From NCBI GenBank assembly GCA_965213675.1, contig OZ243916.1:3648001-3712000 (forward strand): a stretch of DNA of 64,000 nucleotides, read 5' to 3'. A model generated the notes under the pieces. It was not told where the DNA came from. It saw nothing but the letters and a program-made list of their open reading frames with translations, and made no database searches. The position numbers and the translations under genes were made by a program. Shown piece by piece: positions 1-64,000 of the stretch; within the stretch, counting starts at the first letter, position 1, and every line of letters begins with the position of its first letter. This stretch comes from an uncultured Candidatus Binatia bacterium. Lineage in GTDB: Bacteria > Desulfobacterota > Binatia > UBA9968 > JAJDTQ01.

Positions 1-281
1 CTCTCGAACGGGAGGATGTCCCAGCCCGGAAAGAGGTGCGCGCGGCTGTCGAGGGGCTTGGCCGATTCCGCCTCTCCCAGGAAGAAGCGGAGGTCGCGGA
101 AGAGCGCTTCCGCCTCCTTCACGGTGGGCGACAGCACCAGCAGCGGCCCGTCTAGCCGCCGCGCCGCCAGGAAGACCGCGTAGGCCTTGGCGCTTCCCAG
201 CAAGCCGGAAATGCGCTTCTCGCCGCGCCAGTCCTGGCTCAGGAGTCGGGAGATATTATCGTCGAGTGAAGGGGTCGCCAC
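1..281 (-). CDS. mfd: Transcription-repair coupling factor Mfd, N-terminal part (runs off the window start)
   Basis: Not in the ORF track. Manual translation from GTG at 281 gives MATPSLDDNISRLLSQDWRGEKRISGLLGSAKAYAVFLAARRLDGPLLVLSPTVKEAEALFRDLRFFLG...LFPGWDILPFE, matching the Mfd N-terminal pattern (GLxGSAxA...PxLV...A..L..DL..F...FPxWxxLPY/FE). Confidence 0.85.
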   Translation of the reverse strand, partial: MATPSLDDNISRLLSQDWRGEKRISGLLGSAKAYAVFLAARRLDGPLLVLSPTVKEAEALFRDLRFFLGEAESAKPLDSRAHLFPGWDILPFE

Positions 282-313
282 CGGGTCGGTTACCTTGCGA
301 GGGACGCAAAAGG

Positions 314-343
314 AGTGTAGCTGAAGGGGGGTGGCAGCCGCAA
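314..343 (-). promoter_or_regulatory. Possible sigma70 promoter for mfd
   Basis: The minus strand reads TTGCGG-N18-TACACT about 30 nt upstream of the GTG start. Consensus match only. Confidence 0.3.
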
Positions 344-490
344 CGGCGGGGATACGAAACCCATGCACAGGTCGGGTCCACGGCGCCGGCTCAATGACCG
401 GCGGCGGCTTCCCGCGTTGATTTGTGATCTCCTGATTCCTATGCTTCCTGTTGATGGCTTCACACGCCACGTCCGGCGAGTTGGCACTCC

Positions 491-862
491 ATGACGAAGC
501 AGACAAGCAACGCAGGGCTCAGCCTCGGATTAGAGGCGCAACTCTGGGCCGCCGCCGACAAAAAATCCTCCGCAGATTATGACGCGAATTAACCAGACAC
601 CACACTGGCCGACCCGGAGGACCCCCGCTGGACCTTCGGCGTTCCGCCCGCCGGCAACGCCAACTACGCGTGGCTACAGTATATCCACCACCACCTCGCC
701 CCCAACGGCGCGGCGGAGGTCAAAGACGATGGCGAACCCTTCGAAGACAAGATGAACCGGCCTGCTGCCCGACTGCGCGAGCAGCAGGCCGAGGGCGCGA
801 AGCTCGATGCGGCAATCGTGAAAAACTTTGAACTGCTGGGATTTGGGGGCCAGGAAGAATAA
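491..862 (+). pseudogene. hsdM: Collapsed type I restriction-modification methyltransferase (HsdM) remnant
   Basis: One frame encodes MTKQTSNAGLSLGLEAQLWAAADK (HsdM N-terminus), then a stop at 590-592, then [31 protein letters not shown] (HsdM middle) fused to [15 protein letters not shown]...[24 protein letters not shown] (HsdM C-terminus). The SAM-binding and NPPF motifs are missing. Confidence 0.85.
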
Positions 863-940
863 TCGCGATGGCTTTGTCTCATTATAATCTCCTACGATTC
901 TGACTGGAACGTGGATCGTTGGAATCCAGAGGGTGGCCCA

Positions 941-1633
941 ATGACCGAACGACAATTGAGAACGCAGGATTTCCGGGAACTCCCGACCTATACGATCTCG
1001 GAAGCCGCTCACTACCTCTCCGTACCCGCGACGACCATTCGCTATTGGTCAATGGGCCGAGGCCCGTATGAGCCGCTGATTCAAGTGCCCCCGCACAGGC
1101 CGACGCTGCTCTCCTTCCTCAACCTCACCGAGCTTCACGTGCTCTGCGCGATCCGGCGGGAGCATGGGGTGAAAATGTCGGGTGTTAGAACGGCGATTCA
1201 ATACCTGGCAGCGAACACTAGAGGGACGCTGGACAAACGCCATCCACTGATTAGCCACGATCTCGATACGGATGGACTGGACCTGTTCGTTGAAAAATAC
1301 GGGCAACTGATCAACATCAGCCAAGCGGGTCAAATCGCCATGCGACAGATCATCAGCACGGCGCTTCGCCGGATTGATCGCGACCCCGCTGGCGTGCCGG
1401 TCAAGCTTTATCCGTTCACCCGGAGTTCCACCGGAGATACGCCGGTGATGATCGTTATCGACCCCAAGCTTTCCGCTGGACGTCCTGTCATCGCTGGCAC
1501 CGGCCTTGCTACCGAGCTCATCGCCGAACGCTACAAGGCGGGTGAGTCCATTGCGGTCCTGGCGCGGGATTATGGGCGCGAGAATGCGGAAATCGAAGAA
1601 GCGGTCCGGTGCGAGCTCAAAGCCGCCGCCTGA
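941..1633 (+). CDS. DUF433-domain antitoxin (VapB45/Rv2018-like), N-terminal HTH
   Basis: YTISEAAHYL..PATTIRYW, LLSFLNLTELHVL, HPL, and the C-terminal DUF433 signature IVIDPKLSAGRPVIAGTG...IAERYKAGES...LARDYG...IEEAV. GAGGG RBS precedes ATG 941. Confidence 0.85.
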   Translation: MTERQLRTQDFRELPTYTISEAAHYLSVPATTIRYWSMGRGPYEPLIQVPPHRPTLLSFLNLTELHVLCAIRREHGVKMSGVRTAIQYLAANTRGTLDKRHPLISHDLDTDGLDLFVEKYGQLINISQAGQIAMRQIISTALRRIDRDPAGVPVKLYPFTRSSTGDTPVMIVIDPKLSAGRPVIAGTGLATELIAERYKAGESIAVLARDYGRENAEIEEAVRCELKAAA

Positions 1634-1757
1634 GCCCACGCTATTCCTTGATCGCAACCTCGGGAGGCACATCATTGCGAAATGGCTTCGTGCGGCCGGG
1701 ATGGCAATCGAGGTACATGATGACCATCTTCCCCCGGCGGCGCCGGACGAGGAATAG
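1611..1757 (+). pseudogene. Truncated PIN-like toxin (VapC45/Rv2019-like)
   Basis: Overlaps the antitoxin stop. SSKPPPEPTLFLDRNLGRHIIAKWLRAAGMAIEVHDDHLPPAAPDEE* matches the PIN-like N-terminus (FxDxxLG...PDEEW) and stops at the IS junction. There is no canonical start codon near the expected position (GCG at 1611). Confidence 0.75.
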
Positions 1758-2065
1758 TTTGAGTCAGGCCACCATGGCCGACTCACCGCATTGCCCATAG
1801 AACCGCTCTTCAAGTTCCGCCGGCGGCACATAGCCGATCCCTTCCAGGAATCGGCGGTGGTTGAACCAGTCGACACATTCGAGGGTGGCAAACTCGACTG
1901 CTTCGATGTGGCGCCAGGGACGGCGTTGACGAATCACCTCGGTCTTGTACAAGCCGATGGTGGACTCGGCCAAGGCATTGTCGCAGGAATCCCCGACCCG
2001 GCCCACCGACGGCTCAATCGCAGCCTCAGCCAGGCGCTCGGTGTAGCGGATCGACAGGTACTGGC
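1758..2065 (-). mobile_element. IS3-family transposase OrfB C-terminal fragment
   Basis: QYLSIRYTERLAEAAIEPSVGRVGDSCDNALAESTIGLYKTEVI...WRHIEAVEFATLECVDWFNHRR...IGYVPPAE, a typical IS3 integrase-core tail. No right IR is visible after the stop. Confidence 0.9.
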
Positions 2066-2148
2066 CGGTTTCAAGGGGTCGTCGCAACACGTCCTCGCTG
2101 GTGTAAGAGTAGGAGTTCGTTCAAGGCTTCGGATGGAGTTCTCCACCC
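2066..2148 (-). mobile_element. IS30-family 3' end remnant with right terminus
   Basis: The minus strand encodes GWRTPSEALNELLLLHQRGRVATTP* (IS30 tail LGWxTPxE...VAxTx). It ends GTGTTGCGACGACCCCTTGAAACC, similar to IS30-family right ends. Confidence 0.7.
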
Positions 2149-2226
2149 GCAACTCCGTGTCCTGGTCGTCACCTCCGAGGCCATCATCGCCTCTTGTCAG
2201 ATGTCCGCCAAACCCGGGTAAGACCA
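2149..2226 (-). mobile_element. Probable IS3-family left end
   Basis: The minus strand starts TGGTCTTACCCGGGTTTGGCGGACA (TG-start IS3-type terminal repeat), followed by GGAGG. No OrfA follows. Confidence 0.5.
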
Positions 2227-2362
2227 GGAGTTCTCGAACGGTTCGAGGCGGATGAAGAGACGCCGCTTTCGTGAGGAGAAGGGCTTCCTGGACTTTCGCG
2301 GCGCCGGCGGGGTAAATTGACGCACTCCACTCACGACCACTCCCCACGGAAAAGGACGGATC

Positions 2363-4042
2363 ATGGCGAAGACGAACGCGAGGACCGCGAGCGCGGCGCA
2401 GTCCATACCGGAGCGAGGCTATCCCGACCTCCACGAGCACCTGCAGCGCCTGGATGATGCCGGTCTGCTGGTGCGGGTGGCGCGGCCGGTGGACAAGGAC
2501 CAGGAGATGCACCCGCTGGTGCGCTGGCAGTTCCGGGGCGGCATCAAGGAGCGCGACCGCAAGGCGTTTCTGTTCGAGCAGCCGGTGGACGCCAAGGGCA
2601 AGCATTACGACATTCCGGTGGCCATCGGCGTGCTGGCGGCCAACCGGCGCATCTACCGCATCGGGCTCGGGTGCGGCGAGGATGCGGACATCAACGCGCT
2701 GTGGGCCGGGGCCAAGACCAACCCGGTGGCGCCGGTGGCGATCCCGTCGCCGGCCGCGCCGGTACACGAAGTGGTCTATTCGGGAGCGCAGCTCAAGAGC
2801 CGCGGCAAGGGGGTGGACGGCATCCCGGTGCCCATTTCCTCTCCGGGTTGGGACAACGCGCCCTACGTGAGCGCGGCGCACTTCATCTCGCGCGATCCGG
2901 ACCACGGCGGGCACAACATCGGCACCTACCGCGCCATGATCAAGGCGCGCGACCGGGTGGGCTGCAATCCCTCCATCGAGCTGGGGCAGGGCATCTACCG
3001 GCACTGGGAGAAGTACCGGCAGCGGGGCGAGAAGATGCCGGTGGCGCTGTGCATCGGCGGTGTGCCCGCCATCTCCTACGTGGCGGCGCAGAAGCTCGCC
3101 TACGACCTCGACGAGTTTTCGGTGGCCGGCGGCCTGGTGAAGGCGCCCATCCGGGTGGTGGAAGGGCGCACGGTGCCGGTGATGGTGCCGGCGGACGCGG
3201 AGATCGTCATCGAGGGCTTCGTTTCCACCGAGTGGCTGGAGCCCGAGGCGCCCTTCGGCGAGTCCCACGGCCATGTGAATCCCAAGGAGTACAACCCCTT
3301 TATGGAAGTGACCTGCATCACGCGCCGGCGCGAGGCGGTGTTGTGCTCCATCATCAGCCAGGTGACGCCGTCCGAGTCCAGCGTCATCAAGAAGATGGCC
3401 TACGAGCCCCTCTACCTCGAGCACCTGCGGGACGGCATCGGCGTCAAGAGCGTGGTGCGGGTGATGCTGCACGAGCCGCTCACCGCTACCCAGAAGCTCA
3501 CCGTGATCCAGATGCGCCAGCCCACCCCCGCGGAGGTGTGGCGCGCGCTCATGGGCGCGGTGGCTTTCCGCCCGTCCATGTCCAAGATCGTCATCGCGGT
3601 GGATGAGGACATCGACCCGGACAATCTCGATGCCGTGTTCTGGGCCATGGGCTACCGCTCCAAGCCCCACCGCGACGTGCAGATCATGCACGGCATGGAC
3701 GTGGGCCACGCGCCGCGGCACGACGCCCGCGGCTCCGCCGAGGATTCGTGCCTTCTGTGGGACGCCACCCTGAAGGAGAAGTTGCCGCCGATCTCGTTGC
3801 CCACCCGCGAATACATGGAGCGGGGCCGGAAACTCTGGGAGGAATTGGGTTTGCCGGAGCTGGAGCCCCAGGCGCCGTGGTTCGGCTATTCGCTGGGGGA
3901 CTGGAACGAGGAACTGGAGCAGGAAGCCGCTCTGGCCACCCGCGGCGAGTACTGGAAAACGGGCGCCAAGATCGCGCGCCAGCGCCGCTCCACCAGCGAC
4001 ATCCCGCCCAACACGTCGTTCTACGGCGAGGACGAAGACTAG
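2363..4042 (+). CDS. UbiD-family prFMN-dependent (de)carboxylase
   Basis: DLHEHLQRL..AGLL, NIGTYR, VPADAEIVIEG, EPEAPFGE (EGPFGE-type), KIVIAVDEDID..N..AVFWA, DAT. AAAGGA RBS. Confidence 0.93.
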   Translation: MAKTNARTASAAQSIPERGYPDLHEHLQRLDDAGLLVRVARPVDKDQEMHPLVRWQFRGGIKERDRKAFLFEQPVDAKGKHYDIPVAIGVLAANRRIYRIGLGCGEDADINALWAGAKTNPVAPVAIPSPAAPVHEVVYSGAQLKSRGKGVDGIPVPISSPGWDNAPYVSAAHFISRDPDHGGHNIGTYRAMIKARDRVGCNPSIELGQGIYRHWEKYRQRGEKMPVALCIGGVPAISYVAAQKLAYDLDEFSVAGGLVKAPIRVVEGRTVPVMVPADAEIVIEGFVSTEWLEPEAPFGESHGHVNPKEYNPFMEVTCITRRREAVLCSIISQVTPSESSVIKKMAYEPLYLEHLRDGIGVKSVVRVMLHEPLTATQKLTVIQMRQPTPAEVWRALMGAVAFRPSMSKIVIAVDEDIDPDNLDAVFWAMGYRSKPHRDVQIMHGMDVGHAPRHDARGSAEDSCLLWDATLKEKLPPISLPTREYMERGRKLWEELGLPELEPQAPWFGYSLGDWNEELEQEAALATRGEYWKTGAKIARQRRSTSDIPPNTSFYGEDED

Positions 4043-4081
4043 GCTCCTGGGCGGAGGCGCGATCAAAAGGAACCGTTGCCC

Positions 4082-4987
4082 ATGGATTACAAGACCCTCA
4101 GGTGGGCCGTGCACGACAATCCGCTGCGGGCGGGGGAGCCGTGCATCGGCGTGATCACGCTTGACCGGCCGGACCAGCTCAACGCGGTGGACCCGCTGAT
4201 GCGGCTGGAGCTCGATGCCCTGTGCAACGAGATCGCGCGCAACTCGGTGCTCAAGGTGGTGATCCTCACGGGCGCGGGACGCGGCTTCTGCGCCGGCGGC
4301 GACCTCACCTCGGAGGGCGCGGTGCTCGGCGCGTTCGAGGGCTCCACCGGCATTGAAGGCGCCTACAAGGAGCTGGCCGAGTATTTCCTGAACGATCTGC
4401 GCCACCGGGTGCTGCAAAGCGCCATGCGCAAGCTGGAGGATCTGCCGCAGCCCACCATCGCCGCGGTGAACGGGCCGGCGGTGGGGGTGGGTCTGGAAAT
4501 GACCACCTTGTGCGACATGCGGCTGGCGTCGGAGCGGGCGCGCTTCGGCGAAGTGGCGGTGCCGGCGGGGTTCGTGCCCGAGAGCGGCGGTTCGCGCAAC
4601 CTGCCCAAGCTCGTGGGCATCGGCCGCGCCATGCGCCTGGTCCTGACCGGCGAGATCATCGACGCCGCGGAAGCGCTGCGCATCGGCCTCGTGGACGAAG
4701 TGTTGCCGCACGACGAGCTGATGGAGCAGGCCTTTGCCCTGGCCGGGCGCATCGCCGCCAACCCCTACCTGTCGGTGCGCCACGCCAAGCGGCTGATGAA
4801 GATGTACTGGAACTGGAACCGCACCGACGAGGGCTACCGCGAGGAATTGGAGTCGGTGCTTGAGATCACCCGCACCAAGGACTGCCAGGAGGGCATGCGC
4901 GCCTTCAAGGAGAAACGCCCGCCGCGCTATACCTATCCCTACGACGCGGGCTGGCCCTTTCCGGAGAAGGACGAGAAGAAGGGCTGA
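4082..4987 (+). CDS. Enoyl-CoA hydratase/isomerase (crotonase) family protein
   Basis: ITLDRPDQLNA, GRGFCAGGDL, PTIAAVNGPAVGVG, CDMRLASERARF, IDAAEALRIGLV, EGMRAFKEKRPP. Confidence 0.93.
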   Translation: MDYKTLRWAVHDNPLRAGEPCIGVITLDRPDQLNAVDPLMRLELDALCNEIARNSVLKVVILTGAGRGFCAGGDLTSEGAVLGAFEGSTGIEGAYKELAEYFLNDLRHRVLQSAMRKLEDLPQPTIAAVNGPAVGVGLEMTTLCDMRLASERARFGEVAVPAGFVPESGGSRNLPKLVGIGRAMRLVLTGEIIDAAEALRIGLVDEVLPHDELMEQAFALAGRIAANPYLSVRHAKRLMKMYWNWNRTDEGYREELESVLEITRTKDCQEGMRAFKEKRPPRYTYPYDAGWPFPEKDEKKG

Positions 4988-5048
4988 CGGCGCATCAAAC
5001 CCCGGCGGCTCGCGCGTGGACCCGCGCGGGAGCCTTTGAGCCAATGAA

Positions 5049-6632
5049 GTGAGAGACTCGAAGAGCGCAACCCCGTGGCCGGGCTATCGTGAGATCCCGC
5101 CGCGGCTCAACCTCGCCGGCGAAGCGCTGGAGCGGCCGGTGGCGGCGGGTCACGGCGCGCGCACCGCCATGGTGTGGCGCGGCGGCTCGCTCAGCTACGG
5201 CGCGCTGCGCCGCCGGGTGCATGGTTTCGCCCGGGGCCTCCAGGCGCTGGGAGTGGCTCCGGGAGAGCGGTTGCTGGTGCAGATGCCCAACTCGGTGGAG
5301 TTCGCCACGGCGTTCCTTGCGGCGGTGAAGCTCGGGGTCCTGCCGGTGGTGGTCAACTCGCTTCTGGGCGTGCGCGAAGTCGGCGCCATCCTGGAGCAGA
5401 CCCGCCCCCGTTTCGCCGTCACCGAGGGCTCGCGCGCGCGGGCGTTGCGCGACCTGGGGGCGCCCATGGAGGCCGTGATCTGTGCCGGGGAGGCCCGAGG
5501 CGACGAAATGCCGTTCGACGCCGTGAGCCATGAAGCGCCGGACGATCTCGTCACGCGGGACACCTCGGCGCACGAACCCGCCTTCATGGTCTGCACGTCC
5601 GGCACCACCGGCCGGCCCAAGTGCATCGTTCATGCGCACCGCTGGATCGTGGCGCTGGGGGACCTCAACCGCTACCGCCTGCCGCCCGAGCCGGGCGACG
5701 TGGTGCTGGCCACCGGCGAGTGGAGTTTCATCAGCGCCCTGGGACACAACCTTCTTTTCCCGCTTCGCAACGGGCTCACCTGTGCGGTGCTGGCGGGCCG
5801 GGCCACGCCCGAGAACGTGCTCGAACATTTGGCCGACCTGGGTGTGACGCTGCTCCATTCCGTGGCCACGGTCTACCGCCGGATGCTGGCCGCCCAGGGC
5901 ATGGAGGAGGTTTGCGACATTCATACCCTCCGGGGAGCCCACTCCACTGGCGAAGCGCTTCGCGAAACCACCTATCGCCAGTGGAAAGCGCGCTTCGGCT
6001 GCGAGATGTATGAGCACTACGGGGTGTCCGAGTACCAGCTTGTGGTGGGGCAGGGGGCGCGCCATTCGGTGAAGCCGGGCTCGGTGGGGGTGCCGGCTCC
6101 CGAGGTGGGCATCGACATCGTCGACGATGCCGGCCGCGCCGTGGCCAACGGCGTCGTCGGCCGGACGGTGATTTCCACCTCGGACCCCGGGCTCTTTCTA
6201 GAATACTACGAGGACGCCGGCCGCACGGAGGCGGCCCGCGGGGGCGGGGTCTACGACACCGGAGACCTGGCCTGGCGCGACGACGACGGCTACTTCTTCA
6301 TCGCCGGACGCAGCGACGACTGCTTCAAGACCCGCGGACTGTTTCTCGTCCCCACCGAAGTGGAGAATGCGCTCCAGCGCCATCCCGCGGTGGCCGAGGC
6401 CGTGGTGGTGCCCGAACCTGATCCCGAGATCGGCAACCGCGTGCGCGGCGTGGTGGTGCCGGCGGGCGGATGCGCCCCTACCGCCGCGCTGGCCCAGGCC
6501 TTGCGCGACAGTCTCCGGGAGGAACTGGCGCACTACAAGATTCCGTACCGGATCGATTTCGCCGAAGCGATCCCCAAGAGTCCCGTGGGCAAGATCCTGC
6601 GCGCCGAGGTGGCCAGGGGCCGGTACGCTTGA
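5049..6632 (+). CDS. Acyl/aryl-CoA synthetase (ANL adenylate-forming, benzoate-CoA-ligase-like)
   Basis: TSGTTGRPK P-loop, YGVSE, YDTGD, GRSDD, EVENAL, PKSPVGKI. Confidence 0.92.
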   Translation: MRDSKSATPWPGYREIPPRLNLAGEALERPVAAGHGARTAMVWRGGSLSYGALRRRVHGFARGLQALGVAPGERLLVQMPNSVEFATAFLAAVKLGVLPVVVNSLLGVREVGAILEQTRPRFAVTEGSRARALRDLGAPMEAVICAGEARGDEMPFDAVSHEAPDDLVTRDTSAHEPAFMVCTSGTTGRPKCIVHAHRWIVALGDLNRYRLPPEPGDVVLATGEWSFISALGHNLLFPLRNGLTCAVLAGRATPENVLEHLADLGVTLLHSVATVYRRMLAAQGMEEVCDIHTLRGAHSTGEALRETTYRQWKARFGCEMYEHYGVSEYQLVVGQGARHSVKPGSVGVPAPEVGIDIVDDAGRAVANGVVGRTVISTSDPGLFLEYYEDAGRTEAARGGGVYDTGDLAWRDDDGYFFIAGRSDDCFKTRGLFLVPTEVENALQRHPAVAEAVVVPEPDPEIGNRVRGVVVPAGGCAPTAALAQALRDSLREELAHYKIPYRIDFAEAIPKSPVGKILRAEVARGRYA

Positions 6633-6638
6633 GCGTTT

Positions 6639-6658
6639 GCCGCCCGGCGCCGGGCGGC
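6639..6658. other. Perfect 20-nt GC palindrome/hairpin between the ligase and protease genes
   Basis: GCCGCCCGGCGCCGGGCGGC is self-complementary. There is no U-tract. Confidence 0.5.
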
Positions 6659-6668
6659 GGCGCTGGTG

Positions 6669-7586
6669 ATGGACGCGTCCATGTTCAGCAAAGCCTTTCA
6701 GATCGCCGCGGGCTTCACCCGTCCAGTGGTGATTTCCAGCCGCACGGTCAAGGGCGACTGCCATAGCTCCGTGGGCGCTTACGTGGTGGTCAACCGCGAA
6801 GGCTGGTTCGTCACCGCGGCGCACCTGTTCTCCCTCATCGAGCAGCAACGCGCGGCCGCCGGGACCTTTCGCCAGTATCGCGAGGATGTCCGCGAGCAGG
6901 ACCGTGACGTGGCGTCCATGCGGCTGTACCGCAAGAAGAAGATTCGCCATTTCGAGGTGCCCCGGCCGAAGTCGGTGCGCGACCATTCCGTGTGGTGGGG
7001 GATGGACGGCGTGCAGGCACGGGACGTCCAGGTGGCGGCCGCGGCCGACCTGGCGCTGGGAAGGTTGGAGCCGTTCGATGCCGCAAGCGTCGCCGGCTAT
7101 CCCGTGTTCAAGACCCCCGGCCCGGACTATGCGCCGGGCCGCAGCCTCTGCCGTGTGGGTTTCCCGTTCCATGAAATCGTGCCGGTGTACGACGAAGACA
7201 AGGACGTCTTCGCCCTGCCCAAGGGGTCCGTCCCGTTGCCGCTGTTCCCGCTGGAGGGCATGCTGACACGCATCCTGCTGGCGCGGGCGCCCACGCTGAC
7301 GTCCCAGGCCCAGGCGGGCGAGACCAGTCTGTTCATCGAAACGTCTTCCCCCGGCCTGCGGGGCCAGAGCGGCGGTCCGATCTTCGACACCGAAGGTGTG
7401 GTGTGGGGGCTTCAGTCCCACACCCGGCATCAACCCCTGGGCTTTGCGCCGCAGGTTCCGGGCAGGGGCCACGTGGAGGAGCAGTTTCTCAACACCGGGG
7501 TTGGCGTACACGCAACCCCCATCCTGCAAATGCTGGAGCGATTCGACGTCGCGCACCAGCGCTCCGGATTCGGCTTGACTCGCTGA
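6669..7586 (+). CDS. Trypsin-like (S1/PA clan) serine peptidase, no signal peptide
   Basis: Triad motifs VTAAHL (His), ADLALG (Asp), GQSGGP (Ser). Confidence 0.85.
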   Translation: MDASMFSKAFQIAAGFTRPVVISSRTVKGDCHSSVGAYVVVNREGWFVTAAHLFSLIEQQRAAAGTFRQYREDVREQDRDVASMRLYRKKKIRHFEVPRPKSVRDHSVWWGMDGVQARDVQVAAAADLALGRLEPFDAASVAGYPVFKTPGPDYAPGRSLCRVGFPFHEIVPVYDEDKDVFALPKGSVPLPLFPLEGMLTRILLARAPTLTSQAQAGETSLFIETSSPGLRGQSGGPIFDTEGVVWGLQSHTRHQPLGFAPQVPGRGHVEEQFLNTGVGVHATPILQMLERFDVAHQRSGFGLTR

Positions 7587-7642
7587 TCCACTCTCAATAA
7601 GAGAACAGCTTTGACCCATGACCGTACGACGGAGGTGACAAA

Positions 7643-8056
7643 GTGGCAGGACTGTCTCACAGCTTGATTCACGAAGTGGCCGGCGAGTTGCTGGCGGAGT
7701 TGGCCGGCGAGACCGGGCGGCCGGTGTCCTGGGCGGTGCTCAACGCCCACCGGGAGATGTTGCATTACACGCGCATGGACGGGGCGCCTTACCGCTCCAG
7801 CGTTCTCTCGCACAACAAGGGATACTCGGCGCTGTGGTTCGGGCGGGACTCGGTGGAGATCGAGAAGATGGTGGGCGACCGCGGCATCGCCGCCTACGGC
7901 GATGCGAACCTGACCTCCATCGGCGGCGGCGTCCTCATCAAGGACCGGGACGGCGCCGTGATGGGCGCCGTGGGTGTCAGCGGCCGCACCATGCAGGAAG
8001 ACATCGACGTGGCCGTGCGGCTGATCGACAAGCTGAAGGCGAAGGCGGGCATCTGA
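7643..8056 (+). CDS. GlcG/HbpS (DUF336) heme-binding family protein
   Basis: PVSWAVLN, RMDGA, NKGYSA, GGGVLI...GAVGVSG...DID. GGAGG RBS. Confidence 0.85.
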   Translation: MAGLSHSLIHEVAGELLAELAGETGRPVSWAVLNAHREMLHYTRMDGAPYRSSVLSHNKGYSALWFGRDSVEIEKMVGDRGIAAYGDANLTSIGGGVLIKDRDGAVMGAVGVSGRTMQEDIDVAVRLIDKLKAKAGI

Positions 8057-8143
8057 GGGTATGGCGCACGCATCGTCAGACTCCGAAGACCGCGGCTCGA
8101 AACCGTGGATTCAGGCGCCGGGCCGCGCGCTGCCGAGGTTCGG

Positions 8144-8167
8144 GCGCCAACCCGTTGGGGTTGGCGC
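8144..8167. other. 10-bp perfect stem-loop in the intergenic region
   Basis: GCGCCAACCC-GTTG-GGGTTGGCGC. There is no U-tract. Confidence 0.45.
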
Positions 8168-8233
8168 TGCGTCCCCCGGCCGTTCTCGGGTCGGCGTCAT
8201 CCGGACCGGGACGGCTCAAGGGAGGGAATCAAG

Positions 8234-9274
8234 ATGAAGATGCTGCGTTCGATCACGTGGGGACTTTTTGGATTCGCGGCTCTGTGGCTCGCGGGCGGCA
8301 TCGCCTGGGCCGCTGATGAGCCCTTCTACAAGGACAAGACCATTCGCATCGTCGTGGGTTACAGTCCCGGCGGGGGCTTCGACACCTTCTCCCGTCTGGT
8401 GGGGCGTTACCTGAGCGCTCACATCCCCGGCAATCCTTCGGTCATCGTGATGAACATGCCGGGCGCGGGGAGCAAGGCCGCGGCCAACCGTGTCTATGCC
8501 ATGCAACCGGGCGACGGACGCACCATCGTCGTGTTCAATGCGGGCTCGCTGGTGGACGCGGTGGTGGGCGGCAAGAGTGTCAAGTTCGATCCGCGGAAGT
8601 TCCTCTGGCTGGGGGATCCGGCCATCGGGAGCCTTCCGGAGGTGCTTTGGGTCCGTAGCGACCTTCCCGTCAAGACCTTCGAAGACTTCAAGAACTCCAA
8701 GACACCCTTGCACGCCGGCTCCACCGGCGTCGGCTCGGCATCCACGGCCGCGACGCTCTTCCTCGGCTATCTGGGCTATCCCATCAAGGCGGTCATGGGC
8801 TACCGCGGCACGGCCAACGTCATGGCGGCCATCGAGCGCAAGGAGCTGGACGCGCGGATCATGTCCCAGCAGACCATGCAGGGCAACTACCGGCGCTATC
8901 TCCAGAGCGGGCTTGTGCGGCCGATCCTCTCCATGGGCGAAGAGCCGCGGCTCAAGCCGATCCCGGGCATCGCGACGCTCAAGGACCTCGATCTCAACGA
9001 CGAACAGCAGAGCATCGCGGACTTCCTGATCGGGACGTGGAAGCTTCTGCGGCTCTTCGCCCTGCCTCCCGGAACGCCGCCGGACCGGGTCGCGATCTTG
9101 CGCAAGGCCTTTATGGACACGCTCAACGACCCCGAGCTGCTGAAGCATGCCAAGAGCCAGAACCTGGTCATCGCTCCGGCGTCTCCTGAAACCGTCGAAA
9201 AGACGGTGGCCGGTCTGTACGCGACGCCGCAGGAGATGCTCGACAAGTACAAGGAGATCGTCACGAAGAAGTAG
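8234..9274 (+). CDS. TctC/Bug-family tripartite tricarboxylate transporter substrate-binding protein
   Basis: Signal peptide ending AWA, FYKDKTIRIVVGYSPGGGFD, NMPGAGS, GYRGT, PPGTPPDRV. GGAGG RBS at 8221. Confidence 0.92.
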   Translation: MKMLRSITWGLFGFAALWLAGGIAWAADEPFYKDKTIRIVVGYSPGGGFDTFSRLVGRYLSAHIPGNPSVIVMNMPGAGSKAAANRVYAMQPGDGRTIVVFNAGSLVDAVVGGKSVKFDPRKFLWLGDPAIGSLPEVLWVRSDLPVKTFEDFKNSKTPLHAGSTGVGSASTAATLFLGYLGYPIKAVMGYRGTANVMAAIERKELDARIMSQQTMQGNYRRYLQSGLVRPILSMGEEPRLKPIPGIATLKDLDLNDEQQSIADFLIGTWKLLRLFALPPGTPPDRVAILRKAFMDTLNDPELLKHAKSQNLVIAPASPETVEKTVAGLYATPQEMLDKYKEIVTKK

Positions 9275-9388
9275 GCGGCGAGCCCGGTCGCCATTGCCGT
9301 AAATCGCGCGTCAGGAGTGCGCTTCCCCACCGCGATCAGGAATAACCGGTGGCTGGCAAGACCACCCTGCTGCCGCCCAAGGCCAGCG

Positions 9389-10483
9389 TCAGCGCACCAA
9401 GCCGCGCTCCATGATGTAGCGCGCGGAGGCGCGTACGCTTTCGGCGGCCGGCATGAAGTCCATGGCCAGGAGTTGCCGCGCGCGGGCGCTGTCGAGTTCC
9501 TGGCGGCGTCCCAGCATCGGGATGACGGGGCGGATGGATCGATCGAAGAGGCCGATCAGGCGGACCAGGAAATCCGGAGCGGTTCTCAGGGGAATTCGCC
9601 GGCGCGGATATTCCGTCTTCAGGAGTCTGGCCATGTCCGTGAGCCACATGAACTCCGCGGCCCCGATGATGCGCTGCCCCGCCGCCCCCGCCGCGGTGAT
9701 GGCGCGAACGTGCATGCGCGCCACGTCGCCCACGTCCACCACGGGAAGTCCGGCTCGCGGCAGCAGGGGGTCCCGGCCGCGGAGCAGCCGCTCCACGATT
9801 CGCAGCGAGGTGCCGTAGTGGTCGTCAAGGGGGCGACCGAGAACAAGGCAGGGATTGATGGCGGTCAGCTCCAGGTCCGGCGCCTCGCCGGCGACGAAGT
9901 CCCACGCCGCCCGCTCGGCCAGGGTCTTGGACTTGGTGTAGGGCGTCATCCCCGACCAGGCGGGGTCGCTCCAATCCGATTCATCGAATAGGCGCTTGCC
10001 GGTGTCGGATGCCGGGTTGGTCACCGCCGCGGACGAGGACGTCAGCACCACGCGGCGGATGCTGGCGGCGCGGGCGGCCCGGAGCGCTCTCAGGGTTCCG
10101 TCCACCGCGGGGCGAATGAGTTCGTTCTCGTCCCTGGGCTGGGCCATGGGCAGGGGCGACGCCGTATGCATCAGCACGTCCACCCCGGACATGGCATCGA
10201 GCCAGCCCTTGTCGTGACCGAGATCCAGAGTGACGAAACGCAGGCGCCGGTCCAGATCGGCGGCGTCGGGAAGATGCGGCCGCACCGCATCGCGCACCTC
10301 GTCCCGGCGCGACTCGGTCCTCAAAGACCCCACCACGCGGTAACCGGCGTTCAACAGCGCGAGAACGATGTGCTTGGCGATAAAGCCGCTGGCGCCTGTG
10401 ACCAGGACGGCTGGGGGTTCGTCGGAGGCGGAACCGGAGCGGCCCGAAATCCGGCCCGCCTCTCCAGACGGTGGGGAAGCCAT
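9389..10483 (-). CDS. NAD(P)-dependent epimerase/reductase (extended SDR, aldehyde-reductase/DFR-like)
   Basis: VLVTGASGFIA, HTASP, PAVDGT, TSS, YTKSK, INP, VDVGDVA. Confidence 0.92.
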   Translation of the reverse strand: MASPPSGEAGRISGRSGSASDEPPAVLVTGASGFIAKHIVLALLNAGYRVVGSLRTESRRDEVRDAVRPHLPDAADLDRRLRFVTLDLGHDKGWLDAMSGVDVLMHTASPLPMAQPRDENELIRPAVDGTLRALRAARAASIRRVVLTSSSAAVTNPASDTGKRLFDESDWSDPAWSGMTPYTKSKTLAERAAWDFVAGEAPDLELTAINPCLVLGRPLDDHYGTSLRIVERLLRGRDPLLPRAGLPVVDVGDVARMHVRAITAAGAAGQRIIGAAEFMWLTDMARLLKTEYPRRRIPLRTAPDFLVRLIGLFDRSIRPVIPMLGRRQELDSARARQLLAMDFMPAAESVRASARYIMERGLVR

Positions 10484-10506
10484 GCGAACCCGTCGCGACG
10501 GCGGCG

Positions 10507-11379
10507 CTACTCTGCCTGGCCTACCTGGCGCGCGCCAAACGATCCCAATGCCGTGGCATTGGTGAACACGCCACCCACCTCTTCGTGATCGCCGCCGTAG
10601 AACCGGCCGAAGATGCGCGCGTTCGCCGTGGTTTTCGTAAATACCCCGTTGCTGACCGCGACTTCGTCAAAGCGCATGTCGGGGTGGTCCCGGGCCGTGG
10701 TCATGTTCTTGATGCCGCTGAAGTAGACATCCATTGTCATGACGTCCAGCTTGAAGTTGAGGATCGCGTCGCCTTGCAGCGGCTCCGTTTTGCCCGTGTT
10801 CGTACGAGTGGCCCCGAGCATCAGACCCTCCCATGTGGCGTCGCCCGCTGGAGCTTGATCGTTCCGCCTTCCGAAGGAGATGCTATAGGCCGCGAACACG
10901 TTCCCATCGTCGGGCTTCACGCCGCTGGCAACGACGGTGGCCAGGCCGCTCTCGTCCAACCAGGCCCCGTACTCGATGGTTGTCCATTCGATGGAGTTGC
11001 CGTCTTTTCTGGTGACGCGGTATTCGGCGAGGCCGACCCCCTTGTAATCGCGAATATCGGACTGCTCCAGGTCCGCATCGGTCACCGCCCGCGCCAGGTC
11101 AGCCAGCGCGGTCACGCTTTCGGGGGGCGCGAACAGGGGCGCCGTCGTTCGTGTGCATGTGTTCGCGTCGGGCGCGCATTTGTACTCGGTCAGAGCAGGC
11201 GCGCCGTCGATGGTCAGGACATCGCTGATGATCAGGGTGTCGGACTTGTTGACAACGGTGGCAATGCCGCTGGTCACGTCCACGTGCCTGAGTATCTCCG
11301 CGACGTGTTTCTTGTCGTTCTCCGAACACGCGGGCAGCACGGCCAGCGAAATCATGAGCACACACGCCAAACGCCACAT
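10507..11379 (-). CDS. TbpB-like (transferrin-binding-protein barrel) surface lipoprotein
   Basis: Lipoprotein signal MWRLACVLMISLAVLPA-C, then YGAW, ATWEGLMLG and the C-terminal GRFYGGDHEEVGGVF...GSFGARQ typical of TbpB-type barrels. AGGAGG RBS. Confidence 0.75.
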   Translation of the reverse strand: MWRLACVLMISLAVLPACSENDKKHVAEILRHVDVTSGIATVVNKSDTLIISDVLTIDGAPALTEYKCAPDANTCTRTTAPLFAPPESVTALADLARAVTDADLEQSDIRDYKGVGLAEYRVTRKDGNSIEWTTIEYGAWLDESGLATVVASGVKPDDGNVFAAYSISFGRRNDQAPAGDATWEGLMLGATRTNTGKTEPLQGDAILNFKLDVMTMDVYFSGIKNMTTARDHPDMRFDEVAVSNGVFTKTTANARIFGRFYGGDHEEVGGVFTNATALGSFGARQVGQAE

Positions 11380-11508
11380 GGAAACCTCCTTTTGCCCGGA
11401 TGAAGCGTTGCCACATTCCGGTCGCGTTTCATGTCTCTCCGTAGCCAAGTGTTGCAGGGACCCGTCCTGTCCGGGTGCGTGGCATGTCCGACTGAGCGGG
11501 TCGGGCCG

Positions 11509-12426
11509 CTACGTCTGGTACAGGCTGTCGATGAAGCCGCTGTCGTCGATGCGGCGCAGGTGGTGGTAGTCCCATAGCGACGTGGGCTCCACCTGCCCGG
11601 CCGCCGGGTCCCTGCGCTTGGCCAGTTCGTATACGTTGCCCACGGCCTGAAACGAGGCGTAGGGTTTCTGGCTCAGGATCTTCGAGATGCTCTCCCACAG
11701 CGCGGTCGCGGCTTCCAGGTCCAGGTCGCCCTCGGTCTTGTACCGCTCCTGAATGATCCTGATGGACTCCTGCCGGTGCGTCTTGAACCAGGCGATGCCT
11801 TGGCAGGCGCCCTTGAGGAAGCGCTCGACGATGTCCGGATGGCTGTCCACGAATTTTCGTCCGCTGGACATGGTGGTGAACCACACCATGGGCAGGGGGT
11901 CCACGGAGATGACCTTCAAACCGGCGCGTTGGGCGAACAGGTCCGCGGGCGGGTTCACCAGCGCCGCGTCGGCGCTGCCGTCACGAACCATTTCCCAGGT
12001 GGCAGTGCCGCGGATCCGTTCCAGCGTGACGTCGCCGCGGTCCTGGTCGAGCCCGTGCTGCTTGAGGAACAGCCACGTGTTGAGACCGGGATGGTTGCCG
12101 CGAATGGCCACGACCTTGTCCCGGAGGCCGGCCACGCTGTCGATGCCCGAGTCCGCCCGCACTACCAGCCGGTGGTCCAGCAGGCTCACGGTCTGACCCA
12201 GGTAGAGCCACTGGTCGCCGCGCGTCCGCGCCCCGTAGGTGGAGACGTGGTTGCCGCCGACGAACTCGACGCTGCCGTCGGCCACGAACTTGTGGGCGTC
12301 CTCGGAGCTGATGTAAGCGTCGTACGCCACGTCGAGGCCGTGCGCTTCCCATGCGCCCGACTCCCCCGCCACATGAAGGAACGCCAAGTGGCTCGCGGAC
12401 CGGTAGGGGAAGTGAATCTTGTCCAT
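11509..12426 (-). CDS. SsuA/NMT1/THI5-like periplasmic-binding-protein-fold protein lacking a signal peptide
   Basis: AWEAHGLDV, LVVRADSGIDSVAGLRDKVVA, GSADAA, FVDSHPDIVERFLKG, IDDSGFIDSLY. AGGGAG RBS directly before MDKIHFPY. Confidence 0.8.
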   Translation of the reverse strand: MDKIHFPYRSASHLAFLHVAGESGAWEAHGLDVAYDAYISSEDAHKFVADGSVEFVGGNHVSTYGARTRGDQWLYLGQTVSLLDHRLVVRADSGIDSVAGLRDKVVAIRGNHPGLNTWLFLKQHGLDQDRGDVTLERIRGTATWEMVRDGSADAALVNPPADLFAQRAGLKVISVDPLPMVWFTTMSSGRKFVDSHPDIVERFLKGACQGIAWFKTHRQESIRIIQERYKTEGDLDLEAATALWESISKILSQKPYASFQAVGNVYELAKRRDPAAGQVEPTSLWDYHHLRRIDDSGFIDSLYQT

Positions 12427-12767
12427 GGCGTCGCTCCCTTGAAGCGCCTTGAAGCCGCGCCGTGCGCGCTTCGCATGACCGCGCCCGGTTGGCGCGGCGC
12501 CGGTGCCTTTACGGTACCCTTACGGTATACACCAGCCGTGATTTCCCTGCGAATTGCCGGCCACGCCCGGCGGCGCGTTCCCCGCGTTGTCCACAAGGCT
12601 ACGGTGATTCCCGCTTGGGACATCCGGCCGTGAACCGGAAAGCCGGATGGGCGCTGGCCTTGGGCCAGGAGCTTGCGCCGCAAGACCGAACAGGAGTAAA
12701 TGGGAACGAATACGGGGCTGGAATCCGTCCCGCCTCATCCACCAACCGCGCGCGCCGGGAGGAGTCC

Positions 12768-13787
12768 ATGTCCAGGATCAGGATCTTCGCTTTCTTTCTG
12801 GCGGTTGCCTTGTTGCCGTGGCTTTCCGTGGCCCAGGCCGCGCCGGACTACGCCGGCCAGACGCTCCGCCTCATCGTCGGCACGTCGCCGGGCGGCGGTT
12901 ACGACACCTACGCGCGCGCCATCGCGCGCCACATGCCCCGGCATCTGCCCGGCAAGCCCAACATCATCGTGCAGAACATGCCGGGGGCGGGCAGCCTCAT
13001 CGCCGCCAACTACCTGTACAACGTCGCCAAGCCCGACGGACTGACCTTCGCCATGCTCATCAGCGGCCTCGTCATGGAGCAGACCATGGGCACGGAAGGG
13101 ATCAAGTTCGACGCGGCGAAATTCCAGTGGATCGGGGCGCCCAGCGTGGGCATGCCCGTATGCGCGTTCATGGGGTTCAGCGGCGTCAAGACCCTCGACG
13201 ACCTGGTGAAGTCCGAGAAGACGCTGGTCATGGGGGCGGCGGGCAGCAGCACCCGCGAGCAGCCCAGGATCCTCAAGCAGTTGATCGGCGCCAACGTGAA
13301 GATGGTGCCCGGCTACCAGGGCACGGCGGGCATTCGCGCGGCCATGACCCGGCGCGAGGTGGACGGCGCCTGCTGGCAGTGGGTGTCCATGAAGATCACC
13401 GCCCGGGACATGCTCAACGCCAAGGGCGACAACCAGTTGATCCCGGTGCTGATACAAGGCGACTCCGACGATCCCCAGGTGAAGGGGCTGCCCAAGTACA
13501 CCGACTTCATCAAGGGCGCGGAGGACATGGAGGCATTCAACGCGTGGATGGCCCAGTACCGCTTTTTCCGCCCGTTCGCCGCTCCGCCGGAGGCCCCCGC
13601 CGAAGCGGTGGAGGTTCTGCGCAAGGCCTTCAAGGCCACCCTCGAAGACCCGGAGTTCCTGGCCCTTGCCAAGAAGACCCGGATGACCATCCATCACGTG
13701 CCGGCTGACGTCGTCGCCGCGCAGGTCCGGGTGGTGTCCGCCTCGTCCGCGGTCAAGGCCAAACTCCGGAACATCATCGGAAACTGA
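12768..13787 (+). CDS. TctC/Bug-family substrate-binding protein (second copy)
   Basis: Signal peptide ending AQA, YAGQTLRLIVGTSPGGGYDTYAR, NMPGAGS, AKPDGLT, GYQGT. GGAGGAG RBS. Confidence 0.92.
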   Translation: MSRIRIFAFFLAVALLPWLSVAQAAPDYAGQTLRLIVGTSPGGGYDTYARAIARHMPRHLPGKPNIIVQNMPGAGSLIAANYLYNVAKPDGLTFAMLISGLVMEQTMGTEGIKFDAAKFQWIGAPSVGMPVCAFMGFSGVKTLDDLVKSEKTLVMGAAGSSTREQPRILKQLIGANVKMVPGYQGTAGIRAAMTRREVDGACWQWVSMKITARDMLNAKGDNQLIPVLIQGDSDDPQVKGLPKYTDFIKGAEDMEAFNAWMAQYRFFRPFAAPPEAPAEAVEVLRKAFKATLEDPEFLALAKKTRMTIHHVPADVVAAQVRVVSASSAVKAKLRNIIGN

Positions 13788-13821
13788 ACTGGCCCGATGA
13801 GGGGCTCCATCAGGAAGGGGA

Positions 13822-14166
13822 ATGTCCATGGCACGGCCCAGGATACGGCACATCGCCATCAACACCCACGACCGCGACAAGGTGGCGGAGTACTACAAGG
13901 AGCACTTCGGTCTGGAGGAGAAGAGCCGCGGACCCAACGGCACCATCTATCTCTCCGACGGGCACGTGGACGTGGCGCTCATCAGCAGCCCGAACCTGCC
14001 CTACGGCATCCATCACTTCGGCTTCGTGGTGGACAGCGTCGAGGCCGTGGAGCAGGCGACCCGGACCACCGCCAACGCCAACACCTACGGCGCCATCGCG
14101 GAAAGCTGGATCACCGATCCGGAAGAGAACCGTGTGGACGTGTCCGAGCACGGCTGGCCCGTGTGA
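13822..14166 (+). CDS. VOC (glyoxalase/bleomycin-resistance/dioxygenase) family protein
   Basis: RIRHIAINT, YYKEHFGL, LSDGHV, GIHHFGFVVD, DPEENRVDVSE. Confidence 0.88.
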   Translation: MSMARPRIRHIAINTHDRDKVAEYYKEHFGLEEKSRGPNGTIYLSDGHVDVALISSPNLPYGIHHFGFVVDSVEAVEQATRTTANANTYGAIAESWITDPEENRVDVSEHGWPV

Positions 14167-14242
14167 ACGCAGCCTCTCCGGAGACCGCCCCTCCCGGCGC
14201 CGTCCCGATATGGGACGGGACGGCCCGGAACGGAGGTGACCC

Positions 14243-14941
14243 ATGAGCGAATGGACGAAAGCCCGCGCCGTGGTGGATGAGATGGTGAACCGGCATTTCG
14301 AGAGCGCCGAGTACCAGCGGATATTCGGGGTGCGCCTGACCCCGGCGCGCCAGGCCATTCTCGATCTCCACTACCCCCACTACATCAAGAGCCGTCGCGA
14401 CTGCTGGGCGGTGGCCGCGGGCAAGGCGCCGCTGGACGTGAAGCGCGCCATCTGGGAGCACGAGAAGGACGAGCTGATCTTTGACGAGCGGCTGGGCGCG
14501 GCCCACCTCACCGACGAGGACATGGCCGGGGCCGCGGACGAAGCCCGCCTGCTGCCCGGCGCCCGGGCGGCGTTCTGGGCCTGGTTCCACCTGTGCTCCA
14601 CGCGCTCGTGGATCGAGGCGTTGATGGTCAACCACGCCACCGAGCGCAAGAACAACAACGAGATCGTCGCGGGCGGCGGCTTCACCCACCGCATGGCCAT
14701 GAAGAAGGCGCGCGAGATCACGGGTTCGGTGGAGAAGCTCGATGCCAACACCCAGCTTCACATGACCGCGGACATCGGCCACTCCGACATGTTCGACCCG
14801 GTGTTCGACAAGTACGTGCGCGACGCGGACACCGGCGCGCGGATCATCCGCGCGGCGCGGGACTGCCTGGCCCTGGACCGGGCGTACCGCGGGACGCTGG
14901 GCTCGGCCATGGCGGAGGTGCCGGAAACGCAGGCAGCGTAG
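14243..14941 (+). CDS. Heme-oxygenase-like diiron (CADD/PqqC-fold) redox enzyme, copy 1
   Basis: RRDCW, EHEKDE...AAH, NHATE, HMTADIGH: the E..H..E..HxxxDxxH diiron ligand pattern. GGAGG RBS. Confidence 0.8.
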   Translation: MSEWTKARAVVDEMVNRHFESAEYQRIFGVRLTPARQAILDLHYPHYIKSRRDCWAVAAGKAPLDVKRAIWEHEKDELIFDERLGAAHLTDEDMAGAADEARLLPGARAAFWAWFHLCSTRSWIEALMVNHATERKNNNEIVAGGGFTHRMAMKKAREITGSVEKLDANTQLHMTADIGHSDMFDPVFDKYVRDADTGARIIRAARDCLALDRAYRGTLGSAMAEVPETQAA

Positions 14942-14966
14942 GAGCGTCCACGTCGTTGACGCTTTC

Positions 14967-14992
14967 CGTCATTCCCGCGCAAGCGGGGATCC
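14967..14992 (+). repeat. REP/dRS3-like palindromic element
   Basis: CGTCATTCCCGCGCAAGCGGGGATCC resembles the widespread GTCATTCCCGCG..GCGGGAATCC intergenic repeat. Confidence 0.65.
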
Positions 14993-15042
14993 CGGCGGGG
15001 CGGGGAACACGTAACGCCGGCGCGACACGCGGCAGGAGTCTC

Positions 15043-16608
15043 ATGGGCACGGTGATGGGCAGGAACGGCATGGTCGCGTGCAGCCAGCGGCTGGCTTCGC
15101 TGGTGGGCGTCCAGGTGTTGGCGGAGGGCGGCAACGCGGTGGACGCGGCTGTGGCCACCGCGGCGATGCTCGGGGTGCTGGAGCCCATGTCCATCGGTAT
15201 CGGCGGAGACGCTTTCGCGCTCCTCTACGTGGCCGAGACCGGCGCCATGAAGGCGTTGGACGCCAGCGGCCGCTCGCCCCAAGGGGCCGACGCCGGGGAA
15301 TTCCGGAAACAGGGCCTCGACGGGGTGCCGCAGACGGGCATCCATTCGGTGACCGTGCCCGGCGCGGTGCACGGGTGGGAGACGCTGCTGGCAGCCCATG
15401 GCACGCGCACGCTGGCGGCGCTTCTGGAACCCGCCATCCGCTGCGCCACCGACGGCTTCCCGGTGAGCGCCTTCACCAGTGCGGAGTGGCGCGGGCTGGA
15501 GGGCAAGCTCCGAAAGAACCCGGAGGCGGCCGCGGGCTACCTGGTGGACGGGCGCGCGCCCCGGCCCGGGGAGATTTTCCGGCAGCCGGACCTCGCCCGA
15601 ACGCTCCGCGGCATTGCCGAGGGCGGCGCGGATTACTTCTATGGCGGCGCGCCGGCGGAGAAGCTCGTTCGTTGCTCCGAAAAGCTCGGCGGCGTATTCA
15701 CCCTGCGCGACATGGAGGAGCATGCGTCGGAGTGGGTGGCGCCCATCCATGCGCCCTATCGCGGCCGCGAAGTTTACCAACTGCCGCCGGCCACCCAGGG
15801 GTTCGTGGCGCTGGAGATGCTCGGCATCCTCGAAGGTTTCGACCTGACTGGGCTGGAGCACAACGGCGTCGAGCACCTGCACCTCTTCATCGAAGCCAAG
15901 AAACGCGCTTTCGCGGACCGCGAGCGCTACCTGGGCGACCGCGACTGCATGACCGTGGGCTGGGGCGACCTTCTGGCCGAAGCGCGCATCGCCGCGCTCC
16001 GGGACGGCATTTCCAGGGAAAGGGCGGCGGAGCGCGTGGATGCGCTGCCGGTGCAGGGCGACACCGAATACGTGGCCGTGGCCGACGGGCAGGGCAACCG
16101 GGTGTCGTTCATCCAGAGCCTGTTCATGGGTTTCGGCTCGGGCGTGGCGGTGGAGGACACCGGCATCGTGCTCCAGAACCGCGGCCACATGTTTTGTCTC
16201 GAAGACGGCCACCCCAACTGTCTCGGGCCGCGCAAGCGTTGCAGCCACACGCTCATGCCGGGGATGGTGTGCCGGGACGGGCAGCCCGTGCTGGTGGTGG
16301 GGCTCAAGGGCGGCCATGTCCAGGCTCAGGTGCAGAGCCAGATCATTGCCAACGTGGTGGACTTCGGCATGAGCGCGCAGGACGCGCTGGACGCGCCCCG
16401 GTTCAACCACCTGTCCGGCGTGGAGGTGGCGCTGGAACCGGGCATTGCCGCCAACACGGTGAGCGCCCTGGAGGGCCGCGGCCACCGCGTGGTTCCGGGA
16501 ACGCCCGAGAGCTTCGGCGGCGCCCACGCCATCGCCATCGAGCCCGACACGGGGGTGCTCATGGGCGGGTCGGATCCGCGCAAGGACGGTTGCGCCATCG
16601 GGTATTGA
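15043..16608 (+). CDS. ggt: Gamma-glutamyltransferase family (Ntn hydrolase), no signal peptide
   Basis: GGNAVDAAVA, EPMSIGIGGDAF, SVTVPG, GDT (catalytic Thr), QSL..GFGSG, LQNRG, HTLMP, GGHVQAQ, GSDPRKDG. AGGAG RBS. Confidence 0.93.
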   Translation: MGTVMGRNGMVACSQRLASLVGVQVLAEGGNAVDAAVATAAMLGVLEPMSIGIGGDAFALLYVAETGAMKALDASGRSPQGADAGEFRKQGLDGVPQTGIHSVTVPGAVHGWETLLAAHGTRTLAALLEPAIRCATDGFPVSAFTSAEWRGLEGKLRKNPEAAAGYLVDGRAPRPGEIFRQPDLARTLRGIAEGGADYFYGGAPAEKLVRCSEKLGGVFTLRDMEEHASEWVAPIHAPYRGREVYQLPPATQGFVALEMLGILEGFDLTGLEHNGVEHLHLFIEAKKRAFADRERYLGDRDCMTVGWGDLLAEARIAALRDGISRERAAERVDALPVQGDTEYVAVADGQGNRVSFIQSLFMGFGSGVAVEDTGIVLQNRGHMFCLEDGHPNCLGPRKRCSHTLMPGMVCRDGQPVLVVGLKGGHVQAQVQSQIIANVVDFGMSAQDALDAPRFNHLSGVEVALEPGIAANTVSALEGRGHRVVPGTPESFGGAHAIAIEPDTGVLMGGSDPRKDGCAIGY

Positions 16609-16750
16609 AGAGTAGCGACACGACACCAGGAGTCTGCCCGAAATCTGGATGGCGTCCTTCGACTTCGCTTCACGGGCGCGGCGCGACGCATCACGAAGTC
16701 GCCGGGCCGTTCGCTTGCCGGGACGGATCTCCTGGACGGAGGGATCGAGC

Positions 16751-17467
16751 ATGAAGGTTCATGAGTGGCGCAAGGCCATCGGCGACATCGTGCGGGAGCA
16801 TTCGGCTTCCGACGTCTTGACCCGGTACTTCGACCTCAAGCAGAACCCGTTGCGCGCCCAGTTCATCGTCCGGGAACTCGCGCACTTCATACGCCACCGC
16901 CGGGATTGCTGGGCGCACGTATCCGGTAACTGTCCGATCTGGTCGGTGAAGCAGAAGATCCTGCAACACGAATACGGCGAGGTGATCAAGGACGAGTTCA
17001 GCGAGCATGGCCACATCACCCTGATCCTGAATCAGGGCAAGCTGGTGGGGCTGGAGCCGGAGGACATCCTCCATGCCGATCCCCTTCCCACCACCCGCGC
17101 GGTGCTCTACGCTTGGGGCTGGATAACCCGGGAGAAGCCCTGGCTGGAAGGGCTGGCGGCGTTGACGGTGACCGAGTGGTGCAACGACGACCGTCTCCTG
17201 GGAGACCACGGCGGTGGCCATTCCACCCGCATGGGCCGGCGCTGGAGCGAGGACATGGGCTTCCGGATGAAACAGATGCCCAACTTCGACGTGCACTCCC
17301 AGGCCGACGAGGAGCACAGCGACATGTTCCTGGCCGACCTCGAGGAGCACGCCACCGGGCCGCTGCAGGACAAGGCGTTGCGCGCCGTCAAGGAGTCCAT
17401 GGAACTCATGACCCTCTACCGCGCCGGCGTGCTGGAAGCCATGGAACGCATACCGGCGGAAGCCTGA
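16751..17467 (+). CDS. Heme-oxygenase-like diiron redox enzyme, copy 2
   Basis: RRDCWAHVSGNCP, QHEYGE...GH, PLPTTRA, WLEGLA..TVTE, HSQADEEH. Confidence 0.85.
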   Translation: MKVHEWRKAIGDIVREHSASDVLTRYFDLKQNPLRAQFIVRELAHFIRHRRDCWAHVSGNCPIWSVKQKILQHEYGEVIKDEFSEHGHITLILNQGKLVGLEPEDILHADPLPTTRAVLYAWGWITREKPWLEGLAALTVTEWCNDDRLLGDHGGGHSTRMGRRWSEDMGFRMKQMPNFDVHSQADEEHSDMFLADLEEHATGPLQDKALRAVKESMELMTLYRAGVLEAMERIPAEA

Positions 17468-17617
17468 GACGGCAGCGCCGGGAGGCGGCGAGCGATCTTG
17501 CCCCGGGACCGGAATGGAACGCCTGCGGGCGGAAGCCCGACACGCGTCAGGACGGCGGGGCAGCCCGGCAGACGCCTGACACGCGCGCGCGGATCGGCTT
17601 CGGGAAGGAACGACGGG

Positions 17618-18328
17618 ATGGATGAGACCGCGGCCCGCTACGATGAGTTGCTGAACCACTTGACCCGTGAGACGTTCGCCGCACCCGAAGTCCAGCGCTT
17701 CTACGAGGCGCGGCTGACCTTGCCCCGGGCGCGCGTCATCGCGCAGCAGTTCGGCCTGTTCGTGCGCGGCCGGCGCTCGGCCTGGGCCTATCTCATCGCC
17801 CGCTGTCCGCACCTGGAGGTCAAGAAGAAGCTCCTGGCCCACGAGACCGAGGAGATGCTGTTCGATCCGCGTTGCGGCACGGACCACTACAGCCTCTGGG
17901 TGCGGCATGGCGAGGCGGTTGGGCTCGCCGCGGACGAGGTGCACGACGCCCGGCCGTTGCCCACCACCCGCGCGGCCATCTGCGGCTGGAGCTGGCTCGC
18001 CTTCAACTTGTCCTGGCTCGAAGGCCTCGGCGGCGTGGCGGTGCTGGAACGCGTCAACCTGGACCCGATCATTCCCGGCGGCGCGCACCAGACGCGCGCC
18101 CAAGAGCGGTGGATGAGCGACCTTGGGCTGAGCGCGGAACAGCTACCCAACTTCAAGCTGCACCGCGAGGCCGATACCGACCACAAGGGTCAGACCATGG
18201 AGTTGCTGGCCCACTACGCTACGACGGAAGTCCAGTGGGAAGGCATCGTGGACGCCGCGCGTCAGTCGCTGGAGTTCTGGCAGGTGTTTCTCGGCGGCGT
18301 CGGCCGCGCCATGGAAGCGGCCGATTGA
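17618..18328 (+). CDS. Heme-oxygenase-like diiron redox enzyme, copy 3
   Basis: RRSAWAYLIARCP, AHETEE...DH, GEAVGL, PLPTTRA, WLEGLG..AVLE, LHREADTDH. Confidence 0.85.
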   Translation: MDETAARYDELLNHLTRETFAAPEVQRFYEARLTLPRARVIAQQFGLFVRGRRSAWAYLIARCPHLEVKKKLLAHETEEMLFDPRCGTDHYSLWVRHGEAVGLAADEVHDARPLPTTRAAICGWSWLAFNLSWLEGLGGVAVLERVNLDPIIPGGAHQTRAQERWMSDLGLSAEQLPNFKLHREADTDHKGQTMELLAHYATTEVQWEGIVDAARQSLEFWQVFLGGVGRAMEAAD

Positions 18329-18431
18329 CGGCGTTCGCTCCGGCGGCGCGCACGGGGAAGACGCTGATCCGTGGCCGTTCGCCGAGGGGCAAAGAATCGG
18401 AACTTCCTCAAACAGACAAGAAAGGGGACCC

Positions 18432-18863
18432 ATGGCACGCTTGAGACACATCGCCATCGCTACCAAGGATCCGGAAAAGACCGCGGCCTTCTACCAGAAG
18501 GTGTTCGGGCTCAAGTTCATCAAGAAGGTGCCGGTCTCGCCCCGCGGCGGCGGCGTGTTCCTGTCGGATGGGCACGTCAACTTCGCGTTCCTGAACTATC
18601 CGTCCGACGAGGCCGCAGACATGGTCGGCGGCGCCGCCTACGAGGGGCTCCATCACATGGGGTTTCAGGTGGACGACGTCCAGGAGGCCAATGCGAAGCT
18701 CGACGGCACCGGGGCCGAGATCCTGGGCGACGCCGTCGGTTCCCACCACAGCTTCTACTTCGAGGAGAAGGTGCGCGGCCCCAACGGCGTCATCATGGAC
18801 ATCTCCGCCAAGGGCTGGGATCTCGATCCGCCGGTTTCCGCCGCCGGTGAGAACAAGGACTGA
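18432..18863 (+). CDS. VOC family protein (second copy)
   Basis: RLRHIAIAT, FYQKVFGL, LSDGHV, GLHHMGFQVD, GPNGVIMDIS. Confidence 0.88.
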   Translation: MARLRHIAIATKDPEKTAAFYQKVFGLKFIKKVPVSPRGGGVFLSDGHVNFAFLNYPSDEAADMVGGAAYEGLHHMGFQVDDVQEANAKLDGTGAEILGDAVGSHHSFYFEEKVRGPNGVIMDISAKGWDLDPPVSAAGENKD

Positions 18864-18902
18864 AGCACCGGCGCCACTCACCCCAGGAGCTTGCGCGGGC
18901 GT

Positions 18903-19805
18903 TCACAGCCCGGTGGCCTTCAGGGCGCTGGCGACAGTCTGCATCGCTTCCTCGGAGAGTTCCTCGGAAGGCCAGCGCGGGTAACGCCTGATCTTGAAGC
19001 CGCGGGCGCGCATGGCTTCGCGATGGGCGCTGCGGCCGTAGCGCTGGCCCAGCCGTCCGATGGTCCGCCCGAAGTCGTCGGCCTTCTTCTGCAGCGGAAT
19101 CGCCGCTTCGTAGTCCCGCCGCTCCAGGGCGTTCCACAGCGCCACGCAGATCTCGGGAATCGCGCTGGTCAAGGGCGGGATGGCGCCACTCAGCCCGTGC
19201 GGCGTCGCCGGCAGCAGATCGATGCTGTTGCCGGACATGACCGCGAAGTCCGCCGGCATGGCCTCCAGATATCCCATCAACGGCCCTTGGGCGTAGTAGC
19301 TTGCCTTCATGCCGCACAGCGACGGGACCTCCTGTTGGAGGGCCTTCGCGGTGGCCGGAGTGAAGGCCCAGCCGGAATACTTCACGTTGTCATAGAGGAA
19401 CAGCGGTGTGCCGTTCACGGCCTCCGCCACGGCTTTGTAGTGCGCCGTGATCTCCCAGGGCGTGTGGTCGGTGAAGTAGTAAGGCGGCACCACGGCCACC
19501 GCGTCCACCCCCAGGCCCTGCGAGTGTTGCGCCAGCCGGCAGGTGGTCTGCACGTCCGCGGCGCCGGCATGCATGATAACCGGCACGCGCCCGCGTACCC
19601 GTTCCACGACGAACTCCGCGGTGGCGACCCGCTGCTCCGTGGTCATGGCTGGCCCCATGCCGGTGGACCCGAGCACGAAGAGCCCTTGTACGCCGGCGGC
19701 GATGTGGAACTCCAGCATGTCGCCGAGCACATCGAAGTCCACCTCGCCGTCGTCGTCGAAGGTAGTGAGGGTGGGAATGAAGATGCCGCGGAATCGGGGT
19801 TTCAT
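18903..19805 (-). CDS. DHDPS/N-acetylneuraminate-lyase family class I aldolase/dehydratase
   Basis: GIFIPTLTTF, GVQGLFVLGSTG, GRVPVIMHAG, VVPPYY, LYDN, GMKAS (Schiff-base Lys). Confidence 0.88.
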   Translation of the reverse strand: MKPRFRGIFIPTLTTFDDDGEVDFDVLGDMLEFHIAAGVQGLFVLGSTGMGPAMTTEQRVATAEFVVERVRGRVPVIMHAGAADVQTTCRLAQHSQGLGVDAVAVVPPYYFTDHTPWEITAHYKAVAEAVNGTPLFLYDNVKYSGWAFTPATAKALQQEVPSLCGMKASYYAQGPLMGYLEAMPADFAVMSGNSIDLLPATPHGLSGAIPPLTSAIPEICVALWNALERRDYEAAIPLQKKADDFGRTIGRLGQRYGRSAHREAMRARGFKIRRYPRWPSEELSEEAMQTVASALKATGL

Positions 19806-20032
19806 GATGGCCTCCGTGATGCTGTCCTGCTCCAGGAGCACCCTGCGCCGCAGGCTCCTGGTGTCGTGTCCCTGTGACGTGCACGCGCGCGCGGCGGGTC
19901 GGGCTGCGTCTGGGCGAGCCCGCCCCGCATGATGGTCGCCGCCGCGGTCCGCCGGAAGCCGCGGGCAGGTTTGGCGGAGCGCGATCCGCCCGTTTTCAGG
20001 TTTGTGGAATCGTTTTCGGGACTCTGGAATCA

Positions 20033-20068
20033 AGAGGGGCATGCCCCCGGTTGGAAGCATGCCCCTCT
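20033..20068 (-). terminator. Probable intrinsic terminator/hairpin downstream of the SBP gene
   Basis: Perfect 12-bp stem AGAGGGGCATGC / GCATGCCCCTCT 20 nt past the stop at 20088. The U-tract is weak. Confidence 0.55.
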
Positions 20069-20087
20069 CTTCGTTCGGCAGCGCGTT

Positions 20088-21620
20088 CTACTTCACGCTG
20101 ATGTCCATGCCGTAGATGCGGGAGTCGGCCGGTGGCTGGTAGTCGACGCCTTGGGACAGGCCCCACAGGAACTCGTGCCGCCACTGAAAGCAGGCGGGGG
20201 CCATGTCGGTGATCAACTCCATGGCCTCGGTGAGGTACTCGTTCCGCTTCACCGGATCGAACTCCTGCTGTTCCCTGTCAAGGGCTGCGTCGATGTCGGG
20301 ATGGGAGAAGCCGATCCGCGGCGAGCCGCCCTTCCGGAAGTACTGGTGAAACGCCGAACTCGGATCGAGAACGCCGCCACGGCCCATGTAGAAGAACGGC
20401 ACTTTCCCCACCTGGACGTTGGCCCAGAGGGTGGGCCACTCCGGCGTGCGCAACTTGGCCTTGAAGCCCACGGCGTTGAGCATCGGGATCATGGACTCGG
20501 TGACCTGCTTGTCCAGGATGTAGCGGCCCACCGGGGTCTGCAACTCCACCTCGACGCCGCCGTCGGGGTAGCCGGCCTTGGCCAGCAGCTCACGCGCCTT
20601 GTCGGGGTCGTAGGTGTAACGGGTCTTCAGGTTGGGGTTGTAGCCCAACTGGCCCGGACCCAGGGGGCCGTCGAGGCGCTGTGCCTGCCCTTGCAGCAGA
20701 GTCCTGATGATCTTGTCCCGGTCGATGGCGTAGCACACCGCCTGACGCACTTCCTTCTTGTCGAAGGGCGGCTTGGGCTGCATGGCCAGGAACATGAGCA
20801 CGAGGGATTGGACCTTGGCGATCTTGTGCTTCGAAGAGCTCTCCACCGTCTTCATCAGATGCGGCGGGATGAGCTGTGCGATCTGCACCTCGTCGTTCAT
20901 GAGGGCCGCCACCCGTTGCTCGGTTTCGCGCATGACGCGGAAGACGACTTCGTCCGGCGCGTTGGCATTCCGCGACATGGCCGGGTGATCGGGCCGCTTC
21001 CGGATGACCATGCGCTGACCCTGCACCAATTCCACCAACTCGTAGGGACCGCCGCCCAAGTGGTGCTTCCGGTCGGCCTCCGCCGCGCCGTACTTGTCGT
21101 ACACCGCCTTGCTGGTGATGATCAGGCCGTCACAGAGGAAGTCCAGCAGCGGTGCGGTGGGTTTGTGGGTGGTGACCTGCACGGTGAAGTCGTCCAGCGC
21201 CTTGACTTCCTTGACCGGGCGGGCCACGGATGCCTTCTGCTTGCTCTGGGGATCGTTGAAGACGCGCCAGATGGAGTGGACGATGTCTTGGGCCTTCACC
21301 GGGCTGCCGTCGTTGAACGTGTAGCGCTGGTCCAGCTCGAACACCCAGTTATTGGGGTCCACGACCTTCCAGCTCTTGGCCAGACGCGGCTCCCACTTGC
21401 CGTCGTTCCAGTTGTACTTGCACAGGGGGCCCGCCAGCTCGGTGTAGATGCCGTAGAGCAGCGCCACGCTGTCGCCGTAGGGGTTGTGCGTCTCCATGGT
21501 CTCGGTCACGCCGATGCTGACCCGGGTCTTCTTCTGGGCCCACGCCGCGTTGGCCGCAAGGCACAGCGTGACGGCCGCGACGATCAGCGTCAGAAACGTG
21601 ATTCGCAAGTGCTTCCGCAT
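20088..21620 (-). CDS. ABC transporter substrate-binding protein, family 5 (DppA/OppA-like)
   Basis: Signal peptide ending AWA, PRLAKSW, FNDGSPV, GGGPY, PFDKKEVRQA..YAIDR, YDPDKARELLAKAGY. GGAG RBS. Confidence 0.92.
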   Translation of the reverse strand: MRKHLRITFLTLIVAAVTLCLAANAAWAQKKTRVSIGVTETMETHNPYGDSVALLYGIYTELAGPLCKYNWNDGKWEPRLAKSWKVVDPNNWVFELDQRYTFNDGSPVKAQDIVHSIWRVFNDPQSKQKASVARPVKEVKALDDFTVQVTTHKPTAPLLDFLCDGLIITSKAVYDKYGAAEADRKHHLGGGPYELVELVQGQRMVIRKRPDHPAMSRNANAPDEVVFRVMRETEQRVAALMNDEVQIAQLIPPHLMKTVESSSKHKIAKVQSLVLMFLAMQPKPPFDKKEVRQAVCYAIDRDKIIRTLLQGQAQRLDGPLGPGQLGYNPNLKTRYTYDPDKARELLAKAGYPDGGVEVELQTPVGRYILDKQVTESMIPMLNAVGFKAKLRTPEWPTLWANVQVGKVPFFYMGRGGVLDPSSAFHQYFRKGGSPRIGFSHPDIDAALDREQQEFDPVKRNEYLTEAMELITDMAPACFQWRHEFLWGLSQGVDYQPPADSRIYGMDISVK

Positions 21621-21765
21621 TTCGGTCTCCTCTCCGATGTTTGGTTGACGATGGGTCCGATTCCGACAATTCCGCGCTTCTATCAACGCGCCGTGCCGAT
21701 GTCAACCGCGAGCCCGGACCTCCAGGACCTCCGGACCTTGAATGCCCGCAGGCGTCCGCTTTGCC

Positions 21766-22488
21766 TCACAACAGTATGGCCGCCAGGCCGCCGGCCACGA
21801 CGATGGCGGTGGCGAGCCAGCGGAAGGCCGCCACCGAAACCCGGTCCCGCAGCCATGTGGCGGTGAAGTAGCCGAGGATGATGCCGGGAAGGCCGTAGAG
21901 CACGAACCACCCGGTGGCCGCGGTGAGCAGATCCATCCTCCAGTAGAAGGGCAGGGAGAACGCGGAGGTGATGAAGAAATAGGCGATGACAGTGCCGCGG
22001 AAGCGGGCGGGCTCCCAGCGTTGCTTCAGTCCGAGCAATACCAGGGGCGGGCCGCCCACCGACGTGCTGCCGCCAAGAAAGCCGGCGATCAGTCCGACGC
22101 CGATGCAGGCCGGCGTCTCCCGCCGGAACGGACGCCCGGGGGTGACCTGAAGCAGGAACACCAGGACGATCATCAGCGCGCCGATGATCCGTTGCAGGGT
22201 CACGGTGTCGATTTCCTTCAGGATCACGGCGCCCAGCGGGATCATCAGCGCGGCGCTCCCCGCCAGGAGAACGAGCCGGCGCCAGTCCACGTCGCGGCGG
22301 AGTTGAATGAACTGGGCCGCGCCCAGCGGGACATACAGCAGAGTCATGGCCGGCACCACCACCGCGGCCGGCAACGCCACCACCAGCAGGGGCACGGACA
22401 TGATCATCATGCCCGCCCCGGTGATGCCCTGAATGCTCGCCGCCCACAACACCACCGCAAAGACGTAGAGTCCGGTCTCCCATCCCAT
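21766..22488 (-). CDS. TauE/SafE (TSUP) family exporter
   Basis: About 240 aa, hydrophobic. IQGITGAG...VPLL, GLIAGFLGG.TSVGGPP, FRGT. Confidence 0.85.
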   Translation of the reverse strand: MGWETGLYVFAVVLWAASIQGITGAGMMIMSVPLLVVALPAAVVVPAMTLLYVPLGAAQFIQLRRDVDWRRLVLLAGSAALMIPLGAVILKEIDTVTLQRIIGALMIVLVFLLQVTPGRPFRRETPACIGVGLIAGFLGGSTSVGGPPLVLLGLKQRWEPARFRGTVIAYFFITSAFSLPFYWRMDLLTAATGWFVLYGLPGIILGYFTATWLRDRVSVAAFRWLATAIVVAGGLAAILL

Positions 22489-22574
22489 GTGCGTTTCCTG
22501 TTCCGTTCAACCACGATTCTTCGGAAGCGGCATTCGATTGCCGGTCACGCGGTTCTCCGCGCGCCCGTCCGCAA

Positions 22575-22598
22575 GGCCGACCGGCCGGTCGCCCTTAC
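22575..22598 (-). repeat. GTAR-type REP element overlapping the DASS stop codon
   Basis: The minus strand reads GTAAGGGCGACCGGCCGGTCGGCC (GTAR tetramer plus GC palindrome). Confidence 0.6.
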
Positions 22599-23986
22599 GG
22601 GGTCGCGAAATATCCCAGGTGGCGCAGCCACACGAACTGGAGCGGCAACGTCACGCACCAGGCCAGCAGGGTCAGGGCCAGCAGCAGCCGGGTGGCGCGG
22701 CTCGCGGGCATCCCGGCGAGGCGCGCCGCGATCATGACGGGCGGCAGCTCGTACGGGAACGGGACCATGGACCAGTTCACGGTCTGGGTCAGGAGAACCG
22801 TGGCCACGGGCCATCCGGTGGCGGCGCTGAGGTCCTTGGCCAGGGCGGCCGCGATCACCGGTTCGGCGGGCGTGGTGGCGGCGATGCTGATGAGCATGCC
22901 CACGGCGCTCATGGCGGCGAAATTCACAAAGTCGCGCCCCGGCTCCATGGGCAGCTTGTGCAGCAGCGAACCCGCCAGGAGATCTCCCAGTCCGCTGTGC
23001 ACCACCACCGACCCCAGGCCCACGATGCCGCAGATGAAGAGCCACGGCCCGAGGTTGACCTTGCCGGTGAGGGAATCGGGCGGCATGCAGCCGATCCGCG
23101 GCAACAGGCACAGGATGCCGGCGCCCAAGGCGACCCAGGCCGGCGACACCCGGTGCCAGTAGTCCGTGACCCACAGGGCCAGGGCCGCCATCAGGATCAG
23201 CAGCAGCGTGCGCTCCGCCGCCGTCCACGGAGCGCGCGCGTCCGGCGTCCCCACCGCGCTCACTTCCGCGGGAAACAACGCGGCGATCAGGAAGGGCAGG
23301 GCGATGAGGTTGACCACGCTGATGACCGGAAAGTGCATCAGGAAGTACTCGCCGTAGGTGATCTGGATGCCGTGGATGCTTTCGGCCGCCCCCAGCATCA
23401 CGACACTGGGCACCGCCGCGGTGAGGATGCCGAAACTCGGGAAGATGCTGCCGGTCGCCACCGCCAGGGTGATGCCGGTGCGCCCGATGCTGCCGCGCCC
23501 GAACCCCAGGCGTTCGCCCATGCTGAGAAAGATCGGCAGCATCACCAGCACCCGGCTCATGTTGGAGGGCACGATAAAGCCCATGAGTCCGGCGGTGAGC
23601 ACAATGCGGCACAGCAATCCGCGATAGGACCGGCCGTACCAGGCTACCGCCGCCGTGGCCATGCGCGCGCCGAGGCCGGTGGTCTGCACCGCCGCCGCGA
23701 TGATGAGGCCGCCGAAAACCAGCCAGCCCGCGGTGGAGGAAAACCCGGCGAAGACGACGTCCGGCGGCGCGCCGGCGACGGTCACCGCCAGAAAGCAGAA
23801 AATCACCGCCGTGAGGTACTCGGGGATCACCGCGGTGGCCCACAGGCCCACGCACACCACCAGGACCCCCGCGGTGGGAAGGATCGCCGGGGACAGTCCG
23901 GCGGGCGTCGGCGCAAGCGCCAGCGTCAGGCCCGCGGCGCAGGCGGTCCACGCCAACAGCCGCGCCGGTGCGAGCGCCCGGGTCAT
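22595..23986 (-). CDS. SLC13/DASS-like anion permease
   Basis: Many TM segments. LWATAVIPE, GFSS..WLVFGG, TGLGAR, VPSNMSR, PYELPP. Confidence 0.85.
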   Translation of the reverse strand: MTRALAPARLLAWTACAAGLTLALAPTPAGLSPAILPTAGVLVVCVGLWATAVIPEYLTAVIFCFLAVTVAGAPPDVVFAGFSSTAGWLVFGGLIIAAAVQTTGLGARMATAAVAWYGRSYRGLLCRIVLTAGLMGFIVPSNMSRVLVMLPIFLSMGERLGFGRGSIGRTGITLAVATGSIFPSFGILTAAVPSVVMLGAAESIHGIQITYGEYFLMHFPVISVVNLIALPFLIAALFPAEVSAVGTPDARAPWTAAERTLLLILMAALALWVTDYWHRVSPAWVALGAGILCLLPRIGCMPPDSLTGKVNLGPWLFICGIVGLGSVVVHSGLGDLLAGSLLHKLPMEPGRDFVNFAAMSAVGMLISIAATTPAEPVIAAALAKDLSAATGWPVATVLLTQTVNWSMVPFPYELPPVMIAARLAGMPASRATRLLLALTLLAWCVTLPLQFVWLRHLGYFATP

Positions 23987-24621
23987 TCGGCGTCAGGCTG
24001 CCGTTCAGGGGCCTGGTCCCTGAACGCGGGCAGGCGCATGCAGTTCTCGTGGATGCGCGCCAGGGTGGGAAAGCGTCCCAGGTCCACGGCGAAACGCTGG
24101 GAGTTGAACACCTGCGGCGCCAGGCAGACATCGGCCAGGGTCGGGTGGTCGCCGAAACAGTGCGCCCCGGTGCGCGAATCGTTCTTCAGCATCGCCTCCA
24201 TGGCGCCGAAGCCGTCCGCAATCCAGCGCCGCGCCCATGCGCCCCGGGCGTCGTCGTCCAGGCCCAGGTCCCGCTCCAGGTACTGCAGGATCCGGAGATT
24301 GTTGATGGGATGGATGTCGCAGGCCACGACCTGGGCCAGCGCCCGCACCCACGCCCGGTCCACCGCCCCGGCCGGCAGCAGCGCGGGTTCGGGAACCTGC
24401 TCTTCCAGGTACTCCATGATGGCCAGGGACTGCGTGAGCCACGCGCCGCCGTCTTCCAGAGCCGGCACCAGACCTTGCGGATTTCGCTCCAGAAACCCCT
24501 GCGCCCGTTGTTCGCCGCGCCGGAGGTGAACCGGCTGAAGGTCGTAGTCCAGCCCCTTGAGGGCCATGGCGATGCGCACCCGGTACGATGCCGAACTCCG
24601 GAAGTAGCCGTAAAGTTTCAT
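23983..24621 (-). CDS. maiA: Maleylacetoacetate/maleylpyruvate isomerase (GST zeta class)
   Basis: YFRSSASYRVRIA..LKGL, NPQGLVPAL, LTQSLAIMEYL, ACDIHPINNLR, PTLADVCL.PQ, QPDA. GGAGG RBS. Confidence 0.93.
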   Translation of the reverse strand: MKLYGYFRSSASYRVRIAMALKGLDYDLQPVHLRRGEQRAQGFLERNPQGLVPALEDGGAWLTQSLAIMEYLEEQVPEPALLPAGAVDRAWVRALAQVVACDIHPINNLRILQYLERDLGLDDDARGAWARRWIADGFGAMEAMLKNDSRTGAHCFGDHPTLADVCLAPQVFNSQRFAVDLGRFPTLARIHENCMRLPAFRDQAPERQPDAE

Positions 24622-24717
24622 GTTTCCTCCGTTTCCGCCAAACGGTATTTCACCCCGCGTGATCTGGCGCCAGATCAGGAATCACCGAACTGCTTGCGTG
24701 GCAACGGCGCCCGTCCC

Positions 24718-25845
24718 TCAGATGCCGTAGAAGCGCTTGGGGTTGTCCACCAGGATCTTTTCGATGACGCGGGGCGGCAAGTCGTCGCGCTGGCGCATGA
24801 CGTCCACCATGCGCGGCTCGTTGGCGGGGTCGGTGTGGCCGTAGTCCGAGCCGATGAGCAGGTGGTCCTCGCCGGTGTAGTTGAGCAGGTAGGGCAGGTC
24901 CTCGTCCGCCTCGCAGGCCACGTAGATGCGATAGTCCTGGAACAGCGCCGGATGGGTGTCGTGCTTCCAGCGGGGGCGCTGGATACCGCGCCGCCCGCCC
25001 GCGGCCACGGCCCGGGACTCGCGCCGGAGCACGTGCAGCAGGTACGGGATCCAGCTCGCCTTGGCCTCGATGAAGCCGAAGCGCACGCCGGGATAGCGCG
25101 CCGGCAAGTGGTTGGCGATGATGTCCCGGAAGGCGAACAGCGGCAGGATGACCTGATTGGCGAACACCGAGCTGACGGCCAGGTCGAAGAGGTTGAGCAA
25201 GGTGCGCGAGCCCGAGCCCGTGTGGATGCAGATGGGCAGGTCGAGTCTTTCCGCCTCCTCGTACAGCGGAAAGAAGTACGGCTCGGCGATGCTGCGGTCG
25301 CGCTCCAGGCCGCGCAGGGTGACGCCCACGGCGCCGTTGGCCTTGCCCTTGCGCATCTCTTCCAGCGAGGCGTTCAGGGAGTGGAGCGGTGGCGCCACCA
25401 CCCAGCGGAGCCGTCCCCCGGACTTGGACCACACGTCGGCCATCCAGTCGTTGTAGGCGCGGCACAGGGCGGTCTCCAGTTCCGCGTCGTCGGTGAGGTA
25501 GACCAGGAACAGGGTGGGGTAGATGACCTGCACGTCCACGCCCAGCCGATCCATGTCCGCCAGCCGCGCCGGCACGTCGGTGATCTCGCGGCAGGCTGTG
25601 AGCACGTCCTGCCGCCGCGCCTGCCCCTTGGATCGGGAAGGCGTCACCAGCCGGAAGCCGCCCCGCCCGGCGGGCTTGGGGAAGAGGTTGCCGTCGATGA
25701 GCCACAGGACGTTGATGTCGGCGTACAGGGTATCGTCCGGCACTTCGGTCATTACCGGCCGGCGGGGATACATGGAAGGCTCCATGCGCTCCCACATCCC
25801 GGCCGATTCGGATATGTGCGTATCCGCGTCGATGACGCCGAGCAT
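24718..25845 (-). CDS. Amidohydrolase_2 family metal-dependent decarboxylase/hydrolase
   Basis: IDADTH, RLADMDRLGVDVQVIYPT, RAYNDW, PICIH, FIEA, GSDYGH, ILVDNP. Confidence 0.88.
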   Translation of the reverse strand: MLGVIDADTHISESAGMWERMEPSMYPRRPVMTEVPDDTLYADINVLWLIDGNLFPKPAGRGGFRLVTPSRSKGQARRQDVLTACREITDVPARLADMDRLGVDVQVIYPTLFLVYLTDDAELETALCRAYNDWMADVWSKSGGRLRWVVAPPLHSLNASLEEMRKGKANGAVGVTLRGLERDRSIAEPYFFPLYEEAERLDLPICIHTGSGSRTLLNLFDLAVSSVFANQVILPLFAFRDIIANHLPARYPGVRFGFIEAKASWIPYLLHVLRRESRAVAAGGRRGIQRPRWKHDTHPALFQDYRIYVACEADEDLPYLLNYTGEDHLLIGSDYGHTDPANEPRMVDVMRQRDDLPPRVIEKILVDNPKRFYGI

Positions 25846-25967
25846 GGAAGTTGGCGCCCTTGGTGCTGGCGCGGCGCTGCGCTCAGGACGAACGGAATCG
25901 GACAACGTCGATACCCCCGTGAGTTGCCTGCGGCTTTCAGGGTTCCGCGGCGCCAGGCCGCGACCGC

Positions 25968-26855
25968 TCAGGCCTCCGCCTTGACGTTCAGCTCCATCAC
26001 ACCGATCTTTTCGATCTCGCCCCGGAGCTTGTCGCCGTCGAGGAGCGTGTGCACGCCCGCCGGCGTTCCGGTGGTGATGAGGTCGCCGGGCCGGAGCGTC
26101 ACCACGCTCGACAGGAAGCGGATGTGGTCGCGCACGCCGCAGATCATGTCGCTCGTGTGCGCGGTCATGACCTGCTCGCCGTTGTGCCATGCGCTGAGCT
26201 TCAGGTCCTGCGGCTCCGGGACCTCGTCCCGGGTGACGATCCACGGCCCCAGCGGGCTGAAGGTGTCGAAGCCCTTGCGGATGTTGCGGGTGTTCTGCTT
26301 GCCGCGTCCCCAGGGATCGCGCTGGCTGATGTCCCAGCAAATGGTGTAGCCGAACACGTAGTCCAGCGCATCCGCCTCGCTCACCTTGCGCGCGGTCTTG
26401 CCGATGACCACGCACAGCTCGCACTCGAAGTCCACGTCGTGGGACACCTTGGGAATGATCACGCTGCCCCCCGGCCCGATGATGGACGACACCGGCTTCA
26501 GGAAGTCCTGGGACATGTGGTCGTCCTTGTCCGGCAACTGCTGGGGGCCGCCGCCCATGCGCGTCTCCATCTCCTTGCGATGGTCCATGTAGTTGGACGC
26601 CGCTGCCCAGAGCGACGTCGGGTTGTCAATGGGCGCCCGCAGCGTCACCTGGTCCAGGGCCGTCCCGTTGCCGGCGCGGATGCATGCGTCGACACAGGCC
26701 GGGGCGCCGGCGTTGCCGGTCATCGCTTCAATGACCTGAACCATGGTGTAGCCTTCCTTGAGGATGCCGGCCGCCACCATGGCCGCGCCCACGGGATAGA
26801 CCTTGTCGTCCACCACCGCGCCCGCCTGCTTGTCGTCGTAAGTACAGAATTTCAT
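25968..26855 (-). CDS. Fumarylacetoacetate hydrolase (FAH) family protein
   Basis: NYMDH, FLKP, DFECELCVVIG, GYTICWDISQRD, KGFDTFSPLGPW, LRPGDLITTGTPAGV. Confidence 0.92.
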   Translation of the reverse strand: MKFCTYDDKQAGAVVDDKVYPVGAAMVAAGILKEGYTMVQVIEAMTGNAGAPACVDACIRAGNGTALDQVTLRAPIDNPTSLWAAASNYMDHRKEMETRMGGGPQQLPDKDDHMSQDFLKPVSSIIGPGGSVIIPKVSHDVDFECELCVVIGKTARKVSEADALDYVFGYTICWDISQRDPWGRGKQNTRNIRKGFDTFSPLGPWIVTRDEVPEPQDLKLSAWHNGEQVMTAHTSDMICGVRDHIRFLSSVVTLRPGDLITTGTPAGVHTLLDGDKLRGEIEKIGVMELNVKAEA

Positions 26856-27010
26856 GGGTTGAAGTCCTCCGAGTTCTCCGTGCTGAGATCGTTGCCTTAT
26901 AGCACAGGGCAACAGGAGCGGGACAGAGGATGTGGCCGCCCGTTCCCAACGCGAACCACGAAGCCGGAGAACGCCAGGATCCGGCGCCACAGGGACGATG
27001 ACCAAACGAT

Positions 27011-27113
27011 GTCCCGCCGGGGCGACCGCCGGTCGCCGCTACCGGAGGGGTGTGATGCGTGAAACGGCTGGCGCATTTGCGACGTCCCGCCAAGGCCACC
27101 GGGGGTCGCCCCG
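27011..27113 (-). repeat. GTAG-type REP element plus a degenerate second copy
   Basis: 27019-27042 on the minus strand reads GTAGCGGCGACCGGCGGTCGCCCC. A similar unit GTCCCGCCAAGGCCACCGGGGGTCGCCCC lies at about 27084-27112. Confidence 0.6.
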
Positions 27114-27173
27114 GCAAGGCGTTGTGGTTTGGCGCTGGCAAGCGGGCGTGCGGGTTTCAGGACCGGTGGGGGT

Positions 27174-30100
27174 TCACCAGCGTATGGTGAACTCGATTCC
27201 GATGGTGTGAGTGGGCGGGGCGGTGTCGCTTTCGTTGCGCGTGGCCTCGATGCCCAATGAGAGGTCGAGCCCGATGCCGCTGGCCGCCGGTTCCAGGCGC
27301 CAGCCCATGGCGTATTCGCGCGAACCGGCGGCGAGGCCGAGGCTGACGTGGGGAGTCCCGATGAAGCGTCCGTCATGGACGGGAATGCCGTAGGCGGCTT
27401 CGGTGGTCCAGCGGGCTTCCGCCTGGGTTGCGGTGCGCTCGGCGAGGGGGTCTGGGGTGAACAGCGCGTCCATGCCCCCTTGGGCCTTTCCGCCGCGCTC
27501 CTGGCGTAGGGTGAGGGAGGGGCCGAGCGGGGTGGACGGGTTGGGGTCGTAGGTCAGCCTGGCGGCGAAGCCATGGTCCTTGAGGTCGTTGTCGCCGTGG
27601 GCCAGCAGGGTGCGGCCCGAGACCTCGAGGCTCAGGCCGAGAGCGGGACTGCTCCAGGCGAGGCCGCCGCCGAGTTCCACGCCCATGCCGGTTTCGGCAT
27701 CGCCGCCGTCATGCCGCGCGCCGATCTCCAGTCTGGGGGTGACGTGGGCGCCGCGGTCCAGCGCCACCCGCCAGCTTCCCTCCAGTCCCATCCGGAGCCG
27801 GGTCACGTCGGAGTCCGAAGCCGCCAGATGCGCGGTCTTGTCGGATGAGGTCCGCGCCCACAGCGCGTCGGACAGCAGCGCCAGCCCCAGGCCCGGCTTG
27901 CCCCGAGGCGTGAGGTCGCCGCGGAAACCCAGCGACGCCATGGCCCAGGACAGATTCGACTCGTACTCGCCGGCAACCTCGGGGGTCAGGCGGAGCTTGC
28001 CCGCGCCATAGCCTGCCGCGCCCCAGAGCTTCAGCCGTTCCGAGACCTGGACGGACCCGTAGGGGACCGCCCCGGTGAGCGTGGCCACGACCTTGCCGTT
28101 GCCCGCCGGCAACGTCCCGTGGCACAGCCCCGGTTCATCCGCGCCGCAGACCCCGAGACCGGCCCTCCCGCCGGTGTACTTTCCCGCGCCCTGGCTGTGG
28201 GTGACGGCCAGCCCCACGATCCACGGGCCCCGGGCATAGTCCATCCCGAGCATTCCGGTGGTGACGTCGCCGTCGAGGGAGAAGGTTCCCTCCCGTCCCT
28301 TGAAGGCGGCTTGTTCGGCGTCGCCCCAAACGGCCATGCTGGCGTCGTTCCCGTCCGCGCCGAGGGTGACGGTAAAGTGGCTGCCGGCGATCAGTTCGCG
28401 CAGGGTCAGAGGGCGCCATGAAGCGGGCGCGCTGGCCGGATCGCGTATGTCGCCGTAGCCAGGAAGGTGGCCGCCAAGATGGCCACCCAGATGGCCGCCC
28501 AAGTGGCCGCCGAAGCGCCCATCCAGCGGGTCGCCAAAGACGCCGCCCCCGGACCCTGATCCGAGGCTCAGGGCCTGTCCCCCAAGGACCGCGCTGGTTC
28601 CGGAGGCGCGGGGCGCGGTCAAGCGCCGGGATATGCCGTCCAGGGCCTGCTGGGCCACGGTCCGGCCGAAGCGGCTGAGCCAGGCCTTGGGCATGGGGTC
28701 GGAGTTGACGATGGTCATCACGCCCACGCCCCGGCCCATGGCCGCGCCTCCGGTGGGGTTCGACAACGCTACCTCGAAGGTTTCCGCCTCCTCGTCGTGG
28801 GAATCGTCGCGCAATACCACCGGAATCCGCTTCTCGGTCTCACCGGGCGCAAAGGCCACCCGCTGGCTCCGCGGCCAGTAGTCGGCGTTCTCCCGCGCCG
28901 ACACCGGATGCGATTCGCGGGTGGCGTACGACACCTGAATCGTGCGCTCCGAAGCCGGACTGAGCCGGATGGCAAACCACAGCGTGGTCTCGTTTTCGTG
29001 CGCCGAACCGTCTTCCACCGAAAGGGTCGGGCCTGCCGGCTGTGTCTGGTCCGAAGGCGCGGCTTCGGCGGTATTCGCCGCTTCGATTTCACCAAGCGCC
29101 TGGGCCACCTCCACCCAGCGCTCCAGGCCCTGATCCACCAATGCCTGCGCCTCGGCCGCCGTCATGGGGGTGAGCGCGCTGTCCTCCACGCTCTCGCCGA
29201 AGGCCAGCAGCGCCCGGTCCCAGCGGTCGGTGTGTGCCGTGTATGACCGCCACGCCGGATCGTTCCGCCAGTCGTACATCTTCGCGATGAGCGCGGCGTA
29301 AGGACGCGCCGGCGCCACATCGAGGGTCGCGGCGCCGGCCAGGCCGTCGAGCAGGAGGGTGTCGCCGTTGCCGTCCTCGTAGGCCGGCGTCACCGTTACG
29401 GTGAGGGTCATGGCCTCCATGACGTCATGTCGAAAAGTCCACGCGGTCGCGGTCACGCCGTTCTCGTCGCCGTGGACGTGGGAAGGCGGCCCGCTGTCGC
29501 CCTGGCCTTGGTATTCCACCCGGTAGGAAGTGGCGTGCGTCACCGCGTCCCAGGTCGCGGTGGCGCTGGCACGGTCCACCGCGTTCACCTGGACGTTGGA
29601 AACCGCCGTGACGGGAACCGGGACCGCGGAAGCGCGCTGCGCCTGCTGCTCCGACCCGTCGAGTGGGTCGGGCGTGGACCGGTCATCATCAATCATCGAG
29701 CCTGTCGCCAGGTCGTCCGCGATGGTGGCGCCCGTTGCCCCCGACAGCACCACGCTGAAGCTCTCCCGTTCCTCTTTATGAGAATCATCCACGGTCTCGA
29801 TCCGGATTGCCCGACGCTCCTGCCCCGGACGGAAGGTCAACTGACCGCTGCCGGCGACGAAATCCTCGCCGGCCACCGCGTTCCCGTAGCTCGGCCCGTG
29901 GGTATTGCTGTCCTGGTTGAGATTCGGTCCCGTGCGGGTCTCCCAGTTGACGGTCACCGTTTGCGCCGTTGGTCCGGATAGTCTGACCGGCAAGACAATA
30001 TCGTCGCCCTCCCGCACCCCGTGGTTCCTGATGGAGAGGGTCGGCGTCGCGTCGTCGTCCTCCACCGCCACCTTCGCCGAGGCCGGGTCGCCCACGCGGT

Positions 30101-33100
30101 AGCCTTTGCCGCTCTTCACCGTCGCCTTGACGCTGCCGTCGGGCTCGTCGGTGATGTCGTCCAAAATGAGGGCGCCGTAGAAGGTCGTGGAGGTCTCGCC
30201 GACCTCGAGCCGGATGGTGGTGTCGCGGCTGTCGTAGTTCAGCAGGAAGTCCTGCCCGTCGCTGGTGTCCTCCGACACCGTGACCGCCACCTTCAGGGCC
30301 TCGCGGCCGCTAGCCGCCGGGGTGGCGTGCAGCGTGAACTTGACCCCGTCGCCCTCGGTGACCGTTTCCTCCTCCGTCGTGATGGTGACCACCGGGGTGG
30401 GGTCGGGGTCGTTGTCCATCACCCGCACCGTGGCGCCCGACGGGCAGTTGCCGGCTTCGCCGTCATAGGTTTTGCCCGGATCCATGCCGGCGTTCCCGCC
30501 GATGGTGTATTCCTGCTCGGGGTAGTGGGGGCCGACCCAGGCGCAGTAGTCGTAGTAGCCGGATGCGCGGAACACCTTGTCCTCGGTGGCCTCCACGTCG
30601 AAGGTGACCTTGTTGCCCACGCTCACCAGGGCGCCTTCGTACCAGTACCCGGTGCTCCAGGGCACCCTGACCCTGACATTGATGAAGAACGGCTCGAGTT
30701 CGCCGGGCAGCACGCTGGGGTCGAAGTGCAGCGTGAACACCGCGGGCTGGCCCTCCTCCACCTGCCCGCCGCCGGTGATGGTGACGGTGGGGCCGGGCAC
30801 ACGGTCGTTGATGGTCGCGACCGCGTCGAGGGGCGTTCCGGCCATCACGCCGGCCGGCAGCAGGCTGTCGATGATGTCGATCCGGAACGTCTCGCCCGAG
30901 TCGTCGATGCCGTCCCGGACGATCGCGATGTCGACCGTCGCGCTGGTGCTCCCGGCCGGAATCGTCACGTCGTAGTTTACGCCGGAATAGTCCACGCCGT
31001 TGCCGGTCGCGGTGAGCGGGGTCAGCTCCACCCGCACCGTGGTGTCCACCCCGCGCGCCCGCGACAGCCTCACCCGCACCTGGAGCGTCTTGCCCTCGTA
31101 AGCCGTATAGCTGGCGGACGACAGCGACACGCCCGGCGGGTCCTGGATGTTGAAGATGGCGAGGTTGTCGGTCAGGCTGGAGCCGCCGCCAAGGCCCGTC
31201 CGGGCCACCGAATCGAACCCGATGTCCACCGTCTCCTCGGGGGACTCGGCCGTGCCGTCGTCGGTGGCGCTCAAGGTCAGGGTCGCGACGGTGGCGGTGG
31301 CGCCGGAGCCCGGGCCGGTGAAGGTGATCCTGGGGTTGTTGCCGCCGAGATCCACGTAGCTGACCCCGGTCGCCGCCGTGCCTGTCAGGGTGTAGTCCGT
31401 GCCGCGCGTCGCGGTGCCGTGGAAGCTGAGCGCCGCGGTCAGCACCTCGCCCTGCACGAGGCCGCGGCTCAGGGTCAGGGTGATGGTCTTGCTTTCGCCC
31501 TCGCCCACCTTGCCCGCCGCTCCGGCGAGGGTCACGCGGGTGGCGTCGTCGTCGGTCACGGCCAAATCGACCGAGGAGGTGCCGCCGAGCGAGTAGCCCG
31601 TGCCGGCCTGCAAGGCCACGGTGAGCGTGCCGTCGGGGCGGTCCACCGAGTCGTTGTTCACGTTCACGTCGAACTCGGTCGTGGTCTGGCCGGCGGCGAT
31701 GGTGATGTTCGCGCGCGACAGGCTGCCGCCGTAGCCGCTGCTGAAGGTGAGCACCGGCAGCGTCACCCGCAGGCCGCCCGCGGGCGCGGTCTGGTCCGAG
31801 GTCACGGTGAACGTGGCGCTGCCGCCCTCGGCCACGCTGGTGTTGCCGTCCTTCTCGGCGAGCGTCAGCACCGGCGCGTCGTCGTCGATGATGTTCGTGC
31901 TCGCCGACGTGGTGGCGCCCAGCGTGTAGCCGTCGCCGGGGCGCAGCGTGACGGTCACCGTCCCGCTGTTCTCCTGCAGCGCGTCGTTCACCGTCGGCAC
32001 GGTGTGCGTCCCCGAGCTGGCCCCGCTGATGGCGAGCGTCTTGGCGCCTTCGTTGGCGGTGGTCACGAAGTCCCCCACGGTGCCGCCCGTGGTTTCGGAC
32101 ACGTCGAGATGCACGGTCACCGTGCCCGAAGCGGACAGATTCACGTCGAACGCCGCGCCCGTGCCCTCGTTCACCGACGCGCTGCCGGCGCTCACCGTGG
32201 CCGTGGGCGGCGTGGCGTCATCGTTGTTGATGGTGTAGGTGGCGCTCCCCGCGGACGAGGAAATGTCCACCCCGCCGGGCGCGCCGCGCAGTTCGAGCAC
32301 CGCGGTCTCGTTCGCCTCCGCCGAGCTGTCGCCGATGATGCGGAGCTTGACCTCGGCGCGGGTGTCCCCGGAAGCGAGCGTGTGGCTGTAGCAATTGCTG
32401 GCGTCCACGGTCAGGGCGCTGCCGCCGGCGTTCACCAGATTGAAGTCCGCCGCCTGGGCGCCGTCGGCGCTGCGGAAGGTGGCCGTGCCGGTGTCCTTGA
32501 CGCAGAGCTTGAATGCGGTGGCGGCGGCGCGGGTTTCGCTCAAGGACAGCGTCACCGCCACGTCCGTGTTGCCCGAATGGCCCTCGGCGCCGGAGGCCGA
32601 CGCGAGGCTCACGGACAGCGCCGGGTTCGGCGCCTCGTCGTCCTCGATCTTGAGGCTCGCCATGTAGTTCGACGCATGGCGCTCCACGCCGCCGCTCACG
32701 GTGGTGCCGAGGCCTGCGCCGCGAAGCACGCTGTCGGTGGCCAGCGTGGCGGTGAGCGTCTCATCGGCCATCTCGCCGTCGTCGCGGCCCGCCACCGGGG
32801 TGAGCGTCACTGTCGCGTTTTGCACCATGTGGGCGTCCTGGCCGGTGAAGGTGAGCCTCGGGCTCGCAGTACTGGCGTTCGCAAGGCCCACGCCTCTGCC
32901 CGCCGCCGCCACCGTGAAGTCGTGGTTGGCCGTCCCGGGCAGCCGCGCGCCGGTGCTTGTGGCCAGCGTCAGCGGCGCCACGATGACCTCGCCGTCGTAC
33001 AGGCGGCGGGACAGCGCCACCGTGAGCGTGGCCGTGTCCGAGGCCTTGCCTTCGGCCATGAAGGCGTCCGAACTCGTGAGTTCCACCGCCGTGGACTCGT

Positions 33101-36100
33101 CGTCCGTGATGCGCGCCGTGTCTGAAGGGCCGGTCGTCGATACCCGGTAGGCGCCCGCGTTGGTGCAGCCCGCCGCGTCCGGCGCCACCACCGCCACCGT
33201 TACCGAGCTGTCAGGGTCGTCCGCCGCCGTGTTCGTCCAGGTGAGGTCATGCTCACCCGCGCCGTTGGCGTTGCCGGTGCTGGTCATGGAGACCTTCTGG
33301 ATGCCCTCGCTCCCCGCCGCCACCCGGTCGCCACCGCTCTCGGTTACCTGCACGCACACCGTCAGGGTGCTGGGCAGCGCCCGGTCGGCGCTCAAGTCGA
33401 ACGTCACCCCGGCGCCGCCTGCGCTCTCCCCGTGAAGCTGTTCGCGCGCGGCGTTCCGTGTCGCGCCTCCCCCGCTGGGCAACGCCACCGAAATGATCGG
33501 CTGCAACCCCTCGTCATCCACAATGCCGACCGTGAGGTTCTTGTTCTGCGAGGCGCCGTAGCCGCTGCCCGCGCCCGACACGGCGTGGGCGAGGGTGACC
33601 GTGTCGTCGGTGTCGTCGTTATCCTCGGCGGCCGAGAGCGACACCGTCTGCGGCGTGCTCCAGATGGCGCTGCCAGCGGGAGTGAAGGTGAGGGTTTCGC
33701 TCGCCGAACTGCTCGTGCCCGCGTCCGGCCCGTCCACGGACAGGTCGCTGCTGGAGTGTCCGCTGATGGTGACCGTCACGTTGGCCAAAGGCTCCGTGGC
33801 GAGCGCCACCGTGTAGCTGCCCGTGTCGCCCTCGCCCATGGAGACGGGGTCCGGGGCGATCACCAGCCCCTTGGTGTCGTCGTCGGTGGCCGTCACCGTG
33901 ACGGAGCCGATGCTCAGGCTGGTGACGTATTGGCCGCCGGTGTCGCCGGTCTTGACCGCATGGGTAATGTTGGCGGTGCGATTGGAAGCCTGGTCGATGT
34001 CGTCGTTCTGGCCCTGGATGGTGAGGGTTTGCGCGGTGTCCCAGTTGGACGGCGTGAAGGTCAGGTCCTCGCTGTTGGTGTAGGTTGTGGCCCCATCGGG
34101 GCCGTCGAGCTTCACCACCGTACCGTCGCCGGAGGTCACGGTGATGACCACGTTCGACAGCGGCTCGCTGTCGAGTTCCACCGTGTAGGTTGCGGCGCCG
34201 CCGTTTTCCGCCACCGTGCGCGTGGTTTGGGAAACGCTCACCCCTGCCGTGTCATCGTCGGTGGCCGTCACCGCGACGGAGTTGATGCTCAGGCTGGTGA
34301 CGTATCTGCCGCCGGTGTCGCCGGTCTTGACCGCATGGGTAATGTTGGCGGTGCGATTGGAAGCCTGGTCGATGTCGTCGTTCTGGCCCTGGATGGTAAG
34401 GGTTTGCGCGGTGTCCCAGTTGGACGGCGTGAAGGTCAGGTCCTCGCCGTTGGTGTAGGCGGTGGCCCCATCGGGGCCGTCGAGCTTCACCACCGTGCCG
34501 TCGCCGGAGGTCACGGTGATGACCACGTTCGACGCCGGCTCGCTGTCGAGCTCCACCGTGTAGGTTGCGGCGCCGCCGTTTTCCGCCACCGTGCGCGTGG
34601 TTTGGGAAACGCTCACTCCTGCCATGTCGTCGTCGGTGGCCGTCACCGTGACGGAGCTGATGTTCAGGCTGGTGAGGTATCTGCCGTTGGTGTCGGGGGT
34701 CTTGACCGCATGGGTGATGTCGGCCGTGCGGTCGGAAGCGTGGTCGATGTCGTCGTTCTGGCCCTGGATCGTGAGAGTTTGCGTGGTGTCCCAGTTGGAC
34801 GGCGTGAAGGTCAGGTCCTCGCTGTTGGTGTAGGTTGCGGCGGAGTCGGGGCCGTCGAGCTTCACCACGGTACCGTCGCCGGAGGTCACGGTGATGACCA
34901 CGTTCGACAGCGGCTCGCTGTCGAGTTCCACCGTGTAGGTGTCGGTGCCGCCGTTTTCCGCCACCGTGCGCGTGGTTTGGGAAATGCTCACCCCTGCCGT
35001 GTCGTCGTCGGTCACGCTCACGCTCACGGTCCCGGCGCTGGTGATGGTGTAGTTGCTGTCGGTGGATGTCGTCGCGTGGCCGATGATCACGGTGCGGCTG
35101 TCGCCCGCGTTGTCGATGTCGTCGTCCACGCCAGTCACGGTGATGGTCTGCGCCACGTTCCAGGTGGAGGTGGTGAAGGTCAGCGTCTGCGCGCCGCCGA
35201 CGGTGCCGCCCGACTTGTTCACCCGGGTGCCCGCTCCCGCCGTGACCGTCACGGTCACGCTGTGGGTGGGCTCGGTCCTGAGCTTGATGTCGTAGCTGTC
35301 GGTGGTGGTGGCGCCGTCCTCGCTCACCGTGGTGCCGGCGCCTGACTCGGTGAAGACGAGTCCGTACGGGGTGTCGTCGTCCCGGATCACGTGGGTCGCC
35401 GGGTTGCCGTCGGTCTCGACCTCGAAGGTCGCCGGCAGGGCGGTGGTTGCGCTCTCCTTCAGCGTGACCGTCACCCTCTCGTCGTTTTCGATGTCCATTT
35501 CACCGAATACCCGGATCTTGTACGTGTGGCTGTCCACGCTCTGGGCGAAGGCGACCGTGCCTTGCGCGCCCACGCAGCCGAGGGTGCTGCCCGAGCCGAA
35601 GGTGGTGACCGTGCCGCTGCCGTCGATGTCGATGATGCGGTAGTCCTCGCCCGCCGCCTGCGTACCGTCGGCGTCGAGGGTCGCACTGCCGGAGAAGCAG
35701 AGGCTGTACGACACCGCCGGGCTGCCGGCGGGCTTGGCCACGACCACATTCACGTCGCGGGTGCCGGAATCACCCTCGTCGGCCGACGCCGAGGCCAGGG
35801 TCAGGGCGAGTTTGTACCTGTCGTCGTTGGTCAGGGTCACGGCCACACCGGGGATGGTCGGCGTGCTCGGGGTGTAGCGGCTGCCGTCGCCGTTGGCGGC
35901 CGAAGCGATTGTGTGCGTGACCGTGGCGGTGCGGTCCGGCGCGTTGACCACGTCGTCGTCCTGGGCCTCGAGGGTGATGGTCTGCGCCGCGTCCCAGTTC
36001 GACGGCGTGAACGTCAGGTCCTCGGTGTTCGTGTAGGTCACCGCCGGGTCCGGGCCGTCGAGCTTCACCGCCGTGTCGTCGCCGGAGGCGACGGTGATGA

Positions 36101-39100
36101 CCACGTCGGACAGGGGCTCGCTATCGAGCACCACGGTGTAGGTGGCGGTGGCGCCGTCTTCGGCCAGCGTGCGCGTGGTCTCCGACACCGTCACCCCGGC
36201 GGTGTCGTCGTCGGTCACCCGAACGTCCAGGCCGCCCGCGTCGTCGATGTCGTAGCTCGCGTCGGTGGAGCGGGTCGCGTGGGCGATGGTCACGACGCGC
36301 TGATTGTTCTCGTTGTCGACGTCGTCATCGACGCCGGTCACGGTGATGGTCTGCCCGGTGCTCCAGACGCCTGCGCCGCTCGGTGTGAAGGTGAGCGTTG
36401 CCGTGGCGCCCGCCGTGCCGTCCGCCGCGTGCACCCTGGTCCCTGCGCCGGCGGCCACCGTCACCGTCACGTCGTGGGTCGGCATGATGTTCAGTCTTAC
36501 CGCATAGCTGTCCGTGTCGGTTCCGTCCTCGCGCACGACGGTGCTGCCGCCCGTCGGCACGAAGTGGACTCCGGCGGTGCCGTCGTCGTCGGTGACGCTC
36601 ACCGTCACATCGCTGATGGACGGGGCGTCCGCCGTGTAGCGGCTACCGTCGCCGGTCTTGATTGCGTGGGTGATGGTGGCCGTGCGCCGGGAGAAGTTGA
36701 AGTGCTCGTCGTCCTGACCTTCGAGGGTGATGGTCTGCGCCGTGCTCCAGTTCGACGGCGTGAAGGTCAGGTCCTCGGTGTCGGTGTAGTCGGTCGCCGA
36801 GTCCGGGCCGTCGAGCTTCACCGCCGTATCGTCATCGACAGCGACGGTGATGACCACGGGCAACAGCGGCTCGGAGTCGAGCACCACCGTGTAGCTGGCG
36901 GTGCCGCCATCCTCCGCCACCGTGCGCGTGGTCTCCGACAGGGTCACCCCGGCGGTGTCGTCGTCGGTGACGGTCACCGCCACCTTGCCGGCGTTGGTGA
37001 TGGTGTAGCTGTTGTCGCTGGAGGTCGCCGCGTGGCTGAGCTCCACGGCGCGCGCGTCGCCCGCGTTGTCGATGGCGTCGTCCACGCCGGACACGGTGAT
37101 GGTTTGCGGCGTGCTCCACAGATTGGCCCCGGCCGGGGTGAAGGTGAGGGTCTGGCCGGCGCCCGCGGTGCCGCCGGACGTGTTCACCTCGGCGCCGGCG
37201 CCGGCGGTCACCGTCACCGTGACGTCGCCGGCCGGCTGGGTGTTCAGCGCCACGGTGTAGGTGTCGGTGGTGCCGTCCTCGCCGACGGTGGTGCCGCCGC
37301 CCGACTCCACGAGGCTCACACCGGCGCCGGGCGTGGTGTCGTCGTCGGTCACGCTCAACGTCACCGCGTCGATGGCGATGCCGTGGTAGGGATTGCCGGT
37401 GTCGGCGACGGCGGCGCTGTGCGCGAGGGGCACGCTTTCGCTCACCGTGTCCGCATCTTCCACGGCGCGCACGGTCACGGTCTGCGCCGTGCTCCAGAGA
37501 TTGGCGCCGGAGCTGGCGAAGGTGAGCGTGGCGCTCGTGCCCGCCGTGCCGCCCGGCGCCTGCACGGTCACGGCATCCTGGTGCGACGCGGGCACGCGCA
37601 CCGTCACCGCCACGTCCGCCACCGGGTCGGAGTCGAGCACCACGGTGTAGGTGCCGGCCGCGCCGGCCTCGGTGAGGCTCAGGCTGCTCGCCGACAACGT
37701 CACGCCGTCGCCGTCCGGGTCGTTGTCGACGATGTACACGTCCACCACGTCCCGCACCTCGTGCTGGACGAGGCCGACGGGCGGATAGTCTTGTATGGCC
37801 TGGATTCTGAATCGCTCGACGCCTTCGGTCAGCGCGTCGTCGACCAGCTCGACCGTGAGCGTCGTCGAGGTGTCGCCCGCTTCGAAGGTCACCTTCTCGG
37901 GCCACTCGAAGGCGGGCTTGTAGTCCGTCCCCGACGTCGCCTGGCCGGGCGCGCCGACGGCGGCGGGACCGCCGGCGGGGAAGGCGCCGGCATCGTCGAA
38001 ATAGCGGAACCGCACGCCGGTGTCGCGGCTGAGCGCCCGCGACAGGTTGACCTCGAGCTTGACGCTGTCCGCCCCCTCCGGCGCCCGCACACGGTCGGCC
38101 ACGGCGAAGGTCACGAGATATTCATCGTCCACCACCGTGGTCTCGATGCTGTGGTCGCTCGCGTCGCGGGTCACGTCGCCCACCGTGGTGTCGGGGTCGG
38201 CGGCCAACGCGGCGTCGCTGCCGAGCGCGACGGTGACCGTCTCTTCCCTCGGCGTCTCGAGATGGTCGTCGATGGCTTCGAGGGAGAGTTGCACGGCGGC
38301 GCCGCCCGCGCCTTCGCCCTCGAAGACCAGGGTGGGGCTGAGCGTACCAGCGCCCTCCAGGCGCACGCCGGGGTCGGCGGCGTCCTCGTCGCTCACCCAC
38401 TGGAGCCCGTGCGGGAAGTCGTCCCGAGTCACGTCCGCGCCGGAAATCACCAGCGGCACATCCACCCGCTCGCCCGCGCGCAGCGCCCGGCTCAACGCGA
38501 CCGCGAACTCGATGACGCCGCCCGCAATGTCCCGGTCCCGCCATCCGGTGCCCTCGTCGATGCGCGCGGCGCCGCCGGTGCGGGTGAGCGAGACCACGAT
38601 GTCGGAGTCGTCATCGTCGATCACCCCGGTGGCGATGAGGCGAAGCCCGCCGCCCGGGAGCACCGCGTTGGTGGGCTCGGAAAGGAACAGCGCCACCGTT
38701 TCGTCGCTCTCGAGCAGGGTGTCGCCGATGACCTCGACGGTCAGGGTCTTCTCGGTCTCGCCCGGCTGGAAGGTGAGCGTGCCGGGCGGCACGGCCACGT
38801 AGTCCGTCCCCCGCGTGGCGGTGTCGTCGGGGTCGATGTTCCCGTAGTCCACCGTGACGGTGTCCAAGCTCGCGTGGGAGAGGGTCACCGTGAAGTCCAG
38901 GTCGGCGGTGGCGCTGTCGCCCTCGTCGACCCGCCCGCCGCGCATTCTCAGCTTCGGGTCGCTGTCGAGCACATCCAGCGTGATGAGGGGCACCCGCGGT
39001 CCAACGAACCCGGCGTAGTTGCCTTTCCCCTGCACGGTGTTTCTGAACGTCGTGGTGCGCTTCCCGCTCGGGTTGTCCTTGCCATCGTCGACCCCGGTCA

Positions 39101-42100
39101 GGGTGACGGTCTGATAGCGGTACCAGTTCGACATCGTGAAGGTGAGGACCGAAGGGCTGAAACGGGCGAATCTGTAGTTCACACCCAGATGGATCTCCAC
39201 ATTGCCACGGTTCGGCGGCGCGTTGAGGCGCACCCTGTAGGTTCCCTTGTGCTCTTTCACATCCCGGGTGTGCGGGTTGTCCGCCTCGTACAGGGTGATC
39301 TTGGTGGGCGTATACGTGATGCCGGGGGTGTCGTTGTCCGCGACTTCCACCGTGGCAAAGTCGGGGTCGGCCGGGAAATAGGCGCGCGCGGTCGAGGCTC
39401 CCCGCACCGTTACCTTGACGCCCCCGGCGGGGTCCGAGCCGCTGGTGTCCCGGGTGGCGATGGTCAGCGCCGCCGACGCCTGGCCCGCGGGGATGGTGAG
39501 CGTGCGGTTGCCTTCGTCGGCCGTCGCGATGCGGTCGGCGGCGCCCGCTTCGGCCACGTTCAGGTTCACCGCAAGGGCGCTCGAGGTCACGAGGTTGCGC
39601 GTCACGGTGAACGCGGCGGCGTTGCCCTCGATGACCTCCGCTGCGTCCGCGCTCACGCTCACCGTCGGGTCGTTGTCGTTGATGCGCACCAGCGCCGTGT
39701 CGCGCGCGTAACCCGGGGGCAGGTTGTCCGGGTCGGCATGCAGGCGGAAGCGTTCCCGCTTCTCGACGACGTTGTCGTTCACGATCGGAATGACGAGATC
39801 GATCTCCGTTTGCCCCGCCGCGATTTCCGCGAACTGCGGATATGTCCAGGCTTCCCGGTAATCTTCCCCCACCTTCGCGTTCAGGCTCTCGAACACGAGC
39901 CGGACCAGCACGTCCCGGTCGAGCGCGCGCGAAAGCCGCAGGGTGATCCGGGCCGCCCCCGCCCCCTCGGACACGCTGTATAGGTCTTCAGAGAAGGTCA
40001 GCAGATATTCGTCGTCCACCACCGTCACGCTGAAATCGGCGGCTGAAGGGTCCACCGCCAGGGTGTCGGGGATGTTGGTGCCGGGCGCGCCGTTCAGCAC
40101 CGTCGCCTGCGCGAGCGCGACGGTCACCGTCTCCTCGCGCGGCGTCTCCAGTTGCAGGTCGGTCGCTTCGACCTCCAGGGCCGCGACCTGCGCGCCGGTG
40201 CCTGCGAACACCACCGTGGGCTGCAGGGTGTCCGCGCCCTCGATGCGGACGCCCGTGCCCGAGACCACCGCCAGCGCAGCGAAATCGTCCGCGCTGACGC
40301 CGGCCCCTGCAATCACCAGCGGGATGTCGACGCGCTCGCCCGCCACCAACGCCCTGGAAAGACCCACCGTGAAGGCCATCCTGCCGCCGGCGACCTCCTG
40401 CGCGCCCGGCGCATCCGGCGTGCCCTCGCCGATGCGCGCCGCGCCCGTGCGCGCGAGGGACACGGTCACCGTGCCGGCCTCATCGTCGGTGAGGGTGACC
40501 CCCACACTGGCGATGGCGGGCGTGCTCGGGGTGTAGCGGCTGCCGTCGCCGTCGGCGGCCGAACCGATGCCGTGCGTGATGGTGGCGCTGCGCGCGCTCG
40601 CATTGACCCGATTGTCGTCTTGACCCTGAACGGCGATGGTCTGCGGCGCGTCCCAGTTCGACGGCGTGAAGGTCAGCGCCTCGGTGCGGGTGTAGGTCCC
40701 GGACGCGTCGGGGCCGTCGAGCTTCACCACCGTGTCGTCGCCGGACGCGACGGTGATGACCACGTTGGACAGCGGCTCGGAATCGAGCACCAGCGTGTAG
40801 TCGGCCGTGCCGCCGCCCTCCGATACCCGGTGCGCGGCCTGGGAGACGGTCACGCCGGCGGTGTCGTCGTCGGTGACACGGACGTTCACGCTGCCGGCGT
40901 TGTCGATAGTGTAGTTGCTGTCCGAAGAGCGTGCGGCGTGGGTGAGGGCCACGGTGCGCGCATCACCCGCGTTGTCGATGGCGTCATCGACGCCGAACAC
41001 GTGGACGGTCTGCGCCTTGTGCCAGACCTTCGCGCCGCTCGGCGTGAAGGTGAGCGTCTTCTTCGCGCCCGCCGTGCGCACCCCGCCGCCGGCGTTGTTC
41101 ACGAGCGCGCCTGCGCCCGCGGTCACCGTGACCGTGACGTCGCTCGAGGGCGCGGTGCTCAGCCGGATGCGGTACGCGTCCGTGGTGGTGCCGTCCTCAC
41201 TGACGACGGTGGCGGCCGGTTGGCCGGTTTCGGTGAGGATGACGCGGGGGACGGCATCGTCATCGTCCGTGATCGTCACCGTCGCCGAACCGGCCCTGGT
41301 GGTGCCGGCCGTGCCGAGGCCCGAGACGCGATCGAGGTTGCTCGTGACCGCAATGGCGCGGCTGAAGCCGACCGTGAGCGCCTCCAAGTCGCCCTCGTCT
41401 GCGGTGTCCGGCTGCGCAGTGACGGTGAGGGTGGCCACCTGCACCGCGTTCGAGCCGTGGCCGGTGAACACCACTGCCGGCGCGGCGGCGCTGTAGTACG
41501 GCGCGCGGGTGTGCAGCGTCACGCCGCGGTTCAGACCGCTGCCGGATTTGAGCGCGATGACGTAATCCGCCGCGGTCACGCCCCGGCCCGCAACACCGAG
41601 CGGCACCGTCACCGTCTCGCCCGCCACCAGGTTGCGCCCGAGCGTCACGGTCACGTCCGCCGCGTCGCTGCCGTCCTCGCTCACCGTGCCGCCGCCGCCG
41701 ATGGTCACCGTTGTGGGGTCGTTGTCGACCAGCAACCTTGTGAACGTGTGGTGCCTGGTGGAGACCCGGTAGCCGGTGCCCGGGTCGAGCGTCACCCTCA
41801 GCACGCTGTTCGGCTCGTCCACCGCGTCGTCATCGATGGCGACGTCATGGGTGCCGCTTCTCGAACCCGGCGTCAGTGTGGGACCGGTGAAGGTGCCGAT
41901 GTGGGCGGAATGCGCGATGTCGCCCGTCTGGGTGACGGTGAAGCCGATGTCATCGATGTCGGCGCTCAAGGTGTCCTCGGTCTCGAAAAGCAGGGCCACC
42001 CGCTCCTGTCGCATCGTGCCGTTGTCGTCATGGGTTTGACCTTCGGCGACCGCCGAATTCAAGGTCGCGCTCGTCAACGCCACCGTCGGACGCGGGTCGG

Positions 42101-45100
42101 CGGTGACCGTGGCCTCCACCGAGGCGATGATGGTGCTGATGGGGTAAGCCGCGGTGGCGGTGGTCACCATATGGGTGATGGTGGTCGAGCCGGCCTGCTT
42201 GCCGGTCACCGTCACCGTTTGCGGCTTGGGCCAGTTGCCCGCGTTGAAGGTCAGGGCGCCGCTCACGACAGCGTTCGCCGGGGTGTCGCTGGTCGGCGTC
42301 ACCACCACCGTGCCACCGGGGTCGCTCTCGAGCACGACGGTATAGCGAACGATGGCGTCGCGGTCGGCCACCGACAGCGTCGTGTCCGACACCACCACCC
42401 CGTGCCCGGCGTCGGTGGTGGTCACGGTCACATCGTCGATGGCGAGCAGGTGGTAGCGGTGGTTGCTGTCCGCGGCCACCGCCGAGGAGTGGGAGAGGGT
42501 GACGGTCTCGCCTGCCGCGTCGCCGTCGTTCACCGCGCGCACCGTGACCGTCTGCGCCGCGCTCCAGTTGCCGGCGTTGCCGGGCGTGAAGGTGAGCGTG
42601 CCCTGGGTGCCCGCCGTGGCGCCGTCGGTGCCCACCGTCACGGCGGTGGGGTCGCTTGACGTCACGGTCACGACGACAGTGGCGCCGGGGTCGGAGTCGA
42701 GCACCAGCGTGTACGTCTTCTCGGCGTCATCGGCGTGCCGCTCGGTCAGCGCCAGGGTCGCGGTGGAGAGGGTCACGCCTTCGGGACCCGCGTCATCGTC
42801 GGTAATCGTCACCGTGGCCGTGCCCGTCGGGGTGGTGCCGGCGGTGCCGGAGCCCGTGGCCCGGTCGAGGTTGCTCGCTACCGCCCGGTCGCCGCTGCCG
42901 AAGCCGACCGTGAGCGTCTCGGCGCGCCCCTCGTCATCGGCGTCCTGCTGCCCGGTCACGGTGAGGGTGGCCACGCGCACCGCGTTCGTGTCGTGGCCGG
43001 CGAACACCACCGCCGGCGCGGCCGCACTGTGGGGATTGGCGGTGTCCAGCGTCACGCCGGCGTTCAGGCTGCTGCCGGTCTTGCGCGCGATGGTGTAATC
43101 GGACGCGGCCACGCCGGCGCCCGACACCACAAGCGGCACCGTCACCGTCTCGCCCGCCACCAGATCGCGACCAAGCGTCACCGTCACCTCCGCCGAATCG
43201 CTGCCGTCCTCGGCCACCGTGCCGCCGCCGCCGAGCGTCACCGAGGTGGCGTCGTCGTCGGTGATGTCCACCGTGGCCGCGTCCGGGCTGCCCACCTCGT
43301 AGCCGGTGCCCGGGCTCACCGTCACCTGCACGCCGTCATTCGCCTCGTCCGTGCTGTCGGCCACGGTGTCCACCGTCCAGGTCGCCGTCCCCGAGATGGG
43401 CACGGTGACCGTGGCCTCGCCCTCGTCATCGTCGGCCACGAAGTCGCCGGTCTCGCTGACCTCCAGGTTGACCGTGAGGCTCGCCCGCGGCACCGGGTCC
43501 GCGGTCACCGTGAAGCTCGCCGCCGTGCCCTCGGTGACCGCCGAACCGCCGGTGATCGTGATCGCCGGCGGCGGTTCCCTGACGGTGAGGGTGAAGGAGA
43601 CCTGGCGCGAGGAATCGTGCTGATCATTGAGGGTCATGGTGAAGGTCTCGTCGGGATCGTACACCCCGTCGGCGCGGGCGCGCAATTCCGTCGTGAACGT
43701 GCGGGTGTCGGTATCAAAGTTTTCGCGCCCAACGCAGAAATCCCAGTTCGGGAGCGCGTGCGGGGTGTCCACCAGGACGCATTCGAACGATTGCGCGGTT
43801 CCGGGGTAATTCGCCCCCAGGATGCCGCTGGTCCACGAGTGCGGGATGTTGATGACCGTGAACGTCTTCGTCTCCCCTTCCCTGATCTCCGTGGAGTCGA
43901 TACTCGGCGCGGGGAAGATCGTGACCGCCACGGACCCGATGTCGGTGCTGATGGGGTAGGCCGTCGTCGGGGTGGTGACCGCATGGCTGAGGGTGGCCGA
44001 ACCGGCCTGCTTGCCGGTCACCGTCACCTCTTGCGGCATGGACCAGTTGCCCGAGGTAAATGTCAACGCGCCGCTCACGGTGGCGTTCGCCGGCGTGTCG
44101 CTCGTCGGCGTGACGACCACCGTGCCGCCGGGGTCGCTGCGGAGCACGATGTCATAGGTCGTGGTGTCGTCGCCCGCACTGACCCGGATCGTCGTGGCCG
44201 GCACCACCACCCCGTGGCCGGCGTCGGTGACGGTCACACGCACATTGTCGATGTCGATGCCGTGATACGGGTTGCTGCTGTCGGTGGCCACCGTCGCCGC
44301 GTGGCGGAGGGTAACCGTCTCGCCCACCGTGTCGGCGTCGTTCCGGGCGCGCAGGAGGATCACCCTCTTTGCCTGCCAATTGCCGGAACTGCCGTGGGTC
44401 ACGGTAAACGAGCTCTGGTCGCCCGCCTTCTCGATGTCGGCGTCAATCACCACCGCTGTGGTGTCGTCTGAAGTCACCGTGACGACCACATCGGCACCGG
44501 GGTCGGAGGTGAAGGCCAGCGTATACGTCTCATCGAAGTCGGTCTCGTGCAGCTCGGTGAGCTGCACGCTCGCGGTGGAGACCACAACACCGTGGGTGGG
44601 CGGGTCCGTGATGCTGAATACGGCGAGGCTGTCGGTCTCCTCCGCACCGCCGGCGAGCCCGGTCGGCACGAGGGTGCCGATGTCGATATCGACCGTCTCC
44701 GGGCTCTCCTCGCTGCCGTCCGACACCGCGGTCAGGGTGAGCCTGGCGGTGGTCGCCGTCGCGCCGGAGTTGGGCCCGGTGAAGACCACGCGGGCGGTCC
44801 CGCTGTCGAGATTGTTGTAGACAACACCGGCCGCGGTGGCGCCGACCAGGGTGTAATCCGTGCCGCGCGTCGCCGTGCCGGCGAAGGTGAGCGGCACGGT
44901 CAACGTCTCGCCGCTGACCAGGCCGCGGCCGAGGGTCAGGGTAATATCCCGCGTCCGCCCCTCGGCCAGGTCGCCCGAGGCAGCCGAGGCCAGGGTGACC
45001 GTGGTGGGGTCGTCGTCGGTGATGGTCACCGACGCCGTGCCGGTCGGGGTGGTGCCGGCGGTGCCGGTGCCCGTGGCCCGGTCGAGGTTGCTCGCCACCG

Positions 45101-48100
45101 CCCGGTTGCCGCTGCCGAAGCCGAGGGTGAGCACCTCCGCCGACCGCTCGTCGTCGGTGTCCGACCGCGCGGTGACGGTGAGCGTCGCCACCTGCACCGT
45201 GTTGGTGGCGTGGCCCGCGAACACCACCGCCGGCGCGTCCGCGCTGTGCGGGGTGGTCGTGTTCAACGTCACGCCCTGGTTCAGGTTGCTGCCGGTCTGC
45301 AGCGCGATGGCGTAGTCGGAGGCGGCGATACCCGGCCCGGCAACGCCGAGCGGCACCGTCACCGTCTCGCCGACGCGGAGGTTGCGGCCGAGGGTCACCG
45401 TCACATCCACCGAGTCGCTGCCGTCCTCCTGCACCACGCCGGTGCCCGCCAGCGTCACCGCGGTGGCGTCGTCGTCGAGCACCGCCACGGTGGCCGTGTC
45501 GCTCGCGCCGCTCGCAACCCGGTAGCCGGTGCCGGGGGGCACCGCCACGGTCACGCCGCCATTGGACTCATCCGTGCTGTCGGCCACCGTGTCCACGGTG
45601 TAGGTCGCCCGGCCCGAGGTCCCGACGGTCACCGACTTGCCGCCCGCATCCTCGCTCGCCACGAAGGCGCCGCTCGCGGCGACGTTCAGGTTGACGGTCA
45701 GGTTCGCCCCCGGCGCCGGGCTGGCGGTCACCGTAAAGCTCGCCGCCGTGCCCTCGGTGACCGCAGTGCCGCCGCTGATGGTGATCACCGGGCGCGGGTC
45801 GGCGGTGACCGTCACCGCCACCGGGTCGATGTTGGTGCCGGCCGGATAGTCCGTCGTGGCGGTGGTCACCGTATGGCGGAGGGTGGTCGCCCCCTCGCCC
45901 TTGCCGGTCACCGTCACCGTCTGCGGCACGGACCAGTTGCCCGGGGTGAACGTCAGCGCGCCGCTCACCATCGCCCGGGACGGGTGATCGCTCGCCGGGG
46001 TCACCACCAGCGTGCCGCCGGGGTCGCTCTGCAGCACCAGGGTATAGGTCGCCGTCTCGTCATTCGCCGCCACCGACCGGGTCGACTCCGACACCACCAC
46101 CCCGTGGCCGGCGTCGGTGGTGGTCACGGTCACCGCGTCGATGGCGATACCGTGATAGGGGTGGGTGCTGTCGGACGCCACCGCCGCATTGTGGGTGACG
46201 CGGACGCTCTCGCCGGCCGCGTCGCCGTCATTCACCGCCCGCACCGTCACCGTCCGCACGTCGTTCCAGGTGCCCGCAATGCCATGGGTGAAGGTGAGCG
46301 TGTCCTGGTCGCCCTCCGTGTCGCCGTCGGTGTCCACCCGCACGGCGCTGTTGTCGGCGGAGGTCACGGTCACCACCACCTCCGCGCCCGGGTCGTTGTT
46401 CAGCGCCAGCGTGTAGGTCTTCTCCGCGTCGCTCGGGTGCAGCTCGGTGAGCGCGAGGCTCGCGGTGGAGACCGTGGCCCCGTCCTCCGCCGGGTCCTCG
46501 ATGCTGAACCCGGCCAGGCTGTCAGTGCTGTCGACACCGCCGTCAAGGCCGGTGGGAACGAGCGTGCCGAGGCCGATATCGACGGTCTCCGGGGTCGCCT
46601 CTGCCGTCCCGTCCCTGACCGCCGTCAGGGTGAGGGTAGCGGTGGTCGCCGTCGCCCCGGAGTCCGGGCCGGTGAAGACCACGCTCGCCGTCCCGCTGTC
46701 GAGCTGGTTATAGGCGACGCCGGCCGCCGTCGCACCGACCAGGGTGTAATCCGTGCCGCGCACCGCCGTGCCGGCGAAGGTGAGCGGCACGGTAAGCGCC
46801 TCGCCCTGCACCAGCCCGCGGTCGAGGGTCACGGTAATCTCCCGCGTCTGCCCCTCGCCCAGATCGCCCGAGGCGGCGGCGAGCACCACCCCCGTCGGAT
46901 CATTGTCCGTAACCCGTACGACCAGTTCGCGCGCCTTCTGGTGCTGGAACCTCACATCCGCCGAAGTGGCCGTGTGGGTGACCGAGACCGTCTTGCCCGG
47001 GTCGTCGGCCTCGTCGTCGGTCGCCGTCAACGTGACCGTCTGGCCCGTCTGCCAGTTCGACCGGGTGAAGGTGAGCGTCTTCGTCGCCGCCTGCGTCGGC
47101 GAGCCGGCCGTGCTCACCCTGGCGCCATCGCCGGCGGCGACCGTCACCGTCACATTCTGCGAGGGCCGTCCGGTCGAGCTGTCAAACTGCACGCGGTAAT
47201 TCGCCGTCCCGCCCTCGGTCAGCGCCAGGCTGCGCGTGGAGACCACCAGCTTGTCGGCGTCGACCACACGAAAGAGCGCGCCGCTCTGCCGCCGGTCGGG
47301 CTCGAGGCCGCCGCCGAGATTGGTCAGCGCGGCCGAGGCCAGCCCGCGAAAGTTCACCGTAATGTTTGCATCGGTGCTGTCGTTGGGCGCCCGCTCGGCC
47401 CGGGCGGTCAGGTGCACTGTGGCCGATCGGGGCGTATCGGCACCGCCGGTGAACTCCACGGCATAGACGGCCGAGTTCGGCGGCGTGCGCTGCCCGGCCA
47501 GTTCCGCACTGCCCGGGCCAAACAGCCACACGCCCTCGGCGAGCTTTTGGGTGTCGGAGTTGCGCGCGGCACTGTCCGCCCCGACGGCGTGGACCACCAC
47601 ATCGCGGCGACTGGCCGCTCCGGAGAGAAAATCCCTCGCCCCGGTGGCGAAGCGCAGCGGCACCCGCACCCGCTCGCCGGCGACGAGCTCCCGCCCCAGC
47701 TCCACCACCAGCACACCGGTTCGGCTCTCCACGCCCTCGGTCATCGAGCGGGAACCGCGGAGCGCCACGGAGGTTGGCTCGTCGTCGACCACCTCGATGC
47801 TGCCCGCGCTCCGGTCCGACACCCGGTAGCCCGTGCCGGTGGTGGGGGTCACCGTCAGGGTGCCGTTCGGCGCATCGCCGGCCACATCGATGCTCGCCGC
47901 CGTGATCTCGACGCTGCCGCTGGTCGGCACCACCACCGAGCCCGTCGACGCTGCCGCATGGCCGCGTGTGCCCGACACCTGGTAGTTCACCGTCACCGGC
48001 GCGGCCGGGGGCACGAGCAGACGGACGGTGAAGGTCGCCGCCGTGCCCTCGGGGACCGAGTCCCGCTTCGCCTCGACCCGCACCTCCGGCGTTTCATCGT

Positions 48101-51100
48101 CGAGCAGGCGGAGGGACGTATCGGTGAAGGTGGCGCCGGCCAGGGTCCCGGTCAGGCTGATCGTCTCTTCCGGCTCGCTCAGGGAATCATTCACCGGCGC
48201 CAGCGGGAACTCGACATAGCCGCTCGTTGCACCCTGGCGGAGGGTGATCGTCTGATCCGGAACATTCGCGTAGTCGGTGACCTCCTCCGCACTGTCGCTG
48301 GCCTCGCCCACCCGCACCGTCACCACCTGGTCCGTGTCGAACCGGGATCCATCGTCGATGGTCGCCGTCACCCGCACCGTCTTCGTCCCGCCATTCTCCC
48401 GCACGGCGTCCTGCACGCCGGCGCTGTCCGTATCCGCATCCACCGTCAGGGTGATGGCCGACGGCGACCCGTCATCGTCCACCACCACCACACTCGCCCG
48501 GTCGGAATCGGCGCCCACCGCATAGCCGGCGCCGCCGGCAAGGGTGACCGAGATCGCGCCCGCGGCCTCGGTGGTGGTGTCGTCATCGGTCTCGACCGCG
48601 ATCGTCGCCTGGTCCTCGCCGGCCTTCAGGATCACCTGCCGGTTGCCGGTCTGCCCCGCCGCCGCGACATCGCCTTCCTGCGCGACGCCCAGCGCCACCG
48701 TCAGATCCCGCGCCGGGGCGAAGTCGGCGCTCAGCGTGAACTCGGCATCGTTGCCCTCGCTCACCTCCGTCCCCGCCGCGCGCACGCGCAGCGTCGGCTC
48801 GGCCCCGTCGATGAGCACCTTCGCGACGGAGCGACTCACATCCACGGCATAGCCGTCGCCCGGGAACAGCGTCGCCCGCACCGAGCCGTCGGTCTGGTGG
48901 CTGTCGTTCTCCTCGGTCTGGATCCGCAGCGTCGCGCTCGCGCTGCCGCCCGGCAGCACCAGGCTGTACTCCCGAATCGCGGTCGCGGACACATAGCTGC
49001 CCTGTTGCGTGACGCGGACCTTCAGCGGCAGGTCGTTCTCCACCGTGGCATCGGCGCCGAAGGTGAACACCACCGTCTCGCCCTCATGCACCGACGCGGC
49101 CGCCTCGACGCCGACCGTCACCGGATCGTTGTCGACGATCGCCACCTTCGTCGCGGCGCTCGCGCCCACCTTCGTATGCGCCCCCGCCGTCAGCACCAGC
49201 GTGAAGTGCTCGCTCGAAGTCAGGGACACTGTCATCCAGCGCCCCGACCGTGATCACCTGCCGGCTCGCCCCGCCCGGGGCGAAGGTCAGCGTGCCGCTC
49301 GCGCCGCTGTAGTCGCCTTCCCCGGCGGTGTCGCCGTCGCCGGCCGGAGCAAAGGTCACCGTCGCCGGCAGCAGCGAAGTGGCGCTGCCGCCCTGCGCAA
49401 CGACGACCCCCACCGTGCCGCCCTCGCTCACCCGGTACTGCCCGCTCTGGAAGCCGTATTGCGGCAGGTCGGCGGCGTCGGTGATGGTGCCCACCCCCTC
49501 GTAGTCGGTGGGGTGCAGGAGACCGTGGGTGGACGAGACCAGGCGCACCGTGAACCGGTGGTCCGACTCGTAGACGTTGTCGTCCACCGTCGGCACGGAG
49601 ACCGTGCCGCTGGTCTGCCCCTCGGCGATGGCGACCGCCCCGCCGCGCGACCCGCGAAAATCAGCGGGCGCGGTCGCCCGCGCATGCACCGCGCCGCCGG
49701 TGCCTTCATGAACGGTGTAGCGCACCGTCACACCGCCCGCCGGCGCCGCCTCGGGCAGCGACACCGTAAAGACCATCGCCTCGCCCTCGGCCGCGGACGC
49801 GTCCGAGATGGCGACCCCGACATCATTGTCCAGCACCGTCAGCACCGCCGAGTGGCTCGCGCCCGACGCCGCCACCGCGCCGGTCAGTTGTGTGGCAAGC
49901 GTGGCGTCGGAGAGGTCGCCGAGGGAAACCGTGAGCGTATCGTCCGTGCGGTTGCCGTCATCCAGCCCCGTCGCGGCGAGCAGGACTTCGGCCACCCGCT
50001 CGCTGCCCGCGCCGCCGGTGACGCGCACCTTCGGCGCCGCGGTGGCCGCATCGTGCAGCGACACCCCGGCGCCGGTCGCCGACAGCACCTGCACATGCGG
50101 CTGCGACCCGCCCGGCAGCGACAGGCCGCTGGTCGTCGCGAACGCCAGCGGCACCTCTACCACCTCGCCGGCCACGAGGTCGCGCTCCAGCAGCACCACC
50201 ACCGACCCCGTGTCGCCCGGCGCCTCCTCGAGCAGGCGCACATCGCCGCCAGCCCTGAGCGCGACCGTGAACGGGTTGTCGTCATCGAACAGCGTCAGCG
50301 TCGCCACGTTGTCACCAGCGGCCGGGGTCACCACCTCGCCGAGGTTGGTCGCCAGCCCGCCGGCGGCCAGATCGCCGAGGGTGACCGTGAAGCTGTCGTC
50401 GTCGGTATCGCCGTCGTCCTGGCCCGTCGCGGCCATGGCGACCGTCGCCACCTGCTCGCTGCCGGCGCCGCCGGTGAAGCGCACCGTCGGCGTCGTCGTG
50501 GTCGCGCCGTGCAACGTCACCCCCGTGCCGGCCGCCGACAGCACCTGCACATGCGGCTGGGCCCCGCCCGGCAGCACCACGCCGGTGGGCGAGGCGAAGG
50601 CCAGCGGCACCTCCACGATCTCGCCCGCCGCAAGGTCGCGCTCCAGCGTCACCGTCACCGATGCCGTGTCGCTCGGAAGCTGCTCGACCAAGCTCAGGTC
50701 GCCGCCGCCGGCCAGCGACACCTCGAACGACTCCTGGTTGTCCACCAGCGTCAGCCGCGCCTGGTTGCTGCCGCCGGTCGCCACCGCGCCGCCCGACACC
50801 GTCGTCCCGAGCGCCACCGCGGCGAGGTCGCCGAGCCCGACCGTGAAGGTATCGTCGCTCAGATTGGCATCCACGGTGGCCGTCGCCGCCAGCTCGACCA
50901 AAGCCACCCGCTCGACGCCGGCGCCGCCGGTGAAGCGCACCGTCGGCGTCGTGGTGGTCGCACCTCGCAGGGTCACGCCGGTGCCGCGCGCCGAGACCGC
51001 GACATGCGGCGCCGCCGCGCCGGGCAGCGCCACGCCGTCGGAGGTGGCAAAAGCCAGCGGCACATCCACCATTTCGCCCGCCGCGAGGTCGCGGCCAAGG

Positions 51101-54100
51101 GTCACCGTGACCTGCGCCTTGTCGCCCGGCGTCTGCTCGCGGAGGCGAAGGTCGCTGCCGCCCGCGAGCGACACCGGGGTCGGGAGGTTGTCCACCACCT
51201 GAACGCTCGCCGAAGCGCCGCCGTAGCGGGGCGCGAGCGTCGCCGTCACCGCGCCGTCCGGCCGGTCCGCGGGGAAGGCCTTCGTGTTCACGCTGAACCG
51301 CTTGCTGCCGCCCGCCGGCACGATGACCTTGCGGGTGAGGAACTGGCCGGCAGCCACCACATCGCCGCCATCGCCGATGCGCACCTCGACCGCCACGTCG
51401 CCGCCGAGGGCATTGGTGGCGCTCACCGTGAATGCGGCCGCGTTGCCCCCGACCACGCGCGCCGCGACCGGCGCGACGGTGAACGCCGCCCCGGCGATGC
51501 GCGCCGGCGCCGCACCCACCGTCACCCCAACCAAGGCGACGCCATACTCGGTGCCGCCGGAACCGCCGTAATTGCTGTCGGCCGAGGACACGTCGTGGGT
51601 CACCGTCGCCCGCCCCGGCGAGAGCCCCGACACCGCAATCGTCTTCTCCGTGTTCCACTCGTTCGGCTGGAAGGTGACCGCCGCACCGCCCCGGAGCACC
51701 GCGCCGCTGTCGGCCACCCGCGGGGTCACGGTCACCGGGTGCGTCGGCCGGCTCAGGAGGCGCAGCGTGTACCCGGCCGTGGCCCCTTCGGACAGCTCGA
51801 GCGCACGCGTCGATGCCATCACCCCATGCCCGGCGTCGCGGTGGGTGACGGTCACCGACGGCGCGCTGGAAACCCCCGGGTAGCCGGTCACCGCATGGGT
51901 GAGGGTGACGGTGCTGTCCTGGATCACATCCGCATCGGCGAGGGCGGTGACCGCCACCGACTGCGCCTCGCTCCAGATCCTATCCCCGCGCGTGGTGAAG
52001 GTGAGCTGCGCCGGTTCGACCCGCACCCGGGCGGGATCGCTGGAGGTGATGTCCACCGTCACATCCTGGCCGGGGTCGCTGCCGAGCCAGAGGAAGTAAC
52101 GCCCCGGCGGGCCGTTCTCCAACACCCGCAAGAAGTTGTGCGAGACCCGCACCCTGGGGGCGCCGGAGGCGGGCACCACCCGGTCGCGCAACTGGATGAA
52201 TGCCGCGCTGCCCCTGGCCGCCGTGCCCCGAGCCCCCGTGCCGGTCTCCAGGTCCAGGTTGCTGTCGAGCGTGCCCATCCACAGGGTGAACGCTTCCCTT
52301 GTCTCCGCCGCGCCGTCCTCGAGCGCCGCGAGCGACAGCGTCGCGGTGGTCACCACCGCATCGTCCGAGCCGGGGAACACCACCGCCGGCTGGTGGGAGC
52401 TGTACGGCGCCGAGATGGCGAGCGAGACGCCGCTGCTGCTCGCGCCGGCGTCGAGGGTGAGCGTGTAATCGGACGAGTCCACGCCGGTGCCCGCCACCAC
52501 GAGCGGTACCGTCACCGTCTCGCCCGCCCGCAGCCCGCGACCGAGGGTGAGCGTCGCGCTCGTCCCGTCGCCCTCGACCAGATCATCCCCGCCGGCCAGC
52601 GCGAAGGTCACCGCCGTCGGATTGCCGTCGATGACCGTCACTGTCGCCTCGGCGCCCTTGGCCAAGGTTGCGGGAAAGCCGCTGCCAAAGCCGATGGTCA
52701 GGGTCTCGTTCTGCTCATCAACATCGTCCGGCAGCGCCCACAGCTGGTAGGTGCGGGCGTAGTCGGGGGCCCGGAACGCGATCCGCGCCGGCAGGTCGAG
52801 CCGATAATCCGCCGCGGTCACCCCCGACACCGACAGCAGGTTGGCCGTGTCCACCAACACCCGCCCGGTGGCGCCGGTCAGGCGGAGCGTGACATCGCGC
52901 CACGCGCCTTCCCGAAGCGCGCCCCCGGCCAGCGACAGGTTCAGCACCGGCTTCGCCGCCGCAGTCACGGTCACCACCACCGGATCGATCGAAAGATCCG
53001 TGCCATAGCCGCCGCCGGCCGCATAGGTCACCGCATGGCCAATACTCACCGGACCGCCCGGGGCGACGCCTTCGACGGTGACGGTCTGCGGCTCCTGCCA
53101 GTTCCCGGCGTCGAAAATCAACCGGCCCGTGCTGCCGTTCTTGTTCGCCTGGATGCCGGCCGTGTTCGGATCCTCGCTGGTCGGCGTGATCGCCACCGCG
53201 CCCACAGGCGCGCTCGTCAGGCGCAGCGTGTAGCTCGCCGCAGCGCCGCTTGCGACCGTCACCCTGCCGGCGCCGACCGTCACCCCGGCCGTGTCGTCAT
53301 CGGTGATCGAGAAACTCACGCCGCCGGACCCCGACGCGCCGCCGTCGAGCCCTCGGCCAGAGTCCCCGTCCAGCGCGCCGAGCGCCACCGACACCGTCTC
53401 CGACGCGCCTTCGTCGATCTCGTCCGCCATCGATTCGAGGGTGAACGACGCGCTCGGCGACGCGCCCGCCCCGCCGGTGAACATCACCGACGCCGCGCCG
53501 CTCGCCAGGTTGGTGTGGGTGACTCCGCTTGCCGCCTGGCCTTCCTGCACGCGCACCGCATAATCGGTGCCGCGCGTCGCCGCCCCGCCGAAGGTCAGGG
53601 GCACCGTCAGGCGCTCTCCTGCAACCAGCGCGCGGCCGAGCGCCACGGTCACCACCTTGTTGCTGCCGTCCTCGGCGATATCCCCCGCCGACGTGGACAG
53701 GGTCACTGCGGTCGCGTCGTCGTCGATCACCGCCACCGCCAGCACGGAAGCCACCATGGCGCGGTAGAACGGGTCGACAGAGGTCGCCGCATGGCTGATC
53801 TCCACCTCACGGCGCGACACATCATCCACCTGGTTGTCCACCGCGTGCACCGTCACCGTCTGTGCGTCGTCCCAGTTGGCCGGGGTGAAGGTCAGCGTCT
53901 TCGTCGCGGCCGCCGCCGGCGAGCCCGTCGTGCCGACCTCGACGCCGGCACCGCTCGTGACCGTCACCGTCACATCGTGGGTCGGTTCGGCGCTCAGGAC
54001 CACCTCGTAGGTGTCCTCCGTCCCGTCCTCACCGGCCACGGTCGAGCCGCCGCTTTCCGTTATCGCGATGCCGGCGGAGGAATCCACGATGCGGAACTCG

Positions 54101-57100
54101 GCCAGGCTGTCGGTCGTATCCACACCGCCGGCAAGGCCGGTGGGCACGAGCGTGCCGAGGCCGATATCGACGGTTTCCGGCGTCGCCTCTTCCGTCCCGT
54201 CCCGGACCGCCGTCAGGGTGAGGGTAGCGGTGGTCGCCGTCGCCCCGGAGTCCGGGCCGGTGAACACTACGCTCGCCGTCCCGCTGTCGAGCTGGTTATA
54301 GGCGACGCTGGCCGCCGTCGCACCGACCAGGGTGTAATCCGTGCCGCGCACCGCCGTGCCGGCGAAGGTGAGCGGCACGGTAAGCGCCTCGCCCTGCACC
54401 AGCCCGCGGTCGAGGGTCACGGTAATCTCCCGCGTCTGCCCCTCGCCCAGATCGCCCGAGGCGGCGGCGAGCACCACCCCCGTCGGATCATTGTCCGTAA
54501 CCCGTACGACCAGTTCGCGCGCCTTCTGGTGCTGGAACCTCACATCCGCCGAAGTGGCCGTGTGCGTGACCGACACCGTCTTGCCCGGGTCGTCGGCCGG
54601 ATCGTCGGTCGCCGTCAACGTGACCGTCTGGCCCGTCCGCCAGTTCGACCGGGTGAAGGTGAGCGTCTTCGTCGCCGCCTGCGTCGGCGAGCCGGCCGTG
54701 CTCACCCTGGCGCCATCGCCGGCGGCGACCGTCACCGTCACATTCTGCGAGGGCCGTCCGGTCGAGCTGTCAAACTGCACGCGGTAATTCGCCGTCCCGC
54801 CCTCGGTCAGCGCCAGGCTGCGCGTGGAGACCACCAGCTTGTCGGCGTCGACCACACGAAAGAGCGCGCCGCTCTGCCGCCGGTCGGGCTCGAGGCCGCC
54901 GCCGAGATTGGTCAGCGCGGCCGAGGCCAGCCCGCGAAAGTTCACCGTAATGTTTGCATCGGTGCTGTCGTTGGGAGCCCGCTCGGCCCGGGCGGTCAGG
55001 TGCAGGGTGGCCGACCGGGGCGTGTCGGTCCCGCCGGTGAACTCCACGGCATAGACGGCCACGTTCGGCGGTGTGCGTTGCCCGGTCAGTTTGCCGCTGC
55101 TCGGGCCGAACAGCCACACGCCCTCGGCGAGCTTCTGGGTGTCGGCAGCGAGCGCGGCACTGTCCGCCCCGTCGGCGTGGACGATCACATCGCGGCGATT
55201 GGCCGCACCGGAGAGAAAATCCCTCGCCCCGGTCGCGAATCGCAGCTGCACCAGCGCCCGCTCGCCGGCGACCAGCTCCCGCCCCAGCTCCACCACCAGC
55301 ACACCGGTTCGGCTCTCCACGCCCTCGGTCATCGAGCGGGAACCGCGGAGCGCCACGGGGGTCGGCTCGTCGTCGACCACCTCGATGCTGCCCGCGCTCC
55401 GGTCCGACACCCGGTAGCCCGTGCCGGTGGTGGGGGTCACCGTCAGGGTGCCGTTCGGCGCATCGCCGGCCACATCGATGCTCGCCGCCGTGATCTCGAC
55501 GCTGCCGCTGGTCGGCACCACCACCGAGCCCGTCGACGCTGCCGCATGGCCGCGCGTGCCCGACACCTGGTAGTTCACCGTCACCGGCGCGGCCGGGGGC
55601 ACGAGCAGACGGACGGTGAAGGTCGCCGCCGTGCCTTCGGGGACCGAGTCCTGCTTCGCCTCGACCCGCACCTCCGGCGTTTCATCGTCGAGCAGGCGGA
55701 GGGACGTATCGGTGAAGGTGGCGCCGGCCAGGGTCCCGGTCAGGCTGATCGTCTCTTCCGGCTCGCTCAGGGAATCATTCACCGGCGCCAGCGGGAACTC
55801 GACATAGCCGCTCGTTGCACCCTGGCGGAGGGTGATCGTCTGATCCGGAACATTCGCGTAGTCGGTGACCTCCTCCGCACTGTCGCTGGCCTCGCCCACC
55901 CGCACCGTCACCACCTGGTCCGTGTCGAACCGGGATCCATCGTCGATGGTCGCCGTCACCCGCACCGTCTTCGTCCCGCCATTCTCCCGCACGGCGTCCT
56001 GCACGCCGGCGCTGTCCGTATCCGCATCCACCGTCAGGGTGATGGCCGACGGCGACCCGTCATCGTCCACCACCACCACACTCGCCCGGTCGGAATCGGC
56101 GCCCACCGCATAGCCGGCGCCGCCGGCAAGGGTGACCGAGATCGCGCCCGCGGCCTCGGTGGTGGTGTCGTCATCGGTCTCGACCGCGATCGTCGCCTGG
56201 TCCTCGCCGGCCTTCAGGATCACCTGCCGGTTGCCGGTCTGCCCCGCCGCCGCGACATCGCCTTCCTGCGCGACGCCCAGCGCCACCATCAGATCCCGCG
56301 CCGGGGCGAAGTCGGCGCTCAGCGTGAACTCGGCATCGTTGCCCTCGCTCACCTCCGTCCCCGCCGCGCGCACGCGCAGCGTCGGCTCGGCCCCGTCGAT
56401 GAGCACCTTCGCGACGGAGCGACTCACATCCACGGCATAGCCGTCGCCCGGGAACAGCGTCGCCCGCACCCAGCCGTCGGTCTGGTGGCTGTCGTTCTCC
56501 TCGGTCTGGATCCGCAGCGTCGCGCTCGCGCTGCCGCCCGCCAGCACCAGGCTGTACTCCCGAATCGCGGTCGCGGACACATAGCTGCCCTGTTGCGTGA
56601 CGCGGACCTTCAGCGGCAGGTCGTTCTCCACCGTGGCATCGGCGCCGAAGGTGAACACCACCGTCTCGCCCTCATGCACCGACGCGGCCGCCTCGACGCC
56701 GACCGTCACCGGATCGTTGTCGACGATCTCCACCTTCGTCGCGGCGCTCGCGCCCACCTTCGTATGCGCCCCCGCCGTCAGCACCAGCGTGAAGTGCTCC
56801 TCGAAGTCCGGGACATTGTCGTCCAGTGCCCCGACCGTGATCACCTGCCGGCTCGCCCCGCCCGGGGCGAAGGTCAGCGTGCCGCTCGCGCCGCTGTAGT
56901 CGCCTTCCCCGGCGGTGTCGCCGTCGCCGGCCGGAGCAAAGGTCACCGTCGCCGGCAGCAGCGAAGTGGCGCTGCCGCCCTGCGCAACGACGACCCCCAC
57001 CGTGCCGCCCTCGCTCACCCGGTACTGCCCGCTCTGGAAGCCGTATTGCGGCAGGTCGGCGTCGTCGATGATGGTGCCCACCGCCTCGTAGTCGGTGGGG

Positions 57101-60100
57101 TGCAGCGGACCGTGGGTGGATGAGACCAGGCGCACCGTGAACCGGTGGTCCGACTCGTAGACATTGTCGTCCACCGTCGGCACCGAAAGCGTGCCGCTTG
57201 TCCGCCCCTGCGCAATCACGACCGCGCCGCCACGCGCCCCCCGGAAATCGTCGGGCGCCGTCGCCCGGGAATACGCCGCACCGCCCGTGCCCCCGGCAAT
57301 GGTGTAGCGCACCGCCACGCCGCCCGCCGGCGCCGCGTTCGGCAGCGTCACCGTGAATACAAGCGCCTCGCCCTCCGCCGCGGACGCGTCCGAGAGGGCG
57401 ACGCCCACGTCGTTGTCGATGACCGTCAGCGTCGGCGCGCTGCTCGCGCTCGACGCCGTCACCGTGCCGGTCAGTTGCGTGGCAAGACCGGCGTCGGACA
57501 GGTTGCCCAAGCTGACCGTGAAGGTGTCGTCCGTGCGGTTGCCGTCGTCCCGGCCGGTCGCGCCGAGCTGGACCTCGGCCACCTGCTCGCGGCCCGCGCC
57601 GCCAGTGAAGCGCACCTTTGGCGCCGTGGTGGCCGCATCATGCAGTGACACCCCGGCGCCGGTCGCCGACAGCACCTGGATATGCGGCTGGGATTGCCCC
57701 GGCAGCGACAGGGCGCTGGTCGTCGAGAACGCCAGCGGCACCTCCACCACTTCGCCGGCCACGAGGTCGCGCTCCAGCGTCACCACCACCGACCCCGTGT
57801 CGCCCGGCGCCTCCTCGAACAGGCGCACATCGCTGCCGCCCGTGAGCGCAACCGTGAACGGGTTGTCGTCGTCGAACAGCGTCAGCGTCGCCACGTTGTC
57901 GCCAGCGGCTGTGGTCACCGCCTCGCTCAGGTTCGTCGCCAGCCCGCCGGCGGCGAGGTCGCCGAGCCCGACCGTGAAGGTGTCGTCGCTGGTATCGCCG
58001 TCGTCCTGATTCGTGGCCGCAATCTGCACTTGCGCGACCTGCTCGGTGCCCGCGCCGCCGGTGAAGCGCACCGTCGGCGTCGTGGTGGTCGCGCCTTGTA
58101 ATGTCACGCCCGTGCCGCTCGCCGACAGCACCTGAACGTGCGGCTGGGACCCGCCCGGCAGCACCACGCCGCTCGTTGAGGCGAACGCCAGCGGCGCCTC
58201 CACGATCTCGCCGGCCGCAAGGTCGCGCTCCAGCGTCACCGTCACCGATGCGGTGTCGCTCGGAAGCTGCTCGACCACGCTCAGGTCGCCGCCGCCCGCC
58301 AGCGACACCTCGAACGCCTCCTGGTTGTCCACCAGCGTCAGCCTCGCCTGATTGCTGCCGCCGGTCGCCACCGCGCCGCCCGACACCGTCGTGCCGAGCG
58401 TCGCGGCGGCAAGGTCGCCGAGCCCGACCGTGAACGTGTCGTTCGTCAGGTTGGCGTCGCGGGTGGCGGTCGCGGCCATCTCGACCGTGGCGACCCGCTC
58501 GGTGCCCGCACCGCCGGTGAAGCGCACCACCGGCGCCGTCGTGGACGCGCCTTGCAAGGTCACGCCCGTACCGCGCGCCGTCACCGCGATGTGCGGTTGC
58601 GCCGCGCCCGGCAGCGCCACGCCGTCGGTCGTTGCAAAGGCCAGCGGCACCTCCACCACCTCGCCCGCCGCCAGGTCGCGCCCGAGGGTCACCGTGACCT
58701 GGGCCTTGTCGCTCGGCGTCTGCTCGCGCAGGCGCAAGTCGCCGCCGCCCGCGAGCGATACCGGGGTCGCGATGTTGTCCGCCACCGCAACGCGCGCCGA
58801 CGCGCCGCCGTAGCGGGTCGCGAGGGTCGCTGTCACCGCGCCGTCTGGACGGTCCTGGCCGAAGGACTTCGTGCCCACGCTGAACCGCTTGCTGCCGCCC
58901 GCCGGCACGATGACCTTGCGGGTGAGGAACTGGCCGGCGGCCACCACATCGCCGCCATCGTCGATGCTCACCTCGACCGCCACGTCGCCGCCGAGGGCAT
59001 TGGTCGCGCTCACCGTGAATGCGGCAGGATTGCCCCCGACCACACTGGCCGCGGCCGGCGCGACGGTGAACGCCGCCCCGGCGATGCGCGCCGGCGCCGC
59101 GCCCACCGTCACCCCAACCAAGGCGACGCCGCGGACCGTTCCGCCGGAACCGCCGTAATTGCTGTCGGTCGAGGACACCTCGTGGCTCACCGTCGCGCGT
59201 CCCGGCGAGAGCCCCGACACCGCAATCGTCTTCTCCGTGTTCCACTCGTTCGGCTGGAACGTGACCGCCGCACCCGCCTTGAGCACCGCGCCGCTGTCGG
59301 TCACCCGCGGGGTGAGGGTCACCGCATGGGTCGGCCGGCTCTTCAGGCGCACCGTGTACTCGGCCGAGGCCCCTTCGGACACCTGGAGCGCGCGCGTCGA
59401 TGTCATCACCCCGTGCCCGGCGTCGCGGTGGGTGACGGTCACAGCCGGCGCGCTGGACACGCCCGGGTAGCCGGTCACCGCATGGGTGAGGGTGACGTTG
59501 CTGCCCTGAATCGCATCCGCGTCGGGCAGGGCGGTGACCTCCACCGCCTGCGCCTCGCTCCAAATCGTCTCGCCGCGCGTGGTGAAGGTGAGCTGCGCCG
59601 GTTCAACCCGCACCCGGCCGGCATCGCCGGAGGTGATGTCCACCGTCACCGTCTGGCCGGGGTCGCTGCCGAGCCAGAGGTGGTAACGCCCCGGCGGGCC
59701 GTTCTCCACCACCGTCATGGCGGTCGGGCTGACCCTCACCCTGGGGGTGCCGTCGCCGGGCGCCACCTTGGGCGCCACCTTGTCACGCAACTGGATGAAC
59801 GCCGCGCCGCCCCTGGGCACCGTGCCCGTAGCCCCCGTGCCGGTCTCCCGGTCCAGGTTGCTGTCAATTGTGCCCATCCACAGCGTGAACGCTTCCCTGC
59901 TCTCCGCCGCGCCGTCCTCGATCGCCGCGAGCGCCAGCGTCGCGGTCGTCACCGCGGCATCGTCCGAGCCGGTGAATACCACCGCAGGCTGGTCGGCGCT
60001 GTACGGCGGCGAGGCGGAGAGCGATACGCCGCTGCTGCTCGCGCCGGCATCAAGGGTGAGCGTGTAGTCGTCGCCGTCCACACCGGTGCCGGCCACGGTG

Positions 60101-63100
60101 AGCGGCACCGTCACCGTCTCGCCGGCGAGCAGCCCGCGCCCCAGGGTCACCGTCACGCGCGTCTCGTCGCCCTCGACCAGCTCGTCTTCGCCCGGAACGG
60201 CGAAGGTGACCGGTGTCGGATTGCCGTCGATGACCGTCACCGTCGCCTCCGTGCCCTTGGCCAAGGTTGCGGGAAAGCCGCTGCCGAAGCCGACCGTCAG
60301 GGTCTCGTTCTGCTCATCGGTATCGTCGGGCAGCACGAACAGCCGGACGGTGTGCGCATAGTCGGGCGCCCGGAACGCGATCCGCGCCGGCAGGTCGAGC
60401 CGGTAATCCGCCGCGTTCACCCCCGACACCGACAGCAGATTGGCCGTGTCCACCAACAGCCGCTGCGTCGTCGCGCCGGTCACGCTCAGCGTGAGGTCGG
60501 CCCACTCGCCTTCCGCCATGACATCCCCTGCAAGCGACAGGTTCAGCACCGGCTTCGTCGCCGCGGCCACGGTCACCGACACCGGATCGATCGACAGGTC
60601 CGTGCCATAGCCGCCGCCCGCCGCGTAGGTCACCGCATGGGTGACGTTCACCGGACCGCCGCCGGCGACGCCCTCGACGGTGACGGTTTGCGGCACCTGC
60701 CAGTTCTCCGCGTCGAACACCGCCCACTTGGCACGAGTTCCTTCGATGGCCTTGATGCCGACCACCTTGTCGTCATCGCTCGTGGGCGTGATTGCCACCG
60801 CACCCACAGGCTCGCTCGTCAGGCGCAGCGTGTAGCTGTCCTCCCCGCCGCTTGTCACCGTGACCGCGTTGGTGCCGACCGTCACCCCGGCGGTGTCGTC
60901 ATCGGTCACGGTGACGCTGACGCTGCCGGCGTCGGGAATCGCGTAGGTGGCGTCGTTGGAGGTCGCCACGTGGGCGATGGTGACGGTGCGGGCATCGCCC
61001 GCGTTGTCGATGTCGTCATCGACGCCGGTGACGGTGATGGTCTGCGCGGTGCTCCAGATGCCGCTGCCGGCCGGCGTGAAGGTGAGCGTCTGGGTCTTGC
61101 CCGTCGTGCCGCCCACGGTGTTCACCTGCACGCCGTCGCCGGCGGTCACCGTGATGGTCACGTTGGCGGTCGGCGCGCTGCCGAGTTCCACCGTGTAGCT
61201 CTCCGTGGTGGTGCTGCTGCCGCCGTCGTCGCTGACGATGGTCTCGTCGTCAGACTCCTTGATGATGACGCCGGGGGTGAAATCGTCGTCGGTGATGGTC
61301 ACTGTCGCCGTGCCCGTGGAGGTGGTGCCCTCCCTGCCCATGACCTGTACAAAACTGTCGTCCAATTCCCGGTCGAGGTTGCTCATCACCGCCCGGTTGC
61401 GTTTGCCGAAGTCCACCGTGAGCGCTTCCGAGCTGCCTTCGTTGTCGGCGTCCTGCTGCGCGGTGACGGTGAGTGTCGCGACTTGCACCGTGTTCGAGTC
61501 TTGACCGGTGAACACCACCGCCGGCGCGGACGCGCTGTGCGGGGCGCTGGTGCTGAGCTTGACCCCTGTGTTGACGCTGCTGCCGGGCTTCAGCGCGATC
61601 TCGTAATCGGATGCGGTGATGCCCGTGCCCGACACGGCGAGTGGCGCCGTCACCGACTCGCCGGCGATGAGGTTGCGGCCCAGGGTCACGGTGATGTCGG
61701 CCCCGTCGCTGCCGTCCTCCTTCACCGTGCCGGCGCCCGCCAGCGTCACCGAGGTGGGGTCGTCGTCGTAAATCGTGAGGGTGGCCGTGGTGCCCGCCCG
61801 AAAACCCGGAGGCAGGTTCTGCCAGCCCACCGTCAGCGTCTCGTTCGACTCGTCAACGTCGTCGTCGTTGATGTCAAACTTACTGTTGTCCGTATAGGGA
61901 TGGGAGAAAGAGTGGTAATTCACCCTTGATGCGAGCGTATAGTCCGACTCGGTGACACCTTCGCCAGTGATTGTCAGCCTACTCGTTCCCCCCGGCAGAA
62001 TGAACCCTGACGTGGCGCCGGTGGCCGTCACTAACAGATCGGTAGAAGCCCTGTTCGGCCTGTGCCTGACGCGTGTGTTCAGCGTTTCAGAGACTCGGGT
62101 GGACTGAAACCGAAGATCCAGCACCTGGCGCGTATCGACAGTGACCGTGACGCTGCCGGCGACGGCGATGACGTAGTTGCTGTCGGTGGAGGTTACCGCG
62201 TGGCTGATGGTGGACGAGCCGTCCTCCTTGCCGGTCACCGTCACCGCCTGCGGGATGTTCCAGTTGCTCGTGGAGAAGGTCAGGGCGCCGGACACCGCGG
62301 CGTTGGCCGCCGCGCTCGAGGTCGGCGTGACCGTCACCGGGTAGTTCGGCCGGCTCTTGAGCACGACCTCGTAGGTCTTGGCTTCGTCGCTGCCCTGCAC
62401 CGACAGCATCGATTCGGACAGAATGACCCCGTGGCCCGCGTCGGTGGCGGTGACGGTCACGTCGTCGATGTCGATCCCGTGGTAAGGATTGTTGTTGTCC
62501 GAGGCCACGGCCGCGGCGTGGGAGATGATGACGGTCTCAGTCGCCACGTCGCCGTCGTTTACGGCGCGCACCGTAACCGTCTGCGGCTCGTCCCAGTTGC
62601 CGGCGTTGCCGTCGGTGAAGGTGAGGGTGCTCTGGTTGCCCGCCATGGCGCTGTCGGTGTCCACTTCAACGACGCTGGGGTCGCGGGAGGTGACGGTCAC
62701 GACCACTTCCGCGCCGGGGTCGGTGTGGAGCGCCAGCGTGTAGGTTTTCTCGGCGTCGGTGGGGTGCAGCTCGGTGAGCGCGAGGCTCGCGGTGGAGGGC
62801 GTCACGCCGTCCGTGTCCTCGATGCTGAATTCGTCGAGGCTGTCGGTCTCGCTCGTGCCGCCGTCGAGGCCGGTGCTCGCGAGCGTGCCGAAGCCGATAT
62901 CGACGGTTTCCGGCGTGCTCTCCAAGGTGTCGTCCGCCGCCGCGGTCAGGGTGATGGTGGCGGTGGTCGCCGTCTCGCCAGTGTTCGGGCCGGTGAAGAC
63001 CACGTTGGCAGCGCCGCTGTCGAGGTTGTTGTAGGCGACGCCGTCCGCCGCGGCGCCGGTCATCGTGTAATCCGTGCCGCGCGTCGCCGTGCCGCCGAAG

Positions 63101-64000
63101 GTGAGCGGCACGGTCAGCGTCTCGCCGCTGACCAGGCCGCGGCCGAGGGTGATGGTGAAGTCCCGCGTCTGGCCCTCGGTCAGGTTGCCCGAAGCGGTGG
63201 AGGCGAGGGTGACGGTGGTGGGGTCGTCGTCGGTGATGGCGACGGTGATGTCCTCGATGATCATTCTCTCGAAACCGCGGGTTGTTTTGTGGGTTATCGT
63301 CGCAGTGCGAGGGCCGCCGGGATTGTCAATGTCGTCGTCCACTGCGCTGACGTCGATCTTCCTGGGACTGCTGAGCCCATCTGAAAAGCCGCCGAGCCCA
63401 GTGAAGTTCAAGGTTGCCGTCCCCGCCGGTTGATTGCCGCCGAAGGACACCTGCAGCCCTTCACCGGCGGTGGCGATAAAATCCGTTATAAGAAAAGGGT
63501 TGGCTTCCACCATCTGCACCTGATAGGAGTCCGTCGCGCCCGATTCAACCACCGCGGTGGAACCGTCGGACTCGGTCAAAACCACGCCATCGTCGTCAAG
63601 AATGTTGATCGTCAGTGTTGGGTTCGCACCCCTTTCCACGCCTGTGTCCAGGTTGATGATCCTGGCTAAGATGCGCTCTAGTCCTTCAAGGATGTCGTCA
63701 TCGACCGTCATGACCGTCGCGCTGGCGGTGGTAGCGCCTGCGGCAATCGTCAGGCTGAAGTCTGCGTGTTCCCCATTGATCGGGTCGCCGGTCACCGGGT
63801 CAACAAAGTCTGCAGCGACAGTGGCGTTGTCGCCTAGCAGCCAGATTTCAATGGGGGTGTCGGTATCGCGCGCCTCGGAGAGCTCGACGGTCACCTGTAG
63901 TGATTCGCCCTCCTCGACATCGGCACTTTCCTCGGTGAAGGAGACCGTTACGATATCGTCGTCGTGAATAATGAGAGATGCTGTCGACGCCGAGCCTACC
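27174..64000 (-). CDS. Giant Calx-beta/Ig-like repeat surface protein with C-terminal autotransporter-type beta-barrel; 5' end outside the window; one frameshift at 49212
   Basis: ORFs 49084-63894 and 27174-49235 join into one frame if G49212 is removed, and the frame stays open to the window end. It has dozens of ~110-130 aa Thr/Val/Asp-rich domains ending in xDDD/xDND and canonical Calx-beta motifs (ATxGxDY...GTLTFxPGETEK...DExF). The C-terminus has WLSRFGRTVA followed by amphipathic strands ending in IEFTIRW. Confidence 0.9.
28464..28511 (-). repeat. 4 x 12-nt imperfect tandem repeat encoding (GGHL)4
   Basis: Protein reads RFGGHLGGHLGGHLGGHLPG; the copies differ only at synonymous positions. 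Confidence 0.9.
33874..34998 (-). repeat. 3 x 375-nt (125-aa) near-identical tandem repeat inside the giant gene
   Basis: Units start at about 33874, 34249 and 34624. Each encodes AGVSxSQTTRTVAENGG...DSEP.SNVVITVTSGDGTVVKLDGPD...TATDDD. Confidence 0.92.
46500..60905 (-). repeat. Large internal direct duplication: about 46500-53305 and about 54088-60905 (offset ~7.59 kb)
   Basis: Matching sequence at a near-constant offset (46753/54341 and 49009/56597 = 7588; 51284/58871 = 7587; 52668/60267 = 7599). The protein translations are near-identical. Confidence 0.93.

Follow-up and report, generated by a model that had tools for sequence, protein, structure and literature searches.

Autotransporters achieve self-sufficient export of passengers of moderate size, mostly β-helical, through a 12-strand barrel. 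In the inverse autotransporters (type Ve), such as intimin and invasin, a 12-stranded barrel is located at the N-terminus, and the giant RTX adhesins LapA, SiiE and MpIBP are secreted by the type I pathway. Known contingency loci include Neisseria opa, whose signal-peptide codons contain CTCTT repeats, the Haemophilus lic genes, with several ATGs that differ in frame, and Moraxella uspA2. Here we describe a locus from an uncultured Candidatus Binatia bacterium (assembly GCA_965213675.1, contig OZ243916.1) that is probably one 38.8-kb gene for a type V (autotransporter-like) surface fibre, for which we infer a scheme of export and of control by repeats.

The window, meaning the whole stretch of 64,000 nt that was analysed (contig positions 3,648,001-3,712,000), contains the gene on the minus strand at 27174-64000. 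The first-pass annotation of the window described a very long minus-strand frame, open at the window edge, which agrees with the ORF list, and its count of 12,275 codons (36,826 nt minus one base) was arithmetically correct with the stop included. It also treated the frame as a giant single gene. We retain the single gene, but the frame is not continuous and consists of two ORFs in different frames that overlap by 152 nt. The downstream ORF (27174..49235, minus strand, 7,353 aa) encodes modules and barrel without its own signal peptide and ends with the stop codon TGA at 27174..27176. The upstream ORF (49084..64000, minus strand; 49084..63999+ in the ORF table, table 11) has 5,644 aa in total, 4,971 of them in the window. 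The start, to be sought upstream, was found on the same contig (3.97 Mb, free of N) as an in-frame ATG at G000:C1:3714018 (L009:3018), 2,018 nt past the window edge, which adds 674 codons. The full length is 38,845 nt (~39 kb), corresponding to 12,948 residues with an X at the frame break. According to a composition calculation, the protein read through has a mass of 1,317 kDa, a pI of 4.26 and 12 Cys in 12,947 residues; the passenger is very acidic, rich in Thr and Asp and almost without Cys. No partner secretion genes were found among the 38 flanking ORFs scanned, where the Pfam matches were to metabolic or transport genes.

The N-terminal signal peptide that had been anticipated was found by inspection beyond the window, on the same contig. 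Judged by eye it is of Sec type (...AKAFATLGVALVLLAGWTPWTEA/Q), reading ...LRDVIPAKAFATLGVALVLLAGWTPWTEA/QTS at L009:2728-2796, and it is preceded by a leader of ~75 residues that includes a repeat-encoded (SRAEP)n stretch. The paralogues have the same layout of leader and signal peptide.

The passenger is an array of Calx-beta-like modules with a period of ~110-130 aa, detected by Pfam and a self-built profile at 28722..64000 (minus strand) and running past the window edge. The iterated self-profile recovered 92 modules over the full gene, of which the downstream ORF has 51 and the upstream ORF 41. The four pieces of the protein reached 36.1, 119.2, 73.8 and 155.7 bits with Pfam PF03160, each above the gathering cut-off of 27, and a profile of 45 modules matched the Calx-beta (CBD) structures of the Na/Ca exchanger in PDB (E 3.5e-8 to 2.3e-6). 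When single modules were tested alone, the Pfam Calx-beta family was recognised in 11 of 45 and the LapA domain in six of 45. With 92 modules, PF03160 above its cut-off, an acidic composition and 1.32 MDa, the protein is indeed the Calx-beta repeat protein of more than 1 MDa that was first proposed. Self-megablast revealed an internal segmental duplication of 6.8 kb (6,840 nt, 91.3 % identity) with copy 1 at 54083..60906 and copy 2, which holds the frameshift discussed below, at 46495..53304, both on the minus strand. The next longest repeat has 764 nt at 92.9 %, and the internal repeats are otherwise at most 93 % identical over less than 1.1 kb, save for one 601-nt stretch at 98.3 %.

The C-terminal part, also on the minus strand, begins with an α-helix, KAWLSRFGRTVAQQALDGISRRLT (28617..28688, model residues 5-28), followed by a Gly/His-rich linker with (GGHL)x4 (28413..28556, model residues 49-96, pLDDT <50) and a predicted β-barrel at 27177..28343 that ends ...EFTIRW. 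The C-terminus includes ...KAWLSRFGRTVAQQALDGISRRL... and finishes with ...GIEFTIRW before the TGA; the terminal Trp was correctly noted from the start, and W508 is almost invariant in an alignment of 45 sequences. The AlphaFold2 model of the C-terminal 508 aa, computed with a 45-sequence alignment, reached a pLDDT of 80.2 and a pTM of 0.73. DSSP assigned ~18 strands to residues 120-507 of this model (~390 residues), most of them at pLDDT >90, and an insert of ~90 residues separates the helix from the first strand. A test of the last ~500 aa for a 12-stranded barrel had been proposed. The model suggests a barrel, but with ~18 strands, and the evidence leans against 12. To our knowledge, neither ~18 strands nor a helix-barrel insert of ~90 residues is known in type Va barrels.

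Regarding the relationship of this barrel, the six best of 48,161 PDB representatives in a structure search with the model were all type Va autotransporter translocators, namely NalP (1uyo), EstA (3kvn), Hbp (3aeh), AIDA-I (4mee), AaaA and EspP (Z 14.8-16.9). The alignments to translocators covered 226-245 residues at an rmsd of 3.4-6.5 Å and started from model residue 1, so that the helix is included. FhaC and TamA were nearly equal to the autotransporters, with Z of 14.8 and 14.1. Foldseek ranked 22- and 26-strand barrels first at low TM-scores (0.29-0.40), and BrkA reached a TMt of only 0.52. NCBIfam TIGR01414 matched a short stretch (E 1e-4), its 21.5 bits exceeding the cut-off of 16. Pfam PF03797 had no match in the giant protein at E<=10, and the family profile had none among PDB sequences at E<=1. 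Six of the 45 close homologues did match PF03797, with E down to 9.1e-13, and P0135, which is 49 % identical to the barrel domain of the giant protein, matched it at 49 bits; NCBI names some homologues 'autotransporter outer membrane beta-barrel domain-containing protein'. The initial assignment to the autotransporter type is supported by the helix and barrel, by TIGR01414 and by the best fold matches, but not by PF03797. As judged from the model, the C-terminal barrel is homologous to autotransporter barrels.

Compared with type Va autotransporters (NalP, EstA, Hbp, AIDA-I and EspP; PF03797, TIGR01414), the locus shares a signal peptide (by eye), a single polypeptide (when read through), the absence of partner genes nearby, and a C-terminal helix followed by a barrel that ends in an aromatic residue, and these proteins are the best structural matches of the model. 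It differs from them in its passenger, ~92 Calx-beta β-sandwiches instead of a β-helix, in its length of 12,948 residues, a multiple of what is usual, in the missing PF03797 match, and in the predicted barrel of ~390 residues with ~18 strands instead of 12 and its insert of ~90 residues after the helix. Like LapA, SiiE and MpIBP, the protein would be a megadalton acidic rod, almost free of Cys, of tandem Ig-like modules of Ca2+ type, and the LapA domain in six of 45 modules fits this likeness. However, it has a Sec signal peptide and a barrel C-terminus in place of a type I signal, and its anchor is C-terminal whereas theirs is an N-terminal retention module. A type I-secreted RTX adhesin of the LapA/SiiE kind was rejected, as the four pieces gave no Pfam match to the RTX or HemolysinCabind families at E<=0.01 and the C-terminus is a barrel. 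With intimin and invasin it has in common a tandem Ig-like passenger displayed from an outer-membrane barrel, which here is C-terminal and larger. The early suggestion of type V in place of type I export agrees with the signal peptide, the helix, the barrel and the lack of an RTX or type I signal, but is weakened by the broken frame and the ~18 predicted strands.

In the proposed mechanism, the giant protein would be exported by Sec across the inner membrane, the barrel would be inserted with assistance of BAM, and the unfolded passenger would be threaded from C to N. The modules would then fold one by one outside the cell, probably with Ca2+, and this folding would provide the pull. A Calx-beta module measures ~4 nm, and ~95 modules would give an anchored rod of ~0.4 micrometre, which may serve in adhesion to host matrix or to other cells. 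Such a scheme raises two questions: by what means a barrel made only at the end of translation could export a chain that has had to stay unfolded in the periplasm for many minutes, and whether a wider barrel would be the solution. In relatives, the proteins extend to 19,556 residues.

The frame of the gene is broken at 49208..49215 (minus strand), where self-comparison with an intact internal paralogous copy showed one extra base in GAG[C]GAGC (context TTCGAG[C]GAGCAC). This reference copy is located 7,587 nt further upstream within the gene, is 98.3 % identical over 601 nt and reads ...DDNVPDFEEHFTLVL... uninterrupted. Because the break falls within a repeat module, we interpret the locus as one interrupted gene and not as two genes by design. 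As assembled, no single polypeptide therefore joins the signal peptide to the barrel, and a genuine extra base would prevent the encoded protein from working in the proposed way. Either this copy is inactivated or the base at 49208-49215 was mis-called.

The first of these options, a decaying pseudogene inactivated by a real 1-nt insertion in the sequenced population, is less likely than not. At best, a Sec-exported but unanchored fragment of 5,644 aa and a fragment of 7,353 aa without signal peptide would then be made separately, and the real activity of the family would reside in intact paralogues. The 152-nt overlap of the frames and the position of the shift within a module are in line with such decay, and contigs of four public runs that hold the locus list no indel at the site; these runs come from one study (two samples), may be the assembly's own data and form short contigs whose coverage of the exact base is unconfirmed. 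Moreover, another family gene of this genome (5′ repeat at C1:800358) has a single frameshift ~1 kb into its coding region, and no barrel more than 60 % identical to that of the giant protein was found in the same-genus genomes searched, so no orthologue is available to show conservation. On the other hand, neither half contains a further stop, over 16.9 and 22 kb, and therefore the inactivation would have to be very recent or the base an assembly or consensus error.

At the 5′ end of the gene, just outside the window, lies a (GAGCC)31 tract of 156 nt (G000:C1:3713837-3713992). Upstream of it are three ATGs that occupy two frames, and downstream of it the codons of the signal peptide. With the tract in its current phase, the ATG at 3714018, which follows GAGGGG, reads in frame. 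Simple repeats, defined by at least 20 nt and at least 4 copies, were found eight times in the genome scanned (4.53 Mb), and five of the eight sit at 5′ ends of genes with the same barrel. The closest paralogue in this genome has 32 copies of ATCGCCGG, and a same-genus genome (91 % RpoB identity) has 21; in the other same-genus genomes, such repeats occur in four of 20 family 5′ regions. Among other genomes, 16 of 20 family 5′ ends carried them, all 16 in the four whose RpoB is 58-59 % identical to that of the genome under study, against 0 of 2 in a fifth (G044) and none of 20 control regions located 100 kb away. Their GC-rich units have 5, 7 or 8 nt and occur in up to 68 copies, the 8-mer carrying GATC and CCGG, and the units are often identical between genomes at 58-59 % RpoB identity, which suggests horizontal spread of the repeat-bearing 5′ ends.

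Because the unit length is not divisible by three, slipped-strand events that add or remove units should switch translation on and off, and for the giant gene this would apply to GAGCC. In 15 of 25 family loci, including the giant gene, there is no main-frame ATG, GTG or TTG between repeat and hydrophobic core, so translation would have to pass through the repeat. Only four of these 15 are in frame with an upstream start, which is the chance level (one third). Downstream of the repeat, the leader evolves like coding sequence, as judged by substitutions at codon positions 1/2/3 of 12/7/24, 20/9/25 and 11/7/21. Taken together with the positions of the repeats, this suggests repeat-driven on/off switching of the family genes. 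The contingency loci mentioned above are similar in that a surface-protein gene carries, right at its 5′ end, a long repeat with a unit length not divisible by three; starts in two frames upstream and paralogue copy numbers that differ between related genomes are further likenesses. The family differs in its GC-rich 5-, 7- and 8-mers of up to 68 copies and in the recurrence of the same units across genomes at only 58-59 % RpoB identity, and switching is here a prediction from the sequence.

Alternatively, the repeats might tune expression without frame switching, as the transcript start (5′ UTR) below a conserved TTGACA...TATAAT promoter, with an effect through UTR length or structure, or, considering the GATC and CCGG of the 8-mer, through DNA methylation or protein binding. 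Moraxella uspA2, with repeats in the 5′ UTR, and the Dam/OxyR sites of E. coli antigen 43 offer parallels. Exact TTGACA and TATAAT or CATGAT hexamers do occur just upstream of the repeat and are conserved in the genomes at 58-59 % RpoB identity, but they are 20-23 nt apart where 16-18 would be expected, and a consensus scan found no canonical sigma-70 promoter upstream on the strand of the giant gene. Upstream of the repeat, the module lacks a coding pattern, with flat codon-position substitutions (6/8/6 and 14/10/12) and gaps that are not multiples of three, and in nine of 25 loci an ATG, GTG or TTG follows within 10 codons, so at those nine the repeat lies in the 5′ UTR. Against this, a start downstream of the repeat is missing in 15 of the 25 loci, the giant gene among them, even though the leader evolves as coding sequence, and in the giant gene and four loci of genome G042 an ATG directly adjoins the repeat. 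We consider tuning rather unlikely and retain on/off switching as the preferred reading. If true, the 5′ repeats would be a first sign that surface display is phase-variable in uncultured, apparently sponge-associated symbionts.

The C-terminal 508 aa matched 6,886 clusters (50 % identity), mostly annotated as hypothetical, and the barrel family, which is multi-copy in the Binatia genome under study, was found in no paper of the literature searched. Genomes of the same genus contain open frames of 10,000-19,556 aa with the same terminal barrel. The idea of a singular oddity was rejected in view of this large family and of these open frames. The bacteria that carry the family appear to be sponge-associated, and the near-identical 5′ cassettes of genomes whose RpoB is only 58-59 % identical indicate that genes are actively exchanged in that habitat. 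The aggregation-factor proteins of sponges are host proteins of adhesion and allorecognition rich in Calx-beta domains (PMC11670116). They resemble the bacterial family in their long extracellular Calx-beta arrays, in a habitat where the family seems concentrated, but they are components of eukaryotic secreted proteoglycans and the likeness considered here is that of the domain type. That bacterial fibres interact with the sponge aggregation factor, or mimic it, is speculation. The domain type common to fibre and host factor provides a concrete, testable idea for symbiont retention.

A wider reading would combine these points, and as a whole it is doubtful. Putative sponge symbionts of several phyla would share one horizontally moved cassette, in which a promoter-like element is joined to a hypermutable repeat with units of 5, 7 or 8 nt, a long conserved leader and a signal peptide, and would use it for phase-switching Calx-beta fibres that engage or mimic the sponge aggregation factor. 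The fibres, of 1,400 to ~19,500 residues, would be exported via a new, enlarged type V barrel subclass of ~18 predicted strands. Individual fibres would be turned on or off, each cell bearing a changing subset, and might hold the symbionts in the mesohyl or help them to avoid being eaten.

It is highly improbable that the gene owes its size to misassembly, with mis-joined or over-expanded repeats swelling a shorter gene: the 6.8-kb duplication, the many related modules and the splitting of the gene into 0.2-1.3 kb pieces with many short-sided joints in the short-read-type contigs of public runs would allow it, but the repeats have diverged (the 6.8-kb copies share 91.3 % identity and the others, all shorter than 1.1 kb, at most 93 %), the 3.97-Mb contig is without N, all 30 bins of the 17.8 kb mapped have depth in four of four public runs, and at least nine other same-genus genomes, most in 1-4 contigs, have open frames of 5,550-19,556 aa with the same terminal barrel. 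The length of the giant gene thus appears credible. A further family gene of the same genome is intact, with 6,749 aa, and a same-genus genome has an open frame of 6,743 aa with the terminal barrel. Four 20-kb pieces from the giant genes of three relatives (open frames of 10,794-19,556 aa) each proved to be one open frame, and the module profile gave 33-51 matches in each of them.

Two long minus-strand ORFs (translation table 11) make up the Calx-beta repeat gene, a downstream one of 7,353 aa (window 27174..49235) and an upstream one with 4,971 aa inside the window (49084..63999). The two are read in different frames and share 152 nt. The first-pass annotation had described one frame, minus one extra base, running open to the window edge. 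The gene is indeed open at the edge, but it is not a single open frame, and the extra base could be located by comparison with an internal paralogous copy: it is a 1-nt insertion in TTCGAG[C]GAGCAC on the minus strand at window ~49208-49215. This copy lies 7,587 nt further upstream in the gene; over 601 nt the two agree at 98.3 %, and the copy lacks the base and reads without interruption (...DDNVPDFEEHFTLVL...). Moreover, the break falls within a repeat module: the profile match of the last upstream module ends at position 76 of 85. The position of the break and the intact copy argue on sequence grounds that the locus is a single gene which a 1-nt insertion has split. On contig C1 of the source genome G000 (4.53 Mb in 21 contigs, C1 being 3.97 Mb without N and the window C1:3648001-3712000), the start codon to be sought beyond the window was found 674 codons past the edge as an in-frame ATG at C1:3714018. 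The read-through product, with X at the break, has 12,948 residues (1,317 kDa, pI 4.26), of which 13.6 % are Thr and 8.4 % Asp, with only 12 Cys. A consensus scan found no terminator after the stop.

The insertion could be an error of the consensus or a real frameshift, i.e. a recent inactivation; we hold the latter possible but lean against it. Both halves of the gene are otherwise stop-free. For a 17.8-kb stretch beside the repeat tract, all 30 bins were covered by contigs from four public runs, which belong to one study with two samples and may be the source data of the assembly. No insertion or deletion is listed in them at the break, a base that the contigs may not bridge. In this gene the contigs are pieces of 0.2-1.3 kb, too short for long-range structure. 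Many joints with sides of 20-21 nt were considered as deletion variants and rejected, as they are expected from repeats. A G000 paralogue outside the window (C1:793304-800722) has (ATCGCCGG)45 at the 5′ end and shares its frame with an ATG upstream; a single frameshift ~1,030 nt past the repeat makes it a second broken gene of the family that ends in the same barrel.

Regarding size, barrel-ending open frames in same-genus genomes reach 19,556, 13,810, 13,176, 12,456 and 12,450 aa. Three such giant frames were sampled with four 20-kb pieces, each of which is a single open frame with 33-51 matches to the module profile. These frames argue that giant size is a trait of the genus and not an accident of assembly. 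A 6,743-aa barrel-ending open frame was found in a same-genus genome, and a second giant family gene of G000 outside the window (C1:1529596-1549845; 6,749 aa) is intact and without a 5′ repeat. In the same-genus genome G006, ~200 kb (C1:1039457-1246272) hold at least five barrel-ending frames of 11,496, 8,046, 3,182, 13,176 and 19,556 aa. Those of 13,176 and 19,556 aa directly adjoin each other.

The proposed Calx-beta nature of the repeats was borne out, as all four protein pieces searched exceeded the Pfam gathering score of 27 bits (36.1, 119.2, 73.8 and 155.7 bits). Iterating a profile on the protein picked out 92 modules, which recur every ~110-130 residues; 41 of them precede the break and 51 follow it. 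A profile built from 45 modules matches PDB structures of Na/Ca-exchanger Calx-beta domains (E 3.5e-8); searched singly against Pfam, 11 of 45 modules match Calx-beta and six the LapA domain. The few non-repeat stretches are 150-240 residues each, and the N-terminal one (209 aa) recovered unnamed clusters alone in the ESM Atlas (scores ≤0.90, low recognition). The gene contains a 6.8-kb internal duplication of 91.3 % identity, and its remaining internal repeats stay at or below 93 % identity and under 1.1 kb. No RTX-like families were reported by Pfam in the four pieces, and type I (RTX) secretion was rejected on this ground.

For the C-terminus, tests with autotransporter HMMs and for a 12-stranded barrel had been proposed. 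It scored 21.5 bits with NCBIfam TIGR01414 (autotransporter barrel; cut-off 16), but Pfam gave no match on the last 508 residues, PF03797 included, even at E≤10. A 49 %-identical homologue does match PF03797 at 49 bits, as do six of 45 aligned homologues, and some homologues carry the NCBI name autotransporter barrel protein. A HMMER search of 1.84 billion cluster representatives resulted in 6,886 matches at E≤0.001, of which 2,633 at E≤1e-30. Among the 150 matches listed, the barrel lies at or near the C-terminus of proteins of 515-7,300 residues, and a few records seem incomplete. The family profile found nothing among PDB sequences at E≤1. A single-sequence AlphaFold model of the 508 residues was discarded (pLDDT 32.4) in favour of an AlphaFold2 model based on the 45-sequence alignment (pLDDT 80.2, pTM 0.73). 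In this model, residues 5-28 (KAWLSRFGRTVAQQALDGISRRL) form a helix, residues 49-96 are a Gly/His-rich low-confidence part, and 18 DSSP strands, not 12, lie at 120-507. Its best six matches among 48,161 PDB representatives are NalP, EstA, Hbp, AIDA-I, AaaA and EspP (Z 16.9-14.8), all aligned from the helix onwards, followed by FhaC and TamA (Z 14.8 and 14.1). Foldseek against the PDB placed barrels of 22 and 26 strands on top, generic and with low TM; BrkA had a TMt of 0.52. We conclude that this is a barrel related to those of autotransporters, ~130 residues longer than the classical ones and probably with more strands. The low-confidence segment of ~50 Gly-rich residues between helix and barrel holds an in-frame (GGHL)x4 repeat (window 28413-28556, minus strand), and the segment varies across the family; classical autotransporters are not known to have such an insert.

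In appearance the protein resembles giant type I adhesins, but it would work most like type Va autotransporters. It has their helix-barrel arrangement and aromatic terminus, and it matches TIGR01414. As PF03797 is not matched and the barrel probably departs from 12 strands, we file it as an autotransporter-related variant and not as a plain member.

Simple repeats of at least 20 nt and four copies are rare in G000: eight were found in 4.53 Mb, five of them at 5′ ends of barrel-ending genes. These are (GAGCC)31 at the giant gene, (ATCGCCGG)45, (ATCGCCGG)32 and (ATCGCCGG)11 at three other genes, and (GTCGAGCC)8 at one more; nine further family genes of G000 that were checked have no short repeat at the 5′ end. 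G000 has 21 barrel matches, including ten full-length paralogues at 48-100 % identity and four more distant full-length matches at 31-39 %. In a same-genus genome with 91 % identical RpoB, a repeat of 21 units corresponds to the 32 of the closest G000 paralogue. In other same-genus genomes, four of 20 fetched family 5′ regions hold a long repeat: poly-C21 (ahead of a 10,794-aa gene), a 7-mer x30, (GAGCC)6 and poly-G32, the last of which may be unrelated. The distant set comprised 20 family genes from five genomes (by their public titles, two of Alphaproteobacteria and one each of Gammaproteobacteria, Ca. Poriferihabitaceae and Nitrospirales), with RpoB 58-59 % identical to that of G000 in the four genomes measured. 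Here 16 of 20 genes have a long 5′ repeat, all in the first four genomes; neither of the two Nitrospirales loci has one, and control regions 100 kb away have none (0/20). The units are largely those of G000, namely ATCGCCGG, GAGCC, GTCGAGCC, GGTCGCCG and poly-C, in 10-68 copies.

Outside the window, the giant gene starts with GAGGGG-N7-ATG GAA TTA ATG CTC AGT CCA CA ATG, followed by (GAGCC)31 and codons for RRVGLSENLRDVIPAKAFATLGVALVLLAGWTPWTEA|Q, by inspection a signal peptide with its cleavage site before Q. The ATGs 17 and 26 nt ahead of the tract (156 nt) share the frame of the gene across it, and the ATG abutting it is out of frame; the other two phases meet stops soon past the tract. GAGGGG-N7-ATG with a far-upstream ATG (MTAQNN...) was considered as encoding a conserved N-terminal peptide, and this was dropped because the paralogues show no coding-type substitutions there. 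CTG in the conserved 'NLRR' was rejected as a start codon, being CCG in the same-genus orthologue. Scanning for consensus sequences revealed no canonical sigma-70 promoter on the strand of the gene.

Two modes of action were weighed for the repeat. We regard frame switching, with translation running through the repeat, as rather the likelier for the giant gene. The leader past the repeat evolves as coding sequence, with substitutions at codon positions 1/2/3 of 12/7/24, 20/9/25 and 11/7/21 and gaps mostly in multiples of three, which counts for translation through the repeat. So does the main frame of 15 of 25 loci, the giant gene included, which has no ATG, GTG or TTG between repeat and hydrophobic core, and so does the ATG adjoining the repeat in the giant gene and four loci of one genome. 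Less likely, the repeat would act as part of a 5′UTR. Against translation through the repeat stand the nine of 25 loci with a start codon at most 10 codons past it and the segment upstream of it, which has no coding pattern (6/8/6 and 14/10/12). Among the 15 start-less loci, moreover, no more than four share their frame with a start upstream, as many as chance would give. The hexamers TTGACA and TATAAT or CATGAT conserved directly ahead of the repeat point the same way, but they lie 20-23 nt apart, which exceeds the spacing of a standard sigma-70 promoter. Exact hexamer pairs of this kind, recorded across distant genomes, are at loci L009:3023-3028 (the 5′ region of the giant gene), L144-L161, L124 and L126. 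In every 8-nt unit of ATCGCCGG (e.g. G000:C1:2407385-2407645) we noticed GATC and CCGG, which are common methylation sites, so that a long tract offers many closely spaced possible methylation targets beside the promoter-like element.

The 5′ coding region of one G000 paralogue (C1:2407646-2408511) shares 81.8 % DNA identity over 876 aligned columns with a gene (L152) of the distant genome G043, although the RpoB proteins are only 58 % identical. This suggests a recent horizontal transfer of the 5′ cassette. The leader of the same paralogue is 90 % identical to another G043 gene. A poly-C tract of 22 (G000:C1:399035-399056, outside the window), among only three long G000 repeats unconnected to the barrel family, lies between an ORF resembling a LuxR-type regulator and a small signal-peptide ORF and is a candidate for a further switch.

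Of the genomes searched, the barrel is present in 16 of 18 from the same genus and in one of 12 from the order's other families. Named homologues of a housekeeping gene near the giant gene bear the label Candidatus Binatia. Labels of barrel-bearing genomes include Ca. Binatia, Alpha- and Gammaproteobacteria, Nitrospira, Acidobacteria, Gemmatimonadota, Dadabacteria, Ca. Poriferihabitaceae and Ca. Porisulfidus. Several of these names, and isolate codes that presumably come from sponge-microbiome studies, point to an association of barrel-bearing bacteria with sponges, a habitat that G000 may share. In the literature searched, Calx-beta, autotransporter and sponge were not found together, and nothing relevant was found on a giant autotransporter or phase variation in a sponge symbiont. 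The available parts of the literature joining Calx-beta and autotransporter hold no description of such a protein, and a paper on sponge-associated Binatota mentions none of these topics. New are the 12,948-residue size and the break, relatives of up to 19,556 residues, the statistical tie of repeats to the barrel family with control regions, identical repeat units common to distant genomes, and the coding analysis of the leader.

Among 38 flanking ORFs scanned with Pfam no secretion partner gene was found; those that could be named belong to metabolism and transport (TctC, SBP_bac_5, gamma-glutamyltranspeptidase, DHDPS, amidohydrolases, PrpD). Two TctC-type solute receptors, an NMT1-like binding protein and an SBP_bac_5 protein (window 8105-13787) sit amid amidohydrolases and gamma-glutamyltranspeptidase. 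These surroundings are metabolic and rich in transport genes, with no apparent relation to the giant gene.
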